Below, in pieces: positions 1 to 64,000 of a stretch of 64,000 nucleotides of DNA. The stretch covers positions 13,620 through 77,619 of the forward strand of contig CAWAAX010000025.1 of assembly GCA_963780225.1 (NCBI GenBank), in the 5' to 3' direction. Within the stretch, counting starts at the first letter, position 1. Each line of letters begins with the position of its first letter. A model generated the notes under the pieces. It was given only the letters and a program-made list of their open reading frames with translations, was not told the origin of the DNA and ran no database searches. Both the position numbers and the translations under genes were made by a program. The DNA is from an uncultured bacterium (GTDB lineage Bacteria > Edwardsbacteria > AC1 > EtOH8).

Positions 1-2
1 TC

Positions 3-3000
3 CTGGCTCTGGCCCTGGTCCTGCCTGCCCAGGCGGTGCGCTACGGCATCAAGAAGCAGATATTCGTCAGTGGCGCCCAGACTGCCATGCCATCCTATTT
101 GTGCTACAGCCAGAACACAAACCAGATGTATTCCGGCAATTTCGGGACTAATGAAGTTGTGGCCATTGATTGCGCGGGAGATTTGCTTATGGGAGCAGTA
201 CCAAGCGTTTATCCTGGGGCCATGGTTTATGACCAGATCAACAATCGGGTTTATCTGCATGACGATGGCATCGACTTCTTCGCTATTAATTGCGCCGACA
301 ATAAATTGGATACCACCTTGGGATACGGCCAAGGCGGCGGTCCGGTGGATTATAATCCGCTGAACAACAAGATCTATCACCTGGATCAGACTTTCAGCCA
401 GATATTTGCCTTCAACGGCACAGACTATTCCGTCAATACATTCTCCGGCTATTATAATATGCTTTATTACCAGCCGAAGAATGTGCTGTATACCGGCCAG
501 GAATATACCGATACTATGCTGGCGATAGACGGAAGCACAAATGTTACGATAGCCAAAATAGGAGTGAGTGGGCTGACCTCTAGCGAATTTTTTATGGCGG
601 CTGATACGATAGGCGGCCGGGTTTATGTTGCCATGCCCAATTGGGATATCATATCGGTAATAGATCCCAGCGCCAATGTTGAGGATGTCCGCTTGGGGCT
701 TCCAGACAAACCGGCCGATATGGCTTTCTGCCCGATAAACCGCAAGATGTTCGTGGCCTGCAACGGCAAGAGTACCTATTCTCTGGCGGTGATCGATACG
801 CTCAATAAGGTGGACTCTATTCAGGTGGGCGATTCGGTCAGCACCGTGGTTTACAATCCAAATGATTCGCTGATCTACATCGGTTGCAACTCCAGCGGCT
901 ATATCAAATTAATAGATCCCCGTCTGCCGACTCCCATGGTGGTGGACAGCGTGTACCTTATGTTCGATCCACAATTCAAAGATATGTCCGTCGACAAAGG
1001 CGGGGATGTTTATATTGCAATTTATAATTCGGATAATATATTCGTCATTGGTCAGATCCCGTTGCGGATGTGGCGAAGCACTATGACAAACGGTTATTGG
1101 TTCGATTATATGGCCTGGCAGTATTCCGACGATGGCGGCAACAGTTGGGGCAACTTTTCAACCATCTATCCCAATAACCCCGACGACAGCACCATCACCA
1201 TTCAGACCGGACACACCATACAACAAACACTCGGCGGCCCCGCCGTGTTAGTGGACCAACTGATAGTCGACGGAGCCCTGGAACTAGTTGAGAACTCCCT
1301 GACAATCGCCGACGGACCGGGCGATGACATAATTATCAACGGCATCTACCGGTATTCAGGAGGAACTTTCACTAAAAATCCCGGGGCCACCATGATTTTC
1401 AGGCAATACAGCGCGTATGAACATAATATCGACGGCAATGCTATTCCCACGGCGATCTGGGACACCCTTTCCACCCTCGAGATTACCGGAGTGATGAACA
1501 CCATGCCCGGCGGGATGAACCAAGCCTTCGGCAACATTACATGGAACTGCTACGGCCAGACGGCAGACCTTACCCTTCCCGGAGGCCCGTCATTCGGCGC
1601 CAGGAACCTTTCCATTGCCAATACCTCCGATACCGTGGGAGTGGTGCATGGGCTTTATCTCACCAGCGGCGTCCTGCCCAGCCTGACGGTGAATGATCTA
1701 AGCATCACCAGCACCTCCAACGTAATCCTGGGTTCGGGAGGCAACCGGACGTTGCATGTGAAGGGCGATCTCCAGGTTTACGATCCGGGCTGGCTCTACC
1801 TGACCGATACCCTGAACCGGGGCATAGACACCCTGTTCCTCTACGGCGATTATTCCCACTTGTTAGCCGGCATAGGCGGCGGCGGGCCGGATTCCACCGC
1901 CATCGTCTTCTGCGGAAGCGACACTCAGGTTTATTATGACGAAAATGAGATGCTGACGGGCCATATAAACTTTCAGGTGAACCCCGGGGCCTTTCTCAAA
2001 ATAGGTGGATGGAGCACACTGGGATATGGCAGCCAGGGCAATTTTACCCTGATGCCGGGAGCTACCCTGAGCTATTCGGATATGTGGGGCATTTATCCTA
2101 CCGGGCAGGATACCGGCGTGATCCGCAATCTTGGAGCCAGGAATTACAGCCAAGGGGCGAATTATCATATCTACTCCATGTCGACCGGGCCGTATAGGAC
2201 AGGGCCAGGTATTCCAGACACCGTTAATCAGTTGATCATAGAGAGCTACGGGGATCAAGTTTACCTTTCCAAGGATGTGGCGGTGATGGATAGCCTAAAA
2301 CTGCTGGCCAATAATCTGCAAATGAATGGGCACCGACTGTCGCTGTTTGGGCCGATATATCAAACCTCCGGAAACCTCTGGGGGGACAGCCTGGCCTCTC
2401 TGGTCATCATGGGAGGAAACCCCGCCCCGGTAATCCTGCCTTCCTGGGTGCGCGACCTTGGGCTGCTAAACATCAACCGTCCGGCCACAATTACAATGAC
2501 CGACACCATGTTGATCTATAACCGGCTGGAACTGGTCAACGGAATTTTGGATAACGGCGGCAAACAGCTTTCATTTTTAGACGGAGCTTCCATTTTCCGT
2601 AACGGCAGCGGCGGACTGGCTGGAGCCGGGCTAATGGTGTTCGTCAACCAGGTCAATCTGGAGTATGGGGCAGGCATCATCACCGCCGGGGTCGAAATGC
2701 CGCTGAATACGATGGGACTGAGATCTTTGGCTTTAAAAGGTCTGAACGATACTCTGATCGTTAACCGTGATACGTTGAACATTTGGAACAATCTTTCAGT
2801 TTCCGGCGGCATCCGCTTCAACGGGAAAATGTTTTCCTCGTACGGTCTGATCGATACCATGGGACCGGCCGGGGAGCTTGATATTCACCGATTCCTGCTC
2901 GGCCAGCTTCCTCGGTTCGGCCGGAACCTTGTATCTGCCGGCAATCACCGGCGGCAGCCTGATGCTGGATGCCAGCCTCGGCAGCGTGATGCGGCGAAAT

Positions 3001-6000
3001 ATCACCTGCAGCGGGCCTCTGAACCTGAGCCTTGGGAACATGACGGCCGGGCCCAATACGCTGACTCTGGGCGACAGCTTATCCGGCGCTGGACTGCTGG
3101 CTACCGACAGCACTTCCACCCTGGTGTTCCAGGGGAACGCCGTCAACCAAGTGCTATCCTCATCCGTAAATCACCTAAAATCTCTATCCTGGAATCGTCC
3201 GGCCACGCTGTTCGTCACCAATCCCTTGGTGCTGCATGACAGCCTTAAATTGGGCCAGGGCTCGGTGGACAATTCCGTCAACCTGAGCCTAAGGTCCGGA
3301 ACAACCATCTTCCGAAATTCCGGAATACTGGCCATGCCGCCGGTATTTGAAGGACCGATTGATGTGGTTTACGGCTCCCACGGTGGAAGCGCCATGACGG
3401 CTGGGAACGAATTGCCCTATAATGTCACTGACCTGAATAATCTTTCCTTAAGCCTAAGCCTCATGTCCAACGACACAGTAGCCCTGGCCGGCTCCGCCCA
3501 GGTCAATGGAAGGCTGAGCTTAGACCAGGGAGTTCTGTCGGTCGGCGCCAATTCGCTGACCCTGCGTGACACCATTAATGCGTTAATGGGCCAGCTGGCG
3601 GCCGACAGCACCTCGACCCTGCAGATACTGAATAGCCCGTTCCTGTTCACCATCCCATCATCGGTCAAAGAATTGGATAGTTTGATCCTCAACAGTTCAT
3701 TCGGGCTGGAACTGCCGGATACGGTCCATATCCGTTCCGCTTATCGGCAGATCTTGGGAAAGATCAGTTTCGGCCAGCTGATCTACGGGCCGGCGGCCAC
3801 TCTGGCCTATGACAAGGCGGGCAGCGATACTTCTTCCAACTTTGAGTTCCCGGACATCGGCGGACCGCATAACCTGATTGCGGCCGCTACCGGCGGGTTG
3901 CAACTGCACACTAACCGGACGGTGCCCGGCACCCTGACCCTAAATAATACCCTTTACACCGGGGCCAATACCGTCTACGTCGACACCCTGGGGAATGTGG
4001 TTCAGGGTGCCGGATTTGTGGACGGCAACCTGGCCAAGCTGATTCCTTGGACGGCCGACACCATCGTTACCTATGAGTTGGGCAGCGCCGGGACCGGTCC
4101 TTCGCCGGTGGACATAGAGGTTTTCAATAATACCGTACCAGCCTTCGTTACCGCCGGGATCAAAGGGGCGGGCCATCCCCTGGTAAACGATTCTACCGCT
4201 TGCCTGCGAAAATTCTGGTCGTTATCGGGCGCGGGCCTGGCGGCAGATGCCTGCCTGATAACCCTGCATTATTTGCCGGCCGATTTCAATCCGCCCAACT
4301 TCACCGAGACGGCCCACGAATCAACCATGGTGGCCGGGCGCTACGACAACGGAGCCACTCCGGGATGGCAGTTCCCCGGCATAGTATCCCGCAACATCCT
4401 GGGCACAACTGACGGCGGATCGATAGTATTAAGTCAGTCAGGCAATTTTGCAGAAAACCCGGAGTTCACCCTGGGGCGTGATTCCATGGCCATTTACAAT
4501 CTGATGGTTGACACCACCAACCCGGTGGTGACACTGGTCAGTCCTTCGTCCGGAGCCACCGGCGTCCTCCTGCAGCAGCAGGTGGTGGTCAGCTTTTCCG
4601 AGCCGATGGACACCGCCAGTTTCCGGTTCCGGTGCACCCCCGATCCGCTGTATTGGAACCTGTCCTGGATCAGCGGGGACAGCCAGGTGATCATGTCGCA
4701 CGGCGATTTTGCGCCCGGCATACTGTACAGCTTCCGGGTCGACTCGGCGGCTGATAAAGCAGGCAATCCCATGCTGAACCCGCCCTACCAGTGGAGCTTT
4801 ACCACGGTACCGCCGGATTCGATGAGCTTCAACCTGGCCGGCGGGGCTTACCGGATGTTCTCGGTGCCGCTATCCCCGGTCGATTCCACCCCGGCCCAGA
4901 TCCTGGGCGACGAACTGGGAGTCTATTCCGATTCCACCTGGCGCATTTTCGGATACAAACCGTCATCGGGCTACCTGGAGCGGCCCAACCTCTCCAGCGG
5001 TTACGGTTACTGGCTGGCCACCGCCGGTAACGCCCAGGTGGAGGTCAAGGGCACGAGGTGGATGAATTTTTACAACCAGCCCATAGACAGCGGATGGAAT
5101 TTGATCGGCGATCCCTTTGATACCACCGTCACTCTGGCCAACATCATAGTATTGTGGAGCGACACCAGCAGCCACTTTGTGAATTTCACGGATTCCACCG
5201 TCAACAGCGTGGTGCGCCAGAGGATGTACAACTGGCGGGATGAAAGCCCGGACTTTGAGAACAACGGAGTCTGGGACAGCCTGACTCCTTACATTGCCGG
5301 AGACCAGATGCATCCTTGGACGGGCTATGCCCTGTATGCCGTACGGCCCTGCACCCTGATGATGGAGCGTTTTATGGGCAAGGGGCAGGTGGAACCGGCC
5401 AAGGTCCCCCAATATCAGATCGGCTGGCAGCTGACCATGGATGTTGCTTCCGGCAATGCAGTTGACCGGGGCCTTAAGCTGGGAGTTTCCCCCCAGGCCA
5501 AAGAAACCTACGACCGGCTGGATGCCGAAAAGCCTCCGCTGATTTCAAACAACGTAAAGGCTTTCATTCCCCACCAGGACTGGAACCAGGGCCCCTGCCA
5601 TGACTACCAGCACGACTTCCGTCCGGCGGCGGACTACATCGAATGGCCGCTGATGATCGAGGCCGCCCAAGCCGGTCAGCCGGTGGTGTTGAACGCCCAG
5701 ATCACCGGGGAACTGGGGAACGAAGGTTGTCTCTATTTGCTGGACCGGAGAAAGGGAAAGACCTTTGACCTGAAGGCCCAAAAGACGATCGGCTTTTCCG
5801 GTTCCCAGGAACTGGCGGTGGTCTATTCCTCCAGCCCGTTTGACGGCCGGAACCTGACGCCATTGACCTTCGGGCTGGGGCGGATAGGACCCAACCCCTT
5901 CCGGCAGTCATCAGTCATCAATTACCAACTGCCGCAGGCTGGGCCGGTCAGCCTGACCGTCTACAATATCACCGGTCAGAGGGTGCGGACCCTGGTCAGC

Positions 6001-6141
6001 CAGAACCTGCCGCCGGGGTACTATTCCCAGGTCTGGGACGGCCGGAACGACGGGGGAAGGTCCCTTTCGGCCGGAGTATACATAGTCAGACTAAGCGCTT
6101 TGGGCCGGAGCGTCGCCCAAAAGATAGTTAAGCTGCAATAG
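3..6141 (+). CDS. Very large secreted protein (YVTN/YncE-like beta-propeller, beta-rich repeats, Big_5/SbsA Ig domain, C-terminal FlgD-Ig/T9SS-type domain); 5'-partial, split by a +1 frameshift at ~2871-2874
   Basis: Frame is open from base 3 (LALALVLPAQA, end of a signal peptide). ORF 36..3239 turns to junk after GPAG; ORF 2878..6141 continues the same repeats (LWGDSLASLV / LATDSTSTLV / LAADSTSTLQ), contains DTTNPVVTLVSPSSGATGV..VSFSEPMD and ends GPNPF..INYQLP..VYNITGQRVRTL..WDGRND..GVYIVRL. Confidence 0.85.
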
Positions 6142-6157
6142 GCGAAAGGAAAATAAA

Positions 6158-6997
6158 ATGATGATCAACAATTTATACAAAAAAGCCATCAGCTTAGCCG
6201 TCATCACCCTGCAACTATTGTGGCTGGCGGCTCCGGCCCTGGCCGAATACAAGCCCACCGAGGCTAAAATAAATTATTTTAAAGGCCAGGTGGAGGTTCA
6301 GAAATCTCAGGGGATTACCTGGACCAAGGCGGTGATTAAAATGAAGCTGAGATCCGGCGATAAAATATCAACCGAAGAAGGCTCCGAGGCCGAGATCGTG
6401 CTGGAGGACGGAAGCGTGCTGAAGATGAAGGACAAGAGCCTGCTTTTGATCGAGCGGATGGAGAAAAGCAAAAAGCCCACCATGAGCGTGGTCAATTCCT
6501 TTAAGGTCAGGACCGGAAAGGTGCTGGGATGCATCCGCAAGATGGGCTCGCGGGATTCCAAGTTCACCATCGGCACTCCCACCGCGGTGGCCGGGATCCG
6601 GGGCACGGTGTTCGGCATTTATGTGGAAGGAGATTCCACCGAGCTGGACGTGCTTAAGGGCGAAGTGGGGATCCAGGGCGAGGCCGGGGAAGAGGTGATG
6701 GTGGGCGAGAAGATGACCACCACCGTGGCCAAGGGCGACTCGGCCAAGCACCCGGTGGCCATGACCGCCGCCAAGATATCTTTTATGCTGCTGTGGGCCG
6801 GAGCGGCCATTAAGCTGGGCAGCATGGGCGCAGCCACCGCCACTGCCTGGTATGCCTCCACCGCAGCCATTGTTACCGGAGCCACGGCGGTGGTGGCGGG
6901 ATCTGTAGCAGCCATAATAATCGCCAACAGCGGGGATGATGCAGCGGCGCCCACCCCGGCCAAGACCATTCCCGGACCGCCGGGCTGGCCGCAATAG
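6158..6997 (+). CDS. FecR-domain protein with signal peptide and C-terminal hydrophobic/Pro-rich tail
   Basis: LRSGDKISTEEGSEAEIVLEDGSVLKM and FTIGTPTAVAGIRGTVF..LDVLKGEV motifs; RBS AAGGA upstream. Confidence 0.8.
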   Translation: MMINNLYKKAISLAVITLQLLWLAAPALAEYKPTEAKINYFKGQVEVQKSQGITWTKAVIKMKLRSGDKISTEEGSEAEIVLEDGSVLKMKDKSLLLIERMEKSKKPTMSVVNSFKVRTGKVLGCIRKMGSRDSKFTIGTPTAVAGIRGTVFGIYVEGDSTELDVLKGEVGIQGEAGEEVMVGEKMTTTVAKGDSAKHPVAMTAAKISFMLLWAGAAIKLGSMGAATATAWYASTAAIVTGATAVVAGSVAAIIIANSGDDAAAPTPAKTIPGPPGWPQ

Positions 6998-7025
6998 AAT
7001 CTAAAAAACAATAGACCTGTTCCAA

Positions 7026-7064
7026 AGCAGGCCCGGCAGTCTTAAATAGCATGCCGGGTTTGCT
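7026..7064 (+). terminator. Hairpin after the FecR gene, probable terminator
   Basis: AGCAGGCCCGGCA..TGCCGGGTTTGCT stem followed by GTTTA. Confidence 0.5.
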
Positions 7065-7072
7065 GTTTATCC

Positions 7073-7102
7073 TTGATTTTAGAGGTGCTGACGGAGTATA
7101 AT
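7073..7102 (+). promoter_or_regulatory. Sigma70-like promoter of glyQS
   Basis: TTGATT-N18-TATAAT. Confidence 0.5.
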
Positions 7103-7137
7103 TAAATTTCATGTTTAACATTTTGCGAGGAATTAAA

Positions 7138-8814
7138 GTGTCCAGACCGGAAAACGCCTTTGAAAAGATAGTATCTCTGTCCAAGCGGCGGGGGTTCATA
7201 TTCCAGTCCTCCGAGATCTACGGGGGCCTGGGCTCCACCTGGGATTACGGCCCGCTGGGGGTGGAACTGAAGAACAATGTCAAGAAGGCCTGGTGGCAGA
7301 GCGTGGTCTACCAGCGCGAGGACATGGAGGGCCTGGACGCGGCCATCATCATGAATCGCTTGGTGTGGCAGTATTCCGGCCACGAGAAGACTTTTGTGGA
7401 CCCACTGGTGGACTGCAAAAAATGCCGTAAGCGTTTCCGGGCCGATCACGTAAAAGGCGACAAATGCCCCGAGTGCGACGGCGAACTGACCGAGCCCCGC
7501 AATTTCAACGGAATGTTCCAGACCCACGTGGGCCCGGTCCAGGATGACTCAGGCCTGGCCTATCTCCGCCCCGAGACCGCCCAGGGGATCTTCACCAATT
7601 TCCTCAACGTCCTTCAATCCATGCGCCGCAAACTGCCCTTCGGCATTGCCCAGATTGGAAAATCATTCCGAAACGAGATCACCCCCGGGAATTTTACCTT
7701 CCGCACCCGGGAATTCGAGCAGATGGAGATCGAGTATTTTTGCAAGCCGCCCCAATACCTGCAGCCCGGCGAGAAGACCGACGACCAGCTGCACCAGGAA
7801 TGGGTGGAAGCCCGTTATAACTGGTACCTGAGCCTGGGCCTCAGCCCCGAGCGCTTGAAAAAACGTCCCCAGGCCAAGGAAGAGCTGGCCCATTACGCCA
7901 AAGCCTGCGTGGACCTGGAATACCTTTTCCCGGGATCTTTAGGCTGGAGCGAGCTAGAGGGGGTGGCCAACCGCCAGGATTACGACCTGACGGCTCACAG
8001 CAACAACGTCCCGGAAACAGATCTGGCCCGCTTAAAGCTCAACCGGAACGAGCATTCCACCGAGAAGCTGGAATACTTTGACGAAGCCTATCTGGACCCG
8101 GCCACCGGCAAGAAGGGGGCCAAGTACATCCCCTATGTCATAGAACCCTCGGCCGGGGCCGACCGGGCCACTTTGGCCTTCTTGTGCGAGGCTTACGAAG
8201 AGGAGCAGCTCTCCCGGCCGGATGAAGCTGCGGTCAAGCCCCTGTCCGATGCCATGGACGCGGCGTTGAAGAACATCCAGAAGCGGATAGCCGAGGCGGC
8301 CAAAAGGCCGGGAGACGAGATCCCCAACGGCCAGCAGCTGGCGGCCATGGAGAAGGCTCTTCAGTCAGCCAGGGAAGATCTTCCGGCCAAACTTCTTCAG
8401 ATAGACGCCGCCTGCTCCCTGTCTGGAGCGGACAAGCTGGACTTGGTGAAAAAAGTGAAATTGATAGCCGGCAAACTGGGGGACGAGCATACCCGGGCGG
8501 TCCTCAGACTGCACCCAAAACTGGCTCCCATCAAGGTCGCCGTCCTGCCATTAAAGAAGAACGAGCCCCGGATTGTGGAACTGGGTAAAAAAATCAAGAA
8601 TGACCTGACCGGGCATTTCCGGGCGGTCTACGATGATACCGCCGGGATCGGCAAGCTTTACCGGCGCCAGGACGAGGTGGGCACCCCGTTCTGTCTGACG
8701 GTGGATTTTCAGTCGTTGGAGGACGGGACGGTGACATTGAGGGACCGGGATACCATGAAGCAGGAGCGGGTGAAGATTGAGGACCTGATCCAGGTGATAG
8801 GAAAATTATTGTAA
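7138..8814 (+). CDS. glyQS: Glycine--tRNA ligase, alpha2 (Thermus/eukaryote-like) type, with a ~90-aa insertion
   Basis: [74 protein letters not shown]; GTG start at 7138 after GAGG. Confidence 0.97.
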
Positions 8815-8836
8815 GAGACATTTGGATAAAGTATTT

Positions 8837-8870
8837 CAAAAAGGGGGAGAGCGTGCTCTCCCCCTTTTTG
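8837..8870. terminator. Intrinsic (bidirectional) terminator
   Basis: CAAAAAGGGGGAGAGC-GT-GCTCTCCCCCTTTTTG perfect inverted repeat. Confidence 0.85.
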
Positions 8871-8972
8871 ATTGCAATCGCTTGAAAAAAGCTGATAAAA
8901 ATATTAAAAATCAACGCCTTTTTACTTTCAGACAATATCCATAATCCTGTACTCCAACTTTATAAAATGCTG

Positions 8973-9002
8973 TTGACATAAGCGCATAACTTATGATATT
9001 AT
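8973..9002 (+). promoter_or_regulatory. Sigma70-like promoter of the Crp/Fnr gene with an embedded inverted repeat
   Basis: TTGACA-N18-TATTAT with TGn extension; CATAAG-N7-CTTATG at 8977-8995. Confidence 0.6.
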
Positions 9003-9035
9003 ACTATGTTAAACCTTATATAAAGGGGGCAGAAA

Positions 9036-9680
9036 ATGCCGGAAGCCGAAGGCGCTTTTGAAAAAGTATTGAAAGCGGGCGAGATTCTGTTCCACGAGGG
9101 TGAACGGGGCGAGGAAATGTATCTGATCCGCTCGGGCAAAGTGGAGATCTCAAACTCGGCCGGAGGGGCCAAAAAAGTGCTGGCTACTCTTTCCGAGGGC
9201 TCTTTTTTGGGCGAGATGGCCATAGTGGACGATGCCCCGCGCTCGGCTACCGCCACTGCCTTGTCCGAGGTTTCCCTTTTAATTCTGGATCGGGCGGCTT
9301 TCAAGGCCCAGATCCAGGAGAACCCCATGGTGGATTACCTGATCTCCAGCCTGGTGCGCCGGTTGCGGGAGACCAACGAGCAGGTGAAGATCCTGATGCA
9401 GAAGGACGACGTCTGCCGCATCGCGGCTTCCCTGCTGAACCTGGGCCGGGAGAAGGGCGCCCCCGATGGCTCCGGAGTGCTGGTCAAGGGCAGTTACACT
9501 CCCGACGGGTTTGCCGGCCAGGTGGGGGTGGGCAAGGCCAAGGCGGCCGAGATCCTGGAAAAGATGCAGAAACAGGGGCTGATGGAGTTTTCGGCCGACG
9601 GGATCAAGATTGCCTCGATGGGAGACCTGGAGGAGTTCTGGAAGTTCGCCACGCTCAAGGAGAAGTTCAAGGAGATGTAA
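9036..9680 (+). CDS. Crp/Fnr-family cyclic-nucleotide-binding protein
   Basis: GEILFHEGERGEEMYLIRSGKVEI, FLGEMAIVDDAPRSATATA; C-terminal wHTH-like segment. Confidence 0.88.
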   Translation: MPEAEGAFEKVLKAGEILFHEGERGEEMYLIRSGKVEISNSAGGAKKVLATLSEGSFLGEMAIVDDAPRSATATALSEVSLLILDRAAFKAQIQENPMVDYLISSLVRRLRETNEQVKILMQKDDVCRIAASLLNLGREKGAPDGSGVLVKGSYTPDGFAGQVGVGKAKAAEILEKMQKQGLMEFSADGIKIASMGDLEEFWKFATLKEKFKEM

Positions 9681-9688
9681 TCCTCGGC

Positions 9689-9876
9689 CACAGAGGCTCA
9701 GAGACACAGAGACTGTTCAATATGTCATCCTGAGTTGGGCATCGTGCTTGGCAAGCCGAAGGATATTTCTTTTCACACAGAGACGCTAAGACACAAAGGT
9801 CTTCAATATCATTCCGCAATGTCCTCTCGTAATGTCATCCTGAGCTGACTATCTTGCCTGACAAGTCGAAGGATAT
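9689..9876. repeat. Composite REP-like cluster: two octamer triads and two 43-bp GTCATCCTGAG..CGAAGGATAT elements
   Basis: Octamers at 9689-9712 and 9776-9799; 43-bp copies at 9724-9766 and 9834-9876. Confidence 0.8.
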
Positions 9877-9929
9877 CGTGCAAGTATTTGCCATTAGTAA
9901 TTAGCAATTACCAAACAAGGGGGGTAGCC

Positions 9930-12041
9930 ATGAAACGCATGATCTCCCTAACAGCGCTGATAATTTGCTCTTTTACAATTTCTTTTGGGGCAACCCAGAC
10001 CTGGCGGTTGACCAATGATGCATATAAAGACACGTTACCGAAAATTGTGTTTGACAATGCTGGGAATGTGTGGGTTGCTTGGTTATCGAACACGCAATTA
10101 GTTTATAGAAAATATGAAACCAATGTATGGTCAGGGTCTGAAACAATAACCACGGATGGTATTGCCCATAATATTTTCAGTCTTGTTAATGACCGGTTTA
10201 ACAACAAGATATGGGCAACCTATGACAGTGAAGGTTATGTGCTCTCAAAGACATATACTGGCAACTGGTCGCCGCCTTTTTATATTTCAGATGACGCGTA
10301 TTTAAACACCTTTAGTTGGCATCGGGCCTTGTTTTCTTGTGCCGACACGATAGGGAATGTACATTTTTTATGGTGCGCGCTAGTACCTAATTTCTTTCAC
10401 CAGGCAATTTTTTTAAGAAGTTATCATAATGCTGTGCGGGATACGATCGAGAAGATCACAACGTCCAATACAACGATAGATTTACATTACCTTTTTGATG
10501 CAATAGCAGTTCCTTCTCAACGGCCGCTGGTGCTGGATAGCAATGAAAGCTATACCCAAGACTGGCGTACACAAGCGACGCGAATATACCAGTATAAACT
10601 CAATAATTTCTGGTCTACAAGCACTGTTGTTTACTTTTTTGTAGTTTCTGAGGGACTATACTATGGTGAACATAATAAACCGATCGGTCTGAGGTTTATT
10701 GATGGACAAAACGCGTTGGTAGCATATACTACTGGCGGCTTGGGTACGGGGCAGGACTCCCTGTGGTGCAAGAAGTATAATTTAATAACGGGTCTTTTCG
10801 ACACGGCGTATTCTGTACAAATAGGCCAATATGTTCATTCGGGCGCTTTCAGTAAAACAGGGAGAGCTACGATTGCCTGGAGCAACAGCCACGGAATCTA
10901 TCTCAATGAATACGGCGACACAGCCTGGTCGGCTTCGCCGGTGAGGATCTCGGACACTCTTCTGCAAAATTGCATCAATCCGGATATCGAGATCCGGAAT
11001 GACAGCACCATTTGGGTGTGCTACCAGAACGACGGGGATATATACATTACTATGTTAGGCGAACCCGATTCAATCCCTCCTGCCGCGATAACTACATTAA
11101 ATGCGATTTTACCAACTTGTTTGACAATAACCCTGCAATGGACAGCGGTCGGGGATGACAGTGTCCTCGGGAGAGCAAATAGCTATGATATTCGGTATTC
11201 CACAGCGGTTATCAGCGATTCAACGTGGGGAAGCGCAACAAATGTAACCGGCGAACCAACACCCCAACAGTCTGGATTGCTTGAACACTACATTGTAACT
11301 GGGTTGGAACCGGGGACAAAATATTATTTTGCAATCAAGGTTGCGGATAGAGTTTCAAACATATCGGAATTATCAAATGTCGCCAGCAGTACAACATCGC
11401 TGGATACGACGGCCCCTGCCGCGACAACTACTTTATGCGATAGTTTGATCACGGCAACTACGGTTGTGCTTAAATGGATCGCAGTAGGTGATGATGGTCT
11501 GGTTGGCCAAGCATCGACATATGATCTTAGGTATTCAACGACGTTTATTGATTCATCGTGTTGGACAAATGCAAATATAGTCGTCGGTCTAAAGTCTCCT
11601 CATGTTTCTGGCGCATTGGAATCATTTCTCGTAACCGACCTGATACCGAATACCAGCTACTATTTTGGGTTGAAAGCTGCCGATGAAGTTTACAATGTTT
11701 CGGGTTTATCAAATATCATCAGTTGTAAAACACCTGCCGTGCCTGACACCACAACCTCACCAACTGGCATAGTATCGACGTTACAAGATGATTTCAAGGT
11801 ATGGCCAAATCCAGCAAGTCAGTTCATTACCATTTATTGTTGTTTAGGACAAAACCAGCCTGCCATGGCATTTGTTTATAATATATATGGCGAGCAAGTC
11901 AAGAAGCTCTATATAAATGGACCAACAACATCTGGGTCACTGATTAATGATGCCGGCAAGCCGCTTTCGACAGGTGTTTACTTCATACGGTTACAGTCAG
12001 GCGGACGAGCAGTAATTAAAAGAATTTCTATCATAAAGTAA
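9930..12041 (+). CDS. Secreted protein with two fibronectin type III domains and a T9SS-type C-terminal domain; low GC
   Basis: Signal peptide MKRMISLTALIICSFTISFG; two D..P.A.T.L..L.W.AVGDD..G.A..YD.RYST repeats; ends KVWPNPAS..VYNIYGEQVK..GVYFIRL. Confidence 0.85.
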   Translation: MKRMISLTALIICSFTISFGATQTWRLTNDAYKDTLPKIVFDNAGNVWVAWLSNTQLVYRKYETNVWSGSETITTDGIAHNIFSLVNDRFNNKIWATYDSEGYVLSKTYTGNWSPPFYISDDAYLNTFSWHRALFSCADTIGNVHFLWCALVPNFFHQAIFLRSYHNAVRDTIEKITTSNTTIDLHYLFDAIAVPSQRPLVLDSNESYTQDWRTQATRIYQYKLNNFWSTSTVVYFFVVSEGLYYGEHNKPIGLRFIDGQNALVAYTTGGLGTGQDSLWCKKYNLITGLFDTAYSVQIGQYVHSGAFSKTGRATIAWSNSHGIYLNEYGDTAWSASPVRISDTLLQNCINPDIEIRNDSTIWVCYQNDGDIYITMLGEPDSIPPAAITTLNAILPTCLTITLQWTAVGDDSVLGRANSYDIRYSTAVISDSTWGSATNVTGEPTPQQSGLLEHYIVTGLEPGTKYYFAIKVADRVSNISELSNVASSTTSLDTTAPAATTTLCDSLITATTVVLKWIAVGDDGLVGQASTYDLRYSTTFIDSSCWTNANIVVGLKSPHVSGALESFLVTDLIPNTSYYFGLKAADEVYNVSGLSNIISCKTPAVPDTTTSPTGIVSTLQDDFKVWPNPASQFITIYCCLGQNQPAMAFVYNIYGEQVKKLYINGPTTSGSLINDAGKPLSTGVYFIRLQSGGRAVIKRISIIK

Positions 12042-12046
12042 GAACT

Positions 12047-13018
12047 ATGAGATTTCCCAAGGGCCGCGCGGTGCTACAGAATGCCAAGCTTGAATTTGTG
12101 CATCTGGACAACGTTTTGGCCGACAACAAAAAAGAACGGGCCAGCAAGATCTCGGGCTACCTGGAGATAGTCTATCCCGATGCGGTGGAGTTTCTGTATC
12201 TCAAAAAGGGTGAGCCGGTCAACGCCGGGCATTTCAACCGTTCCGGCAGGAAGCAGATGTCGGTAGCCGAGGTGATAGAGAAAGCCAAGACATCCACCAC
12301 CGGAACCATCTCCATCTACGAAACTCCGGAGGAGCTGGTGGACATGATCATGGCCACCTTCAGCATCAAGCCGGCCTTCAAGAACCTGGACCTGGCCACG
12401 GTGGATACCGAAAAGGTCTTCGAAAAACTTACCGGAGTCAAGTTCGACGGTTTCCTGGAGATCAAACGGGGTTTCGATATATCCTATCTTCGCTTCAAGG
12501 AGGGAGCGCCCTGCTCCGGATATTTCACCTGGAAGGTAGAGAGCCTGGAGTTGGAGGTGATCAAGGCCGCCCTAAAACAGGCGGCCACCGGTCCGGGGGC
12601 GGTGGTGGTCGACGCCTTCGACAAGATCCCCGTCATGGCCGAGCAGGCCAGCCAGGCCCAGGTCTCCCTGTTCCTGAACGCCATCAACAAGATAGTGAGC
12701 GAGCTCAAACTGATCGCCGGGCCCACCGTGGTCGGCAAGACCCTGACCTCGTCCAAGGAATCGGCCACGGTGCATTACCCGTTTTTGAACGACTTTGATA
12801 CCGCCGCCGGAGAAGCCAAAGAGAACGGCAAGATAGTGGCCACCCCCGAGGAATTGGGCAAGGCCTTCGCCGAGTGGATAGACAATTTCGTGGACTCCTT
12901 TAGGGTGGTGCTGGGAAAGCGTTTGGATGGAGTGGTGCAGGTGGCCTTAAAGGATTTCCGGTTTGCCCTAAAAGCCTCCAGCTTCGGACGGCACTCCAAG
13001 CTCAAGGATCTGCTCTAA
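12047..13018 (+). CDS. Hypothetical protein with a duplicated DUF4388/PATAN-like module
   Basis: ISGYLEI..FLYLKKGEP and FDGFLEI..YLRFKEGAP internal repeat; host-like codon usage. Confidence 0.6.
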   Translation: MRFPKGRAVLQNAKLEFVHLDNVLADNKKERASKISGYLEIVYPDAVEFLYLKKGEPVNAGHFNRSGRKQMSVAEVIEKAKTSTTGTISIYETPEELVDMIMATFSIKPAFKNLDLATVDTEKVFEKLTGVKFDGFLEIKRGFDISYLRFKEGAPCSGYFTWKVESLELEVIKAALKQAATGPGAVVVDAFDKIPVMAEQASQAQVSLFLNAINKIVSELKLIAGPTVVGKTLTSSKESATVHYPFLNDFDTAAGEAKENGKIVATPEELGKAFAEWIDNFVDSFRVVLGKRLDGVVQVALKDFRFALKASSFGRHSKLKDLL

Positions 13019-13022
13019 CCAA

Positions 13023-13090
13023 TGTTTGAACGTTTGCCACCGCCGCTGGCGGGGTGCCTCCAACGGAGGCAAAACGTTTAAAAGGTTCAC
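13023..13090. repeat. Short nested hairpin cluster
   Basis: CCGCC-GCT-GGCGG and TGCCTCC-AAC-GGAGGCA between AACGTTT..AAACGTT. Confidence 0.5.
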
Positions 13091-13093
13091 AAT

Positions 13094-13771
13094 ATGACAG
13101 GCATTTTGTATTTAGTGGCCACGCCTATCGGCAATCTGGAGGACATTACCCTCAGGGCCCTAAGGGTCCTCAAGGAAGTTGACCTGATTGCGGCCGAGGA
13201 CACCAGGCATACCGGCCAGTTGCTGAAACATTTTGACATCAAAAAACCATTGTGCTCTTTTTATTCCCACAACCAGGACCGGAGATCGCCGGAGCTGGTG
13301 GAAAAACTTCTGGCCGGACAACAGGTGGCCCTGGTGACCGACGCCGGGACCCCCGGGATCAGCGACCCGGCGGTGAGTCTGGTGGCCCAGGCGGTCAAGG
13401 CCGGGATCAGGATAGTGCCCATCCCCGGCGCCACCGCGCTGATCTCCGCCCTGGTCTGCTCCGGGCTGGACCCCAGCCGGTTCCTGTTCCTGGGATTCCT
13501 GCCCGTAAAGTCCGGTAAAAGGGCCAGGCTGCTGGAAGAACTCAAGGAAGGCTCCGCCACTTTGGTGATGTACGAGTCGCCGCACCGAATATCCAAAACT
13601 TTGGCCGATTTGGCGGCAGCCTTTGCTCCGCGCCAGGCGGTATTGGGCCGGGAGCTCACCAAAATGTTTGAGGAATTTGAACGGGGCGATATCGCCGAGC
13701 TGGCCCATACGTATCAAACCAAAAAGCCCCGGGGAGAATATGTAATTGTTATTGCCGGAAAGGTAGGATGA
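13094..13771 (+). CDS. rsmI: 16S rRNA (cytidine1402-2'-O)-methyltransferase
   Basis: LYLVATPIGNLEDITLRAL, AEDTRHT, DAGTPGISDP, YESPHRI, RELTKMFEE. Confidence 0.96.
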   Translation: MTGILYLVATPIGNLEDITLRALRVLKEVDLIAAEDTRHTGQLLKHFDIKKPLCSFYSHNQDRRSPELVEKLLAGQQVALVTDAGTPGISDPAVSLVAQAVKAGIRIVPIPGATALISALVCSGLDPSRFLFLGFLPVKSGKRARLLEELKEGSATLVMYESPHRISKTLADLAAAFAPRQAVLGRELTKMFEEFERGDIAELAHTYQTKKPRGEYVIVIAGKVG

Positions 13772-13774
13772 ATA

Positions 13775-14389
13775 ATGTTTCCCAAATGGTTGAATAACGG
13801 TTTTGTCAATCTGTTTACCCCGTTCATCAATTTCTTTGTCAAAGCCAAGGTCAAGGCCAACTGGCTGACCACGGCCGGATTCATATTCGGTCTGGGGGCC
13901 GGGGCGCTGTTTGCCTCCGACCATTTTTTCTGGGGCGGTCTGGTGGGTCTGCTGTCCGCCATTTGCGATGCCATCGACGGCTCGCTGGCCCGGCGTTCGG
14001 GCAACGTTACCAAGTTCGGGATGTTCTACGACTCGGTGCTGGACCGCTATTCCGAGCTGGCCATGTTCATCGGCCTTTCCTATTTCTATTCCACCAAGGC
14101 CATGTGGCTGCAGGCCCTGCTGACCGACTTGGCCCTGGTGGGATCGCTGATGGTCAGCTACACCCGGGCCCGGGCCGAGGGGCTGGGGGAGGACTGCAAG
14201 GTGGGCATCATGGAGCGCCCGGAGCGGATCGCGGTGATCCTGACCGGCACTTTTTTCACCGGGGTTTTTGACAAACACTGGATATTCACCGGGGCCCTGT
14301 GGATCCTGGCCATATTCACCAACATCACGGCCATCCAGAGGATAATGCATGTCCGGGCCAGGACCAAAGACCAGATACTTCCTTCGTAA
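13775..14389 (+). CDS. CDP-alcohol phosphatidyltransferase, phosphatidylinositol-phosphate synthase-like
   Basis: DAIDGSLAR..G..YDSVLDRYSE signature; SLMVSYTRARAEGLG..VGIMERPER; adjacent to ino1. Confidence 0.88.
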   Translation: MFPKWLNNGFVNLFTPFINFFVKAKVKANWLTTAGFIFGLGAGALFASDHFFWGGLVGLLSAICDAIDGSLARRSGNVTKFGMFYDSVLDRYSELAMFIGLSYFYSTKAMWLQALLTDLALVGSLMVSYTRARAEGLGEDCKVGIMERPERIAVILTGTFFTGVFDKHWIFTGALWILAIFTNITAIQRIMHVRARTKDQILPS

Positions 14390-14437
14390 TCAAACAAGCA
14401 AATAAATATAAAATATTAGTTTTTCAGAAAGGACCAC

Positions 14438-15571
14438 ATGAAAAAGAGCATTGCCAAGAAAACGATCAAACCAGCCGTCAAAAACGCCGGCTCGCGCAAG
14501 GTCCGGGTGGCCATCATCGGAGTGGGCAACTGCGCCTCCTCCTTCGTGCAGGGCGTCCATTATTACCGGAACGCCAAGCCCAGCGACAAGGTTCCCGGAC
14601 TGATGCACGTCAACCTGGGCGGCTACCACATCTCGGACATCGAATTCTCGGCCGCCATCGACATCGACAAGAACAAAGTGGGCAAGGACCTGGCCACCGC
14701 CATCTACACCAAACCCAACAACACCCTCAAATTCTGCCAGGTGCCCAAGAGCGGGATCACCGTCCAGCGCGGCATGCTGCACGACGGCCTAGGCAAATAC
14801 CTCTCCCAGATCATCCAGAAGGCCCCGGGCTCCACGGTGGACATCGTCAAGCTGCTGCAGGACACCAAGACCGACGTGGTGGTCAGCTACCTGCCGGTGG
14901 GATCGGAAGAGGCCACCAAGTGGTACGTGGAGCAGATCCTGGAAGCCAAGTGCGGATTCGTCAACTGCATCCCGGTGTTCATAGCCCGCGAGCAGTACTG
15001 GTCCAACCGATTCAAGAAGGCCGGAGTGCCCTGCATCGGCGACGACATCAAATCGCAGGTGGGGGCCACCATCACCCACCGGGTGCTGACCCGTCTGTTC
15101 ATGGATCGCGGGGTCAAGCTTTTAAGAACCTATCAGCTGAATTTCGGCGGCAACACCGACTTCCTGAACATGCTGGAGCGGGAGCGGCTGGAGTCCAAGA
15201 AGATATCCAAGACCAACGCCGTCACCTCGATGCTGGATTACAAGATGGATCCCGACGACATCCACGTCGGCCCCTCCGATTACGTGCCCTGGCTGTTGGA
15301 CCGCAAGTACTGCCACATCAAGATGGAAGGGCAAACCTTCGGCGACGTGCCGCTGAACCTGGAGATGAAGCTGGAAGTCTGGGATTCGCCCAACTCGGCC
15401 GGGGTGGTGATCGACGCGGTGCGCTGCGCCAAGCTGGCCATGGACCACAAGCTTTCCGGGACCATGCTGGAGCCCTCCAGCTATTTCATGAAGTCGCCCA
15501 TGGTGCAGGTGCATGACGACCAGGCCCAGCGGAACGTGGAAGAGTACATCAAGAGACTGGGACGGAAATAA
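14438..15571 (+). CDS. ino1: myo-inositol-1-phosphate synthase
   Basis: [68 protein letters not shown]. Confidence 0.97.
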
Positions 15572-15574
15572 CCA

Positions 15575-15702
15575 AAAGACTAAAAACTAAATTCTAAACT
15601 CTAAACAAATTTTAATTTCAAAGATCAAATAGCTGGTAGTTTAATGCTTCGTATTTATTGCTTTGGGCTTGTTTAGGGTTTAGTGATTGTGTTTTAGAGT
15701 TT
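15575..15702. repeat. Inverted pair of 7-nt periodic tracts
   Basis: AAAGACT-AAAAACT-AAATTCT-AAACTCT-AAACAA (15575-15608) matches the reverse complement of 15669-15702 at 25/34 positions. Confidence 0.75.
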
Positions 15703-15714
15703 ACAGAATATTGT

Positions 15715-16347
15715 ATGCAAAAAAGTAAAGGGCTGTTCGTCAGCTTTGAGGGCATCGAGGGCTGCGGGAAGACCACCCAGGCCATGCTCCTGGCCAAGTG
15801 GCTGAAGAGCCGGGGACATCAGGTCATAGTCACCCGGGAGCCGGGCGGGACGCCCCTGGCCGAGAAGATCCGCAAGGTGCTGCTGGACAGCAGGAACCAC
15901 CAAATGTCCCCGCTGACCGAACTGCTGCTGCTGCAGGCTTCGCGGGCTCAGCACCTGGCCCAGGTGATAATCCCAGCGCTGAAGGCCGGCCAGATAGTGG
16001 TCTGCGACCGCTTCGCCGATTCCTCCACCGCCTACCAGGGCTACGGCCGGGGGATGGACCTGGAGATGGTGAAACAGCTGAACCAGATAGCGGTGGACGG
16101 CTGCTGGCCCAGCCTGACCCTGGTCTTTGACCTGCCGGTGGAACAGGGCTTTGCCCGGGCTTCCAAAAGGAAGCGGGCCCTGGACCGGATGGAAAAACAA
16201 GAGAAAGCCTTTCACCAAAAAGTGCGGCGGGGCTTTCTGGCCATAGCCAAAGCCGAACCGGACAGGGTAAAGGTGCTGGACGGAAGTTTTCCTCCGGACG
16301 TGATCCAGGCCGCAGTCCGGCAGTTGGTGCTGGGAAGGCTGAAGTAG
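15715..16347 (+). CDS. tmk: Thymidylate kinase
   Basis: FVSFEGIEGCGKTTQ, TREPGGT, CDRFADSSTAYQGYGRG. Confidence 0.97.
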   Translation: MQKSKGLFVSFEGIEGCGKTTQAMLLAKWLKSRGHQVIVTREPGGTPLAEKIRKVLLDSRNHQMSPLTELLLLQASRAQHLAQVIIPALKAGQIVVCDRFADSSTAYQGYGRGMDLEMVKQLNQIAVDGCWPSLTLVFDLPVEQGFARASKRKRALDRMEKQEKAFHQKVRRGFLAIAKAEPDRVKVLDGSFPPDVIQAAVRQLVLGRLK

Positions 16348-16394
16348 ACCATTCCCGGCAAACTTAAGCCAAGTTCAAAAAGGATCCGACAAAT

Positions 16395-18059
<1,665 letters not shown>

Positions 18060-18140
18060 GATCAGAGCCTGTCATATTTACCCAAGGGGACAAGATCAAC
18101 ATGATTCGCTAACAAGAAAACCTATCGCTATATCCAGACA

Positions 18141-18244
18141 ATAAGGACACGGCTCGCCGTGTCTCAACCGATAATAAATGTAAGGGCAATTCACTCGTCC
18201 GACGAAGCCTTTAATGGCGGCGCAGTAGGATGAATTGCCCCAAC
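18141..18244 (+). repeat. REP doublet; the second palindrome is interrupted by a 37-nt insert
   Basis: GACACGGC-TC-GCCGTGTC, then GTAAGGGCAATTCA[18194-18230]TGAATTGCCCCAAC; intact copy at 29892-29919. Confidence 0.8.
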
Positions 18245-18261
18245 CCCAACCAGGAGAAACA

Positions 18262-18888
18262 ATGGGCTTCAGCCTGATACCCAAGGAAGTGCAATTCTTT
18301 GACCTGTTCGACAAGCAGGCCGAGATCATCACCATCGCCGCCGCCCATTTCAGGGAAATGGCCGAAAAGGGGCAGTTCGACGACGCCAACATCGAAAAGA
18401 TGAGCGACATCGAGCACAGCTGCGACCTGATCACCCACGACATCATCGACAAGCTCAACCGCTGTTTCATCACCCCCTTTGACCGGGAGGACATTTACGC
18501 CCTGGCCCACGAACTGGACGACCTGGTGGACATGATCTATTCGGTATCCAAGCGGATGCGGATGTACAAACTGAACACCGTCAACAAGGACATGGTCCAG
18601 TTTTCCTTGCTGATCCAGCAGTCGGCCTGCGCCCTGGCCAAGGCCCTCAGCGGCCTGCGCCACAGCAAGCACCACAAGCCGATCCTGGTCAGCTGCATCG
18701 AGATCAACCGGTTGGAGAACGAGGGCGACCACCTGCGGGACACGGTGATCGGCAGCCTGTTCGACAATTCCACCGACCCCATCGCCACCATCAAGTGGAA
18801 GGAGACCTTTGAGGGGGCCGAGACCTGCCTGGACATCTGCGAGGACGTGGCCAATATCATCGAATCCATCCTGGTGAAGAACAGCTGA
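18262..18888 (+). CDS. DUF47 / PhoU-like Pit accessory protein
   Basis: FITPFDREDIYALAHELDD, INRLENEGD; upstream of pit; RBS AGGAG. Confidence 0.92.
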   Translation: MGFSLIPKEVQFFDLFDKQAEIITIAAAHFREMAEKGQFDDANIEKMSDIEHSCDLITHDIIDKLNRCFITPFDREDIYALAHELDDLVDMIYSVSKRMRMYKLNTVNKDMVQFSLLIQQSACALAKALSGLRHSKHHKPILVSCIEINRLENEGDHLRDTVIGSLFDNSTDPIATIKWKETFEGAETCLDICEDVANIIESILVKNS

Positions 18889-18898
18889 CGCATAAATT

Positions 18899-19894
18899 AT
18901 GACGCCCTTCATATTCTTTCTGATAGTCTTGGCCCTGTTCTTCGATTTCCTGAACGGCTTTCACGACTCGGCCAACTCCATCGCCACCATAGTATCCACC
19001 CGGGTGCTCTCGCCCCGCCATGCGGTGCTTTGGGCGGCCTTCTTCAATTTCATCGCCTTTTTGTTCTTCGGGCTGCACGTGGCCGGGACCATCGGCCGGG
19101 GGATTGTGGACATCGCGGTGATGGATTCCCACATCATCTTCGCCACCCTGATCGGGGCCTGCATCTGGGATCTGATCACCTGGTACGTCGGGCTGCCCAC
19201 CAGCTCCTCCCACGCCCTGATGGGCGGCCTGATAGGGGCGGCCCTGGTGAAGGCCGGAGCCGGTGCCCTGCTTTGGGCGGGGATAATGAAGACGGTGGCC
19301 TTCATCTTCATTTCCCCGGTGCTGGGGATGGCTTTGGGGCTTTTGAACGGAGTGGCGGTGCACTGGATCTTCCGCCGGGCTTCGCCCCGGGACGTAGATC
19401 ATATCTTCCGCAAGGGCCAGCTGGTATCGGCGGCCTTTTACAGCCTGGGGCACGGCGGCAACGACGCCCAAAAGACCATGGGGATCATCGCCGGGCTGCT
19501 GTTCTCGGCCGGGCTTTTGGGCCAGACCTTTCACATCCCCCTGTGGGTGGTGCTTTCCTGCCACGGGGCCATCGCCCTGGGCACCATGTCCGGGGGCTGG
19601 CGGATAGTGAAGACCATGGGGCAGAAAGTGGCCAAGCTGCAGCCGGTAGACGGATTCTGCGCCGAGTTCGGGGCGGCCACCTCTCTGTTCATCTCTTCCT
19701 TCATGGGCGTGCCGGTCAGCACCACCCACACCATCACCGGGGCCATCATGGGGGTGGGCAGCCTGAAACGGATGAGCGCGGTGCGCTGGGGGGTGGCCGG
19801 CCAGATCCTGTGGGCCTGGGTTTTGACCATTCCCTGTGCGGCCGCCATCTCGGCCCTGGCCTATGTGCTGGCCCGGATGTTCATCAAAGCCTGA
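18899..19894 (+). CDS. pit: Inorganic phosphate transporter, PiT family
   Basis: NGFHDSANSIAT, GLPTSSSHAL, HGGNDAQKTMG, PVSTTHTITG. Confidence 0.96.
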   Translation: MTPFIFFLIVLALFFDFLNGFHDSANSIATIVSTRVLSPRHAVLWAAFFNFIAFLFFGLHVAGTIGRGIVDIAVMDSHIIFATLIGACIWDLITWYVGLPTSSSHALMGGLIGAALVKAGAGALLWAGIMKTVAFIFISPVLGMALGLLNGVAVHWIFRRASPRDVDHIFRKGQLVSAAFYSLGHGGNDAQKTMGIIAGLLFSAGLLGQTFHIPLWVVLSCHGAIALGTMSGGWRIVKTMGQKVAKLQPVDGFCAEFGAATSLFISSFMGVPVSTTHTITGAIMGVGSLKRMSAVRWGVAGQILWAWVLTIPCAAAISALAYVLARMFIKA

Positions 19895-19907
19895 TGTCCT
19901 TTTAGTT

Positions 19908-20396
19908 ATGCCGCGCTCTTTGATCATCGACGGATACAACCTGGCCTTCGCCTGGAAAGAGGTTCGGCCCCTGCTGCTGCAGAACCGGCAGAAAGGCCGG
20001 GAGCGGATGCTGGACCTGCTGCGGCGCTATAAGAAAGCCACCGGCCAGGAAGTGCTGGTGGTCTTTGACGGGCCAAAAGAATCATCCCATCCCAGGCAGC
20101 AAACGGTCCAGGGAATCAAGACGGCTTATTCGGCCTTTCCCAAAACGGCTGACGACGACATCCGAAAAAGGGTCCAGGCCTGCAGCGACAAGGGCCGGCT
20201 ACTGGTGGTCAGCTCCGACAATCAGGTGACAGGTTTCGCCCGGAGGCGCAACGTGGAGACCATGGGCTCGGCCGCCTTCGCCCAAAAAGCGGAGCAAATC
20301 CTGGCCGGTTCTTCCCAGGCCGATGAAAAACCTCAGAAGACCGACGTAGCCGACTGGCTGAAGTTCTTTAAGCGGGACAGGAGCATAGAAGATTAG
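19908..20396 (+). CDS. NYN-domain (YacP-like) ribonuclease
   Basis: LIIDGYNL, VVFDG, TADDDI, VVSSD. Confidence 0.85.
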   Translation: MPRSLIIDGYNLAFAWKEVRPLLLQNRQKGRERMLDLLRRYKKATGQEVLVVFDGPKESSHPRQQTVQGIKTAYSAFPKTADDDIRKRVQACSDKGRLLVVSSDNQVTGFARRRNVETMGSAAFAQKAEQILAGSSQADEKPQKTDVADWLKFFKRDRSIED

Positions 20397-20406
20397 GGAC
20401 GATTAT

Positions 20407-20433
20407 TATAAGGAAACCATGAAGGACAGGAAT
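20407..20433 (+). repeat. Half copy of the TATAAGGAAACCA element
   Basis: TATAAGGAAACCATGAAGGACAGGAAT, near-identical to 41628-41653. Confidence 0.65.
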
Positions 20434-20572
20434 TGTTTTATTCAAGTTGTCTGGTGCTCAAGATAAATCATTTTAATCAGCGTTAATCTGCGTCCCGTAA
20501 AATAATCCAGGTTAATTCTCCAATCAGAAAAAACACAGAACGATAAACAACTAAACTCACAGGAGCATCAAA

Positions 20573-20707
20573 ATGGCCAGAAGCAAGAACAAGCAGAAAA
20601 GACAGAGACTTAAATTCAAAATAGCCCGGGTCAAAAAGCAGGAGCGCAAGAAAGTGCTGCACCTGACCGCCAAGGCGGTGAAAAAGACCGCCGCGGTCAA
20701 GAAGTAG
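20573..20707 (+). CDS. 44-aa very basic protein (not in the ORF track)
   Basis: AGGAG RBS at 20561; MARSKNKQKRQRLKFKIARVKKQERKKVLHLTAKAVKKTAAVKK; host-like codons. Confidence 0.7.
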   Translation: MARSKNKQKRQRLKFKIARVKKQERKKVLHLTAKAVKKTAAVKK

Positions 20708-20767
20708 TTTTCCCCAAGGTTTCAGCCACGCCAGGAAAAGAAATAATTTTCTTAAGGAGACATCTCG

Positions 20768-21070
20768 ATGCCGGTAGCAGAGATCAGCGTAACCCCGGTA
20801 GGAACGTTAAGTCCCAGCATCTCCGAGTTTGTGGTGGATGCCATTAGGCTGGCCCGCAGCTCTGGCTTAAAATACGAGATCACGGCCATGGGTACAAATC
20901 TAGAGGGTAACCTGGACGATATCCTGGCGGTGGCCCAGGCCATGCACCAGAAATGCCTGCTTTCCGGGGCCTTAAGAGTATCAACCATCATCAGGATAGA
21001 CGACCGGGTGGACAAGGTGCTTTCCCTGGAAAGTAAGAAAGAGGCGGTACGCAAGGGTCTGCTTGGATGA
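20768..21070 (+). CDS. MTH1187/YkoF-family thiamine-binding protein
   Basis: AEISVTPVG, SGLKYEITAMGTNLEG, RVSTIIRIDDRVDK. Confidence 0.9.
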   Translation: MPVAEISVTPVGTLSPSISEFVVDAIRLARSSGLKYEITAMGTNLEGNLDDILAVAQAMHQKCLLSGALRVSTIIRIDDRVDKVLSLESKKEAVRKGLLG

Positions 21071-21198
21071 CAGGGTTAATTTAGTCTTGATGCCGGAAAA
21101 TGTCCGGGGCTTTGCCAGCATTTCCTCCGCCATCTTCCTGACAGGCCATATTTAAAGCTTGGGACTGAGCGGCAAAATCATTCATCAGGGAGGCTTAT

Positions 21199-22392
21199 AT
21201 GCCAGCTATATATTTTGACCACAATGCCACCACCCCGGTGCGCCCCGAAGTGCTGGAGGCCATGCTGCCCTGCTATCAGAACGGATACGGCAACGCCTCC
21301 AGCCTTCACGCCCAGGGACGGGCGGCCCGCCAGGCCCTGGAGGACTCCCGCCGAAAGATAGCCGCGGTGCTGAACTGCGAACCGGCGGAGATAGTCTTCA
21401 CCGGCTCGGGCACCGAAGCGGACAACCACGCCATCAAGGGCGTGTTTTTTGCTAATAGGGCCGGCCGGCCGGGCCTGGTCACTTCCAAAATAGAGCACCA
21501 TGCGGTGCTACATTCGTTTGAATACCTGGAGAAACACCACGGGGCAAAGCCGGTTTACATCGGGGTTGACCCCGAGGGCCGGCTGGACCTGGAGGCCCTG
21601 AAACGGGCGGTGACGCCGGAAACTTCCCTGGTCTCCGTGATGCACGCCAACAACGAGGTGGGGACCATCCAGCCCCTGGCTGAGATCGCCGCCATCTGTC
21701 ATTCCCAGAATGCCTATTTCCACACCGACGCCATCCAGACCTTTGGCAAACTTGAGACCGACGTCAAAAAGCTGGGAGTGGACCTGCTATCCATCTCCGG
21801 GCACAAGTTCTACGCTCCCAAGGGGGTGGGGGCGCTCTACATCAAAAAGGGGACCAAACTCCATTCCCTGATACACGGCGGCGTCCACGAGAAGAACCGC
21901 CGGGCCGGCACCGAGAACGTGGCGGGAATAGTGGCTTTGGCTAAGGCAGCCGAACTGGCGGCCGGAGAACGGGAATCCCTGGCCCTTAAACTGACGGACT
22001 TGAGGGAACGGCTGTGGCAGGGCCTGCAGAAAAACATTTCCCACATCAGACGCAATGGTTCAAAGGAATTAGGACTGCCGGGAACACTGAACGTCAGTTT
22101 CGAGTTCATAGAAGGCGAGTCCATTCTGCTTTCGCTGGACATCAAGGGCATAGCCGCTTCCTCCGGCTCGGCCTGCACCTCGGGTTCGCTGGAGGCTTCC
22201 CACGTGCTGGCGGCCATGGGGGTGCCCACCGAGACCGCCCAGGGTTCGGTGCGGTTCAGTCTGGGGCGGGAGAACACCGAGCAGGAGGTGGACTATGCCA
22301 TAGCCGAACTTCCGGCCATAATCTCCCGGCTGCGCCAGATGTCGCCCATAGCCCCCAAGGAAAGCTGCCAAATTAACGGCAAATCCAGCTGA
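21199..22392 (+). CDS. iscS: Cysteine desulfurase (IscS/NifS)
   Basis: YFDHNATTP, ANNEVGTIQP, SGHKFYAPKGVG, RAGTENV, SSGSACTSG. Confidence 0.95.
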   Translation: MPAIYFDHNATTPVRPEVLEAMLPCYQNGYGNASSLHAQGRAARQALEDSRRKIAAVLNCEPAEIVFTGSGTEADNHAIKGVFFANRAGRPGLVTSKIEHHAVLHSFEYLEKHHGAKPVYIGVDPEGRLDLEALKRAVTPETSLVSVMHANNEVGTIQPLAEIAAICHSQNAYFHTDAIQTFGKLETDVKKLGVDLLSISGHKFYAPKGVGALYIKKGTKLHSLIHGGVHEKNRRAGTENVAGIVALAKAAELAAGERESLALKLTDLRERLWQGLQKNISHIRRNGSKELGLPGTLNVSFEFIEGESILLSLDIKGIAASSGSACTSGSLEASHVLAAMGVPTETAQGSVRFSLGRENTEQEVDYAIAELPAIISRLRQMSPIAPKESCQINGKSS

Positions 22393-22547
22393 GGGCCGCC
22401 GGATAGGATAATAAATAAAACCGGGAAGGTCAGCGATAATCGGCTGATTTTAAAGGCTTCCGGGATAATCGCCGGACAACCGAGAACAGTCCCTTAAAAC
22501 AGGTCATTCGGTTTCCATAAGTTCATCTTAAACTTACGAGGTAAATC

Positions 22548-23384
22548 ATGAAACCCAAAAAAGAAGGTTTCACCAAAGAGATCATCGAAGTGCTGGGGAA
22601 AGACCATGGGGAGACCGAGGATGTTGTCAAACAGCTGGAGGCCGTGTTCGACGACAAAACCGCCAGCCTCTATGGCGACCTGATCTACGCCCTCACCCAT
22701 CTTCGTTTCAGCGAAACACAGGCCCGCAACCACTGGGAGAATGTTCTAAAGCACAAGCTGGAGCTGGCGGCCAAGCTGGGCCGCAATGTGGGGATCCGGG
22801 TTTCGCTGCTTGATTATTTCACCAACCTGCAGCAAAAGCTGAGCAATCCCAAGGTGATCGAGATGGACCTTTACGAAAAGACCCTGCTTTCGGCGGTGAC
22901 CGACGGCTTGACCGGGTTGTACAACCACCGTTATTTTCAGGACCGGTTCGAAGAAGAGGTGGAAAGGGCCCAGCGCTACCAGCATCCTCTTTCGCTGATG
23001 ATGCTTGACCTAGACGATTTTAAGAGATACAACGACACCAACGGACACATAGCCGGAGATCTCCTTCTGGTGGAACTTGCCAAGGTCCTTAAAAAGGCGG
23101 TGCGCAAGGTGGACACGGTGGCCCGCTACGGCGGCGAAGAGTTTGCCATCATCCTGCCCTCCACCAAAAAGAAGGGGGCCCTGATCATCGCCGGGCGGAT
23201 CTGCCAAAAGATCTCCGATTATAGGTTTCCCAACCAGGCGGTGATGCCCCAGGGCAGGATAACAGCCAGCATCGGGGTGGCCAGCTTGGGCGATGATTCC
23301 GACAATCATAATGGGCTTTTGGACAATGCCGACAAGGCGCTATACCGGGCCAAGGCCAACGGCAAGAACCAGGCGATGGGCTGA
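22548..23384 (+). CDS. Diguanylate cyclase (GGDEF domain)
   Basis: TDGLTGLYN, DLDDFKRYND..GHIAGD, RKVD I-site, ARYGGEEF. Confidence 0.93.
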   Translation: MKPKKEGFTKEIIEVLGKDHGETEDVVKQLEAVFDDKTASLYGDLIYALTHLRFSETQARNHWENVLKHKLELAAKLGRNVGIRVSLLDYFTNLQQKLSNPKVIEMDLYEKTLLSAVTDGLTGLYNHRYFQDRFEEEVERAQRYQHPLSLMMLDLDDFKRYNDTNGHIAGDLLLVELAKVLKKAVRKVDTVARYGGEEFAIILPSTKKKGALIIAGRICQKISDYRFPNQAVMPQGRITASIGVASLGDDSDNHNGLLDNADKALYRAKANGKNQAMG

Positions 23385-23516
23385 ACTTCCCGCAGGCCAA
23401 CTAAGTAGCCAAACAATCGTGATGCAATGGGTCAAACAATTGCATAACCATGTAATACCCACCGTATCATGCTATCCTGAGTTGCAAAAAAAGTTAAATA
23501 CCAAAGCATTAAAACC

Positions 23517-24692
23517 ATGAAAGTCTTAGACAGCCAACTTAAAAAATATGTCATTGCCTGGAGGCGCAGGATACACGCAACCCCCGAGCTTTCATTCAAC
23601 GAGGTCCTGACCGCCAAGGCTATTGCCGCAGAATTGAAACGTTTGGGATGCCAGGTCACAACCGGGGTGAGCGGAACCGGGGTGGTCGGGCTCCTAAAAG
23701 GCAAAGGCCCGGGACGGACCGTGGCCCTAAGGGCCGACATGGACGCCCTGCCGGTGCAGGAGGAGAACGATGTTTCCTATCGCTCCCGGAATCCCGGCAA
23801 GATGCACGCCTGCGGACATGACGGTCATTGTGCCATGCTGCTGGGGGCGGCTTCGATCCTGGCCGGCAACAAGGATCAACTGAAAGGCAACGTCAAACTA
23901 TTGTTCCAGCCGGGCGAGGAAACCCCGCCGGGCGGGGCGCTGGGGATGATCGCCGCCGGCGCGTTGGAAAACCCAAAGGTCAATGCAGTGTTCGGCCTGC
24001 ACCTGGATTCGTCACTGCCCTCGGGAAAGATCGGCCTGCGCCAGGGCCCGATGATGGCGGCTTCCGACAATTTCAGGATCACGATCAAAGGCAGAGGCGG
24101 GCACGCCGCCCGGCCCCACAACTGTCTGGATCCAATAACCACCGGGGCCCAGATAGTGGCGGCCCTGCAGACCATCGTCAGCCGAAGGGTTGATCCGGCC
24201 CAGCCGGCGGTGATCACCGTGGGCAAGTTCGTCTCCGGTACCAAGCACAACATCATCCCCGAGATCGCACTGCTGGAGGGCACCGCCCGGTCCATCGACC
24301 GCCACACCTGGAAGATGATGCCCCTTTGGATCAAACAGATATCAGAGAACACGGCCCGGGCCAACGGTCTTACGGCGGCGGTGGAATATGAACGGGGTTA
24401 CCCGGTGCTGTACAACGATCCCAGGATGATCAATTTTTCCGAAGGCGTTGTCCGGAGCCTGCTGGGGCCGTCGGCTGCGGCTCATATTCCCGACCCCCTG
24501 ATGGGCGGCGAAGATTTTGCCTATTTTCTGCAAAAAGTTCCCGGGGCCTTCTTGAGACTGGGGAGCTGCAAGGATGCCAGGACGGCCTTTCCCTGGCACC
24601 ACCCCAAATTCAACATTGACGAAGAGGTTCTGCCCAAGGGGGCCAGATTGCTGGCGGAATTGGCACAGGATTATTTGGGTCTGCCGGCATAA
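23517..24692 (+). CDS. M20D amidohydrolase
   Basis: ALRADMDALP, MHACGHDGH, FQPGEE, MGGEDF, HHPKF. Confidence 0.94.
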   Translation: MKVLDSQLKKYVIAWRRRIHATPELSFNEVLTAKAIAAELKRLGCQVTTGVSGTGVVGLLKGKGPGRTVALRADMDALPVQEENDVSYRSRNPGKMHACGHDGHCAMLLGAASILAGNKDQLKGNVKLLFQPGEETPPGGALGMIAAGALENPKVNAVFGLHLDSSLPSGKIGLRQGPMMAASDNFRITIKGRGGHAARPHNCLDPITTGAQIVAALQTIVSRRVDPAQPAVITVGKFVSGTKHNIIPEIALLEGTARSIDRHTWKMMPLWIKQISENTARANGLTAAVEYERGYPVLYNDPRMINFSEGVVRSLLGPSAAAHIPDPLMGGEDFAYFLQKVPGAFLRLGSCKDARTAFPWHHPKFNIDEEVLPKGARLLAELAQDYLGLPA

Positions 24693-24737
24693 AGGAATCT
24701 CAGTAAGAACATGCTCACCTGCCTGCTAAAATATAAA

Positions 24738-25349
24738 ATGAGGAAATTCACAGTTCCAGGACTGCTTTTGATCGCGGTCATTACCCTGACCTGCAGTCCC
24801 GCCCGGATACGCCCTGACAACTGGGCCCAGCCGGTAAACCTGGCCGGAGTGCCCAATCTTTTCAAGGTCAGCGATGACTTGTATCGCAGCGCCCAGCCCG
24901 ATACCCAGGGGATGAAAAACCTCAAACAGCTGGGGATCAAGACCGTCGTCAATCTAAGGTCCTTTCATACCGACCAGGATGAACTGGAAAATACAGGACT
25001 GTTAAGGGAACACATATACATGGTGGCCTGGCATCCGGAAAAAGAGGAAGCGGTCAGGTTCCTGAAAATAGTGTCCGACAGCGCCAGGACTCCGGTGCTG
25101 GTCCACTGCCAGCACGGTTCCGACCGAACCGGGGCCATGTGCGCCGTATACCGGGTGGCCGTCCAGGGCTGGAGCAAGGAAGAGGCCATCGCTGAAATGA
25201 CCGGAGGCGGTTTTGGGTTTCACCAGATATTTGCCAACCTTCCCATATGGATCAGGGTAATGGACATGGGGCAGATAAGGAAAGAGGCGGGGATCGCAGA
25301 CAAATCAGTCCCGGCAGTTCCCAAGGCCGATACATCACAACCCAAGTAA
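24738..25349 (+). CDS. Exported Cys-based (dual-specificity/PTP-like) phosphatase, possible lipoprotein
   Basis: LYRSAQP, GIKTVVNLR, VHCQHGSDRTG (CX5R); hydrophobic N-terminus ending LTC. Confidence 0.85.
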   Translation: MRKFTVPGLLLIAVITLTCSPARIRPDNWAQPVNLAGVPNLFKVSDDLYRSAQPDTQGMKNLKQLGIKTVVNLRSFHTDQDELENTGLLREHIYMVAWHPEKEEAVRFLKIVSDSARTPVLVHCQHGSDRTGAMCAVYRVAVQGWSKEEAIAEMTGGGFGFHQIFANLPIWIRVMDMGQIRKEAGIADKSVPAVPKADTSQPK

Positions 25350-25416
25350 AGACCGGTATCCAAAAACAAAAATCCCCCGGGACAGCAACATCAACAGCAT
25401 TAGCGGAGGAACAACC

Positions 25417-25986
25417 ATCACTGTAAAACAAACCTGCCCCTGGCCCCAGGACGACCTCCAAATGGTGGAGTATCACGATACCGAGTGGGGCGTACCTCTG
25501 CACAACGACCAGAAGCTGTTTGAGTTCCTGGTGCTGGATGCTTTCCAGGCCGGCTTGAGCTGGAGCACCATTCTGCATAAAAGGGAGAATTTCAGGAAAG
25601 CTTTCAAGGACTTCGACCCCAAAAAGGTATCCCGGTTCACCCAGCCCGACATCCAGAGGCTGCTGGCGGATCAGGGTATAATCCGCAACCGGCTGAAGAT
25701 CGAGGCCACGGTGAAGAACGCCAAGGCCTTTTTAAAAATCCAAAAGGAATTCGGCACCTTCGGGAAATACATCTGGTCATTTGTGGGAGACCAGCCGGTG
25801 GACAACAAATGGGAGAGCGTCAGTCAGATCCCCACCAGCAGCATCCAGTCGGACGACATGTCCAAGGACCTCAAGGCCCGGGGTTTCAGTTTTGTGGGCA
25901 CCACCATTTGTTATGCCTTTATGCAGGCAGCCGGGATGGTCAATGATCATTTAGTGAGTTGCTTTAGGCACAAGGAAGTGAAATAG
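25417..25986 (+). CDS. tag: DNA-3-methyladenine glycosylase I (probable ATC start)
   Basis: TCPW..YHDTEWG, FQAGLSWSTIL, IIRNRLKI, FMQAAGMVNDHLVSC. Confidence 0.93.
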   Translation: MTVKQTCPWPQDDLQMVEYHDTEWGVPLHNDQKLFEFLVLDAFQAGLSWSTILHKRENFRKAFKDFDPKKVSRFTQPDIQRLLADQGIIRNRLKIEATVKNAKAFLKIQKEFGTFGKYIWSFVGDQPVDNKWESVSQIPTSSIQSDDMSKDLKARGFSFVGTTICYAFMQAAGMVNDHLVSCFRHKEVK

Positions 25987-26049
25987 TACACAAGGAATCT
26001 CTTTTTGTTCAGGAAAAACAGAGACAGTTATAACTTAGGTTTATAACGG

Positions 26050-26360
26050 TTATGTTCTTTTCTTTTTGTACCGCCAAACAGAAAAGAACCAAAAGAAAAA
26101 GCTCGTCGCTTAAAACTCTCCTGGCCACGCTTACGCCCTGCCTAGGCAAGACTTCGGCTGGCAAGCAGGGCTTCAGCGGGCCCGCGTTGCGCTTCTCGTT
26201 GCTGGCGGGCTTGTCTGAACTCGGGCTTCGGCCAAGCCCTCAAACAGGCCAGACAAGCTTTTTCCGCCATCAACTGCGATGCTCACTGATCGTTTTAACG
26301 CGACAACCGGGGTTGGCACCTATTGTTCATCCTGCTTTTCGAGATGATTGAATAATCATT
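26050..26360. repeat. Dispersed nested-hairpin element, copy A (carries a ~60-bp insert)
   Basis: Near-identical to 44237-44488 apart from 26122-26183. Confidence 0.9.
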
Positions 26361-27949
26361 ACAAAGCTAAAAGAGAAAATATCAAACTTATCCGCTCAAT
26401 ACTATTTTTCCTGCTGGTTCTTCCGGCCTTAGCCGGCATCGCCAGGGCCGACATTCGGAATTGGCAGCAGTTCAAAGCCTTTGGCGGCAGCACCCTGGCC
26501 GGAGAGGTCAGGACCCTGATCGCCGATGTCCGTTATCTTTACGCCTTCACCGGCTCCGGCGGGGTCCGCTACGACAAACTGCTGGACAAGTGGGATTTTT
26601 CCTTCCTGCCCCAGGCTCCCCCGTCGAACTTTCAGTTCGCCGGGCTGGACCAGATGACCGGGGATTTCTATTTTGTCTTGGACCAAAGCGTTACGCCCTA
26701 CAATTCTCTTTCCAAGTTCTATTACTTCCCTGTCAAGTTCCCGGCTCCGGTGCTGGGCTTAGCCTTTGACGGCAATGGTATCTGGGCCAGGACCCAAAAC
26801 GGAGTGTATTTCTGCGACCGCTGGACCAGGCAGATATCCTTGTCCGCCGAAAGCGGGATAGTAAGGGAGTGGCAGGGCCCGGCCGACTTGAGGCAGCTCA
26901 GAACCGATGTCCGCTTGCTGGGCCTGGCTCCTTATCAGATGATGGACGAGTGGGCAGTAAACCACCCCATCTCTGCCCTGGCTTACGAAAAGTTCGGGAC
27001 CGAGGCCTGGGTATGGTACCGGGGACTGGGGTTGTGGAAGTATGATACCTTTTCCCGCAAATTAAACCAGGCCACCAAGGGCTTTTTGGCCAGTGTTGGA
27101 GTGAATGGCATCGCATCATACGGGAATGCAATGGTCCTGGCAGGGCAGGGAGGGATCACCTTGATCGGGGCCGAAGGCGAGCGTTGGCAACAGATGAACC
27201 GGATGTTCAATGCCGATCTGGCCGGGCAGTTGATCCTGGCGGCGGCCTTTGATGATAGGGAGGTCTTTGCCGGAACCGGTTCGGGGATCCTGGCCTTCAA
27301 AAGGGGCGACGATTTCGTCCGGAACATCACCAGCTACGACGGCCTGCCCTCCGGCCGGGTAAACTGCCTGTACCTGGAAGGCGACAGCCTGTGGGCCGGC
27401 ACCGACTACGGACTGGGATTGTACCAGCGGAGCCTAAAGACCACCACCAGCCTCTGGCCGCAGCTGGAGAACCATAAGATCAGCGGCATCAGCGCCGACC
27501 AAAAATACATCTACCTGGCCACCGACCGGGGGGGCGTGAAATTAGACCGGCAGGATAGCCTTAAGCCCAGGCATTATGCTGACCCCGATCCGGCCCTGTT
27601 GGGAGAAGCAATGGCGGCGGTCGTCTCCGAAGACACCATCACCTGGTGGCTGGGCCAGGACTTTCTGCTGGCCGGAAACAAAAGGGATAACAGCTACCGG
27701 ACCTTCCTTCGCTCCGGGAATTATGCCGCCGGCCAGGGGCTTTGTCTGGCGGCGGATCAGGGAAACGTCTGGATCGGCACCGACAACGGACTGGTGCGCT
27801 TCGTCAAAAGCCGGAATCAGTTTCTGGTCTACCATGCAGCCGACGGTCTGCTGGACGAACAGGTGTGGTCGGTGCATTCGCTGAACGGTTATCTGTGGGC
27901 CGGGGGGCCGAACGGGGTCAGCCGGTTTTGTTTTAAGAATGAGGATTAG
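26348..27949 (+). CDS. Secreted beta-propeller protein (two-component regulator propeller-like repeats)
   Basis: Signal peptide ..LAGIARA; DGLPSGRVNCL..LWAGTDYGL, VWIGTDNGL, DGLLDEQVWS..LWAGGPNGVS. Start uncertain. Confidence 0.78.
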   Translation: MNNHYKAKRENIKLIRSILFFLLVLPALAGIARADIRNWQQFKAFGGSTLAGEVRTLIADVRYLYAFTGSGGVRYDKLLDKWDFSFLPQAPPSNFQFAGLDQMTGDFYFVLDQSVTPYNSLSKFYYFPVKFPAPVLGLAFDGNGIWARTQNGVYFCDRWTRQISLSAESGIVREWQGPADLRQLRTDVRLLGLAPYQMMDEWAVNHPISALAYEKFGTEAWVWYRGLGLWKYDTFSRKLNQATKGFLASVGVNGIASYGNAMVLAGQGGITLIGAEGERWQQMNRMFNADLAGQLILAAAFDDREVFAGTGSGILAFKRGDDFVRNITSYDGLPSGRVNCLYLEGDSLWAGTDYGLGLYQRSLKTTTSLWPQLENHKISGISADQKYIYLATDRGGVKLDRQDSLKPRHYADPDPALLGEAMAAVVSEDTITWWLGQDFLLAGNKRDNSYRTFLRSGNYAAGQGLCLAADQGNVWIGTDNGLVRFVKSRNQFLVYHAADGLLDEQVWSVHSLNGYLWAGGPNGVSRFCFKNED

Positions 27950-28022
27950 TGAAACCAATAAATCGGCCCCGGGCTTGACATAACCTTCTTCCATAATCCA
28001 GAACAATCAACCGAACAACCCT

Positions 28023-29357
28023 ATGACCTACCAACACGCCATAGAATATCTGATGTCTTTCCTGGATCTGGAAAAAACTCCAGGACAAAAATATCACGAT
28101 TCCACCTACAACCTGGACGGGTTCCGCCAGCTTTTGAACCAGGTGGGCAATCCCCAGAATTCGTTCAAGTCCATCCTGGTGGCCGGTACCAAGGGGAAGG
28201 GCTCCAGCGCGGCCTTCATCGAGAGCACGCTTAGGGCCCAGGGGCTGAAGGTGGGACTCTACAGCTCGCCCCACCTGATAAGTTTTTGCGAACGGATCAG
28301 GATCAACGGCCGGAACATTTTGGAGCGGGACTTTGCCCAAAGGCTGGATTGGCTTAAACCGTTTTTAGAAAAGCAAAAATTAAATTCCTCCTCCCCGGCC
28401 GGAGGAAGGTCCACAGTATTCGAGATCTTGACCGCCATGGCCTTTTTGTATTTTCAGGAGATGGGGGTCGAATGGGCGGTGCTGGAAGTGGGGCTGGGCG
28501 GCCGCTTGGACTGCACCAACGTGGTCAATCCCAGGGTTTCTGTGATCACCAACATCAGCCATGACCATACCGAGATTTTGGGCGACAGCCTTAAGGAGAT
28601 CGCAGGGGAAAAGGCCGGGATCATCCGGCAGGATGGCCTGGTGGTTACCGCGCCCCAGGGGGCCGAAGCGCTGAAGGTAATAATGAACCGGTGCCGGGAC
28701 CTTAACGCCCGGCTGTTCCAGGTGGGCAAAGATGTGGTGTTTAGAATATCGGAGCAGACGCCGGAACGCCTGAGTCTGGATTTGGCTGGCACCTTTGGTA
28801 AGCTGAATAATTTGGAGCTGGGATTATCCGGAGATTTCCAGGCCGAGAATGCCGCCACCGCCTTTGCCGCCTTAAGGGCTTTGCAGTTCCGCAACCAGTC
28901 GGTGGGCGATTCCGCCATCCGCAAGGGTTTCAAGGATGTCTATTGGCCGGGCCGGATGCAAACGGTCTCCAAACATCCATTGATCATAGTCGACGGGGCC
29001 CACAACGATTATTCGGCCTACCGGCTTAAAAAAGCGGTGGAGACCCTGTATCCCGAAAAAAACAGGATCCTGGTGCTGGGGATATCGGCCAACAAGGACA
29101 TCGGGGGCATAGTCTCGAACCTGGTTCCCCAAAGCCGGGTGCTGGTCATCACCAGGGCCAAGCATTCCCGGGCGGCGTCACCTGAGGATATCAAGCGGGA
29201 GGCCAAAAAGTTCGCGGTGCCGGTGATAGAGACCGAGACCTTAAGCCAAGCGCTGGAAAGAGCCAAGGAATTGGCCACGGCCCAGGACCTGGTGCTGGTG
29301 ACCGGTTCGCTGTTTTTGGCCGGGGAAACACTGGAGCTGTTAGGCAAAAAAATATAA
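28023..29357 (+). CDS. folC: Folylpolyglutamate/dihydrofolate synthase
   Basis: VAGTKGKGS, YSSPHL..ERI, EVGLGGRLDCTNV, WPGRMQ, DGAHN, VTGSLFL. Confidence 0.96.
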   Translation: MTYQHAIEYLMSFLDLEKTPGQKYHDSTYNLDGFRQLLNQVGNPQNSFKSILVAGTKGKGSSAAFIESTLRAQGLKVGLYSSPHLISFCERIRINGRNILERDFAQRLDWLKPFLEKQKLNSSSPAGGRSTVFEILTAMAFLYFQEMGVEWAVLEVGLGGRLDCTNVVNPRVSVITNISHDHTEILGDSLKEIAGEKAGIIRQDGLVVTAPQGAEALKVIMNRCRDLNARLFQVGKDVVFRISEQTPERLSLDLAGTFGKLNNLELGLSGDFQAENAATAFAALRALQFRNQSVGDSAIRKGFKDVYWPGRMQTVSKHPLIIVDGAHNDYSAYRLKKAVETLYPEKNRILVLGISANKDIGGIVSNLVPQSRVLVITRAKHSRAASPEDIKREAKKFAVPVIETETLSQALERAKELATAQDLVLVTGSLFLAGETLELLGKKI

Positions 29358-29384
29358 ACCTCAACTAATATCTGTGCGGCAATT

Positions 29385-29852
29385 ATGAGCAGAGTGGTGG
29401 TATCAAAAGAAGGGCTGGCCAAGATCAAGGCCGAGCTGGAAAACCTGGTCAAAGTGGAAAGGCCGACAATTTCGGCCGCCCTGGCCCATGCCCGGAGCCT
29501 GGGAGATCTTTCGGAGAACGCCGAGTATCATTCGGCCAAGGACAAGCAGGGCCTGATAGAATCACGGATCCGGAAACTGCAGGAAGACCTGGTCCAGGCC
29601 GAGGTGATTGACGAAAGTCAGCTGGCCCAGGGGGTGGCGGTCTTCGGGCGGAAGGTTGTGGTCAAGGACCTTTCCGACAACAGCCTGGAGACCTATACCC
29701 TGGTGGGGCCGCACGAGGCCGATTTTGACTCGGGCAAGATCTCGGTGGAAAGCCCCATCGGCCGGGGCCTGCTGGGCAAGAAGAAGGGCGACACCGCGGA
29801 GATCAAGGTACCCTCCGGAATCATCAAATACAAGATCATGTCAATCACGTAG
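29385..29852 (+). CDS. greA: Transcription elongation factor GreA
   Basis: ARSLGDLSENAEYHSAK, ISVESPIGRGLLGK. Confidence 0.96.
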   Translation: MSRVVVSKEGLAKIKAELENLVKVERPTISAALAHARSLGDLSENAEYHSAKDKQGLIESRIRKLQEDLVQAEVIDESQLAQGVAVFGRKVVVKDLSDNSLETYTLVGPHEADFDSGKISVESPIGRGLLGKKKGDTAEIKVPSGIIKYKIMSIT

Positions 29853-29919
29853 GGACGAGGCAGTCCTGGTCCTAACGGGAACAGATAACAAGTAAGGGCA
29901 ATTCATGAATTGCCCCAAC
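29849..29919 (+). repeat. REP doublet (GTAG/GTAA-headed palindromes)
   Basis: GTAGGGACGAGGCAGTCCTGGTCCTAAC (supplies the greA TAG) and GTAAGGGCAATTCATGAATTGCCCCAAC. Confidence 0.85.
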
Positions 29920-29937
29920 CTATGAGGAGACTATAGC

Positions 29938-30438
29938 ATGCCGAACCCCCAAGTAGCGGTCTTAATGGGTTCCGACAGCGACCTGCCGGTGATGGAAAAG
30001 GCCGTCGAGGCCCTGAAGGAATTCGGAATAACCCCCCAGGTCAGGATCCTCTCGGCCCACCGTTTGCCGGACAAAGTGGCCGAGTTCGCCAAGAGCGCCC
30101 GCAGCAGCGGATTTGAATGCATCATCGCCGGGGCGGGGCTGGCGGCCCACCTGGCCGGGGCGGTGGCGGCCCACACCACCCTGCCGGTGATCGGCGTGCC
30201 GCTTAAGAGCGGCGCCCTGGCCGGAGTGGACGCGCTGTATGCCACGGTCCAGATGCCCTCCGGCATTCCGGTGGCCACGGTGGCCATAGACGGGGCCAGA
30301 AACGCCGGCATTCTGGCGGCCCAGATACTGTCCATCAAGTACCCCGAGATCGCCAGGAAGCTGGAGGAGATGCGGGAGAAGATGAAGAAGGAAGTGGAGA
30401 AGAAATCCCAGGACGCCGAAGCAAAATACAACAAATAA
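29938..30438 (+). CDS. purE: N5-CAIR mutase
   Basis: [34 protein letters not shown]. Confidence 0.97.
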
Positions 30439-30459
30439 TCAAAGCAATATAATTTACCT

Positions 30460-31338
30460 ATGAAAACCATAACCCAAACCAATTTCCCCGACCTAAAAAA
30501 AGTCTCCCAGGGCAAGGTGCGCGATATCTATGACCTGGGCGAGCACCTGCTGATAGTGGCCACCGACCGGATCTCGGCTTTTGACGTGGTCCTGCCTAAC
30601 GCCATTCCCCACAAGGGCTATGTATTGACCCAGATCTCCAAATTCTGGTTCCAAAAGATGGCCTCTCTCATGCCCAACCATCTTATAAGTGTCGACGTGG
30701 CTGATTTCCCGGCGCCCTGCCACAAGTACCAGGAGGAGCTGGAGGGCCGCTCGATGCTGGTCAAGAAGGCCAAACCCCTGCCGGTGGAATGCATCGTCCG
30801 GGGATACCTGACCGGATCGGGGCTTAAGGACTACCAGAAAACCGGGAAGGTCTGCGGGATAGAGCTTCCCAAAGGCCTGGTGGAATCCAGCCGGCTGGAG
30901 AGCCCCATATTCACTCCCTCCACCAAGGCCGAGATCGGGGACCACGACGAGAACATCAGCTTCGATAGGATGTCGGAAATACTTGGCGCGGAGAAGGCGG
31001 AGAAGGTAAAGCGCCTGTCGCTTTCGATCTACACCGCGGCCCGCAAGGTGGGGGAGGAAAAGGGGATCATCATCGCCGACACCAAGTTCGAGATGGGTGA
31101 TTTTGAAAACGGACTGATCCTGATAGACGAGGTGCTGACCCCGGATTCCTCCCGCTTCTGGCCCTTGGCCGGATACCAGGCGGGAAAGAGCCAGCCCAGC
31201 TTCGACAAACAGTTCGTCCGCGATTATCTGAACACATTGGACTGGAACAAGCAGGCTCCCGGGCCGGAACTGCCCAAAGAGGTGGTGGAGAAGACCAGCC
31301 AGAAATATTTGGAAGCCTTAAAAATACTTACAGACTAA
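30460..31338 (+). CDS. purC: SAICAR synthase
   Basis: [49 protein letters not shown]. Confidence 0.97.
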
Positions 31339-31363
31339 AGCAAATAATACGGAGAGATGACCT

Positions 31364-31579
31364 ATGCCTGCAAAGAAAACCACAGTGATCAAAAAGGGAG
31401 CCCTCGCGGCCAAGAAAAATACTGCCGCCAAGCGCACCCGGGCCGACCGGCGCCGTCTTTTGAACGAAGAGGAGTTCAAACGGCTGATAGAGACCGGCCA
31501 GGTAATGGAAAGCGACCGGCGCAGCTGGATGGACAGGCGGAAGACCGAAGAAGCAAAGGGCAAAAAGAAAAAGGCCTGA
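31364..31579 (+). CDS. Small basic hypothetical protein with DRR motifs
   Basis: GGAGAG RBS; host-like codons; fits between purC and the repeat cluster. Confidence 0.65.
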   Translation: MPAKKTTVIKKGALAAKKNTAAKRTRADRRRLLNEEEFKRLIETGQVMESDRRSWMDRRKTEEAKGKKKKA

Positions 31580-31581
31580 GG

Positions 31582-31674
31582 CAATTGACAATTAACAGTG
31601 AACACTTAACGGCCCTTCGACAATGCTTCGATAAACTCAGCCTAACAGTTCAGGGCAAGAAAACGTCAAACGTC
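31582..31674. repeat. Repeat hotspot: heptamer tract, self-nested CTTCGA..TCAG element, AAACGTC x2
   Basis: CAATTGA-CAATTAA-CAGTGAA-CACTTAA; CCCTTCGACA[..GCTTCGATAAACTCAGC..]GTTCAGGGCAAG. Confidence 0.75.
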
Positions 31675-31712
31675 AGCAACCAAACGCTTAATTGCAGATA
31701 GAAAAATAGCAC

Positions 31713-31907
31713 ATGTTTTGGAAGAAAAAAGAAGTTCCGCCCCAAGGCAAGGGTATCACCGTTCAGCAGGGAGTGGCGGCCAACGCCCTTTCCATCCAGG
31801 CCCTGATAAACGTGCTGGTCAAGAAGAACGTCTGTACCCGCGAAGAGATCATGGACGAACTTAAAAGACTAACCCAGCCGGCCCAGGATGATGGAACTAA
31901 AAGATAA
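31713..31907 (+). CDS. Small hypothetical protein
   Basis: ALINVLVKKNVCTREEIMDELKRL; overlaps the start of the TPR gene. Confidence 0.65.
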   Translation: MFWKKKEVPPQGKGITVQQGVAANALSIQALINVLVKKNVCTREEIMDELKRLTQPAQDDGTKR

Positions 31908-32529
31908 GATCGAAGAACTTTTCGCCCGGGCAGATCAAAGGGTCAGGCAGGGAGATCGCCCGGGGGCCATAGTCAGCCTGACCGAGGTGACCGGCCTGCC
32001 GGAGATCGCCCAAGAGGAACCGCTGTCACTGGAATGCGCCCACTGGGGGCTGGCCGGCCTGCTGATCGCCGAAAGGGACGTCAAGCGGGCCGAAGAGCAT
32101 CTTAAGGCGGCCATCAAGCTCAACCCCCAGGAAGCCGGCTATCTTCAGGAACTGGGGGCTCTTTACAACTACCAGGCCCGGTTCGAGGAGGCGGCCCAGC
32201 AGTTTGAGAAAAGCCTGGAATTAAGGCCAGGGCACCCCGAGACCATACATCTTTTAGGCTGGGCGGTGTTCATGTCCGGCGACCTGAAGCGGGGGCAGAA
32301 GATGCTGGAGTTTGCGCTGGAGCTGGACGAGAACAACGTCGGCACACTGAACGACCTGGCGGTCTGCCTGATGGAGCAGGGAAAGATAAAAGAGGCCAGG
32401 AGCATGGTGGAAAAGGCCCTGGAGCTGGATCCCCATAATGAACTGTTGAGATCGTTCAATGAGATGCTGGAAGGGAAGACCGGAACGGGAAAAAACAAGA
32501 AAAAAGGGCAGAACAAAAACCATAAATAA
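31888..32529 (+). CDS. Tetratricopeptide repeat protein
   Basis: AIKLNPQEA..LG, SLELRPGH..LG, ALELDENN..LA, ALELDPHN. Confidence 0.9.
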   Translation: MMELKDKIEELFARADQRVRQGDRPGAIVSLTEVTGLPEIAQEEPLSLECAHWGLAGLLIAERDVKRAEEHLKAAIKLNPQEAGYLQELGALYNYQARFEEAAQQFEKSLELRPGHPETIHLLGWAVFMSGDLKRGQKMLEFALELDENNVGTLNDLAVCLMEQGKIKEARSMVEKALELDPHNELLRSFNEMLEGKTGTGKNKKKGQNKNHK

Positions 32530-32542
32530 TGATCCGCATCAA

Positions 32543-32616
32543 ATCCATAGCCCATACATTAATGTATGGGCTATGGATGCCCAACGGTAAACCCCCCGCC
32601 ATTGGCGGGGGGTTTA
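32543..32616. repeat. Two adjacent perfect palindromes (the second may act as a terminator)
   Basis: ATCCATAGCCCATACATT/AATGTATGGGCTATGGAT (36 bp, no loop) and TAAACCCCCCGCCA-T-TGGCGGGGGGTTTA. Confidence 0.85.
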
Positions 32617-32633
32617 TGCTTTAGAAACATTTC

Positions 32634-33660
32634 GGTTTAAAGGTCGAAAAAAGTTGCTAAAGCTGCTCTAACTTGTTGTAAAATAAGGGAAAACGACAGA
32701 TATTTTACAATGCATTATAAAAATGCCCTCATTGTGGTTCTTATCGGACCAAACGTTTTGGTTTTCAAAAGAGTCAACAGCGCTATCGCTGCCAAGAATG
32801 TTTATCTGTTTTTCGCAACAAACCAAGGCCACAAAAAGTAATCCGTCTTTTATGGAATAAATATGTCTTGGGGCGTCAAACGTTAAATTCCCTGGCAAAA
32901 GAGTTCGGGCTCAGCAGAAAACGTATTCAGCGATACTTCTCATCCCTACCCTACTGTAATCCATCGCTGGTAAATCTAAAGTCCCCTTTGGTTCTGGTAG
33001 CAGATGCTACTTTTTGGGGACGAGGCTATGGAGTAATCGTCTTTCGCGCTCCGGACCTAAAGCGCAATCTGTGGTGGACCGAGATACGAACCGAGACGGC
33101 TGATAGCTACCACCAGGGACGTCAATTATTACTGGATCATAATATTCGCCCATCAGCGGTGGTTATTGACGGAAAGCCCGGTATTGCTGAAGTTTTTCAG
33201 GATGTCCCCGTCCAGATATGCCATTTCCATCAAATCGCCATCGTCCGCCGTTATGTTACCAAATGGTCAAAATTGCCTGCCGCACAACAGTTGCTCTCTT
33301 TAGCGGAAACCTTGCCGAATACTAACGAGAATACTTTCCAAACCGAACTGGCGGCTTGGTATGACCGCTGGCGCCAGTTTCTTTCTCAAAGAACCTTTAA
33401 CCCAGACACCGGCAGATCGCACTTTACCCATAAACGGTTACGTTCCGCATACCACAGTCTGCAACGGCACCTTAAATACCTTTTCACATACCAGAGATTT
33501 ACCGAGCTGGGAATACCTAATACCACTAATTCCTTGGAAAGTACATTTGGGTATCTCAAACACTTATTAGAAGTCCACCGAGGAATAGCACGACCACTTC
33601 GTTACAAGTTTATCTGTAATATCTTGACTAAAAATAGCAACTAAAAACGGCCTTTAGACC
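32634..33660 (+). mobile_element. 1027-bp IS256/Mutator-like insertion sequence
   Basis: Imperfect 26-bp TIRs GGTTTAAAGGTCGAAAAAAGTTGCTA / TAGCAACTAAAAACGGCCTTTAGACC; flanking AACATTTC / AACATTTT (7/8 target duplication); lower GC. Confidence 0.88.
32710..33644 (+). CDS. IS256-like DDE transposase with N-terminal Zn ribbon (needs a -1 shift after codon ~4)
   Basis: VADATFW, VIDGKPG, QICHFHQ (CxxH), TTNSLESTF; in-frame upstream KCPHCGS..YRCQEC from 32721. Confidence 0.85.
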
Positions 33661-33673
33661 AACATTTTCGAAC

Positions 33674-34408
33674 TCATTCCCGGGGCAGGTACTTGAACGA
33701 CACCAGCCGGGAATGCCCGGAAAGATGATGGTTGATGAATTCGGCCAGCAGCCGGATCAGGAACAGTGAATCGGCGGTCTCCATCGGCGGCAGGTAGTCG
33801 TGCTGCTGCCAGAAATCAAGCCCCTTCAGCACCGGCCGGGTGAGGGCCACCGATTCCCCGTGCTTTTTGCCGCAGCCGGGGCAGAGCAGTCCGCCCAGCG
33901 AAAGCGAGAACAGGAACAGTTCATCCCGGGCCGTCTTCCGGCAGTCAAGGCAGCGGTCCAGCACCGGGTGGTAGCCCAGGTTGTTGATGGAGGCCAGGCA
34001 GAACTCGGCCAGCGGGTGCTGGGGGCCGGGGCTGTGCTCCAGGGCCTTGATCAGCACCAGCAGATTGTTGAACAGGGCCAGGTTGGGGGATTCCAGGTCG
34101 GTGGCCCGGTAGGCCACTTCCAGGGCCGGGGCCAAAAAACCCAGGCTCTCCGTCCTGCAGGCCTGGCCGGGGTAAAAAACCACCGAGGCCTCGGAGGCGG
34201 TGTGGATCTCGGACCGGATGCTGCGGTAAAAAACTATCTGGGATAATGTCCCGGGATCGAAAGCCGCGCCGAACTTGCTTTTGGTGCGGCGGACGCCCTT
34301 GGCCATGAACTTCATCCGGCCGAATTTCCTGGTAAAGGCGTGGACGATCCGGCTGGACTCGGACCAGTTCTGGGTCTTAAGGATGACGGCTTCGGTGCGC
34401 TGGATCAT
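33674..34408 (-). CDS. recO: DNA repair protein RecO
   Basis: TEAVILK..WSESSRIVHAFTRKFG..AKGVRRTKS; CLDC..CPGC Zn finger. Confidence 0.92.
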   Translation of the reverse strand: MIQRTEAVILKTQNWSESSRIVHAFTRKFGRMKFMAKGVRRTKSKFGAAFDPGTLSQIVFYRSIRSEIHTASEASVVFYPGQACRTESLGFLAPALEVAYRATDLESPNLALFNNLLVLIKALEHSPGPQHPLAEFCLASINNLGYHPVLDRCLDCRKTARDELFLFSLSLGGLLCPGCGKKHGESVALTRPVLKGLDFWQQHDYLPPMETADSLFLIRLLAEFINHHLSGHSRLVSFKYLPRE

Positions 34409-34444
34409 GAAGATTATTAGTGGTGATGTTTTGCTTGAAAGCTT

Positions 34445-35359
34445 TCAGCCGGCCCGAATGTTTTCAAGATATTCGATGAACAATTTCAGTTCTTCTTTGG
34501 TCATGACCCGTCCGTGACCGCCAATGACAGTTTCAATGTCATTCCACCGGGCAAAGATCCATTTGACCGCGGCTTTACGCTGCCTCAGATCGTTTTTAAG
34601 CAGATCTTCGTCAAGGGAAGGGATCCCGCCGGGAGAAAAAAGATCCCCGGTCATCAACAATTTCAATTCAGGTATGTGAATTACGGCGTCACTTTTGGAA
34701 TGGGTCCCCCCAAAATAGACCAGGGATAATGTCATGTCCCCCAAAGGGAGGCTCAGGCTGTCCTTGAAGATAAGCGAGGGGGCGGTAACGATACGGTCTT
34801 TGGCGAGGTCGTCACAAGCATGCTGATAGCGGCTTTTTTTGCAGAATGTTTCATTCCATTCCCTTGATCCGGCATCCAGCCCGCCAAGTTCCTTGTCATA
34901 ACCATTGACCGTTTCCAGCCACCGTTTTCTGATCCTTTCCGGGTCTTTCCAGTATTCGGCCATTTCGGACCGGCAATTCTCCTGCCCGACCATTATGGCG
35001 CCGGCAAAGACCTGGTTTCCGCCCACATGATCCGGGTGGGAATGGGTGTTTATCAAATAGGTGAAATCATTACGGCCGAAAGCCTGCTCGATGGTCTTTC
35101 GGTATTTATTGGTCAGGGAGTTTGAGATCCCGGCGTCAATCACAACAATTCCCTTTTGGGCCGCAATGGCGGTAACGGCATCGGGTCCCAGGCTGACGAC
35201 GACTACTTTTGCAGCTACCCGGGCCACCTTGATAAAGCCGTCAATGTTTTCTTTGGCCTTGTCGGGCGGCCGGCTGGGCTGCCAAAACGCCAAAAAAGAA
35301 AACACGGTTAATGCAGTGACCGCCAACAAGGACAGGGCAACAACAGCGCCTTTGCTCAT
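34445..35359 (-). CDS. Exported MBL-fold metallo-hydrolase
   Basis: VVIDAG, INTHSHPDHVGGN, GTHS, TGDL, GGHG; N-terminal hydrophobic helix. Confidence 0.88.
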   Translation of the reverse strand: MSKGAVVALSLLAVTALTVFSFLAFWQPSRPPDKAKENIDGFIKVARVAAKVVVVSLGPDAVTAIAAQKGIVVIDAGISNSLTNKYRKTIEQAFGRNDFTYLINTHSHPDHVGGNQVFAGAIMVGQENCRSEMAEYWKDPERIRKRWLETVNGYDKELGGLDAGSREWNETFCKKSRYQHACDDLAKDRIVTAPSLIFKDSLSLPLGDMTLSLVYFGGTHSKSDAVIHIPELKLLMTGDLFSPGGIPSLDEDLLKNDLRQRKAAVKWIFARWNDIETVIGGHGRVMTKEELKLFIEYLENIRAG

Positions 35360-35459
35360 GGTCAGACAGTGCTCCGGCAGCATTTATGGCGGAGGGATAA
35401 TATTTGTTAAAAAGGCCGGCGTGGTTTGCCCAGGGTGTCCACCTTGCAAAATCTTCTGC

Positions 35460-36830
35460 TCACTCTGTGGAGGACGCCTGCCCAGCGCCGTCCGGCGGGC
35501 CGGCCTTGGAAGACAGTTTGACCAGCCGCCTGGCCCTGACCGCCATGATCCTCCGCTTGCGCACCGCCTCCACCGTGAACTCCCAGGCCGGCTGGGTCGG
35601 CGGCCATTTAAGTTTTTCCCCGGACGAAGGCACCTTGCCGGCGATGTCGTAGATGAAACCGCCCAGGGTCTCAAAACCCTCGGTGGGAAAATCGGAGCCC
35701 AGCGCTTCGTTCAATTGCTCGATGTCTATCCGGGCGTCGATGCGGTAGGACCTTTCGTCGATCCTGCGGAACAGCGGCTCCTCGGTGTCAAACTCGTCCC
35801 GGACCTCGCCCACTATCTCCTCCAGCACGTCCTCCAAAGTGACCATCCCGGCGGTGCCGCCGTACTCGTCCACCACTATGGCCAGGTGGGTCTTCCAGGA
35901 CTGGAACTCCTGCAGCAGGCCGTCCAGCTTCTTGGACTCGGGCACAAAATGGGCGGGGCGGGCCAGCTCGTCCACCGGCTGATTCTTGACCCCCGAGCGC
36001 AGGACCTTGTTGATGTCGGTGGCGTAGGCTATGCCCACGATGTTGTCGATGGTCTGGCGGTAGACCGGGATCCGGGAGTGCCCGGCCTTCTCCATCAGTT
36101 TGACCGCCTTGAAGATGGGAAGGTCCGAAGGGGCCGCCACCATGTCGATCCGGGGCACCATGATCTCCCGGGCGGTCTTGTCCCCCAGCTCGAAGATCCC
36201 GTGGATCATCTCGGTCTCGTTGCTGTCCAGCACCCCCTGCTCGTGCCCGGCCGAAAGCAGGGCCTTGATCTCGTCCTCGGTGATCTTGGAGGAAAGCTGG
36301 GCCTTCTTGATCCCGAAGAAGGAGAGGGCCAGGTCGGTGGATCGGGTCAAAAGCCAGATGGCCGGCCGGGCCGCCGCCGCCACGAATTCCAGGGGCCTGG
36401 CGGCCAGCAGGGTGATGAACTGGGAATGCTTGAGGGCGATGTTCTTGGGGGTCAGCTCGCCCAGGATGATGGTGAAGAAGGAGACCACCGCGGTGACCAA
36501 CGCCAAAGCGATGGGATGGCTGTTATTGGAAACGAAGCCCAGGGGAAGGTCTTCCAAGGCCTGGGATACCAGCTTGTAGCTGGAGACGGCGGCCACGGCC
36601 GAGGCTAGAAAGCCCAGGAAGGTGACGCCCATCTGGATGGTGGCGAACAGCCGGGAGGGATCCTCCAAAAGCCTTAAGGCCGACTTGGCCCTCAGGTCCC
36701 CATGGTGGGCCAGCTCCTTAAGGCTGCTTTTGCGCACCGTGATCAAGGCGATCTCGGAGGCGGACAGCAGGCCGTTGAAAAATATCAGCGCCGCGATCAG
36801 CAGCAGTTCGCCCCAGATAGAAATTTCCAA
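35460..36830 (-). CDS. Hemolysin-family / CorC-like protein (DUF21-CBS-CorC)
   Basis: SASEIAL, GELTPK, AREIMVPR, HSRIPVY, VVDEYGGTAGMVTLEDVLEEIVGE. Confidence 0.94.
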   Translation of the reverse strand: MEISIWGELLLIAALIFFNGLLSASEIALITVRKSSLKELAHHGDLRAKSALRLLEDPSRLFATIQMGVTFLGFLASAVAAVSSYKLVSQALEDLPLGFVSNNSHPIALALVTAVVSFFTIILGELTPKNIALKHSQFITLLAARPLEFVAAAARPAIWLLTRSTDLALSFFGIKKAQLSSKITEDEIKALLSAGHEQGVLDSNETEMIHGIFELGDKTAREIMVPRIDMVAAPSDLPIFKAVKLMEKAGHSRIPVYRQTIDNIVGIAYATDINKVLRSGVKNQPVDELARPAHFVPESKKLDGLLQEFQSWKTHLAIVVDEYGGTAGMVTLEDVLEEIVGEVRDEFDTEEPLFRRIDERSYRIDARIDIEQLNEALGSDFPTEGFETLGGFIYDIAGKVPSSGEKLKWPPTQPAWEFTVEAVRKRRIMAVRARRLVKLSSKAGPPDGAGQASSTE

Positions 36831-37027
36831 AGTAAAAAACTCCTAATTTATTTTATAAGGAAGCCAGCCTGTCCGCCATAGTGGTACGAAGGCGGGGAAT
36901 ACAGGAAAGAATATTTTACGATGTAATTGTCATGATTTTACGGATTCCTGTTGACCTGGTTGATTTTAAGCGATACTTTCCCATCCTAGATGGACAGTCA
37001 ATGATATCGCTGGAAAATATGATTCAA

Positions 37028-37465
37028 TTAGCCGGAGCAATGTCCGTAAAGATAGAATTCTTCCCGGCGCTGCATTTTGGGGGCCTGGCCGGGTTTGACA
37101 TGGTCGTATCCCAGCAGGTGCAATACCCCGTGGACCGTCAGCCTCCGGATCTCCTCTTCGGCCGTGACCCGGTATTCACGGGCCTGGCGCCTGGCCCGGG
37201 GAAGCGAGATGAAGACATCGCCCAGTTCCTTTGCATTGTACCGGGAGTCAGCCCCTTCGGTCATGGCAAAGGAGATGACGTCGGTCACCCGGTCCCTGCC
37301 CCGGTAGCGGCGGTTGAGCCGGCGCAGGTGGGCGCTGTCGGTGAAGATCACGGTCAGGTCGCAGTCCGGGCGGGACTCATGCTTCAGTATCCTTTCGACC
37401 AGGGTCTTCAGGCTGGAAGGTTTGAAATCCCGGACGGGAACAAGAAATTCGAAACAGACGGACAT
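37028..37465 (-). CDS. ybeY: rRNA maturation RNase YbeY
   Basis: LNRRYRGRDRVTDVISF, LGDVFIS, HGVLHLLGYDH. Confidence 0.96.
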   Translation of the reverse strand: MSVCFEFLVPVRDFKPSSLKTLVERILKHESRPDCDLTVIFTDSAHLRRLNRRYRGRDRVTDVISFAMTEGADSRYNAKELGDVFISLPRARRQAREYRVTAEEEIRRLTVHGVLHLLGYDHVKPGQAPKMQRREEFYLYGHCSG

Positions 37466-37497
37466 AGTAAATCTTGCGGTTAAAAGGATCGATCATA

Positions 37498-37620
37498 CAA
37501 CCTCAACCCCGCTTCGTTTGTAAAATGCTTGCATATCTCAGTGCATGCTTCACTTCCCCTTCTCTTACATCACGATGGTCCCAATTTATCCAAGAGAAGG
37601 GGACAGAGGGGATGAGTTAG
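37498..37620. repeat. REP-like inverted repeat between the HDIG gene and ybeY
   Basis: TCCCCTTCTCTT (37555-37566) / AAGAGAAGGGGA (37592-37603); imperfect outer arms CAACCTCAACCCC / GGGGATGAGTTAG. Confidence 0.65.
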
Positions 37621-37634
37621 AAGATCCAATATTA

Positions 37635-39866
37635 TTATCGCGGTTTTTCTTCCAGCATGTTGGTCTGGGGATATTCTATCCGGGGATGGAAGACCGCGGT
37701 CAGCACCGGCATGAAGGCCTCCCCGGTCAAATTCAGTTCGTGCAGGGTCAGGTTGGATTCGTCCAGCTCCAGCTGGTTGGCCTTCTCGGCGATGATGGCC
37801 CGGACCACCTTGCGCACCCGCTTGGTGCCGTGATCTTTGAGCGACCGGACGGTGGCCTCCACCACATCGGCCAGCATCACCAGCCCTATTTCCTTGGACT
37901 GGGGTTTGGGGCCGGGATAGCGGAAGTCCGATTCCAGCACCCCGCCTTCGCTGGCCTGGATGGCCTTGAGGTAAAAATACTTGGAAAGGGTGGTGCCGTG
38001 GTGCTGGGCGATGGCGTCCACTATCATCTGGGGCAGGCGCTGCTGTTTGGCCAGCTCCACTCCGTCCTTGACGTGGGAGACCAGCACCAGGTGGCTCATC
38101 TTAGGGGCCAGTCCGTCGTGGCGGTTGATTCCGGAGGTCTGGTTCTCGATGAAATAATCCGGCTTGGCCAGCTTGCCGGCATCATGGTAATACCCCATTA
38201 TCCGGGCCTGAAGGCTGTTGGCCCTGATGGCCAGGGCGGCGGCCTCGGCCAGGTTTCCCACCAAAAGACTGTGCTGGAAGGTTCCCGGCGCTTCCAGCGA
38301 GAGCCGTTTCAATAAAGGCTGATCGGGGTCGGCCAGCTCCAGCAGGCTGTAGTCGGTGGTGGCCCGGAAGACGGTCTCCAAGACCGGCAGCAGCACCAGT
38401 GCCAGTACCACCGAAAGGGCAGCATTCATCGGCCCCAGCGCCAGGGCTTGCTTGATCTGCCCGGCCGGGGCCTGCCTCAGGTATTCCACTGCGGCGATGG
38501 CCAGGATGTTGATCAGGCTGATGGCCAGAAAACTCTTGACGATGAATTTCAGCCGGCCCCGCAGGTCCCTGGCGGCGAAGGCCGCCACCGCGCCCGAGGC
38601 CAGCATCACCACGGTCAAGGGGAAGTTGAAGCCGGTGACCACGCCCAAAAGCAGGCTGCCGGTGATGGCCACCACCGCTCCCAGGGTAACATCGAAGATC
38701 AATCCGATGATCAGAGGGCCTACCGCCGCCGGGATCAGATAAGGCGAGAGTTGTTGCTGTCCCAGCACTGCCCAGCCGCCCAGCATGGTCAGCAGTATCA
38801 CCACTGCCAAAAGCAGCAGATGGGAGCCGTTGTTGAATATCTCGGGCCGGAACCGGTAGAGGTAGATGATCAGAATTCCCAGGAAGAACCCCAAAGCCAG
38901 CAGCCGGGAGAGCAATGTTAAAAGGTAACGCCAGCCTCCCTGGCGGGAGACCAGGGCGATCTCGTCCAGGCGCACTTTAAGGGAGTAAAGCTTTTGGGCG
39001 GCCGGGGCGTCGATCTTCTGATAGGCCGCCACCAGGCGCTCTCCCTTGGCCACCTGGCCCACGGCCAGGGAAACATTGTGGCGGGCCAAAGCCCGGGCGT
39101 TGTTCACTTCCTCCAGGTCCAGGTTAAGATTGGGCACCAGCAGGCCGGAGGCCACTTCGGCGGCGGCCTGGGCCAGCGGGGCCGACTTTGGGAAAGCCTG
39201 TTCGGCCTTGATCTTCATCAACAGCGGCAGGCTTTGGGCGGTGGCCAGGTCCTGCACCGGCGTCCGCTGCAGCTGATCCTGATCCCGGATTACCACCTGG
39301 TTCCCCAGATACTGGGTCTGCTTGTCGGTCAAAGGAAGGATGCCGGTGGACACCGCCTGGCGGCAGATGGCCCGGAGTCCCTGCTGAAAGGGATAAAGCT
39401 CGGGCAGGGACAGCAGCAGGTTCACCGTGGCCGGGGAAAGCTTAAGGCCCCAGCCTTCCAGCCGTTTCTTTTTGACCGCCAGGTATTCGTCCTCCTCCCG
39501 TAGGTCCGAGAGCTTTACCAGGAAGCGGTCGACATCGCCCAGGATCTTGTTGTCCACCTCGGGGCTGCGGTAGGCGATGGCCAGCACGTTTTGCTCGGCG
39601 CTGTCCTGCTGGGCCGCCAGCTCTTTGGGATACTTAAGCACCGGAAAGTCGAAGGGGGCCACGATGTCGTGGTTGCTGACGTCGCCTTCCTTAAGCTCCA
39701 GCTCGTCGTGGCGGGCCGGGGAGAACAGGTTGGCCACGATCAAAAGCAGGCCGAAGGCAATGGCGGCCCGTTTAAGCCAGAAGATCTGCCTTTTGCGGGC
39801 CGGGGCGTCCAAGGGCCAGAAGGCCTTGGCGAAATTTAGGGATCTGGTTTTAAAATCTAATCTCAT
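37635..39866 (-). CDS. 7TM-HD(IG) phosphohydrolase, PgpH-like
   Basis: Extracellular domain, TM block, EAPGTFQHSL, YYHDAGK..YFIENQ, QHHGT, FRYPGPKP, LADVVEA; in the phoH-ybeY operon. Confidence 0.92.
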   Translation of the reverse strand: MRLDFKTRSLNFAKAFWPLDAPARKRQIFWLKRAAIAFGLLLIVANLFSPARHDELELKEGDVSNHDIVAPFDFPVLKYPKELAAQQDSAEQNVLAIAYRSPEVDNKILGDVDRFLVKLSDLREEDEYLAVKKKRLEGWGLKLSPATVNLLLSLPELYPFQQGLRAICRQAVSTGILPLTDKQTQYLGNQVVIRDQDQLQRTPVQDLATAQSLPLLMKIKAEQAFPKSAPLAQAAAEVASGLLVPNLNLDLEEVNNARALARHNVSLAVGQVAKGERLVAAYQKIDAPAAQKLYSLKVRLDEIALVSRQGGWRYLLTLLSRLLALGFFLGILIIYLYRFRPEIFNNGSHLLLLAVVILLTMLGGWAVLGQQQLSPYLIPAAVGPLIIGLIFDVTLGAVVAITGSLLLGVVTGFNFPLTVVMLASGAVAAFAARDLRGRLKFIVKSFLAISLINILAIAAVEYLRQAPAGQIKQALALGPMNAALSVVLALVLLPVLETVFRATTDYSLLELADPDQPLLKRLSLEAPGTFQHSLLVGNLAEAAALAIRANSLQARIMGYYHDAGKLAKPDYFIENQTSGINRHDGLAPKMSHLVLVSHVKDGVELAKQQRLPQMIVDAIAQHHGTTLSKYFYLKAIQASEGGVLESDFRYPGPKPQSKEIGLVMLADVVEATVRSLKDHGTKRVRKVVRAIIAEKANQLELDESNLTLHELNLTGEAFMPVLTAVFHPRIEYPQTNMLEEKPR

Positions 39867-39875
39867 ATGAATAAT

Positions 39876-40391
39876 CTATTGATCTTCTTGTTCAACCTCT
39901 TTACTTTTTGGGTATGCTATTTTAACTATGAATGAACCATCTAATAAAAGATAAAAACCCAACGCAGGTTTAATTAAATAGAAAATAAGTGAATGCGGAA
40001 CTACTTTGCCAAATTTGGCAGAGGGTACAAGAAGAACAGAAATTGCTGATACCAGCGGTGAAATTGAAATGATTACAATAAACAGGCCAATTAATTTTAC
40101 CCAAAACAAAAAATTATCTTTATTGTTTTTAACATCAATTGATTGTTCACTTTCCGGGGAATTACTTTTGAACAATAACGTAGATAATTTGTAAGAATAC
40201 CTTATTAACGTGAGCCACATTAAAACAGCAAAAATAAATCCTATTATTGATCGCAATATGAAACTGTCCATTGCAAATATTGTTGGAATAAGCAGAGGTA
40301 TTAGACTTAAAGAAAAGAAAAAACCTGCAACACCAATTATTTTTATTAGGACATCGGCAAAATCAATTTTATTCATGGGTGCTTCTTCCAT
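39876..40391 (-). CDS. Low-GC hypothetical membrane protein (~4 TM)
   Basis: AT-rich ORF co-oriented inside the phoH operon; two similar halves (IKIIGV.. / VKLIGL..). Confidence 0.75.
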   Translation of the reverse strand: MEEAPMNKIDFADVLIKIIGVAGFFFSLSLIPLLIPTIFAMDSFILRSIIGFIFAVLMWLTLIRYSYKLSTLLFKSNSPESEQSIDVKNNKDNFLFWVKLIGLFIVIISISPLVSAISVLLVPSAKFGKVVPHSLIFYLIKPALGFYLLLDGSFIVKIAYPKSKEVEQEDQ

Positions 40392-40449
40392 AAATCTCAG
40401 TTAAAGATTACAGTAAAGTTATTTTCCCTTGATGGCCCGAGAGGACCTT

Positions 40450-41454
40450 TCAGTCAGATGGCCCGGTCTTTTCGTCCTGTCCCTGTCCCCGGCCCTCGGT
40501 CTGGCTGCTGCTCTGATACGCCTGGATGATCCTCTGCACCAGGTGGTGCCGCACCACGTCACGCTCCGATAGGTTGATGAATTTTATTCCCTCCACCCGG
40601 GAAAGCACCTCCTGGATGTGCACCAGGCCGGAGCTGTCGTTGCGGGGCAGGTCTATCTGGGTGACGTCGCCGGTGACCACCGCCTTGGAGTTGAACCCCA
40701 GCCGGGTTAAAAACATCTTCATCTGGGTGCGGGTGGCGTTCTGGGCCTCGTCCAAAATCACGAAGGAGTTGTTCAGGGTCCGGCCCCGCATGTAGGCCAG
40801 GGGCACTATCTCGATGATCTCGTTAGCCATGAAGCGGCGCACCTTCTCCGGGGACATCAGGTCGTACAATGCGTCGTACAGGGGGCGCATATAGGGGTCT
40901 ATCTTGTCCCTGAAATCGCCCGGTAAAAATCCCAAGCTTTCCCCCGCCTCGACGGCGGGGCGGCAGAGGATGATGCGCTCCACCTGGCGTTCGTTCAACG
41001 CCGCCACCGCCGCGGCCACCGCCAGATAGGTCTTGCCGGTTCCGGCCGGCCCCACGGCTATCACCAGGTCGTGGTCCTTCATTGCCTCCAGGTACTGGGT
41101 CTGTCCCGGGGACTTCGGCCGGATCAGTTTTTTCAGGGCCAAAGCGGCCACGGTTCCCCGTTCCTGGATGTCCCGGTGCCGCTCGCTTGCCTGGCTGATG
41201 GCCAGCCCTATGTCCCGCTCCTGCAGCACCGAGCCCGATTCCACCCGGGCTCTGAGATTCAGTATCAGCGAAGTGATGGCCTCCAGCTCCTCGGTTGAAC
41301 CTTTGATGATGACCTCGTCCCCCCGGGCGAAGATCTTGGCCTTGAAGGAGTGCTGGATCACCTTGAGGTTGGAATCCCCCGGTCCCAAAAGGTTCACCGG
41401 GTCGATGCCGGCCAGGGAGATCCGTTCGGTTATTTCCTGCAGTTCTTTGGGCAT
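40450..41454 (-). CDS. phoH: PhoH-family ATPase (YbeZ-like)
   Basis: GPAGTGKTYLA, RPAVEAGESLGFLPGD, PLAYMRGRTL, LDEAQN, GDVTQIDLP. Confidence 0.96.
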   Translation of the reverse strand: MPKELQEITERISLAGIDPVNLLGPGDSNLKVIQHSFKAKIFARGDEVIIKGSTEELEAITSLILNLRARVESGSVLQERDIGLAISQASERHRDIQERGTVAALALKKLIRPKSPGQTQYLEAMKDHDLVIAVGPAGTGKTYLAVAAAVAALNERQVERIILCRPAVEAGESLGFLPGDFRDKIDPYMRPLYDALYDLMSPEKVRRFMANEIIEIVPLAYMRGRTLNNSFVILDEAQNATRTQMKMFLTRLGFNSKAVVTGDVTQIDLPRNDSSGLVHIQEVLSRVEGIKFINLSERDVVRHHLVQRIIQAYQSSSQTEGRGQGQDEKTGPSD

Positions 41455-41558
41455 ATCTTAAAATCCATCCATTATTGCGGCAAATTAGGGCAAACCCCAG
41501 TAAATAATATATCACAAGCAAAAAGATAACGCAAGGGGAAATTCCAAATAAAAAAGGG

Positions 41559-41588
41559 TTGACAGACAGGCGCTTGGTGGTTTATGAT
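41559..41588 (+). promoter_or_regulatory. Sigma70-like promoter of rfaE1-waaA
   Basis: TTGACA-N18-TATGAT. Confidence 0.55.
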
Positions 41589-41627
41589 ACATAATTAGAG
41601 GAGCAGTTTCCAACAGGGGGAATTATC

Positions 41628-41695
41628 TATAAGGAAACCAGGAAGGCCAGGAAATATTTATTGTCAAGGATTCATGGTTTCATGGATTCCTTATA
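41628..41695. repeat. Imperfect inverted repeat element in the rfaE1 leader
   Basis: TATAAGGAAACCAGGAA.. / ..TTCATGGATTCCTTATA; half copy at 20407. Confidence 0.75.
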
Positions 41696-41745
41696 AAAGA
41701 CATGTCCGTATAAATAAATGACATTTATAATTTACTGAAAGCCTT

Positions 41746-42750
41746 ATGAATCAAAACAAATACAAAATCAGCCCCAAACGGGCCGACCAGCTCATCAACG
41801 GATTTGCCCGGCGCAAAGTAGTTGTCCTGGGCGACCTGATGCTGGACGAATACCTGTTCGGGGCGGTCTCCCGGATCTCGCCCGAGGCCCCGGTACCGGT
41901 GGTGGAGGTCAGCCGGGAGGAGTTCCATCTGGGCGGGGCGGCCAACGTGGCCTGGAACATCGCGGCCCTCAAGGGACAAGCCTTTCCGGTGGGGACGGTG
42001 GGCAGCGACCGGGCCGAGAAAATGATGCGCCGTGAGTTCAGAACCAAGAAGATATCCGAGCTGGGGCTGGTGAACCAGTCCGGCCGGCCCACCACCATCA
42101 AGACCAGGATCGTGGCCGGCCACCAGCAGGTGGTGCGGGTGGACCGGGAGCACCGCCAGGACATTTCCCCGGCCGTCCAGCAAAAAGTGATAGCGGCCCT
42201 GGAGAAACTTGTTCCTTTAGCCGATGCCATTCTGATCGAGGACTACAACAAGGGCCTGATAACCATTCCGGTGCTGGAAGCCGCATTGAACCTGGCTAAA
42301 AAACACAAAAAGATCGTCACGGTGGATCCCAAGTTCAACCATTTTCTGGATTTCAAGGGGGTGACGCTCTTCAAACCCAACATCCACGAGGCCGAGCGGG
42401 CGCTGGGGGTCAAGATTGCCAATTCCGAAGATATTGTCAAAGCCGGGCAATCCCTGCTCAAGCGGATAGAGGCCCGGGCGGTGCTGATCACCGCCGGCGA
42501 CCAGGGGATGTACCTTTTTACCTCCGGCCAGGGGGAGGTCTTCCGGATACCCACCGCCGCCCGGGAAGTTTACGATGTCTCCGGGGCCGGCGACACGGTG
42601 ATTGCTGTGGCCACTTTGGCCCTGTGCGCCGGGGCCAGCCTGCTGGAAGCGGCGGTGACGGCCAACCACGCGGCCGGGGTGGAGGTCTCCAAGTTCGGGG
42701 TGGCGGAGGTGACGGCGGAAGAACTTAAACAGGCGTTGAGGAACTGGTGA
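41746..42750 (+). CDS. rfaE1: D-glycero-beta-D-manno-heptose-7-phosphate kinase
   Basis: GDLMLDEY..RISPEAPVPVV, GGAANVA, DYNKG, VYDVSGAGDTV. Confidence 0.95.
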   Translation: MNQNKYKISPKRADQLINGFARRKVVVLGDLMLDEYLFGAVSRISPEAPVPVVEVSREEFHLGGAANVAWNIAALKGQAFPVGTVGSDRAEKMMRREFRTKKISELGLVNQSGRPTTIKTRIVAGHQQVVRVDREHRQDISPAVQQKVIAALEKLVPLADAILIEDYNKGLITIPVLEAALNLAKKHKKIVTVDPKFNHFLDFKGVTLFKPNIHEAERALGVKIANSEDIVKAGQSLLKRIEARAVLITAGDQGMYLFTSGQGEVFRIPTAAREVYDVSGAGDTVIAVATLALCAGASLLEAAVTANHAAGVEVSKFGVAEVTAEELKQALRNW

Positions 42751-44048
42751 TGATCTTTGCCTTGGGAATGGGATGCTATCATCTGATCACATTCATGGCC
42801 CTCCTGCTGGGGTGGCCATATTTGCTGGCGGCGGTGATCTTTGGCCATCAGGAAAAATGGCGGCAGCGGCTGGGCTGGCTGTCTCAGTCCGCAGGGCGGC
42901 CGGTCTGGATCCACGGGGCCTCGGTGGGAGAGATGGGGGTGATCGCGCCCTTCTTTGCCCAGCTGAAGACTCTTTTGCCCGAGAAAAACATCGTCCTGTC
43001 CACCATGACCGCCACCGGGCAAAAGAGGGCTCACGAGATCTTTTCCACCAAGGCGGCCGGGATATTTTTCCTTCCCCTGGATTTCTGGTTCGCCCAAAAG
43101 CTGGCCGTCAGCAGGATAAACCCCGGCGCCCTGGTCCTGACCGAGACCGAGCTCTGGCCCAACCTGATTAGGCAGTGCCAAAGGCAAAACATTCCGGTGT
43201 TCCTGGTCAACGCCCGGCTTTCGGCCAGGTCCTTCAAATACTATCACCCCCTGCGCTTCCTGTTCGGGCCGCTGCTGAAATCCCTTCAACTGATAGCCTG
43301 CCAGAGCAAAGAGGACGCGGAACGCTACCTGGCTTTGGGTGTCCGGGAAGACATCGTCACCGTTACCGGCAATCTGAAATACGACGGGATCAAGGGCCCG
43401 GTCTCTGCAATAGAGAAACAAGAGTTAAGGAAGGACTTCGGTCTAAGTCCTAAAGACCTGGTGTTTGCGGCCGGGAGTACAAGGGAGGGGGAGGAGATTG
43501 TTATACTTGATGCCTGGCGGGAAAGCCTAAAAAATGGGAAATGGGAAATTGGAAACTGGAAATTGATCATAGCGCCGAGGCATCCGGGGCGGTTCTCCGA
43601 AGTGGAAAAACTGCTGATCTCCCAAAACTTGATTTATTGCAAACGAAGCGGCCAGAAGAGCGGCGGGACTTCCAACAATTTTGATGTCTTGCTACTGGAC
43701 ACCATCGGCGAGCTGGTCAACGCCTACGCGGCCTCGGACATTGCTTTTGTCGGCGGCAGCCTGGTGCCGGTGGGGGGCCACAACCCCCTGGAACCGGCGG
43801 CCCTGGGGCTTCCGGTGGTCTTCGGCCCCCACATGTTCAACGCCAAAGAAAGCGCCGAGGGGCTTTTGGCCTGCGGCGGGGCAGTGCAGGTGAAGGATGC
43901 CGGGGAACTGAAAAAGGTCCTGGCAGAATTCCTGGGCCGCGAAGAAAAGAGGCTTACTGCCGGTGCCAAGGCCCGCAGTTTGGTGGATTCCAAGCGCGGG
44001 GTTTCCAAGGTCACGGCGGAACTGGTGACGGGAAGGCTTAACGGGTAA
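42747..44048 (+). CDS. waaA: Kdo transferase
   Basis: WIHGASVGE, ETELWPN, NARLS, TGNLKYD, APRHP, GGHNPLEPA. Confidence 0.96.
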   Translation: MMIFALGMGCYHLITFMALLLGWPYLLAAVIFGHQEKWRQRLGWLSQSAGRPVWIHGASVGEMGVIAPFFAQLKTLLPEKNIVLSTMTATGQKRAHEIFSTKAAGIFFLPLDFWFAQKLAVSRINPGALVLTETELWPNLIRQCQRQNIPVFLVNARLSARSFKYYHPLRFLFGPLLKSLQLIACQSKEDAERYLALGVREDIVTVTGNLKYDGIKGPVSAIEKQELRKDFGLSPKDLVFAAGSTREGEEIVILDAWRESLKNGKWEIGNWKLIIAPRHPGRFSEVEKLLISQNLIYCKRSGQKSGGTSNNFDVLLLDTIGELVNAYAASDIAFVGGSLVPVGGHNPLEPAALGLPVVFGPHMFNAKESAEGLLACGGAVQVKDAGELKKVLAEFLGREEKRLTAGAKARSLVDSKRGVSKVTAELVTGRLNG

Positions 44049-44236
44049 AGACAGGAGCGCCTCCGCTAAAGCTATGGCGCTTGAAGAAGGCCGACATTAA
44101 AGCGTAAGCGGATTAACATGATTTATTTCCAGGTACAAATCAAGGAACAGTAGAAGAATGGAAAATGACTATCTAACTTGATCAGGAAAAGTAGAAAGAA
44201 TATAGTGGATCTGGCAAAAAAGCAGATTTTACCCGA

Positions 44237-44488
44237 TTATGTTCTTTTCTTTTTGTACCGCCAAAAAGCAAAGAACCAAAAGAAAAAGCTCGTCGCTTAA
44301 AACTCTCCGGGCGTTGCGCTTCTCGTTGATGGCGGGCTTGTCTGAACTCGGGCTTTTGCCAATCCCTCAAACAGGCGCAGACAAGCTTTTTCCGCCATCA
44401 ACTGCTATGCTCACTGATCGTTTTAACGCGACAACCGGGGTTGGTACCTATTGTTATCCATATCTCCTTAGTTGATTGGATAATCATT
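44237..44488. repeat. Dispersed nested-hairpin element, copy B
   Basis: Stems GTCGC.TTAAAAC/GTTTTAA.CGCGAC, GTTGATGGCGG/CCGCCATCAAC, GCTTGTCTG/CAGACAAGC. Confidence 0.9.
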
Positions 44489-44517
44489 TAATGGAATATA
44501 TAGATCCTCGATTCAAT

Positions 44518-44554
44518 ATAAAAGAGGCTGCACATCTGGTGCAGCCTCTTTTAT
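44518..44554. terminator. Bidirectional terminator between waaA and the carbonic anhydrase gene
   Basis: ATAAAAGAGGCTGCAC-ATCTG-GTGCAGCCTCTTTTAT. Confidence 0.85.
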
Positions 44555-44653
44555 TAATCTAAACAACTTGTGATGCAGAAGAACCTGAGGATTTGCGCAA
44601 AATAGAAAATACTGTTGGGTAAAATCATCCCCGGGGGAACTATTTTTCAATCA

Positions 44654-45316
44654 TCAGGGAACAATAATGTCAATCACTCCCGTATCAAGGTCATACCGGG
44701 CGCCAACGATTTTTATCTTGCCGTTCTTAACCATTTCAGCTAAAAATGGTTCTGTTTCTTTTAGACGAGCGACCACCATCCTTACGTTTTCCTTGACGGC
44801 ATTATCCAGCAGGCCACCGGGTTCGGTTTTGGCCTTTTCGACCGCAGGTTTGATGGCTTCAACCAGACTGCCGATATGCCCCGGAGCTTCGCCTCCCTGT
44901 ATTGTGGCATCCACTGCCCCGCATTTCTCGTGGCCCAGGACCATAACCAGCGGAACATTCAAATGTTCCACCCCATATTCGATGCTGCCCAGGCCAAGGT
45001 TATCGACCACGTTGCCGGCTATCCGGACGATAAAGAGGTCGCCCAAGCCCTGATCGAATATTATTTCCGGAGGAACCCGGGAGTCGGAACATCCGATTAT
45101 CAGTGCGAAGGGATGCTGTCCCATAGCCACCTCTTCCCTGCGGACAGACTCCTGATTGGGATGTTTTAGCTTGGCTGCGGTGTACCGTTTATTGCCCTCC
45201 AGCAATTTTTGCAAAGCCTGGTCGGGGCTCATATTTGTGGTCTCTTTGCCCGATCCAAATGCCAAAACCGAAACAACCGTCATCGTTGCCAGCATGATTG
45301 CGATTCTTGGTTTCAT
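44654..45316 (-). CDS. Beta-class carbonic anhydrase with signal peptide
   Basis: LLEGNKRY, GCSDSRV, RIAGN, LGHEKCGAV; MKPRIAIMLATMTVVSVLAFG. Confidence 0.94.
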   Translation of the reverse strand: MKPRIAIMLATMTVVSVLAFGSGKETTNMSPDQALQKLLEGNKRYTAAKLKHPNQESVRREEVAMGQHPFALIIGCSDSRVPPEIIFDQGLGDLFIVRIAGNVVDNLGLGSIEYGVEHLNVPLVMVLGHEKCGAVDATIQGGEAPGHIGSLVEAIKPAVEKAKTEPGGLLDNAVKENVRMVVARLKETEPFLAEMVKNGKIKIVGARYDLDTGVIDIIVP

Positions 45317-45431
45317 AAGGTTTTTTCCTTTCAGTTGGGAAAAAGTGTTGAATTGTTGAAAGCGTTGGCCGCTATATAGCACAAGAAAGCAATACTTCCC
45401 TTTTTGTTTTGGTCAATTAAAAAATCCCCGG

Positions 45432-46343
45432 TTATTGTTGGCGGACCAGATCCTTTTCCTTCAGCCCGCTTCCGCTCAAGACCTTGGCCTTGGCGTACTG
45501 GTCCTTGGCTTCCGTCACTTCAATGGTCCCGGCCTTGGTTTCCTCCGAGCCCAGCGACAGGCCGGTCTCGGGGTCGATCACGTCCTCGCCCTTGGAATAA
45601 ACGGTAAACTTATCGCCCACCTTGACGCCGCCCAGGGCCCCGGGTTTCAGCATCAGGGTCTTGTCGGGGTTGACCTTGAGCACCATCCCGGTCCAGGCCA
45701 CTTTCTCCATGGCGCCGGTGATCATGTCAATTATCTTGTTGACCGCCTTGCGGGTGGCCTTGCCGGCCAGGGTCTGGTCGAAATGGGTGTCGTTGGAGAA
45801 GTTGAACTCGTCGGTGCCGACATCCACGCCCTTCTTGCTCTCGTCCTCGGCAATGCCGTCGGCCGCCACGATCTCGCCGGTGGTGGTATTGACCAGGCGG
45901 ACGTCCAGGCCCACCCGGGCGGTCTTGGTCTCCACCCCCAGCCGGTTGAGGCCGAACATGCCCTTGGACACGGCGCTGCCCACCGACCCGCCCACCTTGG
46001 ACGATTTTTCCCCGAACTCATTGACGCTGCCGGTGACCATCAGCTCCACTCCCAAAAGCTTGCCTACCTGGGCCGCGCTCTGGGGGGTGACAGCCCCGCT
46101 CATTCCCAGGGATTGTTCCTGCATGATCTTTTCCAGCTGCTGGCGCTCGATCACCATGAACTTTCCGGATTTTACCAAAGCGGTGGTCAGCATGTCGGCC
46201 ATGCCGCTGCCGATGTGCCAGCTGCCGTGGCCGGTCTTGTCCTCAAAATCCATCACCGCCACCCGTTTTTTAAGCCCCTGGGCCAGGGTCATGGAAAATG
46301 ATAAAAACAGCACCAAAGCTATAAGGGTGAGTTTTCTGTTCAT
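45432..46343 (-). CDS. CsgG/HfaB-family exported protein with FlgT-C-like tail
   Basis: RVAVMDFE, FMVIERQQLEKIMQEQ, AAQVGKLLGV..VTGSV.EF, VRLVNTTTGEI, IDPETGLSLG. Confidence 0.88.
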   Translation of the reverse strand: MNRKLTLIALVLFLSFSMTLAQGLKKRVAVMDFEDKTGHGSWHIGSGMADMLTTALVKSGKFMVIERQQLEKIMQEQSLGMSGAVTPQSAAQVGKLLGVELMVTGSVNEFGEKSSKVGGSVGSAVSKGMFGLNRLGVETKTARVGLDVRLVNTTTGEIVAADGIAEDESKKGVDVGTDEFNFSNDTHFDQTLAGKATRKAVNKIIDMITGAMEKVAWTGMVLKVNPDKTLMLKPGALGGVKVGDKFTVYSKGEDVIDPETGLSLGSEETKAGTIEVTEAKDQYAKAKVLSGSGLKEKDLVRQQ

Positions 46344-46406
46344 GGGTTGATCTCCTTTAATGTTAGGGGTAAATCATTAAACTTGCGTTATTATAACCGA
46401 ACTTTT

Positions 46407-46435
46407 AATTTAACATATTTACCCGGATAAGTCAA
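46407..46435 (-). promoter_or_regulatory. Promoter of the CsgG-like gene
   Basis: TTGACT-N17-TAAATT with TGn on the minus strand. Confidence 0.55.
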
Positions 46436-46467
46436 GAACATCGTTCAAGTATTTTACCCGAATTTTC

Positions 46468-46496
46468 TTGATTTTTTTATTGTTTAATGGTAATAT
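46468..46496 (+). promoter_or_regulatory. Promoter of thrS
   Basis: TTGATT-N17-TAATAT with TGn. Confidence 0.5.
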
Positions 46497-46569
46497 AACA
46501 AATTCTATAAGTTACTAATAAATAAACGGCTTAATTAGATAAAACCCTAAAAAACCAAGGAACAATAGC

Positions 46570-48519
46570 ATGATAAAGATCACCCTGCCGGACGGCAAGA
46601 TCAAGGAATTTGAACCGGGCGTCTCCAGCCTGGATATCGTCAAATCAATAGGCTCAGGGCTGGCCAAAGCATCGCTGGCGGCCACTTTGGACGGCAAGCC
46701 CATCGACCTGTCGGCCAAGGTCGACCGCGACGCCAAATTCTCCGCTTTGACCTTCGACTCGGAGCTGGGCAAGGAAGTGCTGCGCCACTCGACCAGCCAC
46801 TTAATGGCCCAGGCCGTCACCGGGCTTTTCCCCGGCACCAAGGCGGCCATCGGTCCGGCCATCGAGGACGGATACTACTATGACTTCGACCGGAGTGAGC
46901 CCTTCTCCTCCGATGACCTGGCCGCCATCGAGAAGAAGATGGCCGAGCTGGCGTCCCAGGATATTCCCATCGTCCGCCAGGAAATGCCGAGGGAAGCCGC
47001 CCTGGAGCACTTTAAAAAGCTGGGTGAGCAGTACAAGGTAGAGCTGATTGAGGCCCTGCCCCAGGGCGAGGTCATCTCCTTCTACCAGCAGGGCGATTTC
47101 ATAGACCTCTGCCGGGGGCCGCACCTGCCCTCCACCGGACGGATCAAGCACTTCAAGCTGCTGTCGGTGGCCGGGGCCTACTGGCGGGGCGACGAGCGCA
47201 ACAAGATGCTGCAGCGGATCTACGGCACCGTCTTTGACAAGAAGGAGCAGCTGGACGAGCATCTGAAGATGCTGGAGGAGGTCAAGAAGCGGGACCACCG
47301 GAAGCTGGGCCGGGAAATGGACCTGTTCTCGCTGCACGAGGAGGCCGGCCCGGGCCTGGTCTACTGGCACCCCAAGGGCGGCCGGATGCGGGTGCTGATA
47401 GAGAACCACTGGCGCCAGCGGCACTATGAAGAGGGATACGACATCCTGTTCACCCCCCACGTGGGCAAGGAGTGGCTGTGGCAGACCTCGGGCCACCTGA
47501 ATTTCTACCAGGACGGGATGTACTCCCCGATGGAACTGGACAAGGCCAACTATTACATCAAGCCGATGAACTGCCCGTTCCATATACTGATCTACAACAC
47601 CAACGCCCATTCCTACCGGGAACTGCCGTTGCGCTGGGCCGAGCTGGGCACGGTCTACCGTTACGAGCGGAGCGGGACCCTGCACGGCCTGATGAGGGTG
47701 CGGGGCTTTACCCAGGACGACGCCCACATCATCTGCACCCCGTCCCAGATCGACGATGAGATCCTGCGGGTGCTGGATTTCTCGCTGTCTATGTTCAACG
47801 ACTTCGGGTTCAAGGACGTCAAGGTCGAACTGTCGGTGCGCGACCCCAGGAACCTGGACAAGTACGCCGGATCGGAGGAGATGTGGGTCAAGGCCGAAGA
47901 ATCACTGGTGAAAGCTCTGAATGCCCGGAGCGTCGATTATGAAAGGATGGAGGGCGAGGCGGTGTTCTATGGCCCCAAGATAGACATCAAGATCAAGGAT
48001 TCCCTGAATCGTCTGTGGCAGTGCAGCACCATTCAGTTCGATTTCAACGAGCCGGAACGCTTCGGCATGACCTACATCGCCGAGGACGGCAAGGAGCATA
48101 GGCCCTACATGGTCCACCGGACCCTGCTGGGAAGCATGGAGCGTTTCTTTGGGGTGCTGATAGAGCATTACGCCGGCAACTTCCCGCTGTGGCTGGCCCC
48201 GGTCCAGATCATGGTGATGAACATCACTGACGCCCAGGCGGACTATGCCAAGCTTATAGCTGATCGCTTACAGCTTTCAGGTTTCCGGGTCAAGCTGAAC
48301 CTGGGGGGCGAAAAGATCGGGGCCAAGATCCGCGACGCCGAGATGGGGAAGATCCCTTACATGGTCATAGTGGGGACCAAGGAGATGGAGCAGGGCAAGG
48401 TCTCGCTGCGCCGCCATGGCCAGGGCCCCTTCGACAAGCTCATGGCAGGGGACCTGGGGCAGATGACGGTGGAGGAACTGGCGGAGCGGCTGAACAGGGA
48501 AGTTGAAAGCAAAAAGTAG
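46570..48519 (+). CDS. thrS: Threonine--tRNA ligase
   Basis: ITLPDG, RHSTSHLMAQAV, DLCRGPHLPST, RDHRKLG, KPMNCP, RGFTQDDAH, FYGPKID. Confidence 0.98.
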   Translation: MIKITLPDGKIKEFEPGVSSLDIVKSIGSGLAKASLAATLDGKPIDLSAKVDRDAKFSALTFDSELGKEVLRHSTSHLMAQAVTGLFPGTKAAIGPAIEDGYYYDFDRSEPFSSDDLAAIEKKMAELASQDIPIVRQEMPREAALEHFKKLGEQYKVELIEALPQGEVISFYQQGDFIDLCRGPHLPSTGRIKHFKLLSVAGAYWRGDERNKMLQRIYGTVFDKKEQLDEHLKMLEEVKKRDHRKLGREMDLFSLHEEAGPGLVYWHPKGGRMRVLIENHWRQRHYEEGYDILFTPHVGKEWLWQTSGHLNFYQDGMYSPMELDKANYYIKPMNCPFHILIYNTNAHSYRELPLRWAELGTVYRYERSGTLHGLMRVRGFTQDDAHIICTPSQIDDEILRVLDFSLSMFNDFGFKDVKVELSVRDPRNLDKYAGSEEMWVKAEESLVKALNARSVDYERMEGEAVFYGPKIDIKIKDSLNRLWQCSTIQFDFNEPERFGMTYIAEDGKEHRPYMVHRTLLGSMERFFGVLIEHYAGNFPLWLAPVQIMVMNITDAQADYAKLIADRLQLSGFRVKLNLGGEKIGAKIRDAEMGKIPYMVIVGTKEMEQGKVSLRRHGQGPFDKLMAGDLGQMTVEELAERLNREVESKK

Positions 48520-48600
48520 CCTGGGGATAGAGGCGTTGAAACGGGAGGCGCATAATAAATCTCAAGAAAAATACCGGCTTATAGCTGATCAAAATTTTAG

Positions 48601-49548
<948 letters not shown>

Positions 49549-49610
49549 CTTTAAGGGCCAGCCAACCGGAATAATGGTTTGATTATTTTTTTAAAAGGAG
49601 CAGGTATCCG

Positions 49611-50414
49611 ATGGACCAAGAGAACGAGATCAAGGCGATGTGGCAGATCATTAGGCCTTACCGGTTTTTCATTCCTCTGTGCGGAATAATTTTAGCCGCC
49701 GTTGGTTTATTCGGCCAGCTGGGCTCGCCCAAGCTCTACCAGGCCGAGGCCCTGGTGGCGCTTCCCAAAACTTCGGGGGCCCAGCCTGAAGACCCTGATA
49801 CCGCCTTAGTCAGCGCGGCCGAGACCCGGGCCTTGATCAACCTGCTTAAAAACAAGCTGCGCCAGGGAAATGAGCCGGGCTTAAAATCCGACACCCTGTT
49901 GCAGAAGCTCCGCCTGGCCAGGGTGGATGATGTCCGGGGCACGGGCAATTATTTTAAGATGACGGTCCAGTCTCCAGGCAGCCCTCAGGCCACCCTGGCC
50001 GTTATGGACCGCCTGGTCGGCTACCTGAACGGCAACCAGTATTTAAAAAACAGCTACGAACTGAAACGGGGCGAGTTGGAGGCCGCCGTCAATGAGGCCG
50101 CCCTGGCCCTGGAGCGGGCCCAAAAACTTAAGGATGAGGGGGGGCGGCTGGTAAAACAGCGAGTCAACATGGGGTTCAACCCGGTGGAGCTGGAAACCGA
50201 AATGAACGAGCTACAGGGAAGACATTTGCGGCTTAAGACCCGGCTTTCGCTGGCCCACGATTACCGGTACCTGGAACCGCCCTATGCCCGGCCCGGTCCG
50301 GTCAGCCCCAGGCCCTGGAGGAATTTTTTCATTTTCGGGGTTTTGGGGCTGCTGCTGGGGTTGATGCTGGCCCTGCTGGGGCATTTATTCAGGATCGTTT
50401 CCAAGGGAGCTTAA
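49611..50414 (+). CDS. Wzz-like polysaccharide co-polymerase
   Basis: Two terminal TM helices, coiled coil, PVSPRP..GVLGLLLGL. Confidence 0.7.
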   Translation: MDQENEIKAMWQIIRPYRFFIPLCGIILAAVGLFGQLGSPKLYQAEALVALPKTSGAQPEDPDTALVSAAETRALINLLKNKLRQGNEPGLKSDTLLQKLRLARVDDVRGTGNYFKMTVQSPGSPQATLAVMDRLVGYLNGNQYLKNSYELKRGELEAAVNEAALALERAQKLKDEGGRLVKQRVNMGFNPVELETEMNELQGRHLRLKTRLSLAHDYRYLEPPYARPGPVSPRPWRNFFIFGVLGLLLGLMLALLGHLFRIVSKGA

Positions 50415-50502
50415 GCCGGAGCTAAAAATTCCCCAAGGCCTCCTTGTTTAATCCGGGTAAAAACTCCTTGGGATTTTGAAAAAATCCCTTTGAAAGACCA
50501 GA

Positions 50503-51801
50503 ATGATCAATGACAAGATAAACAATTTGTCTCCCAATTCTAAAAGGCTGGCCGGTAATTTTTTGTCCCTGTCCGTTCTCCAGGGGATGAATTATTTGTT
50601 CCCGATCATTACCGCCCCCTATCTGATCAGGGTCTTGGGGATCCAGAAATACGGACTGTGGGCCACGGCCTCAGTGCTATTGACTTATTTCCAGATGCTC
50701 ACCGACTACGGCTTTAACCTTTCGGCCACCAAGGAGATCTCGGTCAACCGCCATGACCTGAAAAAGGTTTCGGAGGTCTTCAGCTCGGTGATGACCATCA
50801 AGGCCGGACTGTTTCTGGTTAGCATCATCATGATGCTGGTTTTGACCTACAGCGTCCCCCTGTTTAAGGCGGACCACGTATTCTACCTGGTAACCTTTTC
50901 CGGCCTGCTGGGCCACGTTCTCTTTCCCATCTGGTATTTCCAGGGCGTTGAGAGGATGAAGTACATCACCTACCTCAACCTGGCCTCCAGGACGGCGGTG
51001 TTCATACTGCTATTCATCGTCATCCGGCAAGAGGGAGATTACGTTAAGTTCGCGGCCCTCAACTCCGCCGCCCTGATCCTGACGGGGTTTTTGAGCCTTT
51101 GGATTGTTTTGAATGACTTCGGGGTCAGGTACGTTTTACCAAAAGCCTATAGGCTGAAGCAGAGCATAGGCGAGGGCTGGCATATTTTCCTATCCACCTT
51201 CAGCGTCAATGTCTATATGAACACCAACGTCCTGATACTTAAACTTTTCACCAACGACGCGACGGTGGGATATTATTACGTGGCCGACCGTTGCGTCACG
51301 GCCTTAAGAAGCCTGGCCAGCGTCATCTTCCAGGCCAGCTATCCCCATGTTTGTGCCCTGGCCCAGGAATCGAAGGAACGGTTCCAAATATTCTTTCAGC
51401 GGACCGGCCTGCCCATCTTTGGGTTGTTCTTCGCTACCGGGCTGATGCTGTCCCTTTTAGCCGGGCCGGTGGTCTACTTCTTCACCGGGAGGTACGTGGC
51501 CGAGTCCATCACGGCCTTAAGGATTTTAAGCTTCGTGCCGCTGATTGTGGCCTTGAACATACCGGCCTACCAGACACTGCTGGTCTACGGCCTGAAGAAA
51601 AGCTACAGCGCGGTCCTGATCTCGGGCTCGGTGCTCAACATCGGCCTTAACCTACTGCTGGTCCCGAAATATTACGGCACCGGCACGGCCCTGGCGGTGC
51701 TCTTCACCGAGATCTACATCACCCTGGGTCTGTACCTGATGATAGAGCTGAAGCACAAGAAACACTCACTGTTGAGAACAGACAATGACTGCCATGAATG
51801 A
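50503..51801 (+). CDS. wzx: Wzx flippase
   Basis: NYLFPIITAPYLIRVLG, DYGFNLSAT, WYFQGVERM, VGYY; multi-TM. Confidence 0.92.
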   Translation: MINDKINNLSPNSKRLAGNFLSLSVLQGMNYLFPIITAPYLIRVLGIQKYGLWATASVLLTYFQMLTDYGFNLSATKEISVNRHDLKKVSEVFSSVMTIKAGLFLVSIIMMLVLTYSVPLFKADHVFYLVTFSGLLGHVLFPIWYFQGVERMKYITYLNLASRTAVFILLFIVIRQEGDYVKFAALNSAALILTGFLSLWIVLNDFGVRYVLPKAYRLKQSIGEGWHIFLSTFSVNVYMNTNVLILKLFTNDATVGYYYVADRCVTALRSLASVIFQASYPHVCALAQESKERFQIFFQRTGLPIFGLFFATGLMLSLLAGPVVYFFTGRYVAESITALRILSFVPLIVALNIPAYQTLLVYGLKKSYSAVLISGSVLNIGLNLLLVPKYYGTGTALAVLFTEIYITLGLYLMIELKHKKHSLLRTDNDCHE

Positions 51802-52495
51802 CCGGACGGAAAACCTATACGGCGGCAAAGACCAGTCCTATTACACCCATGCCCGGACCGACATCATGGCCCTGGTGAAGGGAACAGGGCTTAAGGTGCT
51901 GGACATCGGCTGCGGCATGGGGGCCACCCTGATAGAGCTGAAGAGATCAGGGAAGGCCGCGGTGGCGGTAGGGGTAGAGATCAACCCGGAGGCGGCCAAG
52001 GAGACCAGGAAGCTTTTGGACGAGCTGATCGTGGGGAATATCGAGGGTTTGGAACTAAAATATCCCGAGGGCTATTTCGACCTGATTATCCTTTCGGATG
52101 TGCTGGAGCACTTAGTGGATCCCTGGGGAATTTTAAGGAAGCTAAAAAAATATCTGGCCCCCGAAGGGATGGTGATAGCCAGCCTCCCCAACTTCAGGGA
52201 ATTCGGAACTTTGAGCCAGCTGATTTTCAAGGGGGACTTCAAGTACGCCGAGGCCGGGATACTGGACCGGACCCACCTGAGATTTTTCTGCCGTAAGAAC
52301 ATGGCGGAGCTTTTCCAGGACGGCTTTGAGATCATCGAGATCAAAACCGTCCCGGAGCTTTTAAGGGGCGAGGTGGCCCTTTTCAACCGGCTGACATTCA
52401 GGATATTCGAGGAATTCCTGGTCCTCCAGTACATCATCGCGGCCCGGAACAAGATCATGCCCGATCAAACTCCCGGAGAGGGCAAGAATGGCTGA
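51785..52495 (+). CDS. Class I SAM-dependent methyltransferase (glycan-associated)
   Basis: VLDIGCGMG, DVLEHLVDPW, GILDRTHLRFF. Confidence 0.92.
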   Translation: MTAMNDRTENLYGGKDQSYYTHARTDIMALVKGTGLKVLDIGCGMGATLIELKRSGKAAVAVGVEINPEAAKETRKLLDELIVGNIEGLELKYPEGYFDLIILSDVLEHLVDPWGILRKLKKYLAPEGMVIASLPNFREFGTLSQLIFKGDFKYAEAGILDRTHLRFFCRKNMAELFQDGFEIIEIKTVPELLRGEVALFNRLTFRIFEEFLVLQYIIAARNKIMPDQTPGEGKNG

Positions 52496-53363
52496 CCGGC
52501 CGCTGATCTACATCATCGTCCTGAACTACAACGGATGCAAGGACACCCTGGAATGCCTGGAGAGCCTGGGAAGGGTTTCCTACGATAACTTCCGGGTGAC
52601 GGTGGTGGACAACTGCTCGACCGACGGCTCGGAAGCCCTGATCAGAGCCGGGCATCCGGAACACGACTTTATCCAGACCGGAAAGAACCTGGGGTATGCC
52701 GGGGGCAACAATCTCGGGATCAGACGGGCCCTGGAACAAAAGGCAGATTATGTTTGTATCCTGAACAACGACACCACCGTGGAGCCGGGTTTTCTGGAGC
52801 CGCTGGTGGCCCAGATGGAGCTCGATCCCGCCACCGGCATCGCCGGTCCCAAGGTCTGCGATTATTACGACCGGAACACAATCCAGGCCACCGGCTCCCG
52901 GGCCAATCTGTTCCTGGGAAAATTTTACCAGCTCAACGGGGGAAAAAACAGGGACGATGTCCAGGGCGTTTTTGAGGTTGATTATGTGGCCGGGGCCTGT
53001 CTGCTGATCAGGAGCGATTTGATAAAAAAGATCGGGCTGATACCCGAAGAGTATTTTCTGTTCTTTGAGGAGACCGAGTGGTGCCTGAAGGCCAGGCGGG
53101 CCGGGCAGAAGGTGGTCTGCGTCTGCGAGAGCCTGATCTACCACAAGGGGTCCAAGTCGACCGAGAAGGTCGGCGGCATCCAGGAATATTACATGACCCG
53201 GAACCAGATCATCTTCGAGAAGAGGAACGCCGGCCGGCTTCAGTGGGCGGTATTCTACCTGCACCGGATGTACCGGATGGCTTTAAGCCTGGCCAAGGGC
53301 TGGGTTAAAGGCTGGATGAGCCGGGACATGCTGAAGGGTTTCAAAGACGGCATCAAATATTAA
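52488..53363 (+). CDS. Glycosyltransferase family 2
   Basis: IIVLNYN, VVDNCS, NLGYAGGNN, LNND, FFEETEW. Confidence 0.93.
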   Translation: MADRPLIYIIVLNYNGCKDTLECLESLGRVSYDNFRVTVVDNCSTDGSEALIRAGHPEHDFIQTGKNLGYAGGNNLGIRRALEQKADYVCILNNDTTVEPGFLEPLVAQMELDPATGIAGPKVCDYYDRNTIQATGSRANLFLGKFYQLNGGKNRDDVQGVFEVDYVAGACLLIRSDLIKKIGLIPEEYFLFFEETEWCLKARRAGQKVVCVCESLIYHKGSKSTEKVGGIQEYYMTRNQIIFEKRNAGRLQWAVFYLHRMYRMALSLAKGWVKGWMSRDMLKGFKDGIKY

Positions 53364-53371
53364 GGAGAGCT

Positions 53372-54229
53372 ATGGGCAGCCACAGCCCGGGCCTGGTCAG
53401 CATCATAATCCCGACCTACAATTCCGGGGACTACGTCTGCCAGGCCGTGGATTCCTGCCTCTCCCAGACCTACCGGCCGATAGAGATCATCGTGGTGGAC
53501 GACGGCTCCACCGACGGCACCAGGCAAAGGCTAAAAGGTTACGCCGACCGGGGGGAGATAATATACACATACCAGGAGAATGGGGAGCGCTCCCGGGCCC
53601 GGAACCAGGGGTTGAACCAAGCCCGGGGCGAGTTCATCCAGTTCCTGGACGACGACGACCTGCTGGAGAAGGAAAAGATCGAGAAACAGGCGGCTTTCCT
53701 GAAAATGCATCCTGATTATTTCGGGGTCTACTGCGCCGCCTCCCATTTCGGGGAGGTGGAAGAAAAATTCCGGAGATATCCCCGGCCCCATACCGGGACG
53801 ATCACCAGGGAAATCATCCGGGGCAATTTCATTCTGATCAACACCATGCTGACCCGGAGGCCGGATGTCCGGTTCGACCAAAGCTTCCGCACCTTGGAGG
53901 ACTGGGATTACTGGTTTCAAGTAAGCCTGGGGGGAAGGAAGTTCGGATACATTGACGAAAAATTGTGCCGGGTCCGGAGGCACGCCCAAAACACCTCCAA
54001 GAACGGGCTGGCCATGCTCCATGGTGAGCTGGCGGTACTGGACAAGATGGAGGCCGCGGGAGTTTTTTTAAGCGAAGTCAGATATTACCGCTTCGAGCGG
54101 ATGTATCTTTTGGGAATGAAAGACTGCTGGCGGACACTGGGGGCGGCGGTAGCCATGGATGGGAAAAAGATCTTCGCCGGCCTGATGTTCCTGGCGAAGA
54201 CCGTGGTTAGGAAATTAATCAATAGATGA
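53372..54229 (+). CDS. Glycosyltransferase family 2
   Basis: VSIIIPTYN, VVDDGSTD, FLDDDD, EDWDYW. Confidence 0.93.
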   Translation: MGSHSPGLVSIIIPTYNSGDYVCQAVDSCLSQTYRPIEIIVVDDGSTDGTRQRLKGYADRGEIIYTYQENGERSRARNQGLNQARGEFIQFLDDDDLLEKEKIEKQAAFLKMHPDYFGVYCAASHFGEVEEKFRRYPRPHTGTITREIIRGNFILINTMLTRRPDVRFDQSFRTLEDWDYWFQVSLGGRKFGYIDEKLCRVRRHAQNTSKNGLAMLHGELAVLDKMEAAGVFLSEVRYYRFERMYLLGMKDCWRTLGAAVAMDGKKIFAGLMFLAKTVVRKLINR

Positions 54230-54241
54230 ATTGACGGAGAG

Positions 54242-55129
54242 ATGGACATTGGCGACGACAAAGGGCAAGGGATGAATATTACTGCAGTAGTGGTCCTGTA
54301 CCATCTCCGGCCGGACCAGTCGCCCACCATCGCCACCCTGGTTCGCTCCTTTGAGCGCATCAGGGGAAGCGGGCCGGGCCTGAATCTGATCGTCTTTGAC
54401 AACAGCCCAAAACCACAACAGGTGGACATCCCGCTGCCGTTCGAACACTGGTATGTCCATGATGCCGCCAACGGCGGCCTGGCGGCGGCCTATAACTACG
54501 CTCTGGGGTCGGATCCCGCCAGCACCAGTCAATGGCTGCTGCTGCTGGACCAGGACTCAACGCTCCCCGATAATTTCCTGGAACAAGTTTTCCAGGCCCT
54601 GAACCTGATCGGGAGGGATGACGGCGTGGCGGCGGTGGTCCCAAAAATCTTCCAGGGCGGCCGGCCGATATCGCCGGCCTTGGTAGAGTGGGGCCGGGTC
54701 AGGCCCGTCAAAAACATAGAGGCCGGGATCGGCCAAACCGGCCTGACTGCCATTAACTCCGGCGCCTTGGTGAGGACAATCTTTTTGAAGGGGATCGGCG
54801 GCTTCAACCAGCAGTTCAAGCTGGACTACCTGGACCACTGGCTGTTTTCGGAGATCAAGAGAAGGGGAAAGAAGGTCTATGTTACCGGAGCCGTGGCCGG
54901 CCACGACCTTTCGATTGGGAACCAAAGCCCGGTGCCCCCCGGGCGCTTCCGGTCCATCCGTGCGGCCGAGACCCTCTTTTACCGGGAGTATGCCGGCGGC
55001 TGGAATTTCACCTGCCATGTTTTAAACCTGGTTTTGAGGTCCTTCAGGTATTTACTTAAAGGCCGGTGGAATTATTCCCTGATGACCGCCAGGCATTTTT
55101 TAAGAATTTTGGCCAACCAAAAGACCTAA
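54242..55129 (+). CDS. Glycosyltransferase family 2 (rhamnosyltransferase-like); start may be 54272
   Basis: VVVLY, FDNS, GLAAAYN, LLDQDS, INSG, LDYLDH. Confidence 0.88.
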   Translation: MDIGDDKGQGMNITAVVVLYHLRPDQSPTIATLVRSFERIRGSGPGLNLIVFDNSPKPQQVDIPLPFEHWYVHDAANGGLAAAYNYALGSDPASTSQWLLLLDQDSTLPDNFLEQVFQALNLIGRDDGVAAVVPKIFQGGRPISPALVEWGRVRPVKNIEAGIGQTGLTAINSGALVRTIFLKGIGGFNQQFKLDYLDHWLFSEIKRRGKKVYVTGAVAGHDLSIGNQSPVPPGRFRSIRAAETLFYREYAGGWNFTCHVLNLVLRSFRYLLKGRWNYSLMTARHFLRILANQKT

Positions 55130-56368
55130 ATGAAATCTCTGATGACAAAAGCAGTCACCGTCTGCCTCTGGCTCTACTGTGGCATCGCCTTCTTTGACCC
55201 TTCGGATATGGCCCTGGGGGCCAAGCTTCCGCTGTTCGCCCTGGTCCTGGTTCTCTTCCTGCTGGTCCGGCTCAATGACCGGAAGAAAGCCCTGCCCCCG
55301 GACCTGCTGGTGAGGGTCGCACTGATCTCCCTGGTGATCCCCGGTTTTTACCTGATGTTGTTCCTGGCCCGCCATCCCGGGCAGGAGATGACAGGCGGAC
55401 TGTCCTTGGCCAAGGGGCTTTTGGCCCTGCTGCTGGTGCTGCCGGTGGTGGCCCTTAAAATTGACCTGAAGAAACCGGCGCTGTTCTTCAGCGGACTGAT
55501 GATCCTCTCCATCATCGGCTTGCAGGCCGGCTCCATCATGGACCCGCGGCTCTTCCAAAAAATATCCGTTTTCCTGACCGGACATTACATGGCCCTGATC
55601 GGCTCCCGCAGTTTTGGGGAAATTGACCTGGCCATGATATTTTTCGTCACCACCCCGCTGCTGGTGATCCCGGTGCCATTCCTGACCGGGGCGGCCTTCG
55701 GCCCCAAGCAAGGGCCGGTGCGGAGGGCCTTAAGCCTGGTCTTTCTACTGCTGATACTTTTGGCCTCGTTCTTCTCGGCTTCGCGGGCGGTCTTCTTCGT
55801 CCTGCTGGCCGAATACCTGGCCTGCTACCTGATCGCCATCAGGCGGAGGGCCTGGCTTCTCCTGGGGGGACTGGCCATGTCGGCCGCTTTCTTCCTGCTG
55901 GGGCTTTTGGCCCTGCAGCGAACAGCGATGCTGTCGGCGGAGGAACAATCGAACACGGTCAAGATAGCCCATTATGAATCTTTTCTGGAATTCATCGGTG
56001 AGAACCCCATGGTCCTTTTGACCGGGGACGGCCTGGGGGCCGCCTACCACACCCGCGCTCCGGGGATCAATCAGGAGGTCTATCAGACCGAGCTGACCTA
56101 TCTAGACACCATAAGATATTTTGGATTGGCCGGTGGCCTGTGTTTTTTATTGCTGCTGGCAGTTCCGTTTTCCTCCACGGCTCCCGATTGGTTGAACCTG
56201 ACTGGTTTTCTGGCGTATCTTTTAGTGGCCGGGAGCAATCCGCTGCTGTTCAATTCCACCGGAATGCTGGCGGTCACCTATTTTTGGTCCCGGCAGCTTT
56301 CCTCCGCTGGGGGTGAGGTCAGAATGCCGGACCGGGCTTTGGCGGCCGCCAGGGGTGCCGCTTTATGA
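55130..56368 (+). CDS. wzy: Putative Wzy polymerase
   Basis: ~10 TM helices with a loop (GDGLGA..TELTY..GSNPLL); position among glycosyltransferases. Confidence 0.65.
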   Translation: MKSLMTKAVTVCLWLYCGIAFFDPSDMALGAKLPLFALVLVLFLLVRLNDRKKALPPDLLVRVALISLVIPGFYLMLFLARHPGQEMTGGLSLAKGLLALLLVLPVVALKIDLKKPALFFSGLMILSIIGLQAGSIMDPRLFQKISVFLTGHYMALIGSRSFGEIDLAMIFFVTTPLLVIPVPFLTGAAFGPKQGPVRRALSLVFLLLILLASFFSASRAVFFVLLAEYLACYLIAIRRRAWLLLGGLAMSAAFFLLGLLALQRTAMLSAEEQSNTVKIAHYESFLEFIGENPMVLLTGDGLGAAYHTRAPGINQEVYQTELTYLDTIRYFGLAGGLCFLLLLAVPFSSTAPDWLNLTGFLAYLLVAGSNPLLFNSTGMLAVTYFWSRQLSSAGGEVRMPDRALAAARGAAL

Positions 56369-57375
56369 ATGAAATTCAGGCTGAGCCGCAAATAAGCGTC
56401 ATCATCGTCAACTGGAACGGGCAGGCCCTGCTGGATGAATGCCTGGGGTCCTTAAAGACTCAGACCTTTAAGGATTTTGAGACCATCCTGGTGGACAACG
56501 GCTCCAGGGACGGCTCGGCCGAATGGGTAAAGAAACACCATCCCGGGGTGAGGTTGTTGGAACTTAAATCCAACCTTGGCTTCAGCGCCGGGAACAACGC
56601 GGGGCTGGCCCTGGCCCGGGGGAAATTCATCGCCCTGCTCAACAATGACACCAAGGCCGACCCCGGCTGGCTGGAGGCACTGCACCATTGCCTTGAAAGC
56701 GACGACCGCATCGCCGCCTGTGATTCAAGGATACTTTACTACGACCGGCCGGACCTGGTCTGGAGTTCTGGGGGAAGCTACACCATCTCGGGATCAGTCT
56801 TCTCCCGCTTTAACCGGGAGCCGGAGGAAAAGGCCAGCCGGAATGAGGCCGATGTTTTCATCGCAGTGGCCTGCGCCGCCCTGTACCGGAAAGAAGTCAT
56901 CGACCAGATCGGCTTCTTTGACGAAGAATTTTTCAACGGCTACGAGGACGTGGACTGGTCCTTCCGGGCCCATTTGGCGGGCTACAGGATAGTGAACCAG
57001 CCGAAGGCGGTGGTCTGTCACAAGGTCTCGTCCACTCAAGTCCACAACAGTCCGGAGTTCGTCTATCACGGTCAGCGTAACGTCAGCGCCGTATTCTTTA
57101 AGAACATGCCGGGCTGGCTGCTTTTCAAATACTGGCCGCTTCACCTGGCCTACGGGCTGGGGAGCCTGGTGTATTTCGCCAGGGCGGGAAGGCTCAATGC
57201 CTTCCTTAAGGCCAAGCGGGATTTTCTGAAGATGTTCCCCGGCACCTGGAGAAAAAGAAAAGTGATCCAGGCCCGCAGGAAATTGAATTCCGCCGAAGTG
57301 GAGTTGCTGCTGGGAAAAAGGTGGCTGGGGGTCAAGGCCAGAAAATTTTCAAACCGGGACCAAACGGCAGGCTAG
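56365..57375 (+). CDS. Glycosyltransferase family 2
   Basis: VIIVNWNG, VDNGS, NLGFSAGNN, LLNND, YEDVDW. Confidence 0.93.
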   Translation: MNEIQAEPQISVIIVNWNGQALLDECLGSLKTQTFKDFETILVDNGSRDGSAEWVKKHHPGVRLLELKSNLGFSAGNNAGLALARGKFIALLNNDTKADPGWLEALHHCLESDDRIAACDSRILYYDRPDLVWSSGGSYTISGSVFSRFNREPEEKASRNEADVFIAVACAALYRKEVIDQIGFFDEEFFNGYEDVDWSFRAHLAGYRIVNQPKAVVCHKVSSTQVHNSPEFVYHGQRNVSAVFFKNMPGWLLFKYWPLHLAYGLGSLVYFARAGRLNAFLKAKRDFLKMFPGTWRKRKVIQARRKLNSAEVELLLGKRWLGVKARKFSNRDQTAG

Positions 57376-57397
57376 AAATTATTATTATTTGATTTTG

Positions 57398-58633
57398 ATG
57401 ACACCAATCAAAGCAGTTATCATCTGCCAGTACTATCCGCCGGAGCAGGCCCCCATCGGGGTGATGCTTAAGGAACTGGCCGAAGACCTGGCCAAGGACG
57501 GACACCGGGTGACGGTTATCACCGGCTTTCCCAATCACCCTTTAGGAAAGATTTTTCCGGGATACAACCGGAAGCTTTTCAGCAACTCGGTGGAGGGCGG
57601 GGTCAAGGTGACCCGGTGCTGGCTGCATGTCTCACCAAAAAAGACGGTCTTTAACCGGCTGCTTAATTTCATCAGTTTCGGGATCAGCTCCTTTTGGGCG
57701 GTGCTGTTCTTTGAAAAGCCGGATCTGATTTTGGCGGTCTCGCCGCCCCTGTCCAACGGCATCACCGCCATGCTGCTTAAAGGCATAAAGAACTGCCGCT
57801 ACATCTTCAACGTTCAGGACATCTATCCCGACGCCGCGGTCAACGCCGGGGTGGTCAGGGATTCCCGGCTGATAAGCATCTTCCAGAAACTGGAGCTGTC
57901 CATTTACCGCCAGGCCCGCAAGGTGACGGTGATCTCCGAAGGCTTTAAGGAAAACCTGGCCCTAAAAGGGGTACCCTCCGGGAAGATAGATATCATCTAC
58001 AACTGGATAGACGCCTCCGAGATCGCTCCCCAGCCCAGGGAAAATGATTTTTCCCTGAAGCAGGGGCTCAAGGACAAATTTGTGGTGCTGTACTCGGGGA
58101 CCATCGGGGTGGTGTCGGGGGCCGAGATAATGCTGGAGTGCGCCCAGAGCCTTAAAGATCATCCCGGCATCATTTTTCTGATGGTGGGGGAGGGCGTGGT
58201 CAAGGACCGGATAAAGGCCGAAGCCCAGTACCGGGGATTGGACAACATCCGGATGCTGCCCTTTCAGCCCCGGGAGATATTGTCCCAGGTGCTTTCCTCG
58301 GCCGACCTGACCGTGCTTACCCTGCAAAAGAACCGGGGCAAAAGCTCGGTGCCCAGCAAGGTGCTGGGGTACATGGCGGCCGCCAGGCCGGTGGCGGCCA
58401 GCCTGGATGCCGACAGCGACACCGCCAGGTTCATAAACCTTGCCGGGTGCGGCATCTGCGTCCCGGCCGGGGACGCCAAGGGACTGACCGGGACCATTCT
58501 GTCCCTTTATAACGACCCGGCCCACAGGCATAGGCTGGGCCAAAACGGAAGGGAATTTCTGCTGAAATACTGCGACCGGAAAACGGCCACGCACAGGTAC
58601 CAGCAACTTATTGAAGAATGCATCAAACGGTAG
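57398..58633 (+). CDS. Glycosyltransferase family 4, WbuB-like
   Basis: QYYPPE, TGFPNHP, SPPL, QDIYPD, YSGTIG, VPSK..YMAA. Confidence 0.92.
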   Translation: MTPIKAVIICQYYPPEQAPIGVMLKELAEDLAKDGHRVTVITGFPNHPLGKIFPGYNRKLFSNSVEGGVKVTRCWLHVSPKKTVFNRLLNFISFGISSFWAVLFFEKPDLILAVSPPLSNGITAMLLKGIKNCRYIFNVQDIYPDAAVNAGVVRDSRLISIFQKLELSIYRQARKVTVISEGFKENLALKGVPSGKIDIIYNWIDASEIAPQPRENDFSLKQGLKDKFVVLYSGTIGVVSGAEIMLECAQSLKDHPGIIFLMVGEGVVKDRIKAEAQYRGLDNIRMLPFQPREILSQVLSSADLTVLTLQKNRGKSSVPSKVLGYMAAARPVAASLDADSDTARFINLAGCGICVPAGDAKGLTGTILSLYNDPAHRHRLGQNGREFLLKYCDRKTATHRYQQLIEECIKR

Positions 58634-58636
58634 AAT

Positions 58637-59230
58637 ATGATACGAAAAATGGCATTGACCGACGTAGCCCCGGTGGTACAGACCCATCTGCTGAGTTTTC
58701 CGGAATTTTTCCTGAGCATTTTGGGTCCCAAATTTTTATCACTGTATTACTCGGCGGTGTGTTCGGACCAAAGCGGCATTGCCCTGGTGTCCATAGGCCA
58801 GGATGGAGCCGTCAAAGGTTTTGTAGCCGGGACCGCCAATCCCCGGGGCTTTTACACCCGGCTGCTGAAAAAACAGTGGCTTAAATTTGCGGCCGCCTCG
58901 GTGATGGCCGTGCTGAAAACCCCGGCCATCATCCCGCGGATGCTGAGAGCCCTGAGCTTTCCCAAAGAAAACCCGGCCGGACAGGATGTGGCCGGACTTT
59001 ACTCCATAGGAATATCGCCCGGCGGCCAGCAGCAGGGAACGGGATGTCAGCTGATGACGGAATTCATCAACGAAGCCCGGCGGAGAGGATGCCGGCAGGT
59101 ATTCTTGACCACCGACCGGGACGGCAATGACGGGGTCAACCGGTTCTACCAAAAGAACGGGTTCACCATAAAACGACAATTTATAACACCTCAGGGGCGG
59201 CGGATGAACGAGTACGGGATAGACCTTTGA
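58637..59230 (+). CDS. GNAT N-acetyltransferase
   Basis: SIGISPGGQQQGTG..L, N..VNRFYQKNGF. Confidence 0.88.
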   Translation: MIRKMALTDVAPVVQTHLLSFPEFFLSILGPKFLSLYYSAVCSDQSGIALVSIGQDGAVKGFVAGTANPRGFYTRLLKKQWLKFAAASVMAVLKTPAIIPRMLRALSFPKENPAGQDVAGLYSIGISPGGQQQGTGCQLMTEFINEARRRGCRQVFLTTDRDGNDGVNRFYQKNGFTIKRQFITPQGRRMNEYGIDL

Positions 59231-60459
59231 TGGACAAAATAAAAATGACAAATTTTCTGGATCAGGCAATCCAGCTTGCCTTGGTGGGGTTTGTGGCCTC
59301 GCTGCCGGTGTCTATAGCCTTCACCCAAAGCGCTTTGTTTGCCGGCTGGCTGGCCTGGCTTTTGAAATGTGCCGTGGACAGGGAGTGGAACGGGTTTAAA
59401 AGCCCGCTGGACCTTGGTTTTGGGCTGTTTCTGGTTTCGGCGTTGCTTTCCACAACCTTTTCCCTTTCCCCCTGGGAGAGCTTCATCAGCTTAAAAAAAT
59501 TCTATCTGCTGACGGCGGTTTATTTTGTGGGGTTCAATATTAAGAGCACGGATAGACTGTTGGAGTTGATAAAACTATTTCTGATGATGACCGCCCTGAC
59601 CGGGGTCTACGGCCTGGTGATGTTTGTCTTTGGGTATCAGCCCCGGCTTTTGGCCGCCCAGGGAATGGCCATGACCTCCGGGGGGATATTCATGATGGCC
59701 GGGCTGTTGTCCCTGGCCTGGCACCGGTATCAGCCGCAATTTCCCGGCAAATGGGGGCAGGCCCAATCACTGGCGGTTTCGGCTCTGCTGGGCGGCTGTT
59801 TGTTGCTTACCCGGACGGTCAGTTCCTGGTTCGGTTTTGTGATGGGTTTTCCGGTCCTTATCCGGTCGTGGTGGAAGAGGACGGTGTTGCTGGTGCTTAC
59901 CGGGCTGCTTTTGGCCGGGGTTTATTACAGCGCCAACAATTACCAGCTGTCATTCAAACTGTATTCCGGCAACAAGGCCACCTCCTGGAGCATGAGGCTG
60001 GGCTTCTGGCGGATGGGATGGCAGATGATAAAGGAACGGCCGGTGCTGGGAACGGGATTAATAGACTTGGGCCAGATACTGAAAGGAATGCGGACCGCCG
60101 AGGACGAAAAGCTCTGGCTGGGCGTTCCCATGGGGGGACACCTGCACAACAATTTCATCCAGATCGCCGCCACCCGGGGTTTTACCGGCCTGGCCGCCTT
60201 TTTGTTCATGTGGTACTCCGTTTTTGCCATGGCAGTAAAACTGATGAGGTCCAGTTCCCGGCTGACCGCAATATTTGCCGGGGGGATACTGGCCGCCCTG
60301 ATCGGCTTTCAGATCAACGGGCTGGCCGAATGGAATTTCAGCGACTCGGAGGTGGTGACCATCGTCTGGTTCCTGGCGGGGCTGTTGCTGGCCCTTTACC
60401 GCCTTGATGGACAAAAGACGGTCAAGGTTTTAAAGGAGGCCCATGAAGCGGTGCTTTGA
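59230..60459 (+). CDS. O-antigen ligase family (Wzy_C) protein
   Basis: R..FWRMGWQMIKERPVLGTG, HLHNNFIQIAATRGFTGL; multi-TM. Confidence 0.88.
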   Translation: MDKIKMTNFLDQAIQLALVGFVASLPVSIAFTQSALFAGWLAWLLKCAVDREWNGFKSPLDLGFGLFLVSALLSTTFSLSPWESFISLKKFYLLTAVYFVGFNIKSTDRLLELIKLFLMMTALTGVYGLVMFVFGYQPRLLAAQGMAMTSGGIFMMAGLLSLAWHRYQPQFPGKWGQAQSLAVSALLGGCLLLTRTVSSWFGFVMGFPVLIRSWWKRTVLLVLTGLLLAGVYYSANNYQLSFKLYSGNKATSWSMRLGFWRMGWQMIKERPVLGTGLIDLGQILKGMRTAEDEKLWLGVPMGGHLHNNFIQIAATRGFTGLAAFLFMWYSVFAMAVKLMRSSSRLTAIFAGGILAALIGFQINGLAEWNFSDSEVVTIVWFLAGLLLALYRLDGQKTVKVLKEAHEAVL

Positions 60460-60997
60460 CATCATCGCGGCCTCGACGGCTTTGCTGCTGGCCTTGCCGC
60501 TGCTGTTACTGGTGGCCTTGGCCATCGCCTTGGAATCCCGGGGCGGGGTGTTCTTTCTGCAGGACAGGATCGGCCAGGGCGGAAAACCCTTCAAAATATT
60601 CAAGTTCCGGACCATGGTCCCCAACGCCGAAAACAAGGGGCCGCTGCTGGCGGTCCGGAACGATCCCCGGGTGACCGGGGCGGGGAAATTTTTGCGCCGC
60701 TGGAGCCTGGACGAAATTCCCCAACTGCTGAACATCCTCAAAGGCGAGATGAGCCTGGTGGGGCCCCGGCCGGAGATCCCGCCCCTGGTGGCGGACTACA
60801 GCCCCTGGCAGCGCCGGGTGCTTTCGGTAAAACCCGGGCTGACCGGATTTCCCCAGGTGATGGGGCGCGACGATCTGGCCCTGGAGACAAAATTAAGGCT
60901 GGATAATTATTACACCGGTCACAGCAGCTTTTGTTTTGACCTGTGGATAATCTGGAGAACGGCAGTGACAGTAATAACCGGGAAAGGAGCCTTTTGA
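60443..60997 (+). CDS. Initiating phosphoglycosyl (sugar) transferase
   Basis: KRCFDI, FKFRTM, DPRVT..GKFLRRWSLDEIPQL, MSLVGPRP. Confidence 0.95.
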   Translation: MKRCFDIIAASTALLLALPLLLLVALAIALESRGGVFFLQDRIGQGGKPFKIFKFRTMVPNAENKGPLLAVRNDPRVTGAGKFLRRWSLDEIPQLLNILKGEMSLVGPRPEIPPLVADYSPWQRRVLSVKPGLTGFPQVMGRDDLALETKLRLDNYYTGHSSFCFDLWIIWRTAVTVITGKGAF

Positions 60998-62871
60998 TGA
61001 ACCTGGACCGAGAAAAACGCTGGGGGCTGGCATTGACAGATGTTCTGCTGCTGAACCTGGCCCTGGGGGGGGCTTTTGCCCTGCGCTTTGAAGGGAACAT
61101 TCCGATCGTCTTCACCTCCAACTTTCTGTACATCGCCCTCTTTATTACCCTGGTCAGGGTGGCCTCCTTTTGGCATCTGGGGGTCTACAAGGGAGTGTGG
61201 CGCTACGTGGGGATGAGCGACCTGGTGACCATCCTTAAGGCCATCTCCCTGGGCTCGATCATCATTCTGGCCGCCACCTGGACCGTGGTGCCCGGCCTGG
61301 GCTATCCCCGCAGCGTGATCATCATCGAATGGCTGGGCGACGTGATGCTGATAGGCGGGATCAGGATGGCCTTCAGGCTGTGGTCCCAGGGCCGGCATAA
61401 AGCCTCCTTAAAAGACAAGGCCTGCAGCCGGGTGCTGATAGTGGGGGCCGGGGACGCCGGCGAGATGGTGGCCCGCCAGATGCTGGCCCATCCGGAATAC
61501 GGCTACCAGCCGGTGGTCTTTGCGGACGACGACCCCCAAAAGCAGGGCAAAAAGATCCACGGCATAACCATCGGCGGAGGCCGGAAGGACATCTTAAAAC
61601 TGGTGGAGCAGAAGGGGGCCGATACCATAGTGATAGCCATTCCCTCGGCCCCGGGGCCGGTGGTCAAGGCAGTGGTGGAGCAGTGCCAGCAGGCCCAGGC
61701 TAAAGTTCAAGATAGTCCCCGACATCAAGGAGATCATCTCGGGCGAGGTCAGCATCAACCAGATCCGGGACATAGAGCTGGAGGACCTGTTACGGCGGCC
61801 GGCCATCAACGTCAACCTGGAGGAGATAGCCGGATACTTAAGCGGCAAGACCATTTTGGTAAGCGGGGCCGGAGGCTCCATCGGATCGGAGCTCTGCCGC
61901 CAGATAGCCACCTTTAATCCGGGAAAAATTGCCGCCAGATAGCCACCTTTAATCCGGGAAAACTCCTTTTAGCCGGCAAGGGCGAGAACAGCCTGTACCA
62001 CATCGCCGGGGAGCTGGCTTTGAAATCCAAAGCTCTGAAACTGGAGACCCTGATCTGCGACGTGGCCGACGCTTCAAGGGTGGAGGCCGTCTTCAAAAAA
62101 TACAAACCCCAGGTGGTGTTCCACGCCGCGGCCCACAAGCACGTTCCGATGATGGAGCAGAACCCGGGCGAGGCGGTCAAGAACAACATCTTTGGCACCA
62201 AGACCCTGGCCGAGGCGGCCTTAAAGCACGGGGCCGAACGGTTTGTGCTGATCTCCACCGACAAGGCGGTGAACCCCACCAGCGTGATGGGGGCCACCAA
62301 GCGGATCTCGGAGAAGGTGGTGATGAGCCTGAACGGGAAAAAGAAGACCAAATTTTTGGCGGTGCGGTTCGGCAACGTGCTGGGCTCCAGCGGCAGCGTG
62401 GTGCCGCTGTTCAAAAAACAGATCGCGGCCGGGGGGCCCATCACCGTTACCCATCCCGACATGGAGCGCTACTTTATGACCATCCCCGAGGCGGTGCAGT
62501 TGGTGATCCAGGCCGGGGCCATGGGCCGGGGCGGCGAGGTGTTTGTGCTGGACATGGGACAGCCGGTGAAGATAGTGGACCTGGCCAGGGACATGATCAA
62601 ACTCTCGGGGCTTACGCCGGACACCGACATCAAAATAGAGTTCACCGGCCTGCGCAAGGGGGAAAAGCTGTATGAGGAGCTGCTGACCGCCGAGGAGGGG
62701 ACCACCGCCACCAAGCACGCCCAGATCTTCATGGTTAAAGGCCGGCACGCCAGGATCAAGGAACTGCCCAGGCTGCTGCCCCGGCTGTACCAGGCGGCGC
62801 TGACCGGGGACGAGGCCAAGGTGGTGGCGGCGATACAGAAGGTGATACCGGGTTTCCGCAAGGAGACCTGA
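60997..62871 (+). pseudogene. CapD/PglF/WbpM-type UDP-GlcNAc 4,6-dehydratase, interrupted by a +1 C (~61695) and a 35-bp duplication (61895-61962)
   Basis: VLIVGAGDAG; shifted frame reads KFKIVPDI..IELEDLLRR..ILVSGAGGSIGSELCRQ; then HAAAHKHVP, ISTDKAVNP, VRFGNVLGS, GEKLYEEL. May be assembly error. Confidence 0.85.
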
Positions 62872-62897
62872 GTACCAATAGGGCCGGGCTTTTCCTG

Positions 62898-63103
62898 CCA
62901 CCAAGACACAAAGACACCAATGGAATTCCGATCTCCCCCTCACACGGAGCCACGGAGAACGCAAAGGCATGATCTTGGAATCTTTGCGGCTTAGTGTGAT
63001 GTAAAAAAGCCCCACCATTCGGATCCCCCTCACACGGAGCCACGGAGAACGCAAAGGCATGATCTTGGAATCTTTGCGGCTTAGTGTGATGTAAAGCCCC
63101 ACC
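62898..63103. repeat. Octamer tract plus two tandem 90-bp hairpin units
   Basis: CACACGGAGCCACGGAGAACGCAAAGG..TCTTTGCGGCTTAGTGTGATGTAAA at 62941 and 63031. Confidence 0.9.
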
Positions 63104-63146
63104 TTGATGATAGATTAATAAACAAATCAAACAAATACAGAGCAAA

Positions 63147-64000
63147 ATGACATCAGACGAAAGATACCTGAAACGCCCCAGGCGGCAGGCCATGCTGCCC
63201 TTCTGCCCACCGGACATTGGTCAGGAGGAGATTAACGAAGTAGTTGATTCGCTGCGCACCGGCTGGATCACCACCGGCCCCAAGGTTAAAAAGTTTGAGG
63301 ACCAGCTGGCCGCCTACACCGGGGCCGGGCACGCCCTGGCATTGAACTCGGCCACGGCCGGGCTGTTCCTGTGCTTAAAGGCGCTTAAGATCGGGCCGGG
63401 GGACGAGGTGATAACCACTCCCTACACCTTTGCCTCCTCGGTCAACGTCATCCTGCATTGCGGGGCCCGGCCGGTGCTGGTCGATGTCAGAAGGGAAGAC
63501 TTTAACATAGACCCGGAGCTGATAGAGAAGGCCATCACCCCCAAAACCAAGGCCGTCATCCCGGTGCACTACGCCGGCCGCAGCTGCGACATGGACCGCA
63601 TAGGGGCTTTGGCCAAAAAGCACAACCTGGCGGTGATCGAGGACGCGGCCCACGCCATCGGCACCGAGTATAAGGGAAAGAAAATAGGCTGCATCAGCCG
63701 TTTCACGGTCTTCAGTTTCCACGCGGTCAAGAACGTTACCACCGGGGAGGGCGGGGCCATTACCACCGGCGACGCCGGGATGGCGGAGCAGCTGAGGGCC
63801 ATGTCGCTCCACGGCATGAACAAGGACGCCTGGAAGCGCTACGCTCCGGGGGCCAAGGTGCAGTACGACATCGTCTATCCCGGATACAAGTACAACATGA
63901 TGGACCTGCAGGCGGCTTTGGGGATTCACCAACTGCGCAAGGTGGAGCAGACCCTGGAAAAGAGAAAGGCCATAGCGGCCCGCTACCGGGCCGGCCTGGC
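63147..64000 (+). CDS. DegT/DnrJ/EryC1/StrS aminotransferase, 3'-partial (not in the ORF track)
   Basis: My translation: GWITTGPKV..FE, NSATAGL, PVHYAG, EDAAHA, FSFHAVKNVTTGEGG, GYKYNM.DLQAA. Confidence 0.94.
   Translation, partial: MTSDERYLKRPRRQAMLPFCPPDIGQEEINEVVDSLRTGWITTGPKVKKFEDQLAAYTGAGHALALNSATAGLFLCLKALKIGPGDEVITTPYTFASSVNVILHCGARPVLVDVRREDFNIDPELIEKAITPKTKAVIPVHYAGRSCDMDRIGALAKKHNLAVIEDAAHAIGTEYKGKKIGCISRFTVFSFHAVKNVTTGEGGAITTGDAGMAEQLRAMSLHGMNKDAWKRYAPGAKVQYDIVYPGYKYNMMDLQAALGIHQLRKVEQTLEKRKAIAARYRAGL

Follow-up and report, generated by a model that had tools for sequence, protein, structure and literature searches.

Small selfish repeats appear to populate the whole genome in several layers, and the 64,000-nt stretch of DNA analysed here (the window) would be a sample of them; one of these repeats, a short hairpin element, would be moved by an activity acting in trans. 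On balance we consider this reading probable. The first layer would consist of tandem tracts of 7-8-nt units, the second of a hairpin element of 21-46 nt whose preferred landing sites are tracts, the loops of hairpins and its own copies, the third of REP-type palindromes, some associated with a cognate Y1 (RAYT-like) transposase gene, and the fourth of a classical MITE. Slippage or conversion may keep the tracts homogeneous, and inside coding sequence a net change would be tolerated only if divisible by three. A sequence-specific activity, supplied in trans and working on DNA in single-stranded or hairpin form, would move the hairpin element. Copies inside genes would be those spared by purifying selection, which keep the frame, contain no stop codon and occupy surface loops; lengthening and variation of these loops would be a by-product. 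The initial annotation described several short repeat families that nest in one another and invade essential genes in frame; this observation was borne out almost completely.

Repeats were counted over the 2.33-Mb genome (G000) with three order-5 Markov simulations as background. The families named initially are real and each is over-represented genome-wide: TATAAGGAAAC has 42 copies (1, 0 and 2 in the simulations), CCCCTTCTCTT 39 (3, 0 and 1), the double CACAGAGA-type octamer 88 (0, 0 and 0), the GTAAGGRC..GYCCCNAC hairpins 23 (1, 0 and 0), GTCATYCTGAG 32 (0, 3 and 0) and the MITE core 28 (0, 0 and 0). Tandem arrays with a TRF score of at least 40 number 53 for period 7 and 24 for period 8 (none for either period in an order-3 simulation), strongly exceeding periods 5, 6, 10, 11 and 13. 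About one quarter of the intergenic 7-8-nt tandem tracts are inverted pairs. A lack of excess over a Markov background together with a lack of empty sites in relatives had been named as the outcome that would speak against the families; both the excess and empty sites in congeners (see below) were found.

The hairpin element has the form stem, TTCGRY, 2-40 nt, CTCA, stem', usually followed by CAAG, and is 21-46 nt long. With a stem of at least 4 nt TTCGRY..CTCA is found 57 times in the genome and 0 times in simulation, and with a stem of at least 3 nt 181 times (3 in simulation); 93 elements are 30 nt or shorter. A non-circular stem test identified at least three complementary flanking pairs in 88 of the 171 short cores of the genome, and in 0 of 43, 2 of 39 and 2 of 56 cores of the simulations. 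The stems bordering the same TTCGRY..CTCA core come in at least 15 complementary pairs of different sequence, a pattern of covariation. In its 22-nt form the element was found in at least 126 stretches of genome contigs from many phyla and in 34 stretches of viral contigs, and a looser pattern matches 89 of the 251 high-quality genomes (0-2 for a reversed control). The element is found in hairpin loops and, in other phyla too, in heptamer tracts and in its own copies. A literature search retrieved no paper containing its sequence strings. Its subfamilies are tied to particular surroundings, TTCGGCTAACGCTCA..CGGCG always lying within ATCTGCG tracts and TGGTTCGACACACTCACCA within TATAAGGAAAC hairpins. 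This association speaks for host replication and repair alone, with slippage creating and homogenising the tracts and with template switching or short-patch gene conversion spreading the hairpin elements among scattered tracts and hairpins that look alike, an explanation that is possible and in our judgement unlikely. Near-identity over 22 nt across phyla and viral contigs is, however, hard to account for unless some agent recognises the sequence or horizontal transfer is frequent, and plain slippage would not favour periods 7 and 8 as strongly as observed.

Filled and empty alleles were compared, as had been proposed, between the window and two congeners (G001 and G003), and empty sites were found at 20486, 31611, 41628 (hairpin), 9689 (tract) and 26046 (MITE). 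The CACAGAGA-type octamer tract at 9689..9713 (plus strand; TRF and three-way alignment) is empty in the window and carries a reversed hairpin element in G001 and G003. The unit at 9689-9880 is present once in G001, twice in the window and three times in G003. It includes hairpin element copy 1 (9727..9764, minus strand; 38 nt, with ATCC-TTCGGC..CTCA-GGAT as inner hairpin), the second octamer tract belonging to the duplication (9776..9800, plus strand) and copy 2 (9837..9874, minus strand), absent in G001. The two copies, first placed at 9724 and 9834, are indeed reversed relative to the elements at 31613 and 48427, with the correction that they are direct copies of each other. Near 20486, in the repeat with TATAAGGAAAC ends and a TTAATCNGCG tract (20397..20530), the window is empty while a 26-nt hairpin element is found in G001 and G003. 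A heptamer tract of CAATTAA type (31582..31610, plus strand; TRF) lies upstream of a 49-nt hairpin element within a hairpin element (31611..31659, plus strand), itself flanked by heptamer tracts; G003 lacks both elements and keeps the flanking tracts. The TATAAGGAAACCAGGAA..TTCCTTATA tract hairpin at 41624..41700 is empty in the window, and its G003 copy holds a 49-nt nested hairpin element. Filled and empty sites of the hairpin element are clean, and neither a consistent target sequence nor a target duplication was seen in five clean pairs, a result that counts against our preferred reading and in favour of host processes. Strain-level contig overlaps (68 kb, 97-98% identical) contain one change of a single 7-nt unit, a slippage event that agrees with host processes and with our preferred reading alike. 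No insertion polymorphism of the hairpin element was found in these 68 kb of overlaps or in the thrS contigs, a result that counts against the preferred reading and gives no support to present activity.

Turnover is also seen at other spots of the window. The GTAAGGGCAATTCA/TGAATTGCCCCAAC hairpin at 18176..18243 (plus strand) is a hairpin of the 29892-29919 type with a 37-nt loop insert; this composite has six genome copies and is lacking at its site in G001 and G003. The uninterrupted GTAAGGGCAATTCATGAATTGCCCCAAC hairpin that follows greA (29892..29919, plus strand) is also found in G001, and a GTAGGGGCGAT-type hairpin takes its place in G003. The CCCCTTCTCTT..AAGAGAAGGGG hairpin with an outer GGGGATGAGTT arm (37555..37618; family FAM3) is missing in G001, G003 carries an octamer-armed element at that spot, and the contigs of two runs have 31 nt in place of 37446-37626. 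Heptamer tracts of CTAAACT type form an inverted pair on either side of a ~70-nt centre (15575..15730; TRF, family FAM4), with no gene between them, at the intergenic spot where G001 and G003 have a GAATTCA x5 tract. At 62898..63100 (TRF) an octamer tract precedes a twofold repeat of a ~100-nt unit, and both congeners have an 83-85-nt spacer with heptamer-like repeats in its place. Repeats inside repeats were confirmed at 18176-18243, at 31611-31659 and in copies of the MITE. Being, as first described, dispersed and nested, and differing between close relatives by gain or loss, the families have the behaviour of mobile or copy-prone DNA. The least credible of the readings considered is that they are functional cis-elements under selection (terminators, mRNA stabilisers or protein-binding sites) and not mobile DNA. 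Many copies do lie directly downstream of genes (29892 after greA, 18176 after an S41 protease gene), and compensatory change conserves the stems. Against such a role, corresponding spots in congeners may be occupied, empty or taken by an unrelated element; self-nesting and the occurrence of hairpin-element copies in coding sequence in either orientation argue in the same direction.

The repeat initially described as a ~250-bp element was rejected as such: alignment gives ~330 bp, and it is an ordinary MITE with ~28-bp inverted ends, 6-7-bp target duplications (e.g. AATGGA, TAGCAT, ATTTTA and TACTTT in a 16-copy alignment) and no conserved ORF. It is represented by 38 BLAST pieces (~30 copies), and the copy alignment reveals one- and two-level inserts. 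A full copy with inverted ends AAATGACTATCTAACTTG.. and the 6-nt target duplication AATGGA is found at 44162..44497 (plus strand); the copy at 26046..26362 (plus strand) bears a two-level nested insert, and its site is empty in G003 (43-nt spacer). Among the palindromes, the REP-type ATAGCCCATACATTAATGTATGGGCTAT (32546..32575) belongs to a small family (FAM37; three copies by self-BLAST clustering) and recurs on both sides of the Y1 (RAYT-like) gene at C4:226973-227317, at 104-135 nt upstream and at 121-152 nt downstream. This family follows the rule, stated in the initial annotation, that REPs are mobilised by RAYT transposases, and the ATTGCCACGAsCT family likewise flanks a Y1 transposase gene. 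The GTA(A/G)GGG-headed hairpins at 18176 and 29892 do not follow it, as none of the four Y1 genes of G000 (assembly 94.5% complete) has GTAAGGG hairpins as best flanking inverted repeat.

Entry into essential genes with the reading frame kept was verified for two of the three sites first listed in thrS and waaA. The heptamer tract of AAATGGG type in waaA (43532..43563, plus strand; TRF) is translated as KNGKWEIGNWK and adds 7 aa relative to genera without the tract. The second site is a true 24-nt insertion of the hairpin element in thrS (48424..48447, plus strand; residues 619-626, GPFDKLMA). The third, a heptamer-like stretch of thrS at 48251..48279 (plus strand), was rejected as an insertion, being of equal length in 13 of 13 relatives and part of helix 554-569. 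This stretch has a 14-nt exact match in common with 48578-48591. In each of waaA, guaA, ftsY and leuS, 4-6 different 7-nt units are found at the orthologous site among 11-16 family genomes, the tracts being perfectly periodic though the unit varies by species. Hairpin elements are nested in the in-frame tracts of leuS in G000 and of ftsY in G004 and G001, so that in-frame insertion of the element affects thrS, leuS and ftsY.

The thrS insert is found in G000 and, at the same codon boundary, in G008 of another genus; it is missing in all four congeners and in the eight other family members covering the site. A contig of an independent run (X2) spans it without a gap. The empty site has up to 7 nt in common with the 3' end of the element, so template switching without a dedicated enzyme would fit too. 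thrS offers no tract homology to support conversion, which speaks against host replication and repair alone. The insert is a low-confidence loop between two strands. This position, together with the tract peptides, which are hydrophilic and change freely between species, fits tolerated passengers.

The initial annotation went further and proposed that enzymes encoded elsewhere (RAYT, GIY-YIG, DUF559, GxxExxY or four-helix-bundle proteins) write the motifs, with protein diversification as their function, a proposal to which we give very little credence. Variation of the tract peptides between species would agree with it, as would the presence in G000 of all five small gene types (9 GxxExxY, 13 four-helix-bundle, 6 DUF559, 5 small GIY-YIG and 4 Y1) with flanks made of the same repeat types. 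By our reading, ~9 of the 13 four-helix-bundle genes have tandem-built inverted arms, and some of the arm units (AAATGGG, AAGGCAG, GCTTATA) also occur in genes. On the other side, the inserts lie in a low-confidence loop and in housekeeping enzymes with no evident benefit of diversification, which leaves an adaptive role unsupported. Writing of motifs is equally unsupported, the search of G000 (assembly 94.5% complete) for reverse transcriptase (PF00078) having given no match. Four-helix-bundle genes are absent from the element-rich genomes G021 and G136 (49 and 35 pattern matches), and GxxExxY genes from G021 and three of the five element-bearing CPR genomes; both were excluded as source of the hairpin-element enzyme. 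Selfish DNA that is tolerated in surface loops is a better fit than enzymes writing motifs to diversify proteins.

As stated in the initial annotation, the window holds no candidate enzyme: no match to PF13366, PF05635, PF04480, PF01541 or PF01797 falls within its coordinates, and a Pfam search of 65 window ORFs gave none. Small candidate genes lie within 500 nt of 8 of the 208 tracts (200 have none), which speaks against writer enzymes and also counts against our preferred reading. The 13 hairpin-element clusters of G000 are located between ordinary housekeeping genes, with a GIY-YIG gene in only one. Neither neighbourhood nor co-occurrence tied an enzyme to the hairpin element, which again counts against its movement by a trans-acting activity and in favour of host replication and repair; Y1 transposases and small GIY-YIG genes are weak candidates.

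A more far-reaching version of the preferred reading, which we advance tentatively and hold to be rather doubtful, is that the 21-24-nt element stem-TTCGAC-AAG-CTCA-stem-CA(A/G)G is active, carried by phages and present in most phyla, and that one conserved enzyme targets it to single-stranded tract or hairpin loops. The tracts would act as actively regenerated landing pads, and both would jointly and continuously remodel the surface loops of essential proteins. If so, this 21-24-nt hairpin would be among the smallest mobile elements known. Should the element truly be mobile, 22 nt would suffice for a DNA parasite across phyla and inside tRNA synthetases, and its enzyme, if found, would represent a new kind of DNA-insertion activity. 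The filled and empty sites of congeners, the single site hit in two genera and the turnover of units provide concrete material on the movement of very small repeats. Tracts and elements also give rise to false ORFs and to unusual inserts in annotated proteins of uncultured bacteria (peptides of the NSKFKIQ, PFDKLRAG and TCPEKG types), and their recognition should lead to cleaner annotation and alignments.

The phenomenon is akin to known SDR, STRR, RPE and REP-like repeats. SDR1-8 of Nostoc punctiforme are reportedly small dispersed hairpin repeats in heptamer tracts, and Elhai et al. in 2008 are said to have left open how such very small cyanobacterial repeats move. In form they resemble the hairpin element: they are described as hairpins of ~21-27 nt whose stems show compensatory changes, which lie within tandem heptamer tracts and are self-nested; these SDR-like traits (unit length, compensatory stem, heptamer tracts and self-nesting) are all found here. 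SDRs are reported to be confined to Nostocaceae (PMC5861425), whereas the present lineage is non-cyanobacterial and the 22-nt form extends to viral contigs and to many phyla; what is also shown here is that copies lie in frame within essential genes and recur at the same site. STRR, the heptanucleotide repeats of heterocystous cyanobacteria that Mazel et al. reportedly described in 1990, are also dispersed tandem 7-nt arrays of several unit families. Here, in contrast, many of the arrays lie in housekeeping genes and are read in frame, one orthologous site holds different units in different species and the lineage is not cyanobacterial. The Rickettsia palindromic elements (RPEs), which Ogata et al. 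are said to have found in frame in protein genes in 2000, are reportedly ~100-150 bp long and lineage-restricted. They share with the inserts described here a palindromic nature, an in-frame position in coding genes and tolerance as extra peptide segments. Unlike RPEs, the present inserts measure 21-48 nt (24-48 nt for those compared with RPE size and sequence families, which they do not match) and have a core common to several phyla. REPIN-RAYT systems, reportedly described by Bertels and Rainey in 2011, and REPs tagged with GTAG or CGTC have palindromes with a GTAG-like head and Y1 genes flanked by their own repeats in common with the third layer. GTAG-tagged REPs are palindromes of 20-40 bp with an unpaired GTAG-like head, some inside genes (Di Nocera et al. 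2013, PMC3733652). GTAAGGRC..GYCCCNAC fits this pattern, with GTAA as its head more often than GTAG. The GTAAGGG..CCCCAAC family differs from REPIN-RAYT systems in having no flanked Y1 gene in this assembly, and the TTCGRY..CTCA element from tagged REPs in carrying neither GTAG nor CGTC. The ~330-bp element has all the attributes of MITEs, and only the small elements nested within it are unusual.

The window corresponds to positions 13620–77619 of contig C25. The G000 assembly (2.33 Mb in 27 contigs, completeness 94.5%) includes about 68 kb of paired contig ends (C1/C5, C12/C4, C20/C22, C18/C13, C5/C7 and others) whose identity ranges from 94.5 to 99.9%, mostly 97–98%, and which probably represent two strains in one bin. 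Pfam searches on 65 ORFs assigned ordinary housekeeping and cell-envelope functions to the window, including thrS (46570–48519), waaA (42747–44048), proS, greA, purE, purC and a long polysaccharide cluster. No Rfam family matched the window when the gathering thresholds were applied. The repeat families described in the initial annotation were recovered without prior knowledge by de novo k-mer counting and genome self-BLAST, and individual reading of every site named there showed that the families are real. Motif counts for the whole genome, slightly raised by the duplicated contig ends, were compared with three order-5 Markov simulations: TATAAGGAAAC is found 42 times (1, 0 and 2 in the simulations), CCCCTTCTCTT 39 times (3, 0 and 1), the doubled CACAGAGA-type octamer 88 times (0 in each), GTAAGGRC..GYCCCNAC hairpins 23 times (1, 0 and 0), GTCATYCTGAG 32 times (0, 3 and 0) and the core of a MITE 28 times (0 in each). 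Tandem arrays (TRF score ≥40; one order-3 simulation) number 53 versus 0 for period 7 and 24 versus 0 for period 8, the values for periods 5, 6, 10, 11 and 13 being 1, 6, 17, 13 and 12 versus 0, 0, 7, 10 and 7. Over-representation relative to the Markov background and empty sites in relatives (see below) were both looked for and both found; the proposal of invading repeats therefore stands against the objection that the motifs are background sequence with no empty sites.

The hairpin element is composed of a 3–8-bp stem, TTCG(A/G)(C/T), a middle of 2–40 nt in which an inner hairpin is possible, CTCA, the second arm of the stem and then, as a rule, CAAG or CAGG. The genome has 57 elements with a stem of at least 4 bp (0 simulated) and 181 with a stem of at least 3 bp (3 simulated). 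Because this search had demanded a stem, the cores were also counted without that requirement: three or more complementary flanking pairs are present at 88 of 171 short cores, whereas the three simulations gave 0 of 43, 2 of 39 and 2 of 56. The same core is enclosed by at least 15 different stem pairs, a variety that constitutes covariation. Elements are located within heptamer or octamer tracts, in loops formed by other hairpins and within one another. Long forms are found on the minus strand at 9727–9764 and 9837–9874, a minimal form at 48424–48447, and one element within another, with a tract on either side, at 31611–31659; the nesting reported previously is thus confirmed.

The minimal form interrupts thrS, a gene that is 24 nt longer in G000 than in four congeners. 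The additional nucleotides lie between CAG and GGGGAC, encode GPFDKLMA and keep the frame, in agreement with the in-frame insertion proposed from the sequence. They are also missing in eight other family members with sequence at the site. G008, which belongs to a different genus and whose ThrRS is 66% identical, carries a 24-nt insert with two differences at the identical position, which is not shared by the species closest to it, G010 and G013. This pattern results either from two insertions at one site or from one old insertion combined with many precise losses; by either history, presence at the same site in two genera implies a site-specific process. A contig from an independent sequencing run spans the insert without a gap, showing that it is not an assembly artefact, and none of the public-run contigs of related populations covering the site skips it. 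In the AlphaFold model, residues 619–626 fall in a segment of pLDDT <50 (618–625) between strands 611–615 and 627–632. Three in-gene sites had been put forward; the insertion at 48424–48447 and the waaA tract were upheld, but 48251 in thrS was rejected as an insertion, as the gene has no length change there in 13 relatives and the position is in a helix. The 48251 stretch has 14 exact letters in common with 48578–48591.

The waaA tract (43532–43563) also preserves the reading frame. Its site is occupied by AAATGGG units in G003 and G004, AAAAATC in G001 and G008, ATTCAAA in G002, GCAGAAT-like units in G005 and G011, TTCCAAA in G010 and TAGAAAT in G013, while in six genomes of two other genera waaA has no tract and its product is 7 aa shorter. 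The guaA site shows AATTCAA, AATTCAG, GAAGGCA or AATGCAA units across relatives, or lacks the tract, and the ftsY site GAATTCA, AAATTGC, AAATTTC or AAATCTC units, or none. At least six units are found at the leuS site among 11 family genomes. Three of these in-frame tracts, those in G000 leuS, G004 ftsY and G001 ftsY, contain a reversed hairpin element (42–48 nt) that is itself in frame. The called genes of G000 contain 32 period-7 arrays (TRF score ≥36; relatives were compared for waaA, guaA, ftsY and leuS), among them arrays in lpxK, dusB, hypF, two heptosyltransferase genes and a wecB-like gene.

Filled and empty sites were identified by comparison with the congeners G001 and G003, which are collinear with the window at ~85–90% identity. 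The intergenic tract-plus-element unit at 9689–9880 is present once in G001, twice in the window and three times in G003, and its first tract holds an element in both congeners and is empty in the window. Also empty in the window are a site near 20486, where both congeners have a 26-nt element, and the loop of the 41628 hairpin, which accommodates a 49-nt nested element in G003. Conversely, G003 lacks the 49 nt of 31611–31659, with the tracts retained, and the MITE copy at 26046. The 37555 hairpin is missing in G001 and an octamer-armed element is found at that spot in G003; the segment 37446–37626 is replaced by 31 nt in contigs of two public runs. At 15575 both congeners have a different heptamer tract. 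No target duplication longer than 2 nt was found at clean filled/empty junctions, and five clean insertion sites yielded neither a target consensus nor a duplication. The public-run comparison used contigs of related populations (best share 0.29) that covered parts of the window only. Comparison of the overlapping contig ends (68 kb) revealed a single 7-nt unit change within a tract and a single 24-nt repeat-unit change, but no insertion or deletion of a hairpin element.

Whole genes differ as well. A fibronectin-III protein gene (9888–12041; GC 0.44, with a T9SS sorting tail) adjoins the repeat cluster 9689–9880 and is missing in G001 and G003, where its flanking genes are adjacent. A PHO4 phosphate transporter gene and the adjoining ORF (18060–19900) are likewise missing in these two congeners, in which ~50–150 nt occupy the place, and hairpins at 18141–18243 form a boundary of this insertion. 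One public-run contig links 32612 to 33661 through 14 other letters, indicating that the 258-aa ORF at 32868–33644 is missing in the related population. A perfect 35-bp tandem duplication (61895–61962) lies between a CoA_binding_3 ORF (60943–61917) and a Polysacc_synt_2 ORF (62020–62871). As the gene is uninterrupted in G001 and G003, where the 35-bp segment is present once, the duplication accounts for a frameshifted and split capD/pglF-like gene in G000; it is possibly an assembly error.

The repeat initially described as a ~250-bp element is real but larger, being a MITE of ~330 bp with ~30 copies, ~28-bp inverted ends and 6–7-bp target duplications. Its copies carry one- and two-level nested inserts, the hairpin element among them. 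Just upstream of a MITE copy, a ~75-nt repeat ending in GGATTAACATGATT (44049–44124; ~9–20 copies by self-BLAST and k-mers) is replaced by 11 nt in one public-run contig. Palindromes are associated with Y1 (RAYT-like transposase) genes in two cases: that of 32546–32575 is found on both sides of one, and an abundant ATTGCCACGAsCT hairpin flanks a second. No Y1 partner of the GTAAGGG hairpins was found in the 94.5% complete assembly. G000 has 9 GxxExxY, 13 four-helix-bundle, 6 DUF559, 5 small GIY-YIG and 4 Y1 genes. Reading of flanks by eye placed the GxxExxY genes between octamer-type or TATAAGGAAAC arms and inverted short tandem repeats around ~9 of the 13 four-helix-bundle genes, some of whose flank units (AAATGGG, AAGGCAG, GCTTATA) are also seen inside genes. 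Of the 208 tracts, only 8 have one of these small genes at a distance of 500 nt or less. At relaxed thresholds, an inverted partner was detected for 19–21 of 82 intergenic tracts, about a quarter (controls 3–11), and for 2 of 30 in-gene tracts.

The small nuclease and transposase families considered (RAYT, GIY-YIG, DUF559, GxxExxY, four-helix-bundle) have no match at window coordinates, as already stated in the initial annotation. Only one of the five small GIY-YIG genes lies within 600 nt of a hairpin element, and none of the other families is consistently represented at that distance; among 12 genes adjacent to 13 element clusters, all but this GIY-YIG gene have ordinary housekeeping functions. 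Enzymes that write motifs and diversify proteins found no support. A reverse transcriptase was rejected as writer (PF00078 is absent in G000), and two families were excluded as the hairpin-element enzyme: four-helix-bundle genes are missing in the element-rich genomes G021 (49 matches) and G136 (35 matches), and GxxExxY in G021 and in three of five element-bearing CPR genomes. Y1_Tnp is present in all 12 genomes with at least 12 pattern matches, which come from six families, versus 149 of 251 overall, and is missing in G010, G013 and G062 (4–8 matches each); this co-occurrence is suggestive only. Small GIY-YIG genes, a very common family, are found in all five element-rich genomes tested. Since related genomes are not independent, Y1 transposases and small GIY-YIG genes are weak leads. 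Y1_Tnp-like domains in unusually long frames (~320–340 aa), with weak profile matches, were observed in several element-rich genomes (G021, G136, G183, G149, G085 and G116), and the long form is also found in two genomes without any pattern match, G129 and G181. The CPR genomes G041–G045 (0.5–1.1 Mb) have at most seven four-helix-bundle, five Y1-like and five GxxExxY genes.

The looser element pattern is found in 89 of 251 high-quality genomes (reversed control 0–2). In the species-genome collection, at least 126 stretches contain a 22-nt form of the hairpin element, as do 34 viral-contig stretches. The 80 loci listed cover Acidobacteriota, Chloroflexota, several proteobacterial classes, Planctomycetota, Verrucomicrobiota, Bacteroidota, Nitrospirota, Chlamydiota, Actinomycetota, Saccharibacteria, Parcubacteria and others; in other phyla it is likewise placed in heptamer tracts, or is in tandem and nested with itself. 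The nucleotide and peptide strings of the hairpin element were not found in any publication of the literature collection searched. The view of mobile, nested, in-frame DNA without a local enzyme is retained from the initial annotation, while motif writing to diversify proteins is not. To what is known of such repeats, the present analysis adds orthologous-site evidence of tract turnover in four genes, same-site recurrence in thrS, clean filled/empty pairs and the spread of one 22-nt element across phyla and viral contigs; it also excludes two families of candidate enzymes. SDRs are described in a passage of PMC5861425 as confined to Nostocaceae. The nested in-frame repeats characterized here belong with SDR/STRR, RPE and REP/RAYT biology.
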